Shown in pieces: positions 1-64,000 of a stretch of 64,000 bases of DNA (positions within the stretch are counted from its first letter, which is position 1; every line of letters starts with the position of its first letter). The translations under genes were made by a program, and so were the position numbers. The stretch spans positions 25,298,001 to 25,362,000 of the forward strand of contig CM075988.1 of NCBI GenBank assembly GCA_038087875.1, read 5' to 3'. Source of the DNA: Malacoraja senta (Eukaryota). Under the pieces are notes generated by a model that was given only the letters and a program-made list of their open reading frames with translations, did no database searches and was not told the DNA's origin.

Positions 1-79
1 TTGGTCAGCATAGATGAGTTGAGCCAACGGCTATGTTTCCATGCTGTTTTATTCCATGACTCACATCAATGAAAATGTG

Positions 80-335
80 AAAGTGAGGAAAAACCTCTTC
101 ACCCAGCAAGTTGTGAATGTGGAATTCTCTGCCACAAAAGGCAGTGGAGGCCAATTCACTGGATGTTTTCAAGAGAGAGTTAATTTAGCTCTTAAGGCTA
201 AAGGAATCAAGGGATATGGGGAAATAGCAGGAACGGGGTACTGATTTTAGATGATCAGCCATGATCATCAGCTGGCTCGAAGGGCCAAATGTCCTACTTC
301 TACACCTATTTTTTCTATGTTCTATGTTTCTATGT
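80..335 (+). mobile_element. CR1 3' end fragment
   Basis: …KGIKGYGEIAGTGY*, GATCAGCCATGATCAT, (TTCTATGT)n tail. Confidence 0.8.
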
Positions 336-898
336 TAAACAGCAAATATCTCAACATATCCTTGCAAAATGCCACAAGTCAAAGTACCTACCCTTTCTTT
401 CCCAGTCTCCAGGCACTGCAGACATTTTCCAACTGAATTAAAAAGGCTACAATTTGACAAACCTCAACACCAATGAATGCTGCCTTATGAGAGAGAATTG
501 ACTTATCTTAAACACGCTCAAGATTTTAGTTCTCACCCGATTTCCCCCTTTGTTGCTTACTATCAAATGTTATTAATTCACAGAAAATGTCACATGTCAT
601 TTAAGGTAGAGTGTGGATAGGTGCTGGGGAAAAAGAGGGGGAGGAGGGGTGTAGTTTTACTTGAACCAAGTATTAACGGTTATAAGGCTAAATTATTCAT
701 GTTGTTTAGTTAAAAACAGTATTTTGCAAAAATTCCTTAATTATCTGAATTACCAGAGCAGATAAATCATTAGATTTCAGGCAAATTCCAACTTTTTTTA
801 TTGTGAAAGTGAATATTTTGGGAAGAAATTGAAATTATACAGCAGTATGACAAATCACTATTTTATTTCAGTATTTACTTTTTAAATGTTCAACCTAC

Positions 899-1015
899 CG
901 AACTGGTGAGAAGTCCATCCAGGAATGGATTATCACGGGCAAGTGCCACAATCACCTTGCTTTTCTCTCCAGCCCAATGAACAACCAATTGACCGTGCGA
1001 ATCATTGAGGTTCAC
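899..1015 (-). CDS. SORL1: SORL1-family receptor, coding exon 2 (start of VPS10 domain)
   Basis: Not in the ORF track; read manually. ctgcag|GTG...TCG|gtaggt, 117 nt, phase 0/0, [39 protein letters not shown], matching recalled human SORL1 [39 protein letters not shown]. Joins exon 1 in frame. Ortholog versus paralog unresolved. Confidence 0.93.
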
Positions 1016-2636
1016 CTGCAGTTTTAAAAAAAATGCAGTAGAATTAGTACCGATCAATCATTCACAGTTGAAAATAGTTCCAGCACGACGCCATTAAAAA
1101 TAGATCCAGCAAAATCTAGAAGATACACAATTGTCCAGAAAAGAACAAATCTATTTGGCATAAAACACAAAGCCCTAGAGTAACTCAGCGGGTCAGGCAG
1201 CATCCGTGGAGGATATAATGTTTCTGGTCAGGATCCTTCTTCATATCTATTTGGGCCTACTTGTCTACATTATTTATGCATCATATTGTGTTCTTCCCAC
1301 TCTATATCTAACCTCATTAATGCCTCTAATGCTTTCACTTTCAAGTGTCTATCCAGCCTCACCTCAAGTACGTCTAGATTTGTCACCTCAACTATCCCTT
1401 GCAGTAATGAGCTTCAAATTCTAATTAATTTCAAAGTAAGTCTCAGAATGTCAACCTTGATTTATTTGTGGCCATTTTCTTTTAAATACCAGTCTTTGAT
1501 TGACCTTCAAACGATGACTAATCAAACTTTGTCACTATAGCCAAGTACGTCAGATCATCCCTCAGTCTTATCTTTTCCAGAGAACATATTCTCCTGCCTG
1601 TTCATACTTTCTTTCTTAATTCTGGTAACATCCTAGTGAATCACTTTTTTCTCCACTTATATATCTTTTTTAATTAAGGAGACCGTCACTTCACAGTATA
1701 TCAAGCATGGTCTAATTTATTCGACACAATTCATATTTCTTTGCTTTGCAGTTTTCTCAAACGACTTATTCGCCAATAACATGACCTTAATCTTCTGCAA
1801 AATGCATCCTTCCCTGCAAAATGCACTTTGATGCAACACATTCATTTAAGATAGTAGGATATTACACAGATGGTCTGCAGAAAAGCAAATCATAATCATA
1901 CTTGGCTAATAAATTATGTTTTGCAACAAACGAGGAATTTGGCTTGCCATATAGTCATACCGAAAAAGCAACAAGACACACAACTACTTAACAAATTGAC
2001 ATAAACATCCACCACAGTGGCCCCTCCACATTCCCCAATGTGATGGAAGGCAATAAAGTCTTATCTTCTTTCCCCCTTTTCTCCCGCAATCGGGGGAGTC
2101 GAACCATCTGCAGTCGGGGCGATTGAAACTGCCGCAGCCGGAGATCAAAGCTCCCGACAGTAACTATTTTTATAAAATGTATTTTTTCCGGGCGTGGGAG
2201 TGTCACTGGCTGAAGCAATTCCCATCACATTTAAGTATCCACTCTACAAACAGATACAAAAAAAGATCTTCCCATTCACCAATTTTAACCCTTCAACAAA
2301 AAGGGGTAATAATTCAAGGATGTGCAGCTAATTTGAACATCTGCAACAGGCACTATGTTTGGAAAAGATGTTCTGTACTCACAATAATACTCTTCTAATG
2401 GCACCTGTTATACGCATGATTTTTTTTGGCAATTGTTGCCAGTAACAAAAACTTTTACGCTTTGTTTTCTGCATTATTTAGGATGAAAAATTCTAAAGAT
2501 ACGAGATTAACAAAGTATCACTACAGAACTACGATCAGAACTTTGCACACATTTTTTCATCATGGTTTCAAACCATTTGAACAGTCATCAACTGCTGAGA
2601 CCCCATCACTTTGAACCAGAAACATACAGCCTAGAT

Positions 2637-2996
2637 CAGGGGTGGGGAACCTGCGCATGCGGCCTTCTAGGCCATTAAGTGCGGCCTTTTGAATTAATCC
2701 AAATTTTGTCGAACAAATCTTTTTATTATTATTAATATGTTTTTGTTCATCTTTTATTATTTTTATTTTAATCTTAAAATGAACGTATTTAAAATACCAA
2801 AGAGTAAAAGCAGATTCAACTAAATAATCCTCCCCGACTGACGGCCACAATTAAAACATTAGTAAGTCATGAGGGCCATTTTAACAAAATAATGTACATT
2901 TTGAAGTATATCTAATTGAAGATTCTTGGATGCGGCCTTATTAGATTACAGCTAACTTAATGCGGCATTCCACCATGAAAAGGTTCCCCACCCCTG
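2637..2996. mobile_element. hAT (Charlie-like) MITE, 360 bp
   Basis: Perfect 16 bp TIR CAGGGGTGGGGAACCT; perfect 8 bp TSD GCCTAGAT (2629-2636, 2997-3004). Confidence 0.92.
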
Positions 2997-3091
2997 GCCT
3001 AGATCAATAAAGGGGTCAGCAGAGAAAGGGGGGGAAGAAATTAGGTTTGTAACCCTATTTATTCGATTATTCCTGTGTCATCGCTTTTAGA

Positions 3092-3306
3092 GAGAGTCAA
3101 GAGTGTTTTATTGTCATACGCCTCAGATAGAACAATGACATTCTTACTTGCAGCAGCACAACACAATATATAAACATAGTACACTGTAAACAATATGATA
3201 AACGAGAAGAAAAGTTCAGTGTGTGTAGATATACACATACTCACAAATACACACACATATATACACACACACACATACGTACACACAAAAAAACAAAACA
3301 ATGGTG
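3092..3306 (-). mobile_element. 3' tail of a non-LTR retroelement with short internal CA repeat (uninterrupted relative of 32524-32790)
   Basis: Clear similarity to 32620-32790 in opposite orientation; AATAAA followed by a CTTGACTCT-type tail. Confidence 0.65.
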
Positions 3307-4087
3307 ACATATGAACAAATAGCTTAGTCACATGTGGACAAAAAAAAAATTAAGTTTCTAGGAAAACCATTAATCCAGTGCCAGACCTTTGGACTTTCCA
3401 AATCACTGGATGTTGTTCAAAATGCAGTAAACCTGCGATTATCCATCACGCTCACAATTTTCTTGGGGCTAGATAACCAGATTTTCAAGAGTATAGATTG
3501 GCATTTGTACACACTTTCATTTCACTTCTTTTACACAGTGGGATATGTTTGAGTTGTTTCTTGTGCCTCCTTCTCTGCCTACATTCTCTGCTTTTTTGAT
3601 CTTATTAGGACACACTGCATTATTTGTGCACCAATTACATTCTCAACAACTTCTTGTTTCTCATCTTCATCAAACCATTCTTCCACTACTTCTGCAAATT
3701 TGCTCCCATATTCCTCAGTAAAAGCCCATCGGGTCATTTTCACAATGTCCCCGAGATCATTTTGTCCAACATTGAGTTGAATCCCTCAAACCCTTCTTTG
3801 TCTGAAGAACATTCCCAAGTTTCACATTGGGCCATATTTTCCTCCATGATCTACACAGGAGTATTATATTCTTCACTATGCTAAAAGTAGTATCACAAAT
3901 AGTATCTACAAGAATAACTGAAGCTCAAAAAAACCTGTACACAGTCATCAGAATTGAGCAGGTTGTGAATAAATGATTCCTTGCAGGCACTTTGAACCGT
4001 ACCGTGCAGTGAAATGATCAGGCAGCTATTCAGCAGGCATATTCCCAGAAACAAGTTCTCAAGCAGGATGGTATGTCCTCTAATTAT

Positions 4088-4266
4088 GTTCAGGAAGGAA
4101 CTGCAGATGCTGGAAAATCGAAGGTAGACAAAAATGCTCGAGAAACTCAGCGGGTGCAGCAGCATCTATGGAGCGAAGGAAATAGGCAACGTTTCGGACC
4201 GAAACATTGCCTATTTCCTTCGCTCCATAGATGCTGCCGCACCCGCTGAGTTTCTCCAGCATTTTT
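4088..4266. mobile_element. Fold-back Penelope-type short element
   Basis: Palindrome centred on GGCAACGTTTCGGACCGAAACATTGCC; TSD GTATG(T/C)CCTCTAATTAT at 4071-4087 and 4267-4283. Confidence 0.75.
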
Positions 4267-4702
4267 GTATGCCCTCTAATTATCTTATTGAAGAATAGCT
4301 GCCCTACTCATAGTAAGCCTGGGCTTTTAAAAAAAATTTTGTCATAGTGTCACAGTGATACAGTGTGAAAACAGGCCCTTCGGCCCAACTTGCCCACACC
4401 GGCCGTCTTGAACAAGATGGAACCTCTGGAACAAGATGAAAACAAAACTCTCAAAGAGTTCCAGAGTGACATAGCTGTGTCCTTGGGCTTTGCACGTGAA
4501 TGTGTGAGAAAGCAGCCCGGGGCTTTCAATAGTTATTTACCAACAACAAAGTTTTGATTTGTATCTACCAGAAGCAGTTCCACAAGGACTGTGATCTTGT
4601 CCTTGTTGAACTTAAAATCCCACGCATATTTTTCACCTTTTCTAGTTAACGTGCAGTTTGCCGTGGTAGTCTGCAACCCAATGGTACGAACATTGAATTT
4701 TC

Positions 4703-5482
4703 CGAAGGGTTTCGGCCCGAAACCTTGCCTATCTCCTTCACTCCATAGATGCTGCTGCACCCGCTGAGTTGCTCCAGCATTTTTGTGTACCTTCGATTTT
4801 CCAGCATCTGCAGTTCCTTCTTTAACACTCTCCTCTGGTGTGTTTTGTTTCCACCTTTCTCCCATTCTGATCTTCCCTTATTTTGGGTCCCTTTTTCAAT
4901 ACAACTCCTCCAGCTGCCCATCAGCCATTTTCATCCCATACGCGTGCACACACACACACGCACACGGACAAGCTCCTTCCTCCGCCATTTGCTTGTACTT
5001 CACCTCTTCCCTAATGTCTCCCAGTATCACCTTCCATATTTATCAGATTCCAGTACTGGTAACCTTTGTCATGGAGTCATACTTTGTGTCCCCGCTTATC
5101 ACCCGGCAGCAGCTATCTCCACCATCATCCTCTCCTCATCTGATTCAATCTGGTTTTTTTCCCTTCTTATGCCAGCCTTCATCCATCGTCCACCTTCCTC
5201 TGCCTCCCAGCTCCATTCGACACCTCCCAACGTGGCCTCCCTATATGACCCAATATGCCCATCGTCATTCACCTCGAATAGCCCCACCAATCATCTCTTG
5301 CTTCGTCTCATCACACCCATCTCCTTTTCACCGTGGCTATCTCCCTCTCAACTCTCAGACCTAATGCTTGGTGTTGACCCGAAATGTCAGCCATTCCTTC
5401 CCACTCACAGGTACTGCTGAACCCATGGAGTTCTTCTAACGGATTGTTTGTTGCTCCAGATTCCAGTATCGACCATCTCTTG
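4703..5482 (+). mobile_element. Penelope-type terminal-repeat fragments (two units separated by pyrimidine-rich sequence)
   Basis: Two copies of the …CCCGAAA…GATGCTGC…CTCCAGCA…CCAGCATCTGCAG unit at ~4703-4825 and ~5360-5482. Confidence 0.55.
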
Positions 5483-6828
5483 TGTCGCATCATAACATGC
5501 CTTGTCCATATTGTAAACTTAGTCAGCTGCCAGTTTATGCTCAAAAGAATTAAAAGCTCAAAAGAATCATCCAATTCCTCATCAGCTGTGTTAATCTCCA
5601 AATTGAAATAGCCAGTCTATGAAAGAAACGATGATCATTAAAGTTACACAACTAATCGTCAAAAAAAACTACCTGCATTACATGTTTAATATCCTTTATT
5701 TTTTCTGCAAGATATCTCCAGTTTTCACTATATACTTGTTAACTGTATCAAACACATCCAAATTAGTATGCCGATCCAGCTGATTGGCTCATCTATGAAC
5801 ACTCGACTGCAAAACACATGTTCCAATCACAAAGCAAAAAGTTGCATGACATCAAACACCTTTAGAGCTGGATGGAACAAAACATTTTTCAGGAAGATCG
5901 AAATACCGCAAATGCAAACAGCAAGCTTCCTAGTTGTTCCTGAACAATGCAATGTGCCCAAGACCACAAGAATTGGGCGCAAAAGAGTTGTAGATGTGGT
6001 CCAGTCCATCACACAGACCAAACTTCCCAACATTGACTCCGTCTACACTTCATGCAGCCTTGGAGAAGCAGCCAAGGTAATCAAAGCTTTGTCCGCCAGA
6101 CCCAGTTACCAGACCCCTGGTTCAATCACATTGATCTACATGCTGTTGCTTCCCTTGACAACCTTCCTCACTGTCCACACCTTAACGTATATTTTTTGGT
6201 CATCTGCAAACTTTCTAAACCAACCCATTAAATGAATGCATGCTTATATCACAAACCCCAGAGGTCACAGCACTGATGGAACACCAAAGGTCAAAGGTGG
6301 ATAAACACTTTTCACCACCACTGCCTTCCAAATTAAGAGAGTTTGGAATCCAAATACCAAGTCACCGTGGATCCCATGCATATCAATCTTCTGAATCTCC
6401 ATGACAAATGCCTTACTAAAGTCCATGCAGGCAACATTAAACTACCGTGCCCTCATTAATCACCTTCATCACCTCCTCAAAACACTCAATTAAGTTTGAA
6501 AGATATGACCTGCCCTTGCACCCAATTAGGTAATCTTCTTCAAAACGTGAGTAACTCCTACCCTGAAGAATCCTCCCCAATTGCTTCCTGCCATTTAGGT
6601 GAGGCTCACTGGTCTATCATTTTCTGGATTATGCCTCTTTCCCTTCCTAAGGAGAGGAACAACCATGGCTACTGTTAGCAGGAGAATGGTACGCTGCTCC
6701 ACCCCACCCTGCTTGCGGTAACTGATTTAAATGCTAGTACTTATCTGTAATTTCACACTGAAAGTTGAGCTGCACAGCAGAGATCACTAATATGCTAACA
6801 TTCACTCACCAGGCAAGTTAAATCTGGG

Positions 6829-7021
6829 AGACACAAAATGCTGGAGTAACCCAGCAGGTCAGACAGCATCTCTGGAGAAAAAGAATAGGTGATGGTTTGA
6901 GTCGAGACCCAAAACATCACCTATTCCTTTTCTCCAGAGATACTGTCTGACCCATTGAATTACTTCAGCAAAGTGTGTCTACCTACGGTTTAAACCAGCA
7001 TCTGCAGTTCCTTCCTACACA
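6829..7021. mobile_element. Fold-back Penelope-type short element
   Basis: Inverted arms GACACAAAATGCTGGAGTAA…/…TTACTTCAGCAAAGTGTGTC around GTCGAGACCC; ends CTGCAGTTCCTTCCTACACA. Confidence 0.7.
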
Positions 7022-8981
7022 AGTAAACTCTGTTAGTGCTTTCAGGAGCTGGAATCTTCCAGCCTTTGCATGGGTGGAAACTCCAACAATAGTTAGTCTT
7101 AAGGTGAAATTTAGCTGCAAAGCTAAAACTGCTGAATGGCTGCAGGCTGACTAAGACCCCAGGAAGGAATTGTATCAATGGCTCAGTTTAGGGCTCTGGA
7201 CGGGGAAAAATGTTTGGGGAAGAAGTGAGCAAGTTGTGCGTGAGGGAGAGGGGTGGTGCAAAACAATGGGAGTGATGTTACAGCTGCAGCTTTATCTTAC
7301 AAAATCTGTTAATTATATGATGCACTTGAAATAGCTTCTTGTATCTAACAACACATCTGCTGAAAGATAGTTATTCAACCAAAATGAGCTGAACTCCAAT
7401 TACTGATCTGGAATACAGGTATGTACAACTGATAAGCTGATGACGAAGACAAAAGACACCACAGATGCTAGAACCTGAACTTTTAAAAAAGAGAGCTGTT
7501 GAGAAACTCAGCTGTTGACGACTTTGAATGAAGTGATGTAAAGCAGGACCCAATTTTTGCCCCACCGCTCCAAACTGACTGCTAATTCTAATAGTCATAA
7601 CTTGAAGGGAGAGTGCACCAAAGACCATTAAACTACCAATTACAAAAGGTAAAAATATAAAATATAATATTATTTGCTGACAGAATGCATCATTTTGTCC
7701 TAGTAATGCTCCACGGTGTTTTAACTCTGAAGATCTGGGAGCACTGTATTTAAAAAGTGATAACAGACTGTAAATTTAAGAGGCAGATTTTGGTAATGGA
7801 AAAGTACAAATATGCAAATCTATTTTACAACATAATTAGATGTTTTTCAGTTTTCAAGACCTCAGTCAATTTAATTAGACTGCTATCATGGTGAAGACCA
7901 ACTTATTTTTCATTTAATAAAGGGAAATCAAGTGCCAGGCCTTGCCTGGGAGGTTGATAAAACTATTTTTGGAACTTGTGGTATCATGGCATCAGCAGCA
8001 TGTTGGTCACATAAACCCGACACCCTACTCCCAATCTCATGGCACAAGATTCACTGGAGGGCATGACTGTTAAACTCCACTGAGAAGTTCAGTAGGCTCT
8101 CCACGATTGTGTCATATACGTTGCGGCAGTTATACAAGTTGGAAGCCAGCCCAGGGCAAGCTGAATGTTTCAGACCGCTATTGCACCTATCAATATAACC
8201 ATGGACAGGTGCACAAGTGACAGCTAGTTGGTTTTTTTCTCCTCGTGGTTGTTCTCACCCTATCTGCCACAACCTGTCTGGCATCTGTATTGTGCAGGAC
8301 TTAAACAGTTGAAATCTATTTCTCTGTTAATGACACAAACCACAAACTGAATTGGCCTCTTGAGGAATAGTATTTTCATCCATTTATCTTCGTTAAGTGC
8401 AAAAGCCTATCTGCAGTGAAATACAATACTCCCAGAGAAACATTTAAGAATAGAAAGGGATATTTGAAGATGGAATTGCTACAAATCATTTAGTTAGATA
8501 TTTCCCCAGCACTATTGACATTCTCCAAAACTTTATAAAAACCCAGCGTTTTATTCAGACGTGCAAGGGCTTACTTTCATTTGGTGTGAAGGATTCCAGC
8601 GTTTAAAATAAAAAGGATCACTTAGAAACCCTGCAGTCAAAAAGAACCTTTAACAAAGGGAAGAACAACAACTTTTAGTCTGACAGCTTAGATGGCAAGC
8701 AGAAAATTTAGAATGCTTCACACCGTCAGTTGTATCACGGTTGGTAGCATTTTCACGGTGTCAGAATAAACCTTCTCGGGAATTTTAAGAAGACATTTCT
8801 AGATTGATGCTCTAACTCACCGTCAAGGGACTGCTACACTGTTTTCACATTATGTATTGCACAGAGGTCTTGTTTTCCTTATAAGAGACAAGGCACTGTA
8901 TCACAGCAAAGCAGGAGAGTTTATTCTCAGATACAGATGCTCCCCGATTTACGGATCCAAGAACCAGAGGACATAGCCTTA

Positions 8982-9230
8982 ATGTGCAGAAAGTAACTGC
9001 AGATGCTGGTCTATACCGAAGATAGACACAAAAAGTGCTGGAGTAACTCAGCAGGTCAGGTAGCATCTCTGGAGAAAAAGGATGGGTGACGTTTTGGGTC
9101 GGGACCCTTCTTCAGACTGAAAGTAGACTGGAGGGAACTGGACATAAGAAAAGGCCAGAACGAAGCAGGGCTGGCGACTGCTGATAGTTGGTGAGGGGTA
9201 GTGGGGGAGATGGGGGGGGGGGGGGGTAGT
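8982..9230 (-). mobile_element. Penelope-type terminal fragment with hammerhead-like motif
   Basis: Minus strand 9083-9120 reads CAGT-CTGAAGA-A-GGGTCCCGACCC-AAAA-CGTC-ACC. Confidence 0.65.
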
Positions 9231-10481
9231 GTTTGGTCTTCTGAATTCAGGAGTTTGAAGATATTTGGTTGATATCACGGTGTTGAAGGCGGAGCGAGAG
9301 TCACCAATGCATGCTCCACAACTAACAGTAAACAATCAGATGCCAGAGTGAAGGATCTGCCAAAGCCATTATTGATCAGCATAAAGCAATAATCTTCCAT
9401 GCCAAATGTCAAAGCATTCTACCCCAACATTAATATTTAGCTATTCTGTCCACCTATACTCATGCCAGCTCTCTACAAGAATTCAGAGGTTCCCATTCTC
9501 TGCCTCGTTACCTGCAGCTCTACCAGTTCTTTCTCCCTTAAGCATCTATCCACTCAACCTTGGACAGGCAAAATTAAACCTGGTTTCACCACCCTTTCAG
9601 GCAGCCAACTCCAAAGCATCCTATGATTACTTAATGTGAGGATGTGGCAGTTTGGGGAAATCTACATGGGAATCACCTAGTTCTTTTCACCAAACTTGAA
9701 ATTTGTTTCTTTTGATTGGAGCTTCTGCCAATTGAAATTGAAATGGACACAAAATGCTGGATTAACAGAATTCCGAACTTCAGAACCCAGTTTAAAGAAG
9801 GGTCTCGACCCGAAACATCACCCATTTCTTCTCTCCAGAGATGCTGCCTGTCCCGCTGAGTTACTCCAGCATTTTGTGTCTATCTTCAGTGTAAACCTGC
9901 ATCTGCAGTTTCTTCCTATAAATTTTAAAAGATACATTTCACACATTCCTAGTTGTTCAGTGTATTGGTGGTCCCAAAATCATGCAAGGTGAAACATAAA
10001 TCATGTAAGGTGAAACATAAATATCATATCAAGTCACCATATAATGGATAGGATAGGTTTAGAGGACTATGGGTCAAACGCAGGCAAGTAGGACTATTGT
10101 AGATGGGACAAGTGGTCAGTGTAGGCGTGGGCCGAAGGGCCTGTTTCCACACCATATGACTCTATGACTAAGTTAAAATATATTGCATCAGACAACATTT
10201 GTATGCAACCGATTCATGAACCAATGAGAAGGGAGGCAGAATGAGGAACATGCATGAAGAACTCCCACAAGTTCCTGCAAGTCAAAACCTATTGCACAAT
10301 TGACTGTAATTTTAGAACTTCCTCATCCAATTTAGCAACAAAGGGAAAACAAGTTACCACGTCAAACAAATGATCACATCAAAAAACAATTGTTGAAATA
10401 ATGATCTTTTTTTTTTAGACACACCAAATTATTTAGAGCCGACAAATGTAGTTAAGTTTTATTAGTTTAAGACAAATGTAG

Positions 10482-11334
10482 ACCCCTAGGGGGCGCTGTC
10501 CTGTGTGCGGCTGCCCAGCCAGCAGCTGTCTGTCCTTTCATCTTTATTTTTTATTTTAGTTAGTATAGTGTTTTGTTTTGGAGGTCTAGACTTTTTTGTG
10601 TGGGGGGGTGGGTGGGTGGGGGGGGAAGGGGGAAACTACCTTACAGGGTCCCTACCTGGCCGGAGAGGCAGCTTTTCTCCGGGCTGCAGCTTCGACCCGT
10701 CCTCGCGGCCTACCAGCGGGCCTGGAGCGGCGTTTCCTGTCGGGGACCGCCCAGAACCTCGGCTTCGGGGGCGGCACATCGCGGAGCGGGCGATGCCTTG
10801 CCCGGGTCGCCGCACTGGAGCTCCGGTGAGCTGAGGATCGCTGGAGAAAACATCGCGGAGCTGCGGTACTGTGGAGCGACCAGCTGCGGGCGGCGGCGCT
10901 GAACTTTACACCGGGAGCCTGGGATCTCTAGATGAGATCGCCAGTTGTGGAGCTCCAACCGGCGCGGCCTTGTTGGCTTCGGAAGCCGTAGCCCCCAGTG
11001 CGGAAGCGGCCGTTCCAGGGTTCCCAGGCCGCTGGGTGGACTCTCCCGACACCGGAGCAACATCACCCGGCGAGAACGACCTGGAACATCGGGCCTCCGT
11101 AGAGGCAACTGTGGAGGCCTCAATGGGCCCGACTATGGGTGAACTGGGGTTGGGGACTGGATTTTGTGCCTTCCCTCATGGTGGGAGCCATTGTGGGGGG
11201 ATGTTCAGTGTTAAGACTATCTTGGTGTTATGTCTGTATTCTCTTTTTTGTGTGCTGCATAATGGCAAAAAGCATTTCACTTCACTACACCTGGGTGTAT
11301 GTGAATGTGACTAATAAAAATACCTTGACCTTGA
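10482..11334 (+). mobile_element. GC/CpG-rich non-coding retroposon-like insertion with AATAAA and (CCTTGA)n tail
   Basis: Abrupt CpG-rich block in an AT-rich intron; ends AATAAAAATACCTTGACCTTGA at the gap; its ORFs show no recognisable domain. Confidence 0.55.
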
Positions 11335-11534
11335 NNNNNNNNNNNNNNNNNNNNNNNNNNNNNNNNNNNNNNNNNNNNNNNNNNNNNNNNNNNNNNNNNN
11401 NNNNNNNNNNNNNNNNNNNNNNNNNNNNNNNNNNNNNNNNNNNNNNNNNNNNNNNNNNNNNNNNNNNNNNNNNNNNNNNNNNNNNNNNNNNNNNNNNNNN
11501 NNNNNNNNNNNNNNNNNNNNNNNNNNNNNNNNNN
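11335..11534. other. Assembly gap (200 N)
   Basis: Run of N; CCTTGA occurs on both sides. Confidence 1.
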
Positions 11535-14500
11535 CCTTGATGTATTCAATTTCCTCTCACTGTGGATGAAATTGCAAGTTTAATTTGAAAAGATTCAATA
11601 AAGTTGCCTTAATTGAGTGAGCAGCAAAAACCAATTACAGCAAGTTTCAGAACCAAGTAACATGTAATTTAGCTTCGACAACTCCCTCGATTGAGATAAT
11701 GCTTCTGGATCCTTTCAAATTCAATAAGAAACTTCATGATTTTATGTATTTCACAGAAGTGAGATTTAGCTCACTGAAGAGAACATATATACATTTGCCT
11801 TAATCAAAAAGCACAATTAGATCTGCAGGCTCTCTCCAAACTTTGAATTACTATACATTAAAAACACTGAGCAAATAAAATACTCACAATTTAAAAAAAA
11901 TTAAATAGTTTTTACGCATTCTTTACAATGGGATTTTTTACAACCATTAATGACATTAATTTTCATTGAGCAAAAAAGAGGCACCTATGCATAGTAAAGA
12001 CTAAGCCAAAATTACAAAATAATGCCTGTGGTTTTGGGCAGTCTATTACCAAAAGTACATGAAAAGTCATACCAAGCCACAAAGCTTAGATTTACCTGGA
12101 TGCCAAGTTACTCCTTGGGTTTTGAATTGCTGGGAACCCCCCCCCCCCCCCCCCCCCCCCCCTGGATAGTAGGTCAGCTAAGTTCTTTGTTCACAAAGTC
12201 TAATCAAACATACTTTCATGGGATGAAAACAGAAAGATTCTGTGGAAAGGACATCAGTTGAAAACTGGTACCATTTAAAAAAAATGATAAGAAATATTCA
12301 TAATTAAGAAAACATTGAATAAACACTTTGACAGTGGGAGTTGAAGGAATACAAACAGTTCATCCAAGGAAAAAATAGATATCGAAGCTGGGGAAGATAA
12401 AGCATGATGGAGAATACACATCTTTAGAATTCATCTTGGATTGTAAAAATGAGCTAAATTTCTTTTTTCGGTGAAATACATAAAATTAGAAATGGAGTAG
12501 GCCGTTCAGTCCTTCAACTACACTCATAAATATTATCACTCATTTTCCACATCAACAACACTTTCCTGCACTAGCCCTATTTTTACAAAATTCACATAAA
12601 CACCAAAAAATGGTCATCAAATAACCATCAAATGATCAGTCACTTATTTGGTTGGTCCAGCTGAAGTAAACATCATCCGAACATCTGCCCTGTTCAGTTC
12701 TGAAGAACTGTTTCAATGAGATGACACCATTCTAAATTAGAGGGAACTTGGCTCACTGTTTATTCTGTTTATTAGATGGAGTTAGTTTTTCTATCTTACA
12801 ATCTGTGCAAACTATTTTACAAACAACAGACTAGCCATAAACATCACTTTCAAAACCTTAGGATGCAGATCATCAGATCTTGGGACTTCATGGCTTATTG
12901 ATGTTAGAAGAACCCACAGAACTGTAATGAAGCCAAAAATCAATATCAAGAATCCCATGGAGGAGAGGAATGGGATATTTACCTTCTCCTTGTCAGCCAA
13001 GGCTGGATTACTTTTCTATGGATATGCTCATAGAACCTATTTTTTTTGTAAGGAAAATGCAGTGTAACAAATGGAGGCAGGGCCTGTCATTAATACTTGC
13101 CACTTCCATGCAACAGCTCAACAAACCTCAATTCCCCAAGTATCCAGAGATCTAATTGATCTTGAGTTCAAATTAACTCTATGAGCAACTTTGCACAGCC
13201 TTGAGAAATTGAATCAATGCTTCAGATATCTGAAGCCCTCCTTCTTACACAATCTCTCCAGCCACTCATTCATTTGCTTCATCCATCTATTCTTCTACTT
13301 ATTATTAGGTAGCCATGTGATAAAGCCCAAGATTTGCCTTTCATTTTAACCTATTTCCTAGCTTCATAAAATTTGCCACGACCCAATTACTTTTTCTGTC
13401 TAGGTTGTTGGAAAAGACGCGAGCCACAGCTTTTGTTTCTTAACAATCCCGTTGTGGGACACTCTACAGCCTTTTTAGAGACATCCTTGACCCTACCACC
13501 AGGAAGGCAACATAAGAATCCCTTATCAGCATTGCCCTCTCACTCTTCTTCCAGTCATCCCGCATAGTTAAACTACAGTAGGGCCCCAATTAAATGGGAC
13601 TTTTTTTCCCCAAGAGAGTCTTTTTTAAATAATATTACAGACAGACATATTTCTATTATAGGTTATTGTTGTTCATCTTCTGTGTCAGAATGTTCTCTTT
13701 CATGAAAATACAATGCAATTCAGAATTCAGAAGAGGAGGGAAGGAAAAATGAGGAAACAAAGAAAGCCAACAGTGCTGTTATGAAGATGACCACATTTTT
13801 TTTTATAGCTAATAAAATATTTTTAATTACCTCAGATAACCTATAATTCACTTCATGGCACATTAAGTAACCAGCAGCAACCATTTCTGTAAGTGGGCCT
13901 ACATGAATTCCCACATGACAGTACAACACGAAACAGTGTTGTTCAACACATTAGCTGCATGTTCAGAAATTGAAATTTTCTATTAACAATGAATAAAATT
14001 AATGTCTTCATTGTAAATGCACATCACTACTATATATCCATAATTTCTGCACATGTATTTTACTCTTATGTTCACTGACTAAACAGGAAGACAGAAAGTA
14101 GGCAAATACTTTATTTAACGTCCATTTCATTTTCTTCGTTTCCACTTACTAGTTATCTGATAAAATTGTGCAACAGGCAAGTGAAAATAACATATGTTCG
14201 CACCATGGGACCATTAGCAAGATTGTATGGGGGATGCTCTATCACCAAGCGGAAATCGCTCCAGGCTAGCAGAGGAAAGCCATCTCTACCATTAACAAAA
14301 CCCATTGGAATTGCTTGTTGCGACAAAGGTCAAGGAACACCCAACCATGTTCTGCATTGGGATAAAGGGAAATCTTGGAAGTCCTGTGGGAATCAACATT
14401 GCGAACAGATCACTCTAATGAAGTCAGAAAGCACCAGTCACAAGCAGCACTAAGATGTGCTATGTGTATGTCTGTTAAATGCAGGGCAGAATTCCAACTT

Positions 14501-14754
14501 TTTGTGAAAGAATGCTTGCAAAGAATAAACCTCAAATTATACTAGAATTTAATTAAACGTATACACAAATATGAATATACTTGTATTTTATGCAAGATAT
14601 TGTCTACTTCATACACTCCATTAACAGTGCAACAGTTACGGTATCTATTTCCATTGAACCATACCGCACTACTTGCCACCACCTCAAAACCTTTCATCCA
14701 AGAGCCATTTGATCCACACAGCGCAGAGCAAATCAAATATTAAAATCTCACCAG

Positions 14755-15020
14755 TTCCAGAGACCCAGTTTCAATCCTGACCATGGGTGCTGTCTGTACG
14801 GAGTTTGTTTGTTCTCCGTGTGAGCTACGTGGCTTTTCTCCGGGTGCTCCGGTTTCCTCCCACACTCAAAAGACCTAAAGGTTTGTATGCTAATTGACAT
14901 TGGTAAAATTGTAAGTTGTCCCTAGTGTGTGTAGGATAGTGTTAGTGTGCAGGGATCGCTGGTCAGCGTGGGCTTGGTGGGCCAAAGGGCCTGTTTAATG
15001 CTGTATCTCAAAACTAAACT
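14755..15020 (+). mobile_element. HE1/V-SINE-type tRNA-derived SINE
   Basis: B-box-like GTTTCAATCC, V-domain-like GGAGTTTG…TTCTCC…GGGTGCTCCGGTTTCCTCCCACA, LINE-like 3' end GGGCC.AAGGGCCTGTTT..TGCTGTATCTC with AACTA tail. Confidence 0.75.
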
Positions 15021-18000
15021 CAACTGCAAGATTTGAAAGTATAAGGTAGAAATCTATCCTCCCTCACCTGCAAAACACAATCTGCAGATGAAACAAGTCA
15101 TTATCTCCCAGCAAAATTAAATTAGAACATTTTTTCCTTCTGATCAGAAATGCCAATATCCAATACTGATGATGCAGATCACATCAAAGCTAAAGGTAAT
15201 ATGCACTGGTCTTAGAATTGCTATTTATCTTTGCTTTGGCTTTATCTTTGGACGGTCATTATAACATCAAATCACTAATGTCCACCAGGTTTAAATACAC
15301 TAGTTAGTGGAAATAGCTATTTTGAGAAACAATTAATTACTTTATGTTAACAATTGTTTTGAATTAATTTTCTTTGTTGGACAAAAAAAAGTAAATGCCA
15401 TAACATGATGTAGCAGAAAAAGACAGAATTTAGAAAGATGGCCAGAGCTCAGAGCAAAATCATAAGACTAGAGAAGCTTACAGAAACTGCAATGTCTTAA
15501 AATGTTTGTAAATGTAGGAAACTAAAAGAGGTTACAAAAACCCCACAGGTAACAGATACACCCATGTGGTGATTATACGGGGCTGGGCTCAGCAGGTTGA
15601 CAAACGAATGACGAAAATAGAGTCGGCGAGACGGGGAAGTATTCATTGCCACCGGCATCAAGATGGCCAGCAATAGAAGTAATAATGGACAGGCTGCAGG
15701 CGGAGTATGAACAAAGCTCAAGTAGAACATTAACGTTCCACATAAAAACAGTAAATGCTGAAAATATTCAGTAGGTCAGGCAGAGCTGTGGAGAGAGAAA
15801 CGGGTCAGGTGTTGCAAGTCAGTGACCTTTCACCAAACCTGGAAGAATATCATTGACCTGAAACACTAATTGTATCTCTCAACAAATGTTATTTGATCTG
15901 TCAATCCTTTCCAACATTTACCATTCTTATCACAAATTCCAGCAAGCTCCATTTTTACTTTTCACTCAAAACTGAACACCATTGGTATTGCTGAAGAAGT
16001 TACAGAGTACGGAAATTTAAATATTTACCCAACATATCTCCCAGTTTAAGCATCACTACGCTCCTCATAAATCACAGCAAGAATGGCAAAGGGAAAATCT
16101 GCATTATATCCATTCACTAATGTCCTTTGTCAAGAACAAAACATTCAAAACAAGATGGCAAATTTGATAGAATTGGGGATATTCATTTTATGAACATAAC
16201 CTAGTTTTAGAAAAAGCTAATTTTACTCGTAAAATCTGTGTCATGCTCATAATGTGTAAGGTAATATGGATCACGGGATATAATAAATAATAGGATGAGC
16301 TCTAAAAGTGGACAAAATTTTTGGTTGAACAAGAATGTGTGTCGTCATTCATTGTATTCGATGACACTTGCAGCAATGTTCAGGGTTCTAATGAAACCTC
16401 AAGATCAAAGTAAAACTCTGATAATCCAGCTTGCTAGGGATTGTGAGGCTGCTGGACATGCACATTTTCCTGATTAATGGATGTTAATTTTATTAATACC
16501 TCAACACATTTTGTTTAGATGTTACATAGTATTATAGTACATTTTTCTCAGTTAACCCAGTAAATTTAAAGCAAGTGCAGGAACTGGGATCTCAGTCAGT
16601 GGAAAGACAACACAGAACGGTCTCCAACTGAAACATCACCTATTCCTTCTCTCCAGAGATGCTGCCTGTCCCACTTAGTTACTCCAGCTTTTTGTGTCTA
16701 TCTACAGTTTAAACCAGCACCTGCAGTTCCTTCCTACACAGCAATGTTGTATGTTGGCAAGCCAGATGCTGAATCACTGACATTTCCAAATAGTTAGAAA
16801 GCAGAACATCTGCATTTTACCATACATTGAACATTCACATTGAAAATAAACTCGCAATGAATTTCTGATTACATGTTTGTATGTTCTTTGGTCATTTAAA
16901 TGGTCCTGTTAATGTACTTCCCGTTTCAAAAAAGTTGAGGAAAAATATAGCAATCAGTACTGGAAGTAGATTTCTGCATGGGGAATTTACAGTATCATGC
17001 AGTCACTGAAGTAAGAACTACAAAAAATCTAAATTAATTGCTTCAGAATGAAGGCGAAGTATCAAAAAGGCAATTATCCAAAACTAAAGACTTCAGTGGT
17101 AAAGACTAAAGACTATGATTGGTACTTCGAAGGTAGCCAAAAATGCTGGAGAGACTCAGCGGGTGAGGCAGCATCTATGGAGCGAAGGAAATTGGAATAT
17201 TTTCTTAAACATACGATTGGTACTTGGTAGATTTTATGCTATTCCACAAAATGCAAATAAAAAAAATCTAGTTTAATGCATGAAAAACTGTTAGATAATC
17301 AAATGCAGGTTGTTCTGCTAATAACTTGGAGCCAAAGGAAGGGTCAGAGGGAAGTGACAACAGCATAGAAGGATTATGATGCTGTGTTTCCTTCAATCAT
17401 GCCCAGAGGAGCATTTGGTGAAGAACAAGAGACTCACTATAGATTCCTGGGAATAAAAATGAAACTGTAACTGTGTGGGCACAGGATGGGAAACCATTAC
17501 TGGTGATTCTCTGCCTACCACCTGATCAATAAAAAAATAACGTGTGAAGACATGCAAGTGATATTTCTGGTTACATGAAGGAGATCTCTAGGATTTGCAT
17601 CTAAAGGCATGGCCACAGTGCTTACTTGCTTTATTTTCACAGATATTGAAAGTTCCTTTGAAACCTTCAGGGAATGAACCACAAAAACCATCTACAGTGC
17701 CCAGCAAATTAATAGCATGCATCTTAAACATCCCGCTGCTTAACCACCTTGGCCAATCAATCACTTAACACAGTAAATATCAATCATTCAATCTCATCTC
17801 CTAATCCTTTCAAATCCATCTGCTCTCTAACACATACACAGGGATGAAAATGAAATGCATTGTAGTAATTGTACGTATTGTACTTTCGAAGTAGACAGAA
17901 AATTGAACAAATCATTTGGAAATTGTGTCATTTAAATTATTCTGTAAAGCTTTCACATTGCATTCACTAAATTAATCTTATCCAATTTTTGATAAATCTA

Positions 18001-19372
18001 GCTCACCTCTCTACAATCCCATGTTGCCTCCACATTCTTCTTTATATTGGATATTCCTTCTTTAGAGTTTCCTGTAATGTTGCCCAATTCCCTTTGCCAT
18101 GATCCTGATTAATATAGAGATCACTAATTGCATTTAAATCATAAGAATTTGAATCATCCTCAACATCTTTTAGTGTTAATCAAACACCCAGAGTTGTTAA
18201 GACTAATGTCCAGTAGCAGGCAATAACAACAATGTTGCATCATAGGATTCCACCAGAAATTGTTCTGTTCCAGCATCCAGGGAGAGGAAGAGGAAGGAAA
18301 AAAGCGGTTGTCCTACCTGCCTGCCTGCATTTGGCCCATATATTGCTCTAAAACTTTACCATCCATATGCTTTCCTGAATGTCTTTTAATTGACCTGCAC
18401 ACCTTTTAAACTTTCCCCATTTGACCTCAAAGCTATGCCCGCTAGCTAGCTAGTCTTTGGCATTTCTATTGTGGGAGAAAGATTCTGACAGTGTACCCTA
18501 TCTATGGCCAACCAAAGTTTTTAATTTGGTTCTCTTGCACGGTATGCTGTTCTTTTATACATTGAAATTTACACAGCTTCTGTTGTCATTTATCACCTTT
18601 CTAAATTTAGCCCTTTTATAATCTGTAAATATAGCTACATTTTCAGCAAGTTCCTCCTCTCGTAGACATTGCCTGATGTTGTTGCATACCGCAAGAGGAG
18701 CCAAGGATAAAATGTTAAAACATGAAATAATCTCCCCCTCCTCCACCAGTCAAATGGCAAACTCCATTGATTTCACAAGTAACCCAGGCGATTTTAAAGA
18801 CCATGCAAAAAAGTCCAGAATTGGCTGGATTTCAATTCCTAATTTATATGAGCATTTCATTGCCAAATTTAAATGGATCATTTGCAGGTTTTCAACACCT
18901 ATGGAACAAACACCTTTAACTTGTCAAAAGGAAAAGTTACTTCAAATGCCATATATTGTATTCTAATTATTTAAGCCTTACCATTTGTTGCAGGTGTCAC
19001 TCCCTGGCACCAATAGCATAATTATGATGAATTTAAATACAGACATGGGAGGAAATCAATGTGGCCAGGGGGTGAATGTGCACTAGAGTTCAGGATTGAA
19101 CCCGAGTCACAAGGTCTGTGAATCAGCAGTTTAACTAGCTGCATCACTGTGCTGCCCCATCTTCATCAGACCTATGGTTTGTGCCAGTAACACCTACTAA
19201 CCTTGATTTCATGAACTTTCTCCATCTCATCATTAGCCAAAGTGTAAAAGCCTTTATAATGCCCTATTCTCCAACTAACATTCCTTAGTCTCCATCAAAT
19301 CTTGCAATTTTCTCTCCTGTTGTTACGTAACATTAAATTTCACTATTCTCAAAAGTACACAAAGAGTACTGT

Positions 19373-19589
19373 TTAAGAAGGAACTGCAGATGCTGGAAAA
19401 ATCGAAGGTAGACAAAAGTGCTGGAGAAACTCAGCGGGTGAGGCAGCATCTATGGAGCGAAGGAAATAGGCAACGTTTCGGGCCGAAACGTTGCCTATTT
19501 CCTTCGCTCCATAGATGCGAAACGTTCCTATTTCCTTCGCTCCATAGATGTTGCCTCACCCGCGGAGTTTCTCCAGCACTTTTGTCGAC
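19373..19589. mobile_element. Fold-back Penelope-type short element with internal duplication
   Basis: Palindrome centred on GGCAACGTTTCGGGCCGAAACGTTGCC; perfect 13 bp TSD CAAAGAGTACTGT (19360-19372, 19590-19602). Confidence 0.8.
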
Positions 19590-21222
19590 CAAAGAGTACT
19601 GTGCAAACAAACTGACATGCAAAATACATATGCAAATCTCTCCTGCAGCTTTCCCTCAAGGAAGCCACAAGTCCATATGTCGCAACCAATTTCAAACCGA
19701 GCTGGTGCTATAGTCAACACAAACAGATATCAAATTAGTTTCTGCTGTCTGAACATTCAGTGAAGACTGACAAATTAACATTGTTTATTACATGGTTAAA
19801 TAAACTGTTTTTTTCCTTGTCTCTCCCAACTTTAAAACATTTGGCAGAATTCCATCTTCACAAGGTACGAGGTATTCCCTCCCCAATCTCCCAAACACCT
19901 TACACTATATTCCTTCCATGCAAAGCAACTTAGAGAAGTAATTCTAGATTTTTTTTTTAAACTATAAATGTAACTTACATTTATCAAGTTTTTTTAAATA
20001 ATCATAACCCAAATAAAAACCAAGAGGGAAAACAGTGAGGATCAGGCCTCAATTCCAAGGTCAAAACCAGTTCCAGCCTAGTTCTCAGGCTGCGTTAAAA
20101 ATGAAAGAAATGAAACCTTTACAAATAGTGAAAATTTAAATTAAATCAAACTTTATTCCTCAAATCAGAATAGTTCAACACATGGGCAGCACGGTGGTGC
20201 AGTGGTAGAATCTACCCTTGCCTATGCCCCTCATCTTCCATCACATTGCTCCTTAACCTCCACGCTCCAAAAAATAAAACAATACAAGTTTGTCCAACCT
20301 CTCCATACAGATCTCTAGTTCAACAACATAATGGTGAAGCTCTCTGCATCGTCTCCAAGACATCCACATCTTTCCTGTAATACGGCTACCAGAACTGCAC
20401 ACAATACTCCAAATGTTGCTGAACAGTTTTATGCAGTCCAAATTTTGTACTCATTGCTTCAATCGATAAAGGCAAGTATACCATATGTCTTGTTTACTGC
20501 TCCATCTTGTGTTGCCACTCAGGGAGCCATGGACTTACTTCCCAAGATTCCACCATTCAATACTCCTCCGAGCCCTGTCATTTACTGTATACTTTCCACG
20601 TATATTTGACTTTCCAAACTGCAACATCTCAGACATACAGATTAAACTCCATTTGCTATTTCTCCACCCATATTTCCAACTCATCTGCACCCTTTGACAA
20701 TTTCCCTCCATTTCTCTGTCCATAACTCCACCAACTTTTGTACTGTCCGAAAACCTAAGGTTGTGCAAGATTCTATGGAGCAATTATATGGAGGATAAAA
20801 TGAAAGCAGTAAAATATTTATCAGTCCTGATGCCACCGGCTACTCCCAAAACAGAAAAATCACCAATCACTCCTGAATTACCTGTGCACAATAGAGACTA
20901 CGACTTCAATTAATTAATCAGTTTTCCACAACTGTCACGATAACAAGTACGACACAAGGAAACGTACAAACACGTTTGTAGTATTTTGTACTGTTCTGAT
21001 GACTTCTATATCCTGTGACAAAATGTACAAAGCAGCGGCAAAAATAAAGAGATATAGGTAGTAAAGTCGTACATATCAGGAAAGGATGAACAGTCACATT
21101 AAAAAAAATTAAAAGATTTCAATAGCATAAGCACAAAATGTTACTATTTGTGGGGAAAAGCAAGGCAGGAATAAAAATGGTACTAAAAAAGTACCGTGGG
21201 AAATTCAGAAGAATCTTCTTTA

Positions 21223-21460
21223 AGGGCCTGTCCCACTTTCACGACCTAATTCACGACCTTTTTTACTCGTGGACATTTTTCATCATGCTAGAAAAAACGC
21301 CCCGACCTACTTGATGCCACGAGTACCTACGACTAGCATCACTGCCTGCTACGACCTACCTACGACCTCCTATGACCTCGTGACGACCATGCTGCGAGTA
21401 CGAGTCAAGGGCAAACTCGGGAGAGGTCGTGAATTAGGTCGTGAAAGTGGGACAGGCCCT
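21223..21460. mobile_element. PIF/Harbinger-type MITE, 238 bp
   Basis: Perfect 37 bp TIR AGGGCCTGTCCCACTTTCACGACCTAATTCACGACCT; 3 bp TSD TTA; internal ACGAC repeats. Confidence 0.9.
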
Positions 21461-21814
21461 TTACCCAGAGGGATGAGAACTTAGAACGCAGCATTACAAG
21501 GAGTTGAGAAGGAAAATATAATGCAAGCAAAAGCACATGTAAAGGAGTACCCCAAGGGTTTTGAGATGCATTTGCTAAAGCTTACATAAGTTAGACATTC
21601 AGAGTTTATTTTCAATTACCATATAACCATTTCAAAAATACAGGTCAAGCTCAACAGAAGCCCCACTTCCCTTCATGTGCGTCACAGTAATCCTTACTGA
21701 AGTAATTACACAGCATTGCTAACCTAGCAAAATATTCCAATATTTTCATAACTGCAAAAGGAACTGGAGGTTAGATTTGGGAATCAGAGTATGTTTCAGC
21801 AGACATTTTTTTTA

Positions 21815-22745
21815 ACATAGAACAGTACAGCACAAGAACAGGCCCTTCAGCCCACAATGTCTGTGCTTCCATCACATATCTACCTGTGCATATCCCATAT
21901 CCCTCCATTCCCTTATTTACCACTCTACCTACTTGTGATGCCACTTTCAGGGAGTTGTGGACTTGGATCCCAAGATCCTCTTGCACGTCAATGCTGGTAA
22001 GAGTCATGCCATTAATTGTACATTTCTCCCATTACATTTGACCTCCCAAAGTTCAACATATCAGACATGCTTAGATTAAACTCCATCAGTCATTTCTCCG
22101 CCCATTTTTGTAACTGGTCAATATCCCACTGTATACTTTGACAGCCTTCATCGCAGTCTGTGACCTCAGCAATCTAGGTTTTATCTAAGAATTTAGTTTA
22201 GCTTAGTTTAGAGATACAGAATGAAAACAGGCCTTTCAGCCCACCAAGTCACGCCAACCAGCAATACCCATACACTGTAAACTCACTAACCAACCCATCC
22301 ACGTGTACATCTAAGTCATTTAAACCTCCAGCCTGAATATTGTCCTTCCACCACAACCCTCTGTTCTCTATCAGCAAAACAGTTCTGAATCCATCCAACC
22401 AAGTCACTATTAATCCAGTGCATTTTAGTCTTCTGTTTCAGCCTACTACAGGGAACTTTATCAAATGCCTTACTAAAATCCACGTAAACATCCACTGCCC
22501 TATCCTCATCAATCACCTTCATCACCTCCTCAAAAAACTCAATCACGTTGGTAAAATACGACCTGCCATGTACAAAGCCATGCTGACTGTCCCTAATTAA
22601 CCCATTCTCTTCCAAATGGAATTAAATCCCATCTCAAAGAATCCTCTCCAATAGTTTTCCAACCAGTAAGCGAGGCTCACCGACCTATAATTCCCTTCTT
22701 AAATAACGGAACAACAATAACAACTCTCCAGTCCTCCGGGACTTC
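21815..22745 (-). mobile_element. Degraded CR1 RT fragments with an inserted SINE tail
   Basis: SQHGFVHGRS…DFSKAFDKV…WIQN in ORF 22316-22615; further RT remnants toward 21815. Confidence 0.75.
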
Positions 22746-25336
22746 GTCAGTGACTCGAAGAGGTAGGGAAGTGTGAAAATAGTATTTAGGAATCATAGAT
22801 TAGCTTTTAGAGCTTCAACAAGAAGATTAAGACTGATCTCAACCAGTGGAAGGCAAAGATGAATTACATAGCTCAGAGGAACAGGGCAAGAGAGTGTGAC
22901 CAATGTGACAGAGATTATAGAGCAGGAAATAGAGTGGGAAGATGACATTGCAAACTGTGTAGAATTATTTAAGTGAAGTCCTTTATTTGAATAAAAGTTT
23001 TAAACAATAACAAATATCAAAGGAATGTGCATATTTTGAAATAACATTTGAATGATACAAATGTTCTTTTATCCCGAAACAGAACACATTTTATTAGAAC
23101 ATAAACATCAACATTACACTCTGATCAACCTCATCAAAACATATACAAAGTATTTATTAACATTAGGTTTTGGTAAAATAGAAATAGCTATCCAGACCCT
23201 GAGCTTAATCACAAACATTAACTTCTTGCTGCACTTATTTCTGGTTTCAAAATAATAAGGCAACAGGAAATGACTGATACCATATGGTGTTGAATTGAAA
23301 TGGGTTTTAATATCTCAGAGTTTTTGTTTAATGCATTTAATCGGCCTCAGGGTGTCAAAGGCAAAGCCAGCATTTATTCCCACCATCTAATTGCACTTGA
23401 GCTATCTCCTCAAACCGTGATTGTCCTTATGAAAGTACGCCGGTGGTGCTGTTGGAGAGGGAGATTCAGGATTTAGAATCAGCAAAATTATATTTTCATA
23501 TCAGGATGAATCTGAGGTGAATCTGCAAGTGGTGATGTTCCCACACGCCTGCTGCCCTTCTGTCAGAGTAGGGGACCTGGGTTTGGGAGGTACTCTTAGA
23601 AAAGCCTCGGTGAGTAACTGCAACATGCAAATCTTTCAAATGTCACATAGTCACAAATGGTAAGGAATTAGCATTTGGTGCAGGTGATGGGACTAATTCA
23701 TTGCCCAGGAAATGAACAACCCCATACTTCTGACCTTTTAATGGTAAATCAATCATTGATGAAGCAGTTGAAGATGTTTGGGCCTAAGGCAAGCTCAACA
23801 TTTAATATGTAACATAAGCAATGAAATCAAAGGTAGAAAATAAAGAAGGGTAACTGTATATTCTATATCAGACAGTTGTTGGTCTACAAGCACAGTGTCT
23901 TTCACTTCAGAAGAGTGCACAATAACCCAATACTATGCTACAAATAAGTCACTTTTGATCTGAAAATTCTATTATCTATTGATTGCAAATTTAACCATTT
24001 TATTTCTAGCAAGTGCAGAACTTCAATTTAGAGATCTGCCCCGGTCTTGATCCTAACAATTTTAACTATGAGAATTTCTCTTCCAGAGAGTTGACAGCTT
24101 GGTTTACTTGTACAGAATGGGCCTTAATATTCCACGCATCTTATACAGAGGTGTTAAGAAACTGACACAGTACAAAAATAAAACTGTTGCGAAATCTAAA
24201 CCATTTTTTTTAAAAAATAATTTCCTTTGCCATCCCTATTCTTCAAAATTACATGTACATTTTTTTAATATATATTCCACTGCAGTCGTTTTTTTGTTTT
24301 TTTAAAGGAAGTGTTGAAGTTTTATCAACCATGACAGGAAATTTATTGCACTCGTTAAGGGCACCATTGCATTGACAATACTCTAAATTTGCTTCTAAAC
24401 ATTTTTATTGTGCAATCATCAGAACAAAACAGGAGAATACGTTAGCAAACAGGATTTTGAAGCACAAGTGTGGATGTTTTGACGAAGGGTCTCTGAGCTG
24501 ACATGTTAACTGTTTTTCCTTCCACATATGCTGCCTGACATGCTGATTATTTTCTGTATTTTCTAAACATTTCCAACATCCAGTTTTTATTTTCATGATA
24601 ATCATTGGACACGGCTTTGCTTAACTGCTTCATTTGAGCGCATGTCCAATCGTAGTTTCGCATAAAGTCTCCGGTACTAAAATAGCCTATTTGGCCCAAC
24701 TGATCATTGTGCCATAAACAAATGAGACTGCTGAAGATTTGTGCACAAGATTCAGGCGTCTGCAGTCTCTTGTGCCTTATCTGTCATAAACAATGTTTTG
24801 TTATCATGCTTTTATTTAGATCTGGTAACGCGCATCAACAGAGATTACAACCCTCCGGGGTTAAAAAGATTAGTTGTAGAAATATATCAATGTGGCTTTT
24901 AAAACAACACCTGCAGCAGACCTTTATGAGTATCAGACATTTCCCACTGCCTTAGATTTTGCTCATGTAACAACATATTTCATTTTGCAATCTGGATTTA
25001 TCTCCAATGTTCTCCTGGGAGGGGGCAATGTCTTTCACTGACGGGCTGTTTGTTCTGTATTAGACAGAGCAGGTTTGAAGAGGTTGCTAACAACAAATAA
25101 AAAAAAAGGCTGCAGCATGAGGTGTGATGATGAAAAGAGGCAATACTCTGTATTATGATCAGGTCAAACAAGAGAGCCCGCAGCAGCCGTCTGTAGTCAC
25201 TCAGTAACTTCCGCGTGCAATTGGAGTTCATTATTTACAGAAACATAAATTTGCAGCAATTGTTTTTGACAGCAGTGTAAGTTATGAAGCGATGTGAAGT
25301 GACCAGAGGGTGAGGGGGGTGAGTGAGTGTCTGTAC

Positions 25337-25591
25337 CTGTCCCGTAAGGTCCACAAGATGCGGACTGTCGATGCTCCTGCGCCACCGATGCTGGTCCCTC
25401 TGGAGCGGCCCTTCCTCCGACAAACCAGCCGCCAAAGTCATCATCCCCCTGGCGTCCTGCGGGTCGGCCGCCAGTCCCTGGTCAACGTGCAGAGTCTGCG
25501 GCTTGAAGTAGGGCCGTCGAGCCGCGGCCAGGAGCAGCAGGGTATGCAGGAGGATCAAGCCCCAGCAGACGCCCGCACCGCCACCCGCCAT
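25337..25591 (-). CDS. SORL1: SORL1-family receptor, coding exon 1 (signal peptide, propeptide, furin site)
   Basis: AAGATGG start; hydrophobic signal peptide (WGLILLHTLLLLAAA); furin-type RWRR|S; ends ...DLTGQ at CAG|gtacag in phase 0 (human: RRKRS...KVYGQ|VSLND). 85 codons, in a CpG island. Confidence 0.9.
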
Positions 25592-25840
25592 CTTAGCCTG
25601 CGTTCTGTGTACAGTCAGCGGTGGATAGTATATGTCGGCGGGTGTATTTCTCAGCGCCTGCCCGCCCCTTTAATTGCGTGACGCCAGGGGCGGGGCGGGG
25701 CGTGGGCGCCGCTCCAAGATGATCCAGCGGTCGTGCGCGTCCCCGCGTGCGTGCGTGCGTTCTCGCGCCCGATTGAGCGCGCGCCGGTTCCAACGGTCGT
25801 GGGGGGTGGGTAGGGGGTTGGTGCGCCTGCGCGACGATCA
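25592..25840 (-). promoter_or_regulatory. CpG-island promoter / 5'UTR of the SORL1-like gene
   Basis: CpG-dense stretch directly upstream of the ATG, with tandem GC boxes (GGGGCGGGGCGGGG ~25687-25700), a CRE-like GTGACG (~25678) and an NRF1-like TGCGCCTGCGC (25822-25832). Confidence 0.75.
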
Positions 25841-25917
25841 GTTGTCCATCACAAGCACATTCACTCAACATTGCTCTCAAGTTTCTGGTGAGTTTCGTTG
25901 TCTGTCCAACTGCATTA

Positions 25918-26119
25918 TTGTGTGTGTGTATATATATGTATGTATGTATGTATACACATGTGTGTGTATATATATTTGTGTATATGTATATGTTATGTGT
26001 GTGTGTGTATATATATATATGTGTGTGTGTGTGGGTATATATGTGGGTATGCATATATATATGTAATACATATATTACATATGTATGTGTATATATATAT
26101 GTGTGTATATATATATGTA

Positions 26120-26150
<31 letters not shown>

Positions 26151-26185
26151 GTATGTATATATATGTGTGTGTGTGTATATATATA

Positions 26186-26216
<31 letters not shown>

Positions 26217-26583
26217 GTGTATATATATGTGTATATATATATGTGTATATATATATGTGTATATATATATATGTATATGTATGTGTGTATATATATATGT
26301 GTATATATGTATGTGTGTATATATATATGTGTATATATATATGTGTGTATATATATATGTATATATGTGTATATATATATGTGTGTATATATATATGTAT
26401 GTGTGTGTATATATATATATCTGTACGTATATATGTGTGTGTATATATATATATGTGTGTATATATATATATGTGTGTGTATATATATATATGTGTGTAT
26501 ATATATATATGTGTGTGTATATATATATGTGTGTGTATATATATATGTGTGTGTATATATATATATATGTGTGTGTGTATATA

Positions 26584-26640
<57 letters not shown>

Positions 26641-26683
26641 ATATATGTGTGTGTGTGTGCATATATGTGTGTGTAAGTATATA
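25918..26683. repeat. Expanded compound (TA)n/(TG)n microsatellite, ~770 bp
   Basis: Directly visible; source of the YI/VC/HT low-complexity ORFs. Same repeat type resumes at 31389-31482 and 32524-32620. Confidence 0.97.
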
Positions 26684-28299
26684 CAGTGGCTTGCAAAAGT
26701 ATTCATACCCCTTGAACTTTTCCACATTTTGTCACGTTACAACCACAAACGTAAATGTATTTTATTGGGATTTTATGTGATAGACCAACACAAAGTGGCG
26801 CATAATTGTGAAGTGGAAGGAAAATGATACATGGTTTTCAAATTTTTTTACAAATAAAAACTGAAAAGTGTCGCGTGCAAAAGTATTCAGCCCCCCTGAG
26901 TCAATACTTTGTAGAACCACCTTTCGCTGCAATTACAGCTGCAAGTCTTTTGGGGTATGTCTCTACCAGCTTTGCACGTCTAGAGACTGAAATGTTTGCC
27001 CATTCTTCTTTGCAAAATAGCTCAAGCTCAGTCAGATTGGATGGAGAGCGTCTGTGAACAGCAATTTTCAAGTCTTGCCAGAGATTCTCAATTGGATTTA
27101 GGTCTGGACTTTGACTGGGCCATTCTAACACATGAATATACTTTGATCTAAACCATTCCATTGTAGCTCTGGCTGTATGTTTAGGGTCAATGTCCTGCTG
27201 GAAGGTGAACCTCCGCCCCAGTCTCAAGTCTTTTGCAGACTCTAACAGGTTTTCTTCCAAGATTGCCCTGTATTTGGCTCCATCCATCTTCCCATCAACT
27301 CTGACCAGCTTCCCTGTCCCTGCTGAAGAAAAGCATCCCCACAGCATGATGCTGCCACCACCATGTTTCACAGTGGGGATGGTGTGTTCAGGGTGATGTG
27401 CAGTGTTAGGTTTCCGCCACACATAGCGTTTTGCATTTAGGCCAAAAACTTCAATTTTGGTCTCATCTGACCAGAGCACCTTCCTCCACATGTTTGCGGT
27501 GTCCCCCACATGGCTTGTGGCAAACTGCAAACGGGACTTCTTATGGCTTTTTTTCAACAATGGCTTTCTTCTTGCCACTCTTCCATAAAGGCCTGATTTG
27601 TGGAGTGCACGACTAATAGTTGTCCTGTGGACAGATTCTCCCACCTGAGCTGTGGATCTCTGCAGCTCCTCCAGAGTTACCATGGGCCTCTTGGCTGCTT
27701 CTCTGATCAATGCTCTCCTTGCCCGGCCTGTCAGTTTAGGTGGACGGCCATGTCTTGGTAGGTTTGCAGTTGTGCCATACTCTTTCCATTTTTGGATGAT
27801 GGATTGAACAGTGCTCCGTGTGATGTTCAAAGCTTGGGAATTTTTTTTATAACCTAACCCTGCTTTAAACTTCTCCACAACTTTATCCCTGACCTGTCTG
27901 GTGTGTTCCTTGGGCTTCATGATGCTGTTTGTTCACTAATGTTCTCTAACAAACCTCTGAGGCCTTCACAGAACAGCTGTATTTATACTGAGATTAGATT
28001 ACACACAAGTGGACTCTATTTACTAATTAGGTGACTTCTGAAGGCAAGTGGTTGCACTGGATTTTATTTAGGGGTATCAGAGTAAAGGGGGCTGAATACT
28101 TTTGCACGCCACACTTTTCAGTTTTTTATTTGTAAAAAAATTTGAAAACCATGTATCATTTCCCTTCCACTTCACAATTATGCGCCACTTTGTGTTGGTC
28201 TATCACATAAAATCCCAATAAAATACATTTACGTTTGTGGTTGTAACGTGACAAAATGTGGAAAAGTTCAAGGGGTATGAATACTTTTGCAAGCCACTG
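26684..28299 (-). mobile_element. Full-length Tc1/mariner DD34E transposon, IR/DR type, Passport-like
   Basis: TA|CAGTGGCTTGCAAAAG...CTTTTGCAAGCCACTG|TA; ~212 bp TIRs (26684-26895, 28087-28299) differing at only a few positions; each TIR carries two TGCAAAAGTATTCA direct repeats; 1616 bp. Confidence 0.97.
26901..27920 (-). CDS. Tc1 transposase, 339 aa, uninterrupted
   Basis: Paired-like HTH region, GRPP linker, WSDETK, QQD(I)DPKH, WPSQSPDLNPIE; 34 residues between the second D and E. Confidence 0.95.
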   Translation of the reverse strand: MKPKEHTRQVRDKVVEKFKAGLGYKKNSQALNITRSTVQSIIQKWKEYGTTANLPRHGRPPKLTGRARRALIREAAKRPMVTLEELQRSTAQVGESVHRTTISRALHKSGLYGRVARRKPLLKKSHKKSRLQFATSHVGDTANMWRKVLWSDETKIEVFGLNAKRYVWRKPNTAHHPEHTIPTVKHGGGSIMLWGCFSSAGTGKLVRVDGKMDGAKYRAILEENLLESAKDLRLGRRFTFQQDIDPKHTARATMEWFRSKYIHVLEWPSQSPDLNPIENLWQDLKIAVHRRSPSNLTELELFCKEEWANISVSRRAKLVETYPKRLAAVIAAKGGSTKY

Positions 28300-28301
28300 T
28301 A

Positions 28302-31300
28302 AACAATAATAAACAGAGAATAAGAGGTGGTGGGGTTCTTAAATGGGTGAGCAGAGAAACAGAGGGGTGTAAAATGCGGGCGGAAGCAATAGGTAGCAAG
28401 GTGAAAAGTAAAAGTGGCAGGCAGACAAATCCAGGGCAAAAATCAAAAAGGGCCACTTTTCAACATAATTGTATAAGGGGTAAGAGCGTTGTAAAAACAA
28501 GCCTGAAGGCTTTGTGTCTCAATGCAAGGAGCATTCGTAATAAGGTGGATGAGTTGAACTTGCAGATAGCAATTAATGATTATGATATAGTTGGGATCAC
28601 GGAGACATGGCTCCAGGGTGACCAAGGCTGGGAGCTGAACATCCAGAAATATTCAATATTCAGGAGGGATAGAGAGAAAGGAAAAGGAGGTGGGGTAGCG
28701 TTGCTGGTTAGAGAGGAGATTAACGCAGTGGAAAGGAAGGACATTAGCTTGGAGGATGTGGAATCGGTATGGGTAGAGCTGCGAAACACTAAGGGGCAGA
28801 AAACGCTGGTGGGTGTTGTGTACAGGTCACCTAGCAGTAGTAGTAAAGTTGGGGATGGCATCAAACAGGAAATTAGAAATGCGTGCAACAAAGGCAAAAC
28901 AGTTATAATGGGTGACTTCAATCTACATATAGATTGGGTGAATCAAATTGGCAGGGGTGCTGAGGAAGAGGATTTCTTGGAATGTATGCGGGATAGTTAT
29001 CTAAACCAACATGTAGAGGAACCAACGAGAGAGCAGGCTATTCTAGACTGGGTATTGAGTAATGAGGAAGGGTTAGTTAGCAGTCTTGTTGTGCGTGCCC
29101 CCTTGGGCAAGAGTGACCATAATATGGTTGAGTTCTTCATTAGGATGGATAGTGACATTGTTAATTTAAAAAAAAACAACGGTTCTGAACTTAAAGAAAG
29201 GTAACTTTGAGGGTATGAGACGTGAATTGGCCAAGATTGACTGGCAATTAGTTCTAAAAGGGTTGACGGTGGATATGCAATGGAAGGCATTTAAAGACTG
29301 CATGGATGAACTACAAAAATTGTTCATCCCACTTTGGCAAAAGAATAAATCAGGGAAGGTAGTGCATCCGTGGATAACAAGGGAAATCAGGGATAGTATC
29401 AAAGCAAAAGATGATGCGTAAAAATTAGCCAGAAAAAGCAGCATACCAGAGGACTGGGAGAAATTCAGAGACCAGCAGAGGAGGACAAAGGGCTTAATTA
29501 GGAAAGGGAAAATAGATTATGAAAGGAAACTGGCAGGGAACATAAAAACTGACTGCAAAAGTTTTTATAGATATGTGAAGAGAAAGAGATTAGTTAAAAC
29601 AAATGTAGGTCCCTTGCAGTCAGAAACAGGTGAATTGATCATGGGGAACAAGGATATGGCGGACCAATTGAATAACTACTTTGGTTCCGTCTTCACTAAG
29701 GAAGACATAAATAATCTGCCGGAAATAGCAGGGGGCTGCGGGTCAAAGGAGATAGAGGAACTGAGTGAAATCCAGGTTAGTCGGGAAGTGGTGTTGGGTA
29801 AATTGAATGGATTAAAGGCCGATAAATCACCAGGGCCAGATAGGCTGCATCCCAGAGTACTTAAGGAAGTAGCTCCAGAAATAGTGGATGCATTAGTGAT
29901 AATTTTTCAAAACTCTTTAGATTCTGGAGTAGTTCCTGAGGATTGGAGGGTAGCAAACGTAACCCCACTTTTTAAGAAGGGAGGGAGAGAGAAAATGGGG
30001 AATTACAGACCAGTTAGTCTAACATCGGTAGTGGGGAAACTGCTAGTCACTTATTAAAGATGGGATAGCAGCACATTTGGAAAGTGGTGAAATCATTGGA
30101 CAAAGTCAGCATGGATTTACGAAAGGTAAATCATGTCTGACGAATCTTATAGAATTTTTCGAGGATGTAACTAGTAGAGTGGATAGGGGAGAACCAGTGG
30201 ATGTGTTGTATCTGGACTTTCAGAAGGCTTTCGACAAGGTACCACATAAGAGATTAGTATACAAACTTAAAGCACACGGTATTGGGGGTTCAGTATTGAT
30301 GTGGATAGAGAACTGGCTGGCAAACAGGAAGCAAAGAGTAGGAGTAAACGGGTCCTTTTCACAATGGCAGGCAGTGACTAGTGGGGTACCGCAAGGCTCA
30401 GTGCTGGGACCCCAGCTATTTACAATTTATATTAATGAACTGGATGAGGGAATTGAAGGCAACATCTCCAAGTTTGCGGATGACACTAAGCTGGGGGGCA
30501 GTGTTAGCTGTGAGGAGGATGCTAGGAGACTGCAAGGTGACTTGGATAGGCTGGGTGAGTGGGCAAATGTTTGGCAGATGCAGTATAATGTGGATAAATG
30601 TGAGGTTATCCACTTTGGTGGCAAAAACAGGAAAGCAGACTATTATCTAAATGGTGGCCGATTAGGAAATGGGGAGATGCAGCGAGACCTGGGTGTCATG
30701 GTACACCAGTCATTGAAAGTAGGCATGCAGGTGCAGCAGGCAGTGAAGAAAGTGAATGGTATGTTAGCTTTCATAGCAAAAGGATTTGAGTATAGGAGCA
30801 GGGAGGTTCTACTGCAGTTGTACAGGGTCTTGGTGAGACCACACCTGGAGTATTGCGTACAGTTTTGGTCTCCAAATCTGAGGAAGGACATTATAGCCAT
30901 AGAGGGAGTGCAGAGAAGGTTCACCAGACTGATTCCTGGGATGTCAGGACTTTCATATGAAGAAAGACTGGATAGACTTGGCTTATACTCGCTAGAATTT
31001 AGGAGATTGAAACGTACAAAATTCTTATGGGGTTGGACAGGCTAGATGCAGGAAAATTGTTCCCGATGTTGGGGAAGTCCAGGACAAGGGGTCACAGCTT
31101 AAGGATAAGGGGGAAATCCTTTAAGACCGAGATGAGGAAAAACTTTTTCACACAGAGAGTGGTGAATCTCTGGAACTCTCTGCCACAGAGGGTAGTTGAG
31201 GCCAGTTCATTGGCTATATTTAAGAGGGAGTTAGATGTGGCCCTTGTGGCTAAGGGGATCAGGGGGTATGGAGAGAAGGCAGGTACGGGATACTGAGTTG

Positions 31301-31388
31301 GATGATCAGCCATGATCATATTGAATGGTGGTGCAGGCTCGAAGGGCCGAATGGCCTACTCCTGCACCTATTTTCTATGTATCTATGT
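28302..31388 (+). mobile_element. CR1 LINE, 5'-truncated, near-complete but disrupted ORF2 (APE endonuclease + RT)
   Basis: LNARS/GITETW/MGDFN/SDH endonuclease motifs; NYRPVSLTS, YLDFQKAFDKV, GVPQGSVLGP, FADD RT motifs; frameshifts near 29170, 30050, 31010 and a stop at 29419-29421; TTCTATGT-type tail. Confidence 0.95.
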
Positions 31389-31482
31389 GCATGTGTATGT
31401 ATATATATGTGTGTGTGTGTGTATATGATGTCTGTGTGTATATGTATGTGTGTGTATATATGATGTGTGTGTGTATATGATG

Positions 31483-32523
31483 TAGGTATGTTACAAAACT
31501 TACCTTCAGTCGCGCTGTAATTCTGCCACTGGCCGTGTGCGCGATTTTGGCGCCTTTAAGGGGGGGCGGGGTTAAAACGCGGGTTTCTCCTCCCTTGTCC
31601 TGGTTAATATTTTGTTGGAGTACAAGCGTTTGCTGAAGAATCGTTCCTAGTGGCCTTTTGTGTATTTTTTATTTTTATTAAATCGTCAATGTCAGCGCTA
31701 GAGTAATTTTAAAATCAGCTCCTGAAGCGTCAACGCCGATAACGGGGACGGACTTCACACACGGGACAGGTAAACGAAAGTGGTTTCTTTAAATGTATAA
31801 AAGTGCTTCTTAAGAAGCCTTTAATTCACATTTTTTCATGCGACACGGTGATTTTATTCCCCGAATTAACGGCAGTATTTTTCATGCCAATACGGGGTTA
31901 AATTCACCGCAAATGAACGTTCCAAAAGATCGCGTTCCAGAAATCCTCACTCACAAGATTATTTAAATGCCCATTAATTTACAGGTATTAAACATTCAAT
32001 TCCTTCCATTTGGCCTGTAAATTCATGAAAATGAGATTTAAAAATTATGTTATATTGTGAATTATTGTGTGATTGTTATTTGGACACTTAGGCTATTTAA
32101 AAATGTTAATCTATTCTTAAGAAATTGATAGATGTTTAGATCTAGTAATTGAATTTTGTAATTAGCTACAATTAGGTAACTAACTAATTATATGCTTTAC
32201 TTTCATGTCTTCTAAGTAAGATTGTTTCATATTTGTTTCAGAATGCTTCAATCTATAATAACTGAAAATTTCTTTCAGTTATCTTAATTTTTAAGAAAGT
32301 TATGGGCTTTTAACTGTCCTCGATCACAGCTTTTGTGTTAAGTCAATGGAAAAGCAATAGGGAACAAGATGCTAATTTCCGAGTATGAAAATGGCCATAA
32401 CTTCTTTAATACAGAAGATATGAAAGTGAATTAGGTGTCAAATTAAACTTCTTTTTATGCTTTATCTGATGGGATAAATTGCAGACTTTATTTTTTAAAT
32501 CTCAAAATTTTGTAACATTGCTA
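31483..32523. mobile_element. Non-autonomous DNA transposon, superfamily unassigned (~1.04 kb)
   Basis: Imperfect TIRs TAGGTATGTTACAAAA / TTTTGTAACATTGCTA, flanked by duplicated TATGATG (up to ATATGATGT if ends are shifted one base); no ORF. Confidence 0.7.
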
Positions 32524-32590
32524 TATGATGTGTGTGTGTATATATATGTGTGTGTATGTGTGTATATATATATGTATATATATATATATA

Positions 32591-32621
<31 letters not shown>

Positions 32622-32790
32622 GATCAATCTGTGTATTTGAGAGTATGTTTATATATATACACACACACAGAACTTTTTTTTCTCATTTATTATATTGTTT
32701 ACAGAGTACTATGTTTACATATTGTGTTGTGCTGCTGCAAGTAAGAATTTCATCTGGGGCATATGACAATGAAACATCCTTGACTCTTAC
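32524..32790 (+). mobile_element. 3' tail of a non-LTR retroelement with internal TG/TA microsatellite
   Basis: Same sequence as the reverse complement of 3092-3306 (…ATATTGTGTTGTGCTGCTGCAAGTAAGAAT…TATGACAAT…CTTGACTCT). Confidence 0.7.
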
Positions 32791-32823
32791 CGTGACTTTT
32801 TTTGCATATCTTTCATTCATTTG

Positions 32824-33021
32824 GTGTAAACCAGCAGATGCTGGTTTACACCGAAGATAGACACAAAATGCTGAGGTAACTCAGCAGAACAGGCAGCATC
32901 TCTGGAAAGAAGGAATGGGTGATGTTTAGGGTCGAGATCCTTCTTCAGACCCGAAACGTCACCCATTCTTTCTCTCCCGAGATGCTGCCTGTCCTGCTGA
33001 GTCACTCCAGCATTTTGTGTA
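32824..33021. mobile_element. Fold-back Penelope-type short element
   Basis: Inverted arms; 13 bp TSD TTTCATTCATTTG (32811-32823, 33022-33034). Confidence 0.75.
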
Positions 33022-36000
33022 TTTCATTCATTTGTTCTATTGCAGCATAATCAAGGACGAGTCACACCCTGGCCACTCCCTCTTCTCCCCTCTCCCATCG
33101 GGCAAAAGGTATAGAAGTGTGAAAACGCACACCTCCAGATTCAGTTTCGCACACCGACAGTTTCTTCCCAGCTGTTATCAGGCAACTGAATCATCCTACC
33201 ACAACTAGAGAGCAGTCCAGAAGTGCTATCTATCTCATTGGAGACGCTCAACTATCTTTGATCGGACTTTACTGCCTTTATCTTGCACTAAACGTTATTC
33301 CCTTATCATGTATCAATACTGTAAATGGCTCAACTGTTATCATGTTTTGTCTCTATGCACACTGGTTAGCACACTACAAAAGCTTTTCACTGTACCTCGG
33401 TTAACGTGAAAATAAACTAAACTGAACTGAAACTGATCTAAGCTTCTGGCAATATAAAGCAAGAAGATACTATTTAGTTTGCATAGGCCTTGTTTCAGTC
33501 ACAGTTGGTCATAATTTGACATTTCATCTTCCCACGCATTTGGAAGTTGCAAGTTAAAGAAATAGAAAAGATACAATATTCACTCTAAAGTTAAAGGGAA
33601 CAAAGGGATGGGAGTCTCAGAGATAGACATGAGACATTAATCTTACTAAATGGTGTAAAAATTGTCTTAAAGGTTCTGCTAGATAATGAACAGTTGTGCT
33701 TCGTAAAATAGTTGGAGTATTTCGCACCAGTAAAGGAGATGATAACAAATGACATGTATTTAAGATAATCACAGTTCAAGAGTTTGTTAGAATGGAAGAA
33801 TTCTGTGTCATAAAGTATTGTTGAAGCAGGGTCTTTTAATTCCACCCAATAATGTTGTACGGCCATGTTGAAAGGCAAGCGGGATCAGACTGAATGTCTC
33901 TAGTAAAAGCAAAACACCAGCCATGAAACCAAGGGCCTAATTGCCTACTTCTGCACTGTAACACTATGATTATAAAATGTATTAGGTTTTGCATGAATTT
34001 GATATAAATTTAGCTTTAGTTTCAGTTATGATTTCATAGTGTGACTCGATCGGTAGTTGTACTGTCAAATTAACCCCCCTGTACACAGACCAATTCCCTC
34101 CCGATAATTTAATGTTAACTAATGTCAACTATGTTTCTAACTTATAACGAATTTTGGCCCCGCTGCTGTAATTTGGATTAGAATTTCCTAAATCTAGTCT
34201 GAATTTTTGTTACGCATCTATCAATTAAAAAATGTGTAGGAAAGAACTGCAGATGCTGGTTTAAATCGAAGAAAAACGAAATCACTTTTAGTTTTGAAAT
34301 TTGGATCAAAAACAGAGAAAACAAATATATTTTAATTGATAAGACACAAAATGCTGGAGTAACTCAGCAGGGCAGGCAGCATCATCCATTCCTTCTCTCC
34401 AGAGTTGCTGCCTGTCCCACTGAGTTACACCAGCATTTTGTGTCTTATCGATTAAAATATATTTGTTTTCTCTGTTTTTGATCCAAGTTTCCAAACTAAA
34501 AGTGATTTTGTTTTTTATATACACAATATTTTCATGGCTTCAAGGAATTTGAATGAAAAGCAATATTATTAGTTAAGAAGAAAATACTGACGGGGCATTG
34601 TCTAAAATAGAAAAGGAAAAAATAGATTAGGATATGATAGGATTCATAATTAGCATTTAAACTGCTCAAACCCCAACCTAAATTTAAATATTTTGATTAG
34701 AAAAATTAAGAGTTTACATTGTATCTATGAGTCCAATGTCAGGCATTGCTTTTGTGTGGGGGAAAAGGGAGAATTAGTTCAATAAATTAGGGCAATTTTA
34801 AATGTTGAGAGGAGTGAGTCCAACAGAAATGCCAACACATCATCATGACACCATTTCTGACAGGAAGCCTGGTTTAAAATTAAACCTACAGTGTAGATCG
34901 GAAGTCAAGTGTAGGACAGTCAGTAAGAATAGTTAGTTAAGTTTTTCATAAAAGTTGATCATTTTCACTTTTTAGGGTTTGGCCCACACATTACCAGATA
35001 TAATCATCTTAATTTTGTAATTTAACTGAAAATTTGAACTTGAACCATCCGTGAAAGTCCAGTCCTCAACTAATGCAGACATTTTTAAAAGCAACATTTA
35101 ATGTCTCCTGATACCCAAAATTATTGGAGACATTAGGCAGTGCTACAAAAAGTGGCAACATTTTCTTTCTTAGTGGTTGTGTGATGACACACTTTGGTTT
35201 AAGTGTATGTAATTTAGAGAAAGAAAGAAGATAATTTTGCAGATTTAAAGTCATGGGGCAGAATGACAGAGCCAATCAGAAAAGGAGAATACATTCTGAT
35301 CATAAAAGGAAGATTTCTGGAGAGGAACATGAAGGGTAGAGATAAAGGAAAATCAGAGTTTAAAAATTGAGTGTTCAGATCAAATCACAACAGGATAGGA
35401 AAGGTGTTAATAGGGATTAGATTGACAGGTAACATAGAATAACAAAGAGATCTTGTTGAGGCTAACCCACCATGAAAGCATTTCCTCAATTCTTATTCAT
35501 TCACTTTGTAATGAAATTAATATTATTGTATTGTTTTATTCATTAAGAATCAATTTTATTATTTTGATAAGATTTTTTTCATAATGTAGGGATATATTAT
35601 TTAGAAAATCATCAGGAGAGGATTTGAAAACAAAACAGTATTCTTTTCAGTGTTGTGGAAATTTATAATAGCAAGCATATTCCCATGTTGATAGTTTAGT
35701 TTCAACAGGACCGCTGAGAGCATCTGCTAGGAGATATTATGGCGTTAGGGGCATAAGAGTAGCAGGTGCAGTTTGCACCCACGTCAGCCAATTCACACTG
35801 ACAGCAGCATCTCTCCTCTGCTGCATTCTGCAAAATCTGTTTGTTTCTATATTTAATTGGTGAGCACAAATTCTAAATTTATCAAAATTAATCTACTCTA
35901 TCATCACATATTCATGGATAAATGTAATTTGCATTAAAATACTTATTAGATGGCACTGAGAAAGACAGTATGAGCCAGAAGATCCCATGTTTGACTGCCA

Positions 36001-37739
36001 GCTTGTTTTGGGTTTGCTGATTTTCGTGAAGTTGGTATTTGGAACATTACAAATAATCTCTGCCCCTAAGGAGAGGTAAATTAGCGGGTGTTTCCATTCC
36101 TCGCACATGTCCAGTGACCCAGATGGAAAGTGCATGCTAGGTTGGAACAGGATTAAGTTAAACTATGGTACTCTCATCCCAGTGAAATAACCTATTTAAA
36201 CTTATGTGAATAATTGGCACAATGAAATAGAAACTGAGAAAATAGGTGCAGGAGTAGGCCATTCGGCCCTTTGAGCCAGCACCACCATTCAATATGATCA
36301 TGGCTGATCATACCCCGTTCCTGCTTTTTCCCCATATCCCTTTAGCCTTAAGAACTAAATCTAACTCTCTCTTGAAATAGTGTATCTCTGTCCAAATGGT
36401 CATCATAGAAATTTACAGAAAAAGGCCATTCTGCCCATTGTGCCTGTGCATTGTGTTCACAAATGAGGGAATGATTCTCTCAGAATAATCATTTACTGCC
36501 ATTAAACTAAACACTTGATTTGTTAATGAACGAACAACTGAAGCTTTTGAATGTCCACTGATACATTAAGTTGTTCACTGTATCTGTGATTGTCTCATCA
36601 CAAGGAAATGCCATGTAGCAAAAACACTAATGCTGACATTTATTTTGTTTGGAATTCACTAATCATACTGTGTATTGCAAACTTAGTAGTCACTAGGAAA
36701 ATAACACCAGACCTATTCACTAAATAAAATTCCATGCCTCATTTCACAAGTCACACAAAGGAGCTATCCGTGAGTGTTCACAAAAATAGAGAGTTCTATT
36801 TTCAATTTATTCTCAGGATATTGTTGACAATGGCAAAGGTGTTATTATTACCCAGCTGTTCTGAGAACAAAGTGAGTTAATGGAGCACACGTGGTCCAGA
36901 GTCTACATACAAAACATTAAAAATCATGTATTTGATGATAATCAACAGGTTTTTAATCAGACCTTCTTCTACCAGCCCACAAATTACTTGGATTTTTTGT
37001 TTCAAAATTTACTCAGGTATCATTAAACGCACAGTCCGGACTGAGCTGCTAGTGCAATCATATTAAGTTTTACTCCTGGTGGGCCGAAGAGCCTATTCCT
37101 GTGCTGTACTGTACTATATTCTATCGAAAAAGACCATTTAGTCAGTCAGTGCTTGGCTGCATGTAAGATTTATCCAGCTGATCTTTTTCCCTAAACCCCC
37201 AAAGAATCATTCCTTTGAGGCATATTCAGCTCCATCTTAAAAGCTACAATTGTACCTCACTCCTCCACTACCCCTAGCAGCGCCTTTCAGACTCAACCCA
37301 CTTGCTGTGTAAAAAAAAAAAATCCCTTTTGGCAATCATCATCATTCAGTGCCCTCTGGTTCTTCGTACTTCTGCCAATGGGAAGAGTTTCTATCTATTC
37401 TGTGTATACACTACATGTCTTGAATCCTTGAAGAGATCTTCTTGTAGTCTTTCCAAGAACAATCACAGCTTCTCTTATCTATCCACATAGGTTTCTGAAC
37501 AAAGTAATTATTTCAATAAATCTCTACCCCATCCTTCCCTAAAGCCTTCACAGTTCTCTTAGTATAAGGCAATCAGGACATCAGCTGTGGCAGAACCACT
37601 GTTTTATCAAGTTCAACATGTTCTTGTTCTTCTACTCCATTTAAAATCCCAAGATCCATTACCAGTCCTGCCATGAATTCGGTACATATAACACCATATT
37701 TCATTGTCCCAGTTTCAGAATTGTGTCCTCTTATTCATA

Positions 37740-38671
37740 TGTTTAAGAAAGAACTGCAGATGCTGGAAAAATCGAAGGTAGACAAAAATGCTGGAGAAAA
37801 TCAGCGGGTGAGGCAATATCTTCTCTCCATAGAAAATGGACACTCTCCGCCTCATTAAGGGCACTGAGGTGGAGGTGGTCGCTAACCACAGGTACCTTGG
37901 TGTGCAGCTTGACAGTGAGCTGGACTGGAAGTGTCATATGGAGGCGGTGTACAGGAAGGGACAAAGCCGACTGTATTTTTTAAGGAGGCTGAGGTCATTT
38001 AACATCTGCCAACCCCTACTGTGCAGTGTCTACCATTCAGTGGTGGCCAGTGCTCTGTTTTTTGCTGTGGCCTGTTGGGGAGATGGCGCCCGCATAGCGG
38101 ACAAAAACAGACTGGACAAGCTGATCAGGAAGGCCGGCTCAGTGGTCGGGGCTGAGCAACGAACGGTCCAGCAGGTGGCAGAGGCCAGAACTCTGAACAA
38201 ACTGGGTTCTATAATGACCAACCCCACTCACCCACTCCATGCCCTGAAGGTGATCAAGAGCAGCATCTTCAGTCAGAGACTGATTGCACCAATGTGCAAA
38301 ACTGAGAGACACAGGAAGTCCTGTTTACCAGCTGCTATAAGGTTATATAATGCGCATAAATAACTGTATTTTAATTGTTTTTTAACTTGTATTTTAACTT
38401 GTATATTAACTTGTTAAGTATGGAAGCTATTTGAGGAAATGTGTGGTGTTATGTCTGTCTTGAAGCTGTCGTGGCACTGTAATTTCCTGTAAAGGATTAT
38501 TAAAGGTATATCTTATCTTATCTTATCTTATCTCTTCCTTTCTTTTCCCACCGCCCCCCCCCCCCCACCCCCGACATCAGTCTGAAAAAGGGTCTCGACC
38601 CGAAACATCGCCTATTCCTTCTCTCCATAGATGCTGTCTCACCCGCTGAGTTTCTCCAGCATTTTTGTCTA
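37740..38671. mobile_element. Fold-back Penelope-type element interrupted by a Rex1/Babar fragment
   Basis: Arms at 37740-37833 and ~38535-38671; TSD CCTCTTATTCATA (37727-37739, 38672-38684); hammerhead-like motif at ~38578-38612. Confidence 0.7.
37834..38533 (+). mobile_element. Rex1/Babar-type LINE 3' fragment (C-terminal RT region and 3'UTR)
   Basis: YLGVQLDSELDW…QSRLYFLRRLRSF…SALFFAVACWG…PTHPLH…PAAIRLYN; (TCTTA)n tail. Confidence 0.8.
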
Positions 38672-38684
38672 CCTCTTATTCATA

Positions 38685-39761
38685 GAAACATAGAAAATAG
38701 GTGCAGGAGTAGTCCATTCGGCCCTTCGAGCCTGCACCGCCATTCAATATGATCATGGCTGATCATCCAACTCAGTATCCTGTACCTGCTTTCTCTCCAT
38801 ACCCCCTGATCCCTTTAGCCACAAGGGCCACATCTAACTCCCTCTTAAATATAGCCAATGAACTGGCCTCAACTACATTCTGTGGCAGAGAATTCCAGAG
38901 ATTCACCACTCTCTGTGTGAAAAATGTTTTCCTCATCTCGGTCCTAAAAGATTTCCCCCTTATCCTTAAACTGTGACCCCTTGTTCTGGACTTCCCCAAC
39001 ATCAGGAACAATCTTCCTGCATCTAGCCTGTCCAACCCCTTAAGAATTTTGTACGTTTCTATAAGATCCCCCCTCAATCTTCTAAATTCTAGCGAGTACA
39101 AGCCGAGTCTATCCAGTCTTTCTTCATATGAAAGTCCTGACATCCCAGGAATCAGTCTGGTGAACCTTCTCTGTACTCCCTCTATGGCAAGAATGTCTTT
39201 CCTCAGATTAGGAGACCAAAACGGTACGCAATACTCCAGGTGTGGTCTCACCAAGACCCTGTACAACTGCAGTAGAACCTCCCTGCTCCTATACTCAAAT
39301 CCTTTTGCTATGAATGCTAACATACCATTCGCCTTCTTCACTGCCTGCTGCACCTGCATGCCTACTTTTAATGACTGGTGTACCATGACACCCAGGTCTC
39401 GTTGCATCTCCCCTTTTCCTAATCGGCCACCATTCAGATAATAGTCTACTTTCCTGTTTTTGCCACCAAAGTGGATAACCTCACATTTATCCACATTATA
39501 CTGCATCTGCCATGCATTTGCCCACTCACCCAGCCTATCCAAGTCACCTTGCAGCCTCCGAGCATCCTCCTCACAGCTAACACTGCCCCCCAGCTTCGTG
39601 TCATCCGCAAACTTGGAGATGTTGCATTCAATTCCCTCGTCCAAATCATTAATATATATCGTAAATAGCTGGGGTCCCAGCACTGAGCCTTGCGGTACCC
39701 CACTAGTCACTGCCTGCCATTGTGAAAAGGACCCGTTTACTCCTACTCTTTGCTTCTTGTT
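38685..39761 (-). mobile_element. Young CR1 LINE 3' fragment (RT C-terminal half)
   Basis: Open frame from GVPQGSVLGP/FADD to GYGEKAGTGY*; nearly identical to 30325-31388. Confidence 0.93.
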
Positions 39762-42700
39762 GTTACTTCTTACTCCCTCAAGCATCATGTAGCACCACAT
39801 TTCTCACTCTTAAATTTCATTTGCCACTTAGCCAATTCCATTAGCCCGTTTATATTTCCTTTCTCCTCACAGTTTACATAATCTCCAAATTATGCTTCAT
39901 TTGCAAATTTGGAACTTCTGCTCTATGCACTCGTGTCCAAATCATTTTCACGTGTTAAGAAAAGCAATGGTGTTAATTTTGCCTATATATCTCTCAATAT
40001 TCTGAATACAATTCCTTTAACCCCTTTCAATGTATTAACAAGTGCCGTTAATTTTACCCAAATAACTGAGAAAATTATATATTGTCAACAAAACAGCACA
40101 GTAAATTAATCCTCACTTCCTTACAGTCTCAAATTTCTGGTGTTATTTAACTTTATTTTATGCATGTAAATATATATTCTTTTAATTAAGCAATAACATA
40201 AGAGGAATGAGCTGTCTTTGTAATATCTGTGATACAGTAACCAGGAAGAGAATTATAATATAAGTTAGTATTTGTTGTCTTTTCAATTTCCTTGATGATA
40301 GAACGGATAAGGAAACCACCTAGTATGTTGCCGAGCCTTTAAATCTCCTTGTTTTATCTCATGCATTGCCTTTGTTTATCAATGGGATCAGAAAATGTAG
40401 CATTAGAATTGATCTCAGCTAACATCAAATATTAACTAGAACATCTGAGTAAGGAAAGTTAATGGAATAATTTTGAGGGACAGTGTAAAACAGCATTTAT
40501 AAAAGCATGCATAAACCAACACTTGTCAGCAGAGATTTGTTAGAAGATTTCATTGAACCATGGTTGAACTGAATAATTCATGTCTATACCTTAAAAAGGG
40601 AAAGATGGAAAACATTTAGTAATTTTTTTAAGCAATTAATTTACGATGCTGTGTTTGTCATTCCAGTCTCTTTCAGTTGCATTCAGACCTTTACTTGTTC
40701 TACCAATGTAAAGGGTAGTTTGCTTGATGTTTATATGAATAACCGACACATAAAGCTGGTTGTGAAATATCTGACCCAACCGGTTAATTTCATTGTTGTG
40801 CAACTTCATTTCAACGCTTTGTTTTCTCAGATTCTATTTTCAGTCTTCAGAACCCTGAATGCATACTTGTTTCCAACATTATGGCACCCAACAACAATTT
40901 TGTTGTATTTTCATTGCCATACCTCAACGAGAGCAATTTACATTTCCAAATCTAAGTCCTTAATTTAGGCACTGTACAACTTATGGGTTTTTCTTCACAA
41001 TGTCTCTACCAAACTCCTCCTCCAAGCCTTTGTGCCAGACTTGCTGGCCTGAATCCATACCCCACCCCCATAATGAAATTCTCACTACAGGAATCCCCAA
41101 CTATACTTATCTGACTCAGAAGGCGTATCTGGCTGGTGCAAAACAATATGAGCACCAACATGACCCGAATGGCAGCCTGCCTACAGTGAAGTCCAGCCCC
41201 GAAAAACCCCTCAAAAGTGTTGACGGCAGACATATCCTCAGCTTTATTGACAGTCAAAGTTGTAAGGAATTTTATATTTTTTCTTACATATATCATATAT
41301 AAGAAAAAGTTAATTAAATGAAATCTGAAAACACCAAGATATAGTTAAATACATCAAACTAAACCAAAACTTTTAAGCAAATACTTTTTCCATCTTTGCT
41401 TCCTGATCAGCTGCCTTCCAATCCCCATTGACATCTATGGAAATTTGCATCCTGTTTCTGATCTAATTCTGCACAATTCTGTAGATATTGGGAATTTAAA
41501 AAAGACTGAGAAGAATAAAGAAGACTGATTTAAACCCAGTCTTAATGTATTTAATTGGGGAAATTCCAGTTTGGAGCCACGGGCATAAGCCAACAAGATC
41601 CAGCTCATAGTCCACTTTTGTGTTCTTCGCATTAACCATTCATTTGCGCAGAAAGTTCAAATTCTGCTACATAACTTATGAACTGGTCTGTCACTACATT
41701 ACAAACACAAATGCAACTGGCCTATTCCCCTTGACATGAATGGATGGGAACAGATGTCAGGTTGATCGTTTTAAATGTAAGAAAATGTGCTTTGGCGCTG
41801 ACTTCAAATTTGCACAATTTTCTTGAATATCAAGGGAGATGTTTAGACTACTAGATGGAGACAATCAGTGACTGGCTGCAATGGTGCAAATGTTTCTTGT
41901 TAGCAGACCAAACCTGAATGTTGTGTGGTTTTGGTCCATTGCATTGTTACTTAGATCAATCGAGCACAGAGACAGGTGCTTTGGTGCAATTTGTCCATGC
42001 CAACCAAATGGAGTTCTGATTGGGGCCATATGGCACATTCGTCAATGAAGATCCAGATTCCTTGCCATTTGGAGGAAGGCAAATCATTGATGCAGGTAAA
42101 AATGATTGGGCTTAAGATACTGCCATCATTGTTACTGTAATGTCCTGTAATTTGAACAATTGGCATCTTAACTACAGCTTTTTGTTGGGCATGATTCCAA
42201 TTAATTAAAAAAATCCTATGATTGTATTGACCAGTTTTATTATGGCTCCTAATGCTTCATTTACTCAAAGAATGCTTAAGCATTCTTGATATATGTTATT
42301 TGTGAGTAAATGCAACTTGTGGGGGCTTCTTTCAACATGTTTCCTTACTTTGCTTAATATTGATAGCATAGTCAGAGTGTAATGGGACTGGTTGGATTGT
42401 TCACTTGCTGTGGTCAATTTGCCATTGTGAAGAATTTTGGGAGGTCATGAGAAAGGTGTTTTTTATATTGAAGTTATTTTTGCTTTAGTCCATATAAACC
42501 TGTGTTAAATTGATGTGTTAATGAAATTCTATTATGCTTTTTACACAATTTTACAATATTATTCCAGCACACACAAGCAATGTGGCATAGTTTGACTTTG
42601 TAGGACAATGAACAGGTTAACCTCAAAGTCATTCAAGATTAATAACAGAGGCAGGTTACATTTCATTTTGCTAATATGCTCTGACACTAATTAAAATGTA

Positions 42701-44096
42701 TGGCAGATGCAACTACTCCATTAAGAGACATTCTATTTGTGGCATTTTCTTGTGGTTAAATATGCTGTCCTGATGGCTATTAAAGTTATATTAGATATAA
42801 ATTCAACAACCCATTGGAAACATTCTCTTGGACTTAAAACTGTAATTGAGATTCAGCAATAGTAATCCTATGGTACGATGGGCATTTTAACATCATGTTC
42901 ATAAGGGAGCATCTGGACCTTTTGAATTCAGACAAGTTGCTATGATTTACATTTTAATTTGAATTGCATACCATCATCGGTTATGGTCAAGTTGCACGGC
43001 AACTTTTTGGTCATAGTTGATCCCTAGTCCAAAATTTTACCATAGTGCTATCCTCTTGCACAGAACTTCATGTTTTATGGTAGCATTTGGGGAAGCAAGA
43101 CAGTTTGATCTGTCTCCCTACATCCATCCTCTAAAACAATAGTTACTTTTCTTCATTTTATTTTTGTTATTTGCAGAGAATGTATATATTTTCTCCTGCC
43201 TCTTTTGAAGACTCCTGTTGCCGCACGGCTTTGAGATGTCAAACGTCTTTCTGTGCCACACCTAAGCAGCTTTTCATCTGGTTTATACCAGAGAAGGAAT
43301 GTTGGCCATCAAATTAATCATTGCTTAAAGATTTGGATGAGAATACTTCATGCTCCTCAAGTTAGGCTAATTATTAATGTATGACTCTATTGGACTCAGT
43401 GAGAACATGTGAAATCAGTAACTTATTGATTGTTGACTGTCACTAATTCAATAATTTCATCAAAAATGTCTCCATTTGAGGAACTAACAGAAGGGTTGAA
43501 ACTCTGTCCTGTTTGTCATTGTTCTTTTACTAGTATGTTCCTTGCATAAAACTTTTTGGAAGATGAATTAATCAAACAAAACTAATCAGTGCACATGAAA
43601 TATACCATGTTCAATAGCTAACGTAGAACTATTGAATCCTCAAATGTAAGCTTAGCAGTGCTGAAAGGCTTTGGAAAGCTTGCACAATGTAACATGTCAA
43701 GTACAAGGGTAACCTTGAATAAATGCCAAATGAGTCTTCATCCATTAAAACCCATAATATTACTCTTTGGATATTTGGAAATGTCAGCAAAATGTCACAC
43801 ATTGAAAAACACAGTTTGGTTCTGGTCCAATTTATGTTTGTTGTGTTCCCAAACAGAGATTTTGGTGGATTATAAATTAATGAACTAACTTTCATCCTTG
43901 CAGTGCCAGTGGCATGGATGATACATATGTTGCAATGAAACTAGCCATTGATTTTTATAAAGTTCTAAAAATATGTTTAGAATATTCCCTTTTGTAAGCT
44001 TTTCAAAACCATTTTTTTTTGCCAACAACGGTAAACAGGTCTGATGAGTCTTACTTCACATAATGCTCATTTTATCAATGTGATAACATGCCATTA

Positions 44097-44741
44097 TAGA
44101 CAATAGACAATGGGTGCAGGAGTTGGCCATTTGGCCCTTCGAGCCAGCACCGCCATTCATTGCGATCATGGCTGATCATCCACAGTCAGTACCCGGTTCC
44201 TGCCTTTTCCCCATATGCCCTGACTCCGCTATCTTTAAGAGCTCTATCCAACCCTCCCTTGGAAGCATACAGAGAATTGGCCTCCACTGCCTTCTGAGGC
44301 AGAAAATTCCACATATTCACAACCCTCTGTGTGAAAAAGTTTTTTCTCATCTCAGTTCTAAATTGCTTTCCCCTTATTCGTAAACTGTGGCCCCTGGTTC
44401 TGGACTCCCCCAACATCAGGAACAGGTTTCCTGAGTCTACCGTGTCCAAACCCTTAATAATCTTATATGTTTCAATAAGATGCCCTCTCATCCTTCTAAA
44501 TTCCAGAGTATACAAGCCCAGCCGCTCCATTCTATCAACATATGACAGTCCCGCCATCCTGGGAATTAACCTCATGAACCTACGCTGCACTCCCTCAATA
44601 GCAAGAATGTTCTTCCTCAAATTTGGAGGCCAAAACTGCACACAATACTCCAGGTGTGGTCTCACTAGGGCCCTGTTCAACTGCAGAAGGACCTCGTTGC
44701 TCTTATATTCAACTCCTCTTGTTATGAAGGCCAACATGCCA
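44097..44741 (-). mobile_element. CR1 3' fragment
   Basis: GMLAFI…RPHLEYCVQFW…YGEKAGTGY* plus tail. Confidence 0.88.
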
Positions 44742-45652
44742 GTCTTTGACAAGTGGAATAAGGCATCATTGCCAAGGGCAAATGCTAAACAGAAACAAAG
44801 GGAAAATAATAACTTCCCAAACTCAGTTCTCAGGCAGGTGAATTAGCATAATGTGCGTGTAATGATGGTATCTGTATGTGCAGTTCTTTTGCAACAGCAT
44901 TATAACATACTTGGATAAACGGTGAAGTGGGTTTGAGGTTGCAATTGATAAATTCTGTATCACAGATAGCAGCACAGTATTTCACCATCTGTTGATCCAA
45001 ACTTTGTCATTGTTGCCTGATAAATGTAATAGTGCCTGAAAATATAATTGGTTGCAAATTTGCAACCAATTGTTTGTTACATTATTTCTTTCTTGCAGCA
45101 TAGCACCTCTGAAAATCACCCAGGTTATTTGTCTGTCAGAAGGATCGGTGTTTAGTGCATTGATCTTCCTGACAATCTTAAAACTTAGCTGCTTTAAAAA
45201 TTAAAATCGCCACATACTGGTGGTCCGCCATTTACTCAATGTCTGTTGTTATGAAGGAACACTGTTACACAGCATGGTGGTCAGACTCACAAAAAAACAC
45301 ACAGCATACCACATCGACATTCTCTCTGAGAAAATAAAATCAGGCAGATACTTAGTGCAGGCCTGAAGAAGCCATATTGCAGGCAGATTTTGATGGCTTT
45401 GTTAAAAATGTATTTTTTGTTAACAAGGAGAGAAACAAAAACCATGGATTTTTTGATTACTTTCTATAGGGAATTGGGAAGTAATAGGGAGAGTGAGAAC
45501 TATTTTGTACCACTATCTTGAAGTACCTCTCCAAGGGCATTATAAGTATGACAATAGGACTTGGTCAGCTTACTTAATCAATAATAACATTTTGAGATAA
45601 CAATATTAAGGCAACATGATCGTTATTAATAATCTGTCTATTAATGAGTTAG

Positions 45653-45855
45653 ACACAAAAAGCTGGAGTAACTCAGCGGGACAGGCAACATCTCTGGAGA
45701 GAAGGGATGGGTGACTCGAGACCCTTCTTCACTCTGGTCTTGACCCAAAACGTCACCCAACCCTTCTCTCCTGAGATAATGCCTGTCCCGCTGAGTTACT
45801 CCTGCTTTTTGTGTCTATCTTCGGTTTAAACCAGCATCTGCAGTTTCTTCCTACA
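45653..45855. mobile_element. Fold-back Penelope-type short element
   Basis: Inverted arms; perfect 14 bp TSD TATTAATGAGTTAG (45639-45652, 45856-45869). Confidence 0.8.
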
Positions 45856-46299
45856 TATTAATGAGTTAGTATGGGTGAGAAACCAAAAAAATGCTGTCAG
45901 AGATGTGCCATTCTGCCATGATTATTGACAGCAAGGCATTTCATGGCTTCTGATGACAGCGTTTTGCAGTGAGAATTTTTAATTAAAAAAAATTTAGGCC
46001 TAGATGTTCAAATAAAAGTCTTAATTTTCCTTAATTGAGGGTCTTAAACCTGGGAGCTTAGCTTTGAATTGATAGAAGGATCAGGGAAGATAAAGAAATA
46101 TCAGTTCACCAATAGAGTGGTAAGGATCTGTAAAAACTGTGTGAAATATAGTAGAGGCAGCAACCTCTGAGAGAGCCTGGATGTGTACATGAGGAGACAT
46201 GTCCTGTAGGGGTACACTCCAGATGCCAAATGGTGGGGTTAGGTTCTACAGCACTTAAACCATGCCACAAACAAATACCAAAAACAATAGAGAGGCCAT

Positions 46300-46970
46300 T
46301 GCAGGTACAGCAGGCAATGAAGGACCAAGAAACCAAGAACCAAGAAGAAAGCAAATGGCATGTTGGCCTTTTTAGCAAGAGGATTTGAGGTCCTACAGCA
46401 GTTGTACAGGGCCCTAGTGAGACCACACCTGGACTACTGTGTGTAGTTTTGGTCTCCTAATATGAGGAAGGAAATTCTTGCTATTGAGAACGTATAGCTT
46501 AGGTTCACCAGGTTAATTCCCAGGATGGTGGGACTGACATATGATGAAAGAATGGATTGACTGGGCTTGTATTCACTGGAATTTAGAAGGATAAGAGGGG
46601 ATCTTATAGAAACATATAAAATTCTTAAGGGATTGGACAGGCTAGATGCAGGAAAAATGTTCCCGATGTTGGAGGAGTCCAGAAACGGGTCACGTTTTAA
46701 GAATAAGTGGTAGGCCATTTAGGACTGAGATGAGGAAAAACTTTTTACCCAGAGAGTTGTGAATCTGTGGAATTCACTGCCACTTAAGGCAGTGGAGGCC
46801 AATTCACTGAATGTATTCAAGAGAGAGTTAGATATTGCTCTTAAGGCTAACGGAATTAAGGGATATGGGGAGAAAGCTGGAACGGGGTATTGATTTTTGA
46901 TGATCAACCATGATCATATTGAATGGCTCAAAACTCCGAATGCCCTACTCCTTCACCTGTCTTCTATGTT
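46300..46970 (+). mobile_element. Degraded CR1 3' fragment
   Basis: Nucleotide similarity to 30720-31388 with stops and indels. Confidence 0.85.
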
Positions 46971-48574
46971 TTTATTGCCTAGGTTATTTTTTAATGGTTA
47001 TGCCACAAAGGCTAGTAAAGTCATTTTAAATATTTTAGGCCGAAATATTAAATGGGGAAAATTTGTTGAATGAGATGGACAGAAAACAAATGTGCATTTT
47101 TTTTTGTTTACTTCCTATAATACTCTAGGACAGTGAGAACCACTATCTTGAAGTACATCTCCAAGGGCATTATGAATATGACAATATGACTCGGTCATCT
47201 TACTTAATTAATAATACAATTCTAAAATGTCATTTACTCTTTTGGGTTTTGCCAGCAAGACTATTCAGTATGAAAGGTACTTATAGGTGTTCAGTCTATG
47301 ATTATGTGACATTTTTTTCCATCGTTACTGAGACCCAACAATCCTACGTTGGTGTGCCATGATTGACAGCATTGCTTGAGCAAAGCAATTTGTTAAAACA
47401 ACGTTACAGCGATTTCTTTCTCAAAAATAATCTAAAGAAATAGAGCATTGGTCTGAATATTTTAATATCTGAATATTTTAATTTAGAATATATGTATTTA
47501 TTCATTGCTAGACCTTCACCTTGGAGTCTACTGAGTGAGTCATCCTTATAGTGCAGCATGATTACTCAAATATTACTTGGAGAAATGAAAAATGTGAAGT
47601 GTTTCTGCTATCTGACTTAATCTTATTCTTGACTTCAATTCCAAGAATGATAAATTAAACATCGTATCACCACAGGAACTATTTGTCAGCAGAGTTGAAT
47701 TAAAGATTTATTGCAGAATGGCACAAATCCATGTACCTCCTTGCCCTCAAATCCACATCTCATTCTATAATCTATCGACTTCAAATGCAAGCCTTGTGCT
47801 GCCTACACACAAATGCTTTATTTTCCCCTCAATAATCTTTTCAAATGTTGCTGGCTTTCTGCTATTAGCCTTAGCCTTGGTAAATAATAATAACATTCAG
47901 GGCATTCATACATTTTTATAATGAGCTTATCTGTGCACACTTGTCACATGATCTTTTGCTATTTGCACTATTTTATGCTTCACATCTTTGTGATCTGCAC
48001 CTTTCTAAGTTCTGATCTGACATTTCTAAGTTTCAACTAAGTCTGTTTCTGTGTTGCCCATAATTCTGTGGGTTTGCCTATTAAAATGTAAATATAAAAG
48101 TTAAAGCACCCATGTTCATGCCAGGGACAAGCCTCCTGAGTTTTGTGCTGATCTATAAAGTAAGTATGAAGTTTAAATTACTATTTAAAGTACTATTTAA
48201 ACTCCTGACTGAAGCTGTTCAATTCCCCACTTACTCAGCCTCACATGTCTGCAGAGACTTGCATCAATGATGACCCAAGAAACTGCAGATGCTGGGAATC
48301 TGAAGCAACAAAGAACAAGCTGCTGGAGGAACTCGGTTGGCCAGGCAGAATCTGTGGATGCAAATGGATGATTGAAGTTTTGGGTCAAGACCCTACGTCA
48401 GAACCGTGGGTGTAAAGCGATGGTCGCCAGTATAAAAAGGTGCGACGGCAGGAGCTGGCAAGTGATAGGTAGATCTAGGTGAAGAGTTGTCGATTGGCTG
48501 ATGTACCTCCTCCAACTTTGTCTACTGCATTCAGGGCTCTTGTGGTTGCCTCCTGCTACCCCACAAGATACCCT

Positions 48575-49770
48575 GCTTGGATAGAGTGGATGTGGAGAGT
48601 TTCCACTCGTGGGAGAGTCTAGGACTAGAGGTCACAGCCTCAGAATTAAAGAACGTAGTTTTAGGAAGGAGAGGAGGACAAATTTCTTTAGTTTAGGGTG
48701 GTGAATCTGTGGAATTCTTTGCCACAGAAGGCTGTGGAATACAAGTCAGTGGATATATTTAAGGCAGAGATGGATAGATTCTTGATTAGTACAGGTGTCA
48801 GACGTTATCGGGTGACGGCAGGAGAATGGGGCAAGGAGGGATAGATCAGCCATGATTGAATGGCGGAGTTGACTAGATGGGCCGAATGGCCTAATGCTGC
48901 TCCTATCACTTATGATCTTATGATACCAAAAGCTTTGTTGAGTATCAGTGCTCTATCTGCAATAGCCATCTTCAGCTCCCGATTGTTAGCTGTCTCATTA
49001 ACATTCCCACATGTGCCATCTGCCCTCAGCCTCCAACACTGCCAAGTTGAGGACAACTAAAGGAACAGCACTGGGTAGTCTGCAGCGCATGCATGAACAA
49101 TGAATTCTCTAATTTCAGGTCAATCACACAGCCTCTGTCCAATTCTGTGTCCTCCTCCTCATCCAGCCAGGTCCTTTCATATACCCCCTTCTTTTCAATC
49201 GTTGATGAGACCACACTTGAAATACTGCATGCAATCCCGTAGCCCAGCTGTAGGAAGGATGTCATTAAGTTAGAAAGGTTGCAAAAGAGATTCACCAGGG
49301 TGCTACCTGGACTTGCAGGCTTGAGTGAACGCTCACAGACTTTTTCCCAGGGTGGAGAATTCTAAAAGTACAGGGCATGTACTGTTCTTGATTCGAACGG
49401 GTGTCTGGGGTTATGGGGAGAAGGCAGGAGATGGGGTTAGGGGGAGAAATAGATCAGCAATGATTGAATGGTGGAATCGACTTGATGGGCAGTATGGCCT
49501 AATTCTGCTCCGATCACTTATGAACATAAGCTTGAGGTGAGACGGGAGAGATTTAAGGGTGACCAGAGGGGTAAATAAAGTTCCAGAAGGAACTTTGCCG
49601 GAGGATGCTATAGAACCTGATACAATTACTACATTTAAAATAAATTTGGACAGATATATGGATGAGGGTTTAGAACGATATGGTTCAAATACAGGCAAAT
49701 GGGACCAGGCCAGTATACCAACTCGGTTGGCATGGACAAGGTGTCCCATGCTGCACAGCTCAAGGAATGA
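48575..49770 (+). mobile_element. Cluster of CR1 3' remnants interleaved with Penelope-type remnants
   Basis: GTGGTGAATCTGTGGAATTC, GATCAGCCATGATTGAATGG and similar CR1 3' signatures at 48575-48920 and 49210-49770. Confidence 0.65.
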
Positions 49771-51223
49771 CTCTGAACCCCTGCGAACATCCTCAGTTTC
49801 TTTCCCCTGTCCACCTGGTTCCAAGTGCTTATCAGCCACACACCATACCCACTTGATCTTCTACCCTCTCCCCTCCTCCCTCCGTTCCCCTTTTGCACAC
49901 CATCCATTCCCATATCTGGTTCCACTCATCACCTCCCTTCCTTAACAGATTCTATAATGTACAATCTTTGATTTCTCCACTGTCACCTCCCATCGATACT
50001 GCTGTCTCAACCCCTCCTTTTTCTCACACTCCATCTGCATCTACTCTTCCTCACCTGGAACCACCTATCACCTACCAGCTCCTGCCTTTCCCTTCCCCCA
50101 ACACCTCTTTGTACCGGTTATCTCCCCTGTATGTTCTCGGGCCTGATGTAGGGTCTCAACCCAAAACATCAACTATCCCTTTGCCTCCACAGATTCTGCC
50201 TAACATCTGAGTTCCTCTGGCAGCTTGTTTGTTTTTTTTTGCTTGCCTCAATGGTGCAGGTGGGAGGGGAAGAATGTCAGAACAAACCATGACTTCAACT
50301 GTTGAGAAGGTTTTGGCAGTCAGCGAGCCGCACCCCATAGTTTTTGCAGACTGTCAAACTGACAGTTTCTGATGCTCGGAAACATTCAGAAGATCTTAAA
50401 AATGAGTTTAGGGTCTCGACCCGAAACATCAGCTATTCCTTTTCTGAGTCAATCCAGCTTCTTGTGTCGATTTTCCGTTAAAACATAAGGGTATTTGTTT
50501 AATTTTTAAAAATATATATCTTTTAGACATATCCTTCCCCTATAGCTCAGAATATTTAAAACTAAATTAATTGAAAAATAAATCAAGATTGGTCTCCATT
50601 CCAATTAATGGGGACACTGTTCCTGCATTGAACCAAATTGGTTTCTTGTGCTGCTCCCAATAGTATGAGCTGAAAAACTGGGCCAACGTCACTTTTGCTG
50701 CTGGACTCTCTACGGATGTGATGTTGGGAGTTTTATGATCTACCCAGTTAATGACACTGTGTGGCAGATGTGAGCTTTATTTAATATTGCAGGATACTGT
50801 GATGCTCTCGTGTGGAGGAAAACTGTACTGCAATAAGCTTGCTTCCACATCATCAACTTGAGTGCTTTAGCTTTTACTTTAGAAAATCTCATTGGGACAG
50901 GGTAGGAGGCAGGAATCTGTTTAAACACAATACATTGGGCTTTTCTCACATTGTCATTCCTGTTTACATTTGATATTTCTTCATGTGGAGCTAATGTGAT
51001 AAACCGTTAAATATTGGTTTCCTTTTCACGTTATTGTTGCTGATATTATCTCCTAAGTGCTATTTGATAGGGGGTGCAAAAAGAGATTTTAGCACGTCAC
51101 TCAACATTAACGTGATAAAAACATGTGTCAGGTTTAAACTATGCTTACTATGTACATTTATGTTGTGAAATCTGCCTTTACTTTGGTTCTTTCAAGCATA
51201 TACTAAGTATCCACCTAATGTTA

Positions 51224-51351
51224 ACAGAAGGGTCTCGACTCGAAATGTCACATATTCCCTTTCTCCAGAGATGCTGCCTGACTCGCTGAGTGACTCCAGC
51301 ATTTTGTGTCTGTCTTCAGTGTAAACCAGCACCTGCAGTCCCTTCCTACAC
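51224..51351 (+). mobile_element. Single-arm Penelope-type short element starting at the hammerhead-like hairpin
   Basis: Begins …GAAGGGTCTCGACTCGAAATGTC; perfect 15 bp TSD ATCCACCTAATGTTA (51209-51223, 51352-51366). Confidence 0.75.
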
Positions 51352-52326
51352 ATCCACCTAATGTTATTCTGGCTAATGACCATGCTGTATGTATAACAAT
51401 ATTCTGAAACAACAATTTTGAAATCTGTATTGTCATAGAGTCACACAGCATAGAAGCAGACCCTTCGGCCCAACTTGAACATGCCAAAAAAATTATACCA
51501 CCTGCCTGTGTGGGGCCTATATCCCTCTGCACATTTGTTGTCGATGTACCTGCCCAAATGTTGTTTATATGTAGTTATAGTACCTGCCTCAACTACCTCC
51601 TCTGCCAGCTCGTTCCATATACCCTCAGTGTGGAACCGTTCCTGATAAAACTTTCCCCTCTCACCTTAAACTGATGACCTCAGCTTTTTAATTCTCCACC
51701 TCTGGGTAAAAGACTGCATTTACCCTATCTATTCCCCACATTATTTTATACACCTCTACAAGATCACCCCTCAGCATCCTGCACTCCAAGGAACAAACTT
51801 CTAATCTGTCCAAATCAAATGTTATCCCATTCTCATGCAGTATCCACATGAGAGGATCCATTCTAGAAAAGATTATAGGACAACAATCTGGGAAGAGTAT
51901 TTTTCAACATCTGCTAATTACCCAAAGTCAATGATTGTAACATGAAAAGACAGTCCTCACATTCAAATAGACCATCAGCATATGTGGTGCATTTAACGAC
52001 TAAACCCATGGATCAAAAACCACTTGTGTTTTGTCAAATGTTCTCTGTCATGTTTACAAATTCCTCAATTTAATTGAAACCTTTCACAATGACATAAAAA
52101 TATCTTAAGGTTCAAATGGCATATTATGGATGTTGCAGGACAACCATTTCCACAAACTCCCTGCTGTCTCACTCCCCACAGATAAACATACTTTCAGGCC
52201 TCTGCAAGATCTGCCACACTACTAAATTCTGGAACAAAAACAACCAATTCTTTCTTCTGTGGAGGAGTACTTACCCATTGTGCAGCAATCTCATGCCACC
52301 AGGATGGAGAATCATGTGTTGGGAGA

Positions 52327-52365
52327 TTTATTACTTATACTGGTTATGGTCAACAGAAATTTATT
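52327..52365 (-). terminator. Candidate polyadenylation signals of the HAS1-like mRNA
   Basis: Two minus-strand AATAAA hexamers (52327-52332, 52360-52365) about 350-390 nt after the stop codon. Confidence 0.35.
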
Positions 52366-52716
52366 GTTATCCCTTTGTCATGCAGTATCGATGTGAGAGG
52401 ATCCATTCTAGAATTTTTTTTTATCGGTTCCTCACTACTGAACCTGACAAATACCAAAGCATGAATTTGGAGAATACTTCGCAAACTAGGATCCATTGTG
52501 ACAGGACATTGCCGATGTGTATGTTCAATTCCCCACAAAGTAGGGCTGGAGGTAGCATCTTTTTTTTGTTGATTATGGAAGACTATCCTCCCAGGAGGGA
52601 CTGCAGAGCAAAAATTATCTCAAGAACAAAAAGCAGAATCAGTAAACATATGAGATGTAAAATATTCTTCAAGATGTTAATTAAAGTTTTGGTAATCATT
52701 AACCAATTTGCACTCT

Positions 52717-53392
52717 CTACACTTCAACACGATACATTGCAGTGTTTCTTCTTTGTCGCTGCCAAGACCACAGGTGGTAGGTTAATATTAGAATTGTATA
52801 AAATAAAAATAATGTCAGTGAACTGTAGAGAATATAATCTTTTTCTGACAACTGCTGCTGATGGGCCCATGCACCTTCAATCTCTGTGAAGAGTGTCTCA
52901 ATTAAACCCACAAGGAGAATAATGCCCCAAACTAAGAGAGGAAAAAGTGGGATGTAGTTCTTGACTCTCTCTCTGCGTCCAGATGTTCCCCAGCCAGTAT
53001 TGGTAATGGTAACAAGAGAAAAGCATTTGATGGGCAGTAACCCACACAGGTAGAAGGTTGGAAACAGGGATAGGTAGATCATCAGTGGACATCTCTTTAG
53101 AGAAGAGGCGTTGATCGCTTTAATGAGTCCAAAGCCATGGAGGCATAGGAGCATCCAAAGAATGTCCCAGAGACACCCGTAGTAGAATAGCTTAATGAGA
53201 GACACGGAAATGTAGAATGGCAAAATCCCCATAGTTACTGCTTCATATGTCATCCACAGACTATGCTTGTGCCAGAAGCGGGAACTGTAGACCCATTCTA
53301 TGATAGATGACTTAGTCCAACGTATTTGTTGATTGAGCCAGCGGATATATTGAGCTGGAGTTTCTGTATAGCACCAAGCCTTGGGCATGTAT
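52717..53392 (-). CDS. HAS1: HAS1-like last coding exon (QxxRW, WGTSGR, C-terminal TMs)
   Basis: actcag|A TAC ATG...; ETP, RWLNQQIRW, WGTSGRR; C-terminus YRVEV* resembles HAS1 YRVQV. Exons sum to 699+226+133+676=1734 nt = 577 aa plus stop, with no frameshift. Confidence 0.93.
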
Positions 53393-54065
53393 CTGAGTGA
53401 AGCAAAATTGCAGTTTAATTATTGGTTTTCCAGAGTTAACTTTAATTTAACAATAATAAAATCTAACAAATGTTTTCTCCAGTCCAATAAGCCAGTTGAC
53501 CATGGACACTGCCATGCCTTGCATTCCAATCCAACTTGTACTAATCTCTGCAAGTGGAAGAGGTTCATTTGAACCAATTTAAAAGTTAGATTATTTTGAA
53601 GAGCACTGATTTAGTGCTCAATATGGTAATGCTATATAAACAAGGATATTTGATAACATTATGACCTTGGCTACAAGAGTGGATATGAGATTTTAAAAAA
53701 TCAAGGTGATGATTCAAGACTTCCTGCTCAAATTACTATCTAGTGATGCTAATTTGAAAGAATGCCAATAATGCCAATTTGAAAGAATGCCAATATAGTC
53801 TGCCAGCATTTGTGAGAAAAGTTTGATCAGATGTCTAATGCCAATAAAACTAAACCTCAGCAAGGAGAAGTGACTTACAAGAAGAAAAGAAAATTTAAAA
53901 AAATAATCATGGCAGAATATTATGGTTCTTTTTCTAAAAATACTGCCTAAGATGAGCCTAATTTAACTAAGCAGAAACAAAAAGCTGACATTTAACATCA
54001 CTGGTTAAAACACAAATCATGTTATCGTATTACACAAATAAGCAAAAGCTGGATTTAGTTCTTAC

Positions 54066-54198
54066 TTGGTGGAATAGCCCAGACTGAGTACCCTGTTAGT
54101 TAAATGACGATCATCCCCAAATGTGCACCGGATTCCTAGGAATCTCTGATTGTACCAGGGCTCCAATAATTGTTGGATCAAATTATTCCTGTACATCC
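54066..54198 (-). CDS. HAS1: HAS1-like coding exon 3 (GDD catalytic motif)
   Basis: Not in the ORF track. tttcag|GG...AA|gtaag, 133 nt; [45 protein letters not shown]. Confidence 0.93.
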
Positions 54199-54720
54199 CT
54201 GAAACAAAGAGTAACTGTTAGAAATAAATATAGATCATGGACAGATTGCTCTGTGATAAACCAGGATTATAAGTGAACATTGAAACAGATTAAAGTCAGA
54301 AAGCAAATCAGTTGAGCTCAGGTGTGTTTATTGACTTTCTCATTCTAACACTCTAATACAACTACAGCCAGCTTCTGGTATGAACTTTCCCCTTTGTTAT
54401 TCCTCATTTGAAATAATGTTTTCATTGTGCAATGAAGCATCATAAAATCTCTTATTCTAGCCAATGGCTTTTGTACTGAATTTCATTTGCTTTTGAAATC
54501 AAAACATGACATTTTTAAATTGTAATTTATCTTCTTGTTCAGGCTTGGTCTAATCTGCACAATAGTCTATGCAGTTGGTAAGTGTTCTAACTGTAAAATG
54601 CTTTATCCTGAGCTATTTTGTGGAAGTATCATGTATACCAGGTGTTTTGGTTTTAATAACTCTCGAGGATCATGACATTCTCAATTAAGTTATTTTACTT
54701 TCCCCACCCCCATTCCTTAC

Positions 54721-54946
54721 CTAAAGGTCCACTGATGCAGGAGACACAATTAAAATAAGACTGGCAAGCTCGTCCTAAATTGAACACAGTCCAATAATGC
54801 AGGCTGCTGATGAAGCTAATGAATGAATCATTGACATTGAGAATTCGCACTTCACCTCCGACTGCTCCACAGCTTTCATTTGAATCCAAAACTTTAACCA
54901 GTTCTCCAGTTGCTTGCGAGTCAAGTTTTGTATCAGAATCACAGAC
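54721..54946 (-). CDS. HAS1: HAS1-like coding exon 2 (DxD motif)
   Basis: ttttag|GTC...TTAG|gtaagg, 226 nt; [37 protein letters not shown]...[17 protein letters not shown]. Confidence 0.93.
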
Positions 54947-55739
54947 CTAAAAGTTATATAATCCTTCATAAAAATATCCAGTTCATTCTTAATTTTATGC
55001 AATTCATTTTTGAATATACATAATCTACTCACATATTGAATATACATAATCTATATGAGATCACAATACAAAATAATTCAATTAATAAGGAAAACCACAA
55101 CAATCTGTATGATAGATGTTCATGATTTTCTAATCTTGTAATTATTCAATTAGAAAATTATGGGTCATGGATACAGATCTGCAAATAAGCATTGGTCTCA
55201 AGTCAAGTTCCAGCAGCCCAATTAAATTAGCCTAGCAAAAAATAACCTGCTGGAGGAACTCAGTAGGTCAAGCATCATCGATGGAGGCAAAGGGATCGAG
55301 GACGTTTCAGATCCAAATCCTGCATCAGAACTGAGAGAACAGAGGTGTGATAGCCAGTTCAAGTGAGAATGAGGGGGCGAGGCAAGGGCTGGCCAGGCGA
55401 TAGTAGGAACCAGGTAAGGTGAGTGATGATGGGCAGATGCAACCAGGTGGGGTAAGGGGAGGGATGAGGTCAGGAGATGGTGGTTGGTGGGTGATAGGGA
55501 GAGATAACTAAAGAAGGGCTGATGGAGCAGGCACACAGATGGAAGGGTAGAGGTAGAGACAGAGGCTGGAAGGTAATACGTGGAAACAAGAGACAGCCAA
55601 TCTGGCATCTGATAAATAAGATGATAAGTGGAATCTGGGAGGGGTGGTGCTGAACCAGAAGGTGAGAGAAAGAATCACAGGAAGTTTGGGTTACCTGCAG
55701 TTGGAAAATTCACTGTTGATACTATTGGGTTTATGTGTT

Positions 55740-56850
55740 CAGAAGAGCATGTCATTTTATATGTCTTTTTTTCTTTTTTTTTTTCTTTTTACAAAACCGA
55801 ATCTGAACTGAGAAATTCAACAATTTAAGTCTGTTTGTCGTCAAGTCCGTTCCACCCTATGAAGGTAAAATAATTTTTATAACGGTTAAAGAGGGAACAA
55901 TTTATGTTGTATAAATTTTCCCCAAGTCTTATCAAATTTAACCAAGGGTTCAACAATGTCACTTCTGATTTTTTCTAAATTTAAACACAATATCGTTTCT
56001 GAATACCACTGGATTGTGGTCGGAGGGTTGGAATCTTTCCATTTAAATAAAATAAATCTGGCAATTAATGTGGTAAAAGCAATCAACTGATGGGCGGAGC
56101 AGGACAAATGAATAGAATCTAACATTGGTAACCCAAAAATTGCAGTAATAGGATGAGGTTGTAAATCTATACCTAAGACTACTGAAATAGTATCAAAAAT
56201 TTCTTTCCAATATTTTTCCAAAAGAGGGCAGGACCAAAACATATGGGTCAGTGATGCCACTTCAGAGTTACATCTATCACAGGTAGGATTTATATGACCA
56301 TAAAAACGAGCTCTTATCTTTTGACATATGAGCTCTGTGAACCACCTTGAATTGTATCAAAGCGTGTCTTGCACACATTGAAGAGGTATTAACTAATTGA
56401 AGAATCCTCTCCCATTTCTCTATAGATAAAGAAATTTGGAGTTCTTTTTCCCAGTCATTCTTAATTTTTATCAAATGTACCTATTTGTAATTTCAATATC
56501 AACTCATAAATAATAGTTATTAATCCTTTCTGATAAGGGTTCAACTGTAAATTGTTTTCCAAAATTTCGGGTTGATGTGGTAGCGGAAAAAGGGGTAGGG
56601 TAGCCTTAAAAAAATGTCTAATTTGTAAATATCTAAAAAAGTGTGAATTAGGTAAGTTATATTTATTGGAGAGGTGTTCGAAAGACATAAAACAACCCTC
56701 CAAAAACAAATCACGAAAATCTACTAATCCCTTCCACTTCCATAACAAAAAAACTTGATCAGTACTAGATGGTCGGAAGAGAAAATTGGATAAAATAGGA
56801 CTCGATAAGATAAAATCATTTAGTCCAAAAAACTTATATGTCTTGAGAAC
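55740..56850 (-). mobile_element. L1/Tx1-clade LINE 3' fragment in a HAS1-like intron, nested in a Penelope-type remnant
   Basis: YNLPNSHFFRYLQIRHF, WEKEL, QFKVVHRAH, C-DR-C…SLTHMFWSC (CCHC knuckle), ILFKWK…PPT; frameshifted; A-rich 3' region. Confidence 0.85.
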
Positions 56851-57998
56851 AGATGCGATGGAGACAGAGAAAATAAGAAAAAGGGTCAAAGTCTGACAAA
56901 GTACTGGATTGGATGAGACATAGTCAAGGGAACTGTGAGAGTGGATTTATAGTATCCTGGATGGTGGAGCTCTAGATTCCAGCATCTGCAGTCTCTGTGT
57001 CTCCAGTAAAATTAACTTCATCTGAGCAGTAGTCAGCGCATATGCAGAAGTATATTAAGCATTGAAGTATTAAGCATTGCAGGTTAAATGGCTATGCCTG
57101 CTGTATCAGTATACCCATATAATTACAACGCCATATCTAGGTTATACGAGTAGATGAGAAGCTACATTCTAAACATCTGTAATGAATATACTTTATAATG
57201 ACCAAGCAGAACCACAATCAAGATGTAAAGAATACTGGAACTGGGCCAAGGTGTTGCATGATATATCAATAACAATTACATACTTTCTGTAGTAGTTATG
57301 ACAGTGCAAGACCAATCAAAAGCCAGAATGCAAACTCGGCTCTGCTATAGGGTCCTTCACAGGTGAGAATGAAACTTTGCATCTAATATGATTAAAGAAT
57401 CATACTACATTTAAACATCGAGGCTTCATAGAGAAAAATCAGCTGGATTGTTTTGATGAAAACTATGCCAAAACGACATTTTCATCTGCCTTATTTCCCA
57501 TAAGACCCATGGTTGTAATTGGGCAGCTTTTCACTTGACAATGTGGCATAGATTCTCAAGACAATTTTTAATTGGGCCTGTAATGTCCCAGAAGCTGTTT
57601 ACTTATATTAAACTGCTAAAGGAGGCCACCACTTTCCAAGAGACTAGGATGGGCACTAAATCACCATGTTCCTCTAATTACAAAATAGGATGGTTCTGTA
57701 AAATTAAAATAGAAATTGCAGCTATGTCAAGCTGCATCCGTGGTGAAAAAATCTTTATTATTTCAGGTCAGATCAGAATCATTTACAGATGATGGTTCAA
57801 TATTCTCTTAAGTAACAACCACTAGGGAGTTATCAAGGAATGAAAAGGAATAATGAGTCATGTGGGTCAGATGGAAACTTTCTTCAGCTTCCAGTTGCAG
57901 AATTTCAGAAGATACTGCATTTTTGTTTGATACCCAGGATAGATTTATATCAATGAAAGGGCAAAATCTAAGAAAACAGTTAATTGCATTGGTCATAC

Positions 57999-58697
57999 CT
58001 GAATGTAATCCACCGAATCGCCAATAGCTTTGAAGGCTGTGTACAACACTTCTCTCTTTCCTCCCTTTTTCTGCATGATGCAAATGCAACGCTTTGTGTG
58101 GATTAGCGACTCCACCTCCAGTCTTTCTGGATTTCCGATACATGCCTCCCCATAAAACAGATTGACAGGATTTCTTTGTGAACTTTTGCTGTTATCGTCC
58201 TCCTTATTCCACACAATTCTATTAAAATTTCTCGAATGATAGTTTCCCTCCCATAAAAATGTTCCGATATCTTCCTCGCAGAAAATCTCCTTGAATATGT
58301 CCATCATGTATTGATCTTCTTTTGAGTTCCCATCAATCACCATGACAATTTTCAACTTTTGGATAGGGTACTGAATGCTCTTCACAGAATTGAGGCACTG
58401 TGCTAGATATGAAGGATCCTCTTGATAAGCTGATATGGTTATCGCCACAGACTTAGTGTTGCAGCATGGTGGAATAATATTTTTCATCTTGTACTGCTCA
58501 ACCAGAGCAAAGATTGTTTGCAAGAAGAAGTGTCCAATGACCAGGGTTCCGTAAATACCAAGCAAAATTAATTTTTCCGCGATTAGGAGTTGAAATCCTG
58601 CGACATATGCCCAAGACATACCAAAAAATAACATCATGGCAAAGCCTATGGTATAAATTTTATGAGCTATTGAAACCAAAGTGTCTTTGTTAATCAT
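57999..58697 (-). CDS. HAS1: Hyaluronan synthase 1-like, first coding exon (TM1-2, N-terminal GT2 domain)
   Basis: GCCATGA start; motifs ISAYQED, MVIDG, GGKRE, YTAFKA.GDSVDYIQ; donor CAG|gtatga; 699 nt. Has the HAS1-type long loop after WEGNYH. Confidence 0.92.
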
Positions 58698-59399
58698 GGC
58701 CGGATAAGGTCAAAGTCGATCAATTCCTATTTACTGAAGAGTAAAAGAAAACCAAAGATTTCTGTTAACATGCAAATAGGCAACAGCAATTTGGAGATAT
58801 ATTGGCCTATTAAGTCTAGACTAATTCTATATATGACAATCATATACACTAATTCTATATATGACAATCTCACTCTACTGCCCTTTGCCCAGGATATTTC
58901 CTTTCAGATATTTATCCAGTTTCCTTTTCAATTCTCTTTTGACTTTGCCATGATTACTACCTCAGTGGTCCATTCCAGACTGTAATGTCTCATTGCATAA
59001 CAGGTTTTTCCTCTTATCAGTTTTGTGTCTTTTGCCAGTCATTTTCATTCTATTTCCTTTCTGTTTTGACCATTTCACACCATCAACCCTGCCAAGATTT
59101 GAAACATTTTATTCTCCCAGTATCATCAATAATCGAATTATAAATAACAAAATATTAGTTTCCCAGTGTTTATATTTTTAGACGCAAACATCCACTAGAT
59201 TTGCCAACTTTAAGTTTATGTAATCGAAAAATAATAGAAATATTTCTGCACTTTAAACAATGACATTACTTGCAATTGATGGGAGAGGTGGATTTCTCGC
59301 CGCTAAAGTTGCATACGGATTATTCTCGCAGGTGTTGGATTGAGTTTCTGGACATTTTTTCGGGCAGAAAGTATCAACCCTTGAGTTGAGGGACGTTAC

Positions 59400-59525
59400 C
59401 TTTGGTTTTCGCTCCAACCGCCCCGTGCGCGCTCCCGACACTGGGTGGAGGGACGGTTGGAAGCGCGTGCACGCGTGCATCTCGCTCGCTCCCGTCGACA
59501 CCGAGCGGGGACGCGCCTGGGCTTT
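59400..59525 (-). promoter_or_regulatory. Putative first (5'UTR) exon / small CpG-rich promoter of the HAS1-like gene
   Basis: Local CpG cluster ending in a donor-like AAAG|gtaacg at 59400/59399; a strong acceptor (ttttcttttactcttcag, AG at 58735-58734) lies 36 nt upstream of the ATG. Confidence 0.5.
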
Positions 59526-60265
59526 CTGAGGGGGTGTGGGTCAGCAATAAGCTCCACTCTTGTGTCAGCATAAAAACCATACTGCAGTCAGTGTGTTACA
59601 TTAATTCATGGAATGGCCAAAATGCTGGTAAATTGACAACATTTTTTAATGTCCTTTACCATCAACAACTGTTACAGTTGAATCCCTTTCCTCGCCTAGA
59701 AGTGTAGTTTTCCATTCATGAAGTCCTGGTTGTTTGAGAAAGGGGGGAAAAAATACTCTTGTTATTCTTCTTTATTACTGTAGGATCGGTGTGTTCAGGC
59801 CAACCTGTCTGTCTATGCTGCCTCTTGGAGCAATTCCACACACCTATAAACTGTCCTCTCACACATGGCCATTAACACCCCTCAGATTTTCCCACCACTC
59901 ACCCAGACCAGGGGCAGTTTATCTATGGTAGCTGATTAACCTACCTACCTGCCAGCACCATCATTGAAGTGTGGGAGGAAACACCACAGGGGTCAGAATG
60001 GAGCTGTGAGACCTCTGTACCATCTGCCATTCCACTGTACCACGTCCAATGGCCTTATTAGTGTCCTGACCAAGGTCAGACCAGACAACTCAGGCATTTC
60101 TGTCATGCATGTCTGATTTTCGTTACCACACTTCCCATTGATCCACCGATTATTTTCTTTTGAGAGGTTATTGACCTAAAAGCTTATTTGTTTCTTTCAA
60201 CACAAATTCTGCTCGATCTACTGAGGTATTCCAGCATATTGTGTTTTTATTCCAAAACCCTGCAG

Positions 60266-60539
60266 GTCAGATCGGGGGGAGTTCCCCCCACCACGGGTAC
60301 CATGTAATCCCGCGCTACCTGCTCCATGGTCGGATTGTCGCCGGCTAAACCGTCTCCCCCACCTGGTTTGCCAGGTGAGGAGGGGGCTGTTGACCCCCAG
60401 CAGGACCAAAAAAAGACCTGTCAAAGGGCGGATGAGCTAGCAAGCCAACGGCCATCCACACTTCAATAGAAGTTGCAATCACTGTCGTACACGGCATTGT
60501 AAGGCATCGTGCCCATTGATGTTTTCAACGATGATGATG
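60266..60539 (+). mobile_element. Short structured retroposon with (GAT)n tail, probably RTE-dependent
   Basis: CpG-rich 274 bp block flanked by CTGCAG duplication (60260-60265, 60540-60545); internal hairpin CACCTGG-TTTG-CCAGGTG; GATGATGATG 3' end. Confidence 0.55.
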
Positions 60540-63500
60540 CTGCAGCCAATGAAACACTTCCAAACTGGTGACTGCTGTAGTTCAAAGAAGCAACCCAAGT
60601 AGGTATATCTTCTGGAGCATTATTCAACATGAGTCATTCTCTCTAGACTACAATCACTCTTCATTTAAATGCCAGATTTAGAAAACGTAGACAAAGAAAC
60701 ACGATCCCCATTAGCTGATGGTACAAGGACTGGGAGTCATAGATTTAAAGCATTCGACAAGAGATACAGGAGATATGGGGAAAACGTTCTGTTATATTCT
60801 ACATCATGAGTACTAATGACCTGGAACTCTGTTTATGAGAGTGGTGGAAGTAAAGACAATGACTAAAAGGAAATAAGTTGCAGGGTCACAGAAGTAAAGT
60901 CGGTAGTGTGGCTGGTCGAATTACTTCACAGAGAGAGGCGTTGGACTTGTAGGCCAACAGGCCTCTTAGGCTTCAATGATTGACTACTTCTTGGTGTTTG
61001 AAGGAATTTGGTCTACACAAATTGGTTCGATGCTCCCATTTTATACTGTGCTTCATAGACAGTAAGGAGAGACCAAAGGCCAATAACAAGAAGTGTAATC
61101 TGTGTTGCCACAAGTTGCATTAATGTTTTGAGATGAATTGTCTGACAAAAAGATGTCTATACAATGTTATGTTGTATGCAGGTCATAGTTTACAATCTTA
61201 GATTATCAGCACCAGTGACAGACAAATTTCCAGCAGTGTTGCTCAGTTTATGAACTTCACACACATTCAAGTTCGGAGGTTCACAAACCACGACCACCCG
61301 ACTGGGATTAGGGTGAAGTTTTTAGACATTCAGTATCACGTTTTAATGAAATCCCAGCAACACCACGTCCCATACCCTTTAACCTTCATTAATTCCTTAA
61401 AGGCACGCTGACTCAGAATAATTAAACATTAAACCAAGTAAACAATTAATTTGACCCCAAAATATACTCTGAACAAAGATATTTAACACTAATAAAACAT
61501 TTATTTGGCAACATAATTTACAGTAGGAAGCAGTAAATAATCAGAGGCAGTTGTTTGTAACAAAAAAAATTGCACATTCTTGAGAAACATTTTTGAATAC
61601 ATAAAAATGAAACAATAATTTAAATACATAAAGCATTTGTTTGAAATACAAGAAACTTGACATGTGAATTGAGGCCTGCCTTTTAGATTTGCAAACAAAA
61701 TTACTACTCAATAACATGCTAAGAACTAGCTCCCCTTCCCCACACCACCCTTCTGACGTATAATCACAAAAGCGCCAGGCTTTTTAATAGTGTGTGTACA
61801 CTATATACACTAAAGTCGTCACTTATTTATTTATGATCCACATATGTATATTGTCTACAAACTTGAGAAAATAGAGAACACCAAGACACACAGGGGTCAA
61901 CTCACTATCAAGACACAATTTAAATACAGAACTAACGTGGAAAATATATTGTGTGTAGGCTTCTATCAAGAGGAAATGCAACATGGTGCTTAACTGACAC
62001 TAACTAAACCCACTTGCGTAGGAAGTGCTGTTTACAAAGTTTCTACGTTATTTTCAAGCCAATTTTCAATTTGTTTCTTAGCACTGAATTCCTCCAACTT
62101 CTCATTCTTTGCTATGTGATATAAATTGGCCACAAATTCTAGAGCAGTTAGCACATGTGTCATTCAAAAACTAAGTTCCTTAACTGGAGAATCCATTTTC
62201 AAAATATGGTCCATCCAAGGTAGCATTTTACACAAGGTGTAAACTTTTTTTTAAACTTATCTTTCTCCTCACATCAACCAACGAAAGGGCAGGTGGTTGA
62301 GCTCAACACAGAATTTTATCACTTGCCTTTTACAAGAACTGGAAGAGCATGTTTTCTGTCCAACAGCTACATTCAATGAGTGCCAATGGCTGCATTCCAT
62401 GTCCACCACACTGGACTAAGGGTCATTGCTCCAATGAAAGATAGGCAGATATGTGAGATATGCATGGTGAAGAGACAGCTCTTGCCACTTGCATGGGAAG
62501 TAGCAAGAGGTTTGAATTGACCATGACTTTGTAGGACAATACAAGGCCAGGAAATGAGGAAATGGAGCTCACCTTGTACAGGACTCTTACAGAGATAATG
62601 GTATCCAAATCATAAAATACACCACTTAAAGAGATAATTCTAGTCCTTGTCAGCTCCATGTAGAAGCAATCAATTTGGTTCTACTTCTCCGGCCTCCTCC
62701 CCCATAGTCATATAAATTCTTTGCTTTCAGATACTTATCCAGCGCCCTTTGACTACTGCAAATGAGTTTGCCTCCACCACATTTCCTTGTCAATGCATTT
62801 CTGCATTTCACATCTAGTTGTTGACTGGTGAAAAAGGATAACCACCCATAAGAAAAAGGTCAAGATCAGATTTTTTAGACACTTGGAATTTGCAAGATGG
62901 TTTCAGAACATGGTGACTCTCTGCCTGCTGTTCCAGAAGAGAATCTATTGTACTGATGTATGGCCTGATAGAATGCAGAACAAGCTTTTTGCAGTATCTC
63001 TGTACACGTGACAATAAGAAACAAAACAATTATTTTTTTCAAGCTGAGTTGGAGAGGCAAATACTTCCTCATGCTCCTCTGAAACATCTAGGCCAATTTT
63101 ATCAGCTAATACTTGAAATTGGAATAAACCTACTGGCGTAGTCTTAAACCCCCCCCCCCCCCCCCCCCCCCCCATAGTTACTGCTAGTCTGATGTACATA
63201 CTTAGCTCAAATGTACTCAAAGGTCTTGTAGCCAAGAATTGTTTTAACTACACTGAAGGTCTGAACAAAAGTTCAAAATAACAACAGGTGCCCAAAGTAC
63301 AGCCAAGAACCGAACTGCTAACTAATCACAATCACCTAGTCAGTCCTACCTCAATGCTATAGAAACTTAGCAAGATTACACTGAGGGAAGGTATAACAAC
63401 AAAGGGAGAGGGCATTGAAGTACTAAAGTACTAGGATAAATGTGCAATGGACAGTAAACTATAAAGTAAATGGTGTGCAATTGATAGATTGTTGGCTTTA

Positions 63501-64000
63501 TCACATAACATTTATAATGACACTCATCTTGAGTGTTAAAGTATGTACGTCAGCAACAATTCAACTCATTTTTTAATGTCCATTTCTAGTGATAGCAAAA
63601 TGAACAGATCTGCAGAAGTAAAATGCAATCGAAGTGAAATATCTTCTTAAATGGGAAAAACGAGGCTCATGGTACAGAGCACAGGGAGAGGTTTAAAAGA
63701 AGAGAAGGCTATACATCTCACAAAGCAGTAGCTAGTTGACCCCAAGCTTGGTTTCAAAGATCAACGAGTTTATCAAGGGAGAACAAAGAATTAATCCGCT
63801 CTGATTGCTTCATTGACATGGTTCAACAAAAAAGCTAATCGTTCTCAAAGACAAAAGGCAATTTTCATTTCCTGATACTGCAAGCAGATCCAAAGACCAT
63901 GGTTCAGATCAGAAAAAAATCCTGAAAAATGCCTTTATACCCAAGAGATTTATCCATAGTAGTTTAATCCTTACTTCAATGTATATGCAACATTGCTGAG

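What the first reader, a model, noticed from the sequence alone, without database searches (positions are those of the whole stretch)
899..58697. SORL1-family gene directly next to a HAS1-type gene: candidate SORL1 ohnolog (or extra HAS paralog) not present in mammals
Seen: a SORL-family gene and a HAS1-type gene in tandem on the minus strand, about 27 kb apart, with no other host gene recognised between them. Established: human SORL1 (11q24, beside SC5D, near the miR-100/let-7a-2/miR-125b-1 cluster) and HAS1 (19q13.41, beside miR-99b/let-7e/miR-125a) lie on paralogous segments from the vertebrate genome duplications (compare APLP2/APLP1), and mammals have one SORL1. The exon 1/2 peptide differs from the recalled SORL1 sequence at well-conserved spots (VDLTGQ vs IKVYGQ, SHGQL vs SHNQM, KSKV vs KSNV). 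Inference: either a second SORL gene kept on the HAS1 segment, or true SORL1 beside a retained extra HAS copy. Either would be a lineage-retained ohnolog.
Basis: partly seen in the sequence, partly recalled or inferred. Interest (0 to 1): 0.75.

Follow-up and report, generated by a model that had tools for sequence, protein, structure and literature searches.

The report
Skate SORL1 beside divergent HAS1-like gene
In this skate the sorting-receptor gene is most likely the ordinary SORL1, and the unusual gene is its neighbour, a fast-changing hyaluronan synthase that probably descends from a different genome-duplication copy than the HAS1 of bony vertebrates.

Summary
The two genes are real: SORL exons 1 and 2 and an intact four-exon, 577-aa HAS1-type gene, in tandem on the minus strand, 27.1 kb apart. 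The window is from a skate (HAS 95% identical to little skate has1-like). A second SORL is not supported. Little skate has1-like lies on a 26,912,430-bp contig, the exact length of chromosome Leri_32C, which carries the only gene I saw named Sorl1 (1.86 Mb) among 11q23-25-type genes. Exon 2 differs from mammalian SORL1 no more than paddlefish SORL1 does (24 of 28 each). The odd gene is the HAS. Gar HAS1 and SORL1 lie on different contigs, and teleost HAS1 shares the human chr19 neighbourhood, so the shark/skate gene sits on the paralogous chromosome. Best reading: a 2R paralog of HAS1 kept in cartilaginous fishes (hidden paralogy). Trees cannot separate this from a moved ortholog. It keeps the catalytic residues but changes 29 of 198 near-invariant columns, including the channel arginine (Xenopus R287) that controls polymer length. 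No skate SORL1 sequence or genome was available for a direct test.

The parts
899..1015 (-). SORL1 coding exon 2 (start of the VPS10 domain), 39 codons, phase 0
   Evidence: covered with no listed difference in runs X1 and X2, 4 and 2 differences in X3 and X6
11335..11534 (.). 200-N assembly gap inside SORL1 intron 1
25337..25591 (-). SORL1 coding exon 1: signal peptide, propeptide, RWRR furin-type site, phase-0 donor
   Evidence: similarity to orthologs is weak, assignment by anatomy
25001..26000 (.). CpG-rich region over the SORL1 promoter and exon 1
   Evidence: CpG o/e 0.61 and 1.1 in two 500-bp windows
26684..28299 (-). Full-length Tc1-type DNA transposon: about 190-nt inverted repeats, TA on both sides, open 339-aa DD34E transposase; 1.1 kb upstream of the SORL1 ATG
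28281..31045 (+). LINE (endonuclease and reverse transcriptase in three frames; CR1-like by recalled resemblance)
52717..53392 (-). HAS1-like last coding exon (QxxRW, WGTSGR gating loop, TM3-6, stop)
54066..54198 (-). HAS1-like coding exon 3 (GDDR motif)
54721..54946 (-). HAS1-like coding exon 2 (DxD motif, interface helix 1 with H283 in place of Xenopus R287)
57999..58697 (-). HAS1-like coding exon 1 (TM1-2, start of the GT2 domain)

Best explanation
The SORL gene is the skate ortholog of SORL1, a VPS10-domain sorting receptor made with a signal peptide and a furin-cleaved propeptide (function from established knowledge), on the chromosome that corresponds to human 11q23-25. The HAS gene belongs to a chondrichthyan-wide HAS1-group lineage on that same chromosome, whereas bony-vertebrate HAS1 lies with the paralogous chr19-type segment. 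The simplest history is that a proto-HAS1 lay on this ancestral linkage group before the vertebrate genome duplications; cartilaginous fishes kept the 11q-type copy and bony vertebrates the 19q-type copy. The enzyme is probably still an active membrane-embedded processive synthase using UDP-GlcNAc and UDP-GlcA, but with a relaxed translocation channel, most likely giving slower turnover and shorter or more polydisperse hyaluronan. Shown here: gene models, HAS1-group membership, chromosome match in little skate, residue changes. Inferred: SORL1 orthology (about 0.85), ohnology (about 0.7 given that), altered product length (about 0.5).
For: Window HAS is 95% identical to Leucoraja has1-like P0180 and sister to it at 100/100. 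P0180's contig is 26,912,430 bp, the end coordinate of Leri_32C in the skate paper's SI Table 8. Sorl1 has its HiChIP bait at Leri_32C 1.86-1.87 Mb. In 33 of 154 Leri_32C rows of SI Table 10 read in file order, 18 of 20 distinct named genes other than Sorl1 bear names of human 11q23-25 genes (human positions recalled); nearest are Kmt2a-2 1.25, Ube4a 1.30 and Phldb1-1 1.48 Mb. That annotation suffixes duplicated names (Sort1-1 and Sort1-2 on different chromosomes, Has2-1/-2, Nectin1-4) but 'Sorl1' has no suffix in its 3 occurrences. Exon 2 core identity to a mammal is 24 of 28 for the window and 24 of 28 for paddlefish SORL1. Gar HAS1 is on an 11,987,765-bp contig and gar SORL1 on a 16,198,172-bp contig (same annotation inferred from accession series). 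PMC3384580 states that the teleost Aa let-7 locus shares SMG9 and HAS1 with the human chr19 locus, and that the chr11, chr19 and chr21 clusters come from 2R. The second bony HAS1-type copies are tandem with HAS1: four sturgeon pairs have consecutive accessions on shared contigs. K218, D242, Y288, F292, R296, C307, D342, R343, R381, W382, S385, K448, W491, T493 and R496 of Xenopus HAS1 are all kept; R287 is H, F414 and M472 are L, G547 is S. R287A cuts turnover to about 15% and gives short oligosaccharides, R287K gives polydisperse product (PMC11750622).
Against: No skate or shark SORL1 sequence was retrieved, so orthology is indirect. The position of has1-like on Leri_32C is unknown ('has1' has 0 occurrences in the stored, cut file). 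The HAS1-group base is unresolved; AU tests reject neither 'all bony copies together' (p 0.455) nor 'shark with canonical HAS1' (p 0.459). Gene order on Leri_32C is shuffled against human (Grik4 11.64, Clmp 12.60, Hspa8 7.17, Sorl1 1.86 Mb), so the HAS-SORL1 contact itself need not be ancestral and I could not place miR-100. No bony vertebrate with an 11q-type HAS and no shark with both copies was found. Xenopus has1 could not be used, as I recall its chr7 carrying both kinds of segment. No mammalian HAS1 was in the trees. No RNA or activity evidence exists here.
Confidence: 0.6

Rival explanations
1. True SORL1 next to the true HAS1 ortholog: one HAS1 gene survived 2R and moved between chromosomes in the chondrichthyan or the bony stem, then evolved fast in sharks and rays.
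For: One HAS1-type gene per chondrichthyan species in 13 species. The AU test does not reject shark plus canonical HAS1 as one clade (p 0.459). The skate paper reports heavy gene-order disruption between cartilaginous and bony fishes.
Against: The move would have to join two chromosomes that are 2R paralogs of each other, a few among about 40. Chromosome-level gene content is otherwise well conserved on Leri_32C (18 of 20 names).
Confidence: 0.24
2. One reading: the SORL gene is a second SORL (ohnolog or old duplicate), with canonical SORL1 elsewhere in the genome.
For: Exon 1 is barely alignable to bony SORL1 exon 1. The HGQL variant of exon 2 occurs in none of the vertebrate-type hits among 56 representatives. 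Skate Sorl1 is not between Grik4 and Clmp as in human. Skates do keep a second sortilin, Sort1-1 and Sort1-2.
Against: The chromosome is 11q-type and carries the one unsuffixed Sorl1. Paddlefish SORL1 is equally divergent in exon 2. No separate representative at 50% clustering matched exon 2 better than 86% or below E 1e-10, as a very divergent annotated paralog would. Six name searches for a second SORL1 found none relevant among 9 listed papers.
Confidence: 0.1
3. The adjacency or the SORL model is an assembly artefact (mis-join at the gap, or exon 1 belonging to another secreted-protein gene).
For: A 200-N gap separates the two SORL exons; no listed contig bridges it; exon 1 similarity is weak.
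Against: Exon 1 length (85 aa against 88 in gar), furin site, phase-0 junction and CpG-rich promoter fit SORL1. Little skate independently has both genes on one chromosome.
Confidence: 0.04

Closest known systems
Vertebrate SORL1 (SORLA/LR11; human PDB 3wsx, 7vt0; gar XP_069038470)
   Same: Exon 2 peptide 23-24 of 28 identical in the core; exon 1 layout (signal peptide, furin site, phase-0 junction); 11q23-25-type chromosome in little skate.
   Different: HGQL for HNQM in exon 2, a divergent propeptide, and a HAS gene rather than SC5D upstream (human neighbour recalled). Only 124 of about 2,200 residues are in the window.
RefSeq 'hyaluronan synthase 1-like' of chondrichthyans (Amblyraja XP_032905412, Leucoraja XP_055516537, Callorhinchus XP_042199765)
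   Same: Same gene: 93-95% to three skates, 75% to Heptranchias, 58% to Callorhinchus; one clade at 100/99. It is already annotated in public genomes.
   Different: The annotation does not say it is a paralog of HAS1; I found no paper on its position or divergence in ten searches.
Bony-vertebrate HAS1 (Xenopus HAS1/DG42, PDB 8smm; gar, zebrafish, coelacanth, turtle HAS1)
   Same: HAS1-group clade at 100/99 against HAS2/3; catalytic and gating-loop residues kept.
   Different: Only 51-53% identical, while bony HAS1s are 65-73% alike and elephant-shark HAS2 is 87% to mammalian HAS2. 29 of 198 near-invariant columns changed against 0-2 in canonical HAS1/HAS2. Different chromosome relative to SORL1 in gar.
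Tandem second HAS1-type copies of sturgeons, amphibians and lizards (has-rs-like; name recalled)
   Same: HAS1-group members with raised rates (2-11 conserved columns changed).
   Different: They share a contig with HAS1, keep the R287 equivalent and do not group with the shark clade with support.
Differentially retained ohnologs in chondrichthyans (68 cases reported in PMC10115646, e.g. wnt6b, cspg5)
   Same: Same kind of history as the best reading.
   Different: HAS1 is not named in the section read or in the stored supplement; the list of 68 was not in the sheets I could see.

Membership tests
SORL1 ortholog | VPS10 N-terminal exon closer to SORL1 than to sortilin or SorCS | tested here: met
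   SORL1 chains at E 4e-10, SorCS2 at 0.15, no sortilin up to E 1
SORL1 ortholog | Lies on the 11q23-25-type chromosome | tested here: met
   Indirect, through little skate: has1-like contig length equals Leri_32C, which carries Sorl1 and 18 of 20 11q-type names
SORL1 ortholog | Only SORL locus in the genome | tested here: inconclusive
   No genome held; unsuffixed 'Sorl1' in a cut supplement is suggestive only
SORL1 ortholog | Full architecture (VPS10, YWTD, LDLa, FN3, TM, tail) and nesting with SORL1 in a tree | not testable with these tools
   Only exons 1-2 are in the window; no shark SORL1 sequence retrieved
SORL ohnolog on a 19q13-type segment | 19q13-type neighbours and chromosome | tested here: not met
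   Neighbours of Sorl1 on Leri_32C are Kmt2a-2, Ube4a, Phldb1-1, Nectin1-4, Bcl9l
Class I vertebrate hyaluronan synthase | DxD, GDDR, QxxRW, WGTSGR motifs and acceptor-site residues | tested here: met
Class I vertebrate hyaluronan synthase | Both channel-entry arginines (Xenopus R287, R296) | tested here: not met
   R296 kept; R287 is H in the window and non-R in 10 of 13 chondrichthyan sequences, R in 152 of 154 others
Class I vertebrate hyaluronan synthase | Makes hyaluronan | not testable with these tools
   Needs an enzyme assay
HAS1 group (against HAS2/HAS3) | Clade with HAS1-type proteins | tested here: met
   31 of 37 rows at 100/99, amphioxus as outgroup
HAS1 ortholog (19q13-type) | On the chromosome of miR-99b/let-7e/miR-125a and SMG9, not that of SORL1 | tested here: not met
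   On the SORL1 chromosome in skate; gar HAS1 and SORL1 on different contigs
2R ohnolog of HAS1 | Divergence before the shark/bony split shown by a tree or by a species with both copies | tested here: inconclusive
   AU p 0.455 and 0.459; no species with both copies among the 120 listed of 574 hits

The most novel reading that the evidence does not exclude
The gene is a fourth vertebrate hyaluronan synthase lineage, a 2R sister of HAS1 that survives only in cartilaginous fishes, and its retuned channel (loss of the R287 equivalent, R388, F414, M472 and, in rays, the G547 hinge) makes short hyaluronan as its normal product. The HAS-SORL1 tandem would then be a relic of a pre-duplication block HAS, SORL, miR-125/let-7/miR-100, of which human chr11 kept SORL1 and chr19 kept HAS1.
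Probability: 0.3. Interest if true: 0.6.

Novelty: new member of a known kind. Interest (0 to 1): 0.36.

Why it matters
If the best reading holds, 'shark has1' and bony-vertebrate HAS1 are paralogs, so comparisons of hyaluronan synthesis in cartilaginous-fish skeleton and development that treat them as one gene are misled. The enzyme is also a natural variant at residues that cryo-EM and mutagenesis tie to polymer length, which makes it a ready test of how chain length is set. It removes the need for a second SORL1, which would have been the more surprising claim. Differential ohnolog retention in sharks is a known pattern, which caps the surprise.

Tried and rejected
No whole genome was held, so SORL loci could not be counted. 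The exon 2 homolog search covered only proteins up to 2,000 aa and so excluded full-length SORL1; 0 of 6 candidates passed, which is uninformative. The exon 1 read-through ORF is not in the protein collection. The ESM Atlas gave only small secreted-precursor look-alikes below 0.9 for exon 1. No RNA holder was listed for the HAS stretch. No listed contig bridged the N gap; repeats swamped the output. No miR-100/99, let-7 or miR-125 match lies in the window; the 26 matches at E up to 0.5 are all below gathering score, and most fall in simple repeats. The absence of a second shark HAS1 is weak: 120 of 574 hits were listed, and two sequences of the query alignment (Callorhinchus, Erpetoichthys) and all mammalian HAS1 fell outside the list. 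Gene ids in the skate supplement are grouped by chromosome but not ordered, so they gave no neighbours; a coordinate phrase search found nothing. The whale shark supplements had no hit in 12 of 24 files searched; the catshark supplement could not be read. Earlier scan findings: three look-ups empty, one gave 8 unrelated microbial loci. Rejected: exon divergence as proof of paralogy (paddlefish control); the amphibian, lizard and sturgeon second copies as the shark gene's orthologs (tandem with HAS1, no supported grouping); a pseudogene (intact frame here and full-length models in 13 species).
Full report
Observation. The window holds the first two coding exons of a SORL-family gene and a complete HAS gene, both on the minus strand, HAS upstream. 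Exon 2 (1015-899) matches human SORL1 chains at E 4e-10. Exon 1 (25591-25337) has a hydrophobic N-terminus, an RWRR site, a phase-0 donor and a CpG-rich promoter, but its similarity to SORL1 exon 1 is marginal (3, 41 and 45 of 500 shuffles reached the scores). A 200-N gap lies in the intron between them. The HAS exons splice with AG/GT ends to 577 aa without a stop. The genes are 27,125 bp apart. Between them I found transposons only; 0 of 69 further ORFs reached a Pfam cut-off (two of the 87 ORFs listed had been scanned and were left out, and 16 lie beyond HAS). Short exons could be missed.

Organism. The HAS is 95% identical to Leucoraja and Amblyraja has1-like and 93% to Rhinoraja, so this is a skate. 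No genome was held, so the comparison ran through protein records and a published supplement.

Which chromosome. The Leucoraja ortholog P0180 comes from a 26,912,430-bp contig. In the little skate genome paper (PMC10115646; I searched supplementary file 2, which is cut in storage, and read main-text passages and one section) the last bin of Leri_32C ends at 26,912,430. Sorl1 has its promoter bait at Leri_32C 1.86-1.87 Mb. In 33 of the 154 stored Leri_32C rows of SI Table 10, read in file order, 20 distinct named genes other than Sorl1 appear, plus six unnamed ones; 18 bear names of human 11q23-25 genes (positions recalled), the exceptions being Ilvbl and Ppp2r1a-2. Targeted searches added Arhgef12, Cadm1, Clmp, Grik4, Gramd1b and Nectin1-4. 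The annotation suffixes repeated names (Sort1-1 on Leri_19C, Sort1-2 on Leri_24C), and Sorl1 carries no suffix. This is the chromosome of true SORL1. Against a neat picture, gene order is shuffled relative to human, as the paper says is general, so I cannot say that miR-100 lies next to skate Sorl1, and has1-like itself is not in the tables.

Is the SORL too divergent? No. Over the 28-residue core the window matches a mammalian SORL1 at 24, and so does paddlefish SORL1, which shares the SKV change. HGQL is peculiar to the window among the vertebrate-type hits but is kept in two other organisms' runs: X3 shows 4 differences in the exon (3 silent, one K to R) and X6 shows 2. No skate or shark SORL1 was retrieved, so orthology remains indirect. 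I put a second SORL at about 0.1.

The HAS is the odd gene. It falls in a chondrichthyan clade (100/99) inside the HAS1 group (100/99) (37 rows; 72 rows, quick tree). Gar HAS1 and gar SORL1 lie on contigs of 11,987,765 and 16,198,172 bp. PMC3384580 (passages and part of one section) reports that the teleost Aa let-7 cluster shares SMG9 and HAS1 with the human chr19 cluster, and that the chr19, chr21 and chr11 clusters are 2R products; PMC3581078 (passages) puts human HAS1 at 19q13.4. So bony HAS1 is on the chr19-type segment and the skate gene is on the paralogous 11q-type chromosome. Second HAS1-type copies in sturgeons, amphibians and lizards share contigs with HAS1, with consecutive accessions in four sturgeon pairs, so they are tandem duplicates and a separate matter. 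One HAS1-type gene per species was seen in 13 chondrichthyans; none further among 120 listed of 574 hits, a weak negative because even two query sequences and mammalian HAS1 fell outside the list, and GC-rich shark regions assemble poorly (PMC10620051, passages). The tree base is unresolved and both AU tests are uninformative (p 0.455, 0.459). Reciprocal retention of ohnologs is therefore an inference from synteny; a moved ortholog stays at about 0.24. From recalled human coordinates, HAS1 and SORL1 each point towards the miR-125 end of their cluster, so HAS-SORL in tandem is the order an ancestral block would have; I could not test this.

How it works. Mapped through the alignment to PDB 8smm, every active-site and gating-loop residue tested in Xenopus HAS1 (PMC11750622; passages and two parts of the text) is present. 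The channel is not conserved: R287 is H, F414 and M472 of the hydrophobic ring are L, the G547 hinge is S, and R388 is I. Overall 29 of 198 columns that are at least 97% conserved in 154 other HAS proteins are changed, against 20 in Heptranchias, 24 in Callorhinchus, 0-2 in canonical HAS1 and HAS2, and 2-11 in tandem copies. R287 is not fixed in the clade: it is R in 3 of 13 sequences, H in 7, C in 2 and S in 1, which looks like relaxed constraint more than a selected switch. In Xenopus, R287A lowers turnover to about 15% with short products and R287K loses length control. My most likely mechanism is an active but less processive synthase making shorter hyaluronan (about 0.5); normal product or near inactivity share the rest. 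The Hypanus model lacks W382 and R496, hinting at decay in some rays or a model error. The two genes have separate promoters by anatomy; nothing suggests a shared function.

Known versus new. The gene is already in RefSeq as 'hyaluronan synthase 1-like', and differential ohnolog retention is established (68 cases in PMC10115646). Ten full-text searches (listings only unless named above) showed no paper on a second SORL1, on HAS next to SORL1, or on the paralogy of shark has1. Subscription papers are not covered. Supplements I could not see may list it: the catshark file, 12 of 24 whale shark files, file 1 and the cut part of file 2 of the skate paper, and those of the miRNA preprint 10.1101/2021.09.01.458616 (passages only). 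PMC7144542 (passages) was not relevant.

Verdict. Observation confirmed; SORL ohnolog not supported; probable hidden HAS1 paralogy with an altered channel. Interest 0.36.

Noticed in passing
window 26684-28299: Full-length Tc1 transposon with 96% complementary inverted repeats, TA flanks and an open DD34E transposase, 1.1 kb upstream of the SORL1 start codon and abutting a long TA/CA microsatellite (about 25920-26680); it looks young.
   Followed up: partly
P0003 (Hypanus sabinus has1-like): Aligned positions of the essential W382 and R496 read S and Y: a dying copy in this stingray or a gene-model error.
   Followed up: no
little skate Leri_19C 10.7 Mb and Leri_24C 32.3 Mb (PMC10115646 supplement): Two sortilin genes, Sort1-1 and Sort1-2, on different chromosomes: a likely retained VPS10-family ohnolog, unlike Sorl1.
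   Followed up: no
P0012/P0254, P0262/P0075, P0038/P0103/P0271, P0016/P0097: HAS1-type genes occur as tandem pairs or triplets in sturgeons, tailed frog, caecilian, newts and lizards, pointing to an old local duplication in bony vertebrates.
   Followed up: partly
window 59380-59520: Small CpG-rich patch about 0.7 kb upstream of the HAS start codon, a candidate promoter or non-coding first exon (seen; below the 500-bp threshold).
   Followed up: no
window 28281-31045, 37833-38363, 38772-39803, 44186-44842, 55886-56946: LINE remnants make up the long ORFs between and within the genes; RT or endonuclease domains confirmed for the first three, the last two assigned by resemblance only.
   Followed up: partly
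little skate SI Table 5: LE03338, LE03089: Two unnamed genes with the Chitin_synth_2 Pfam domain are differentially expressed, probably chitin synthases rather than HAS.
   Followed up: no
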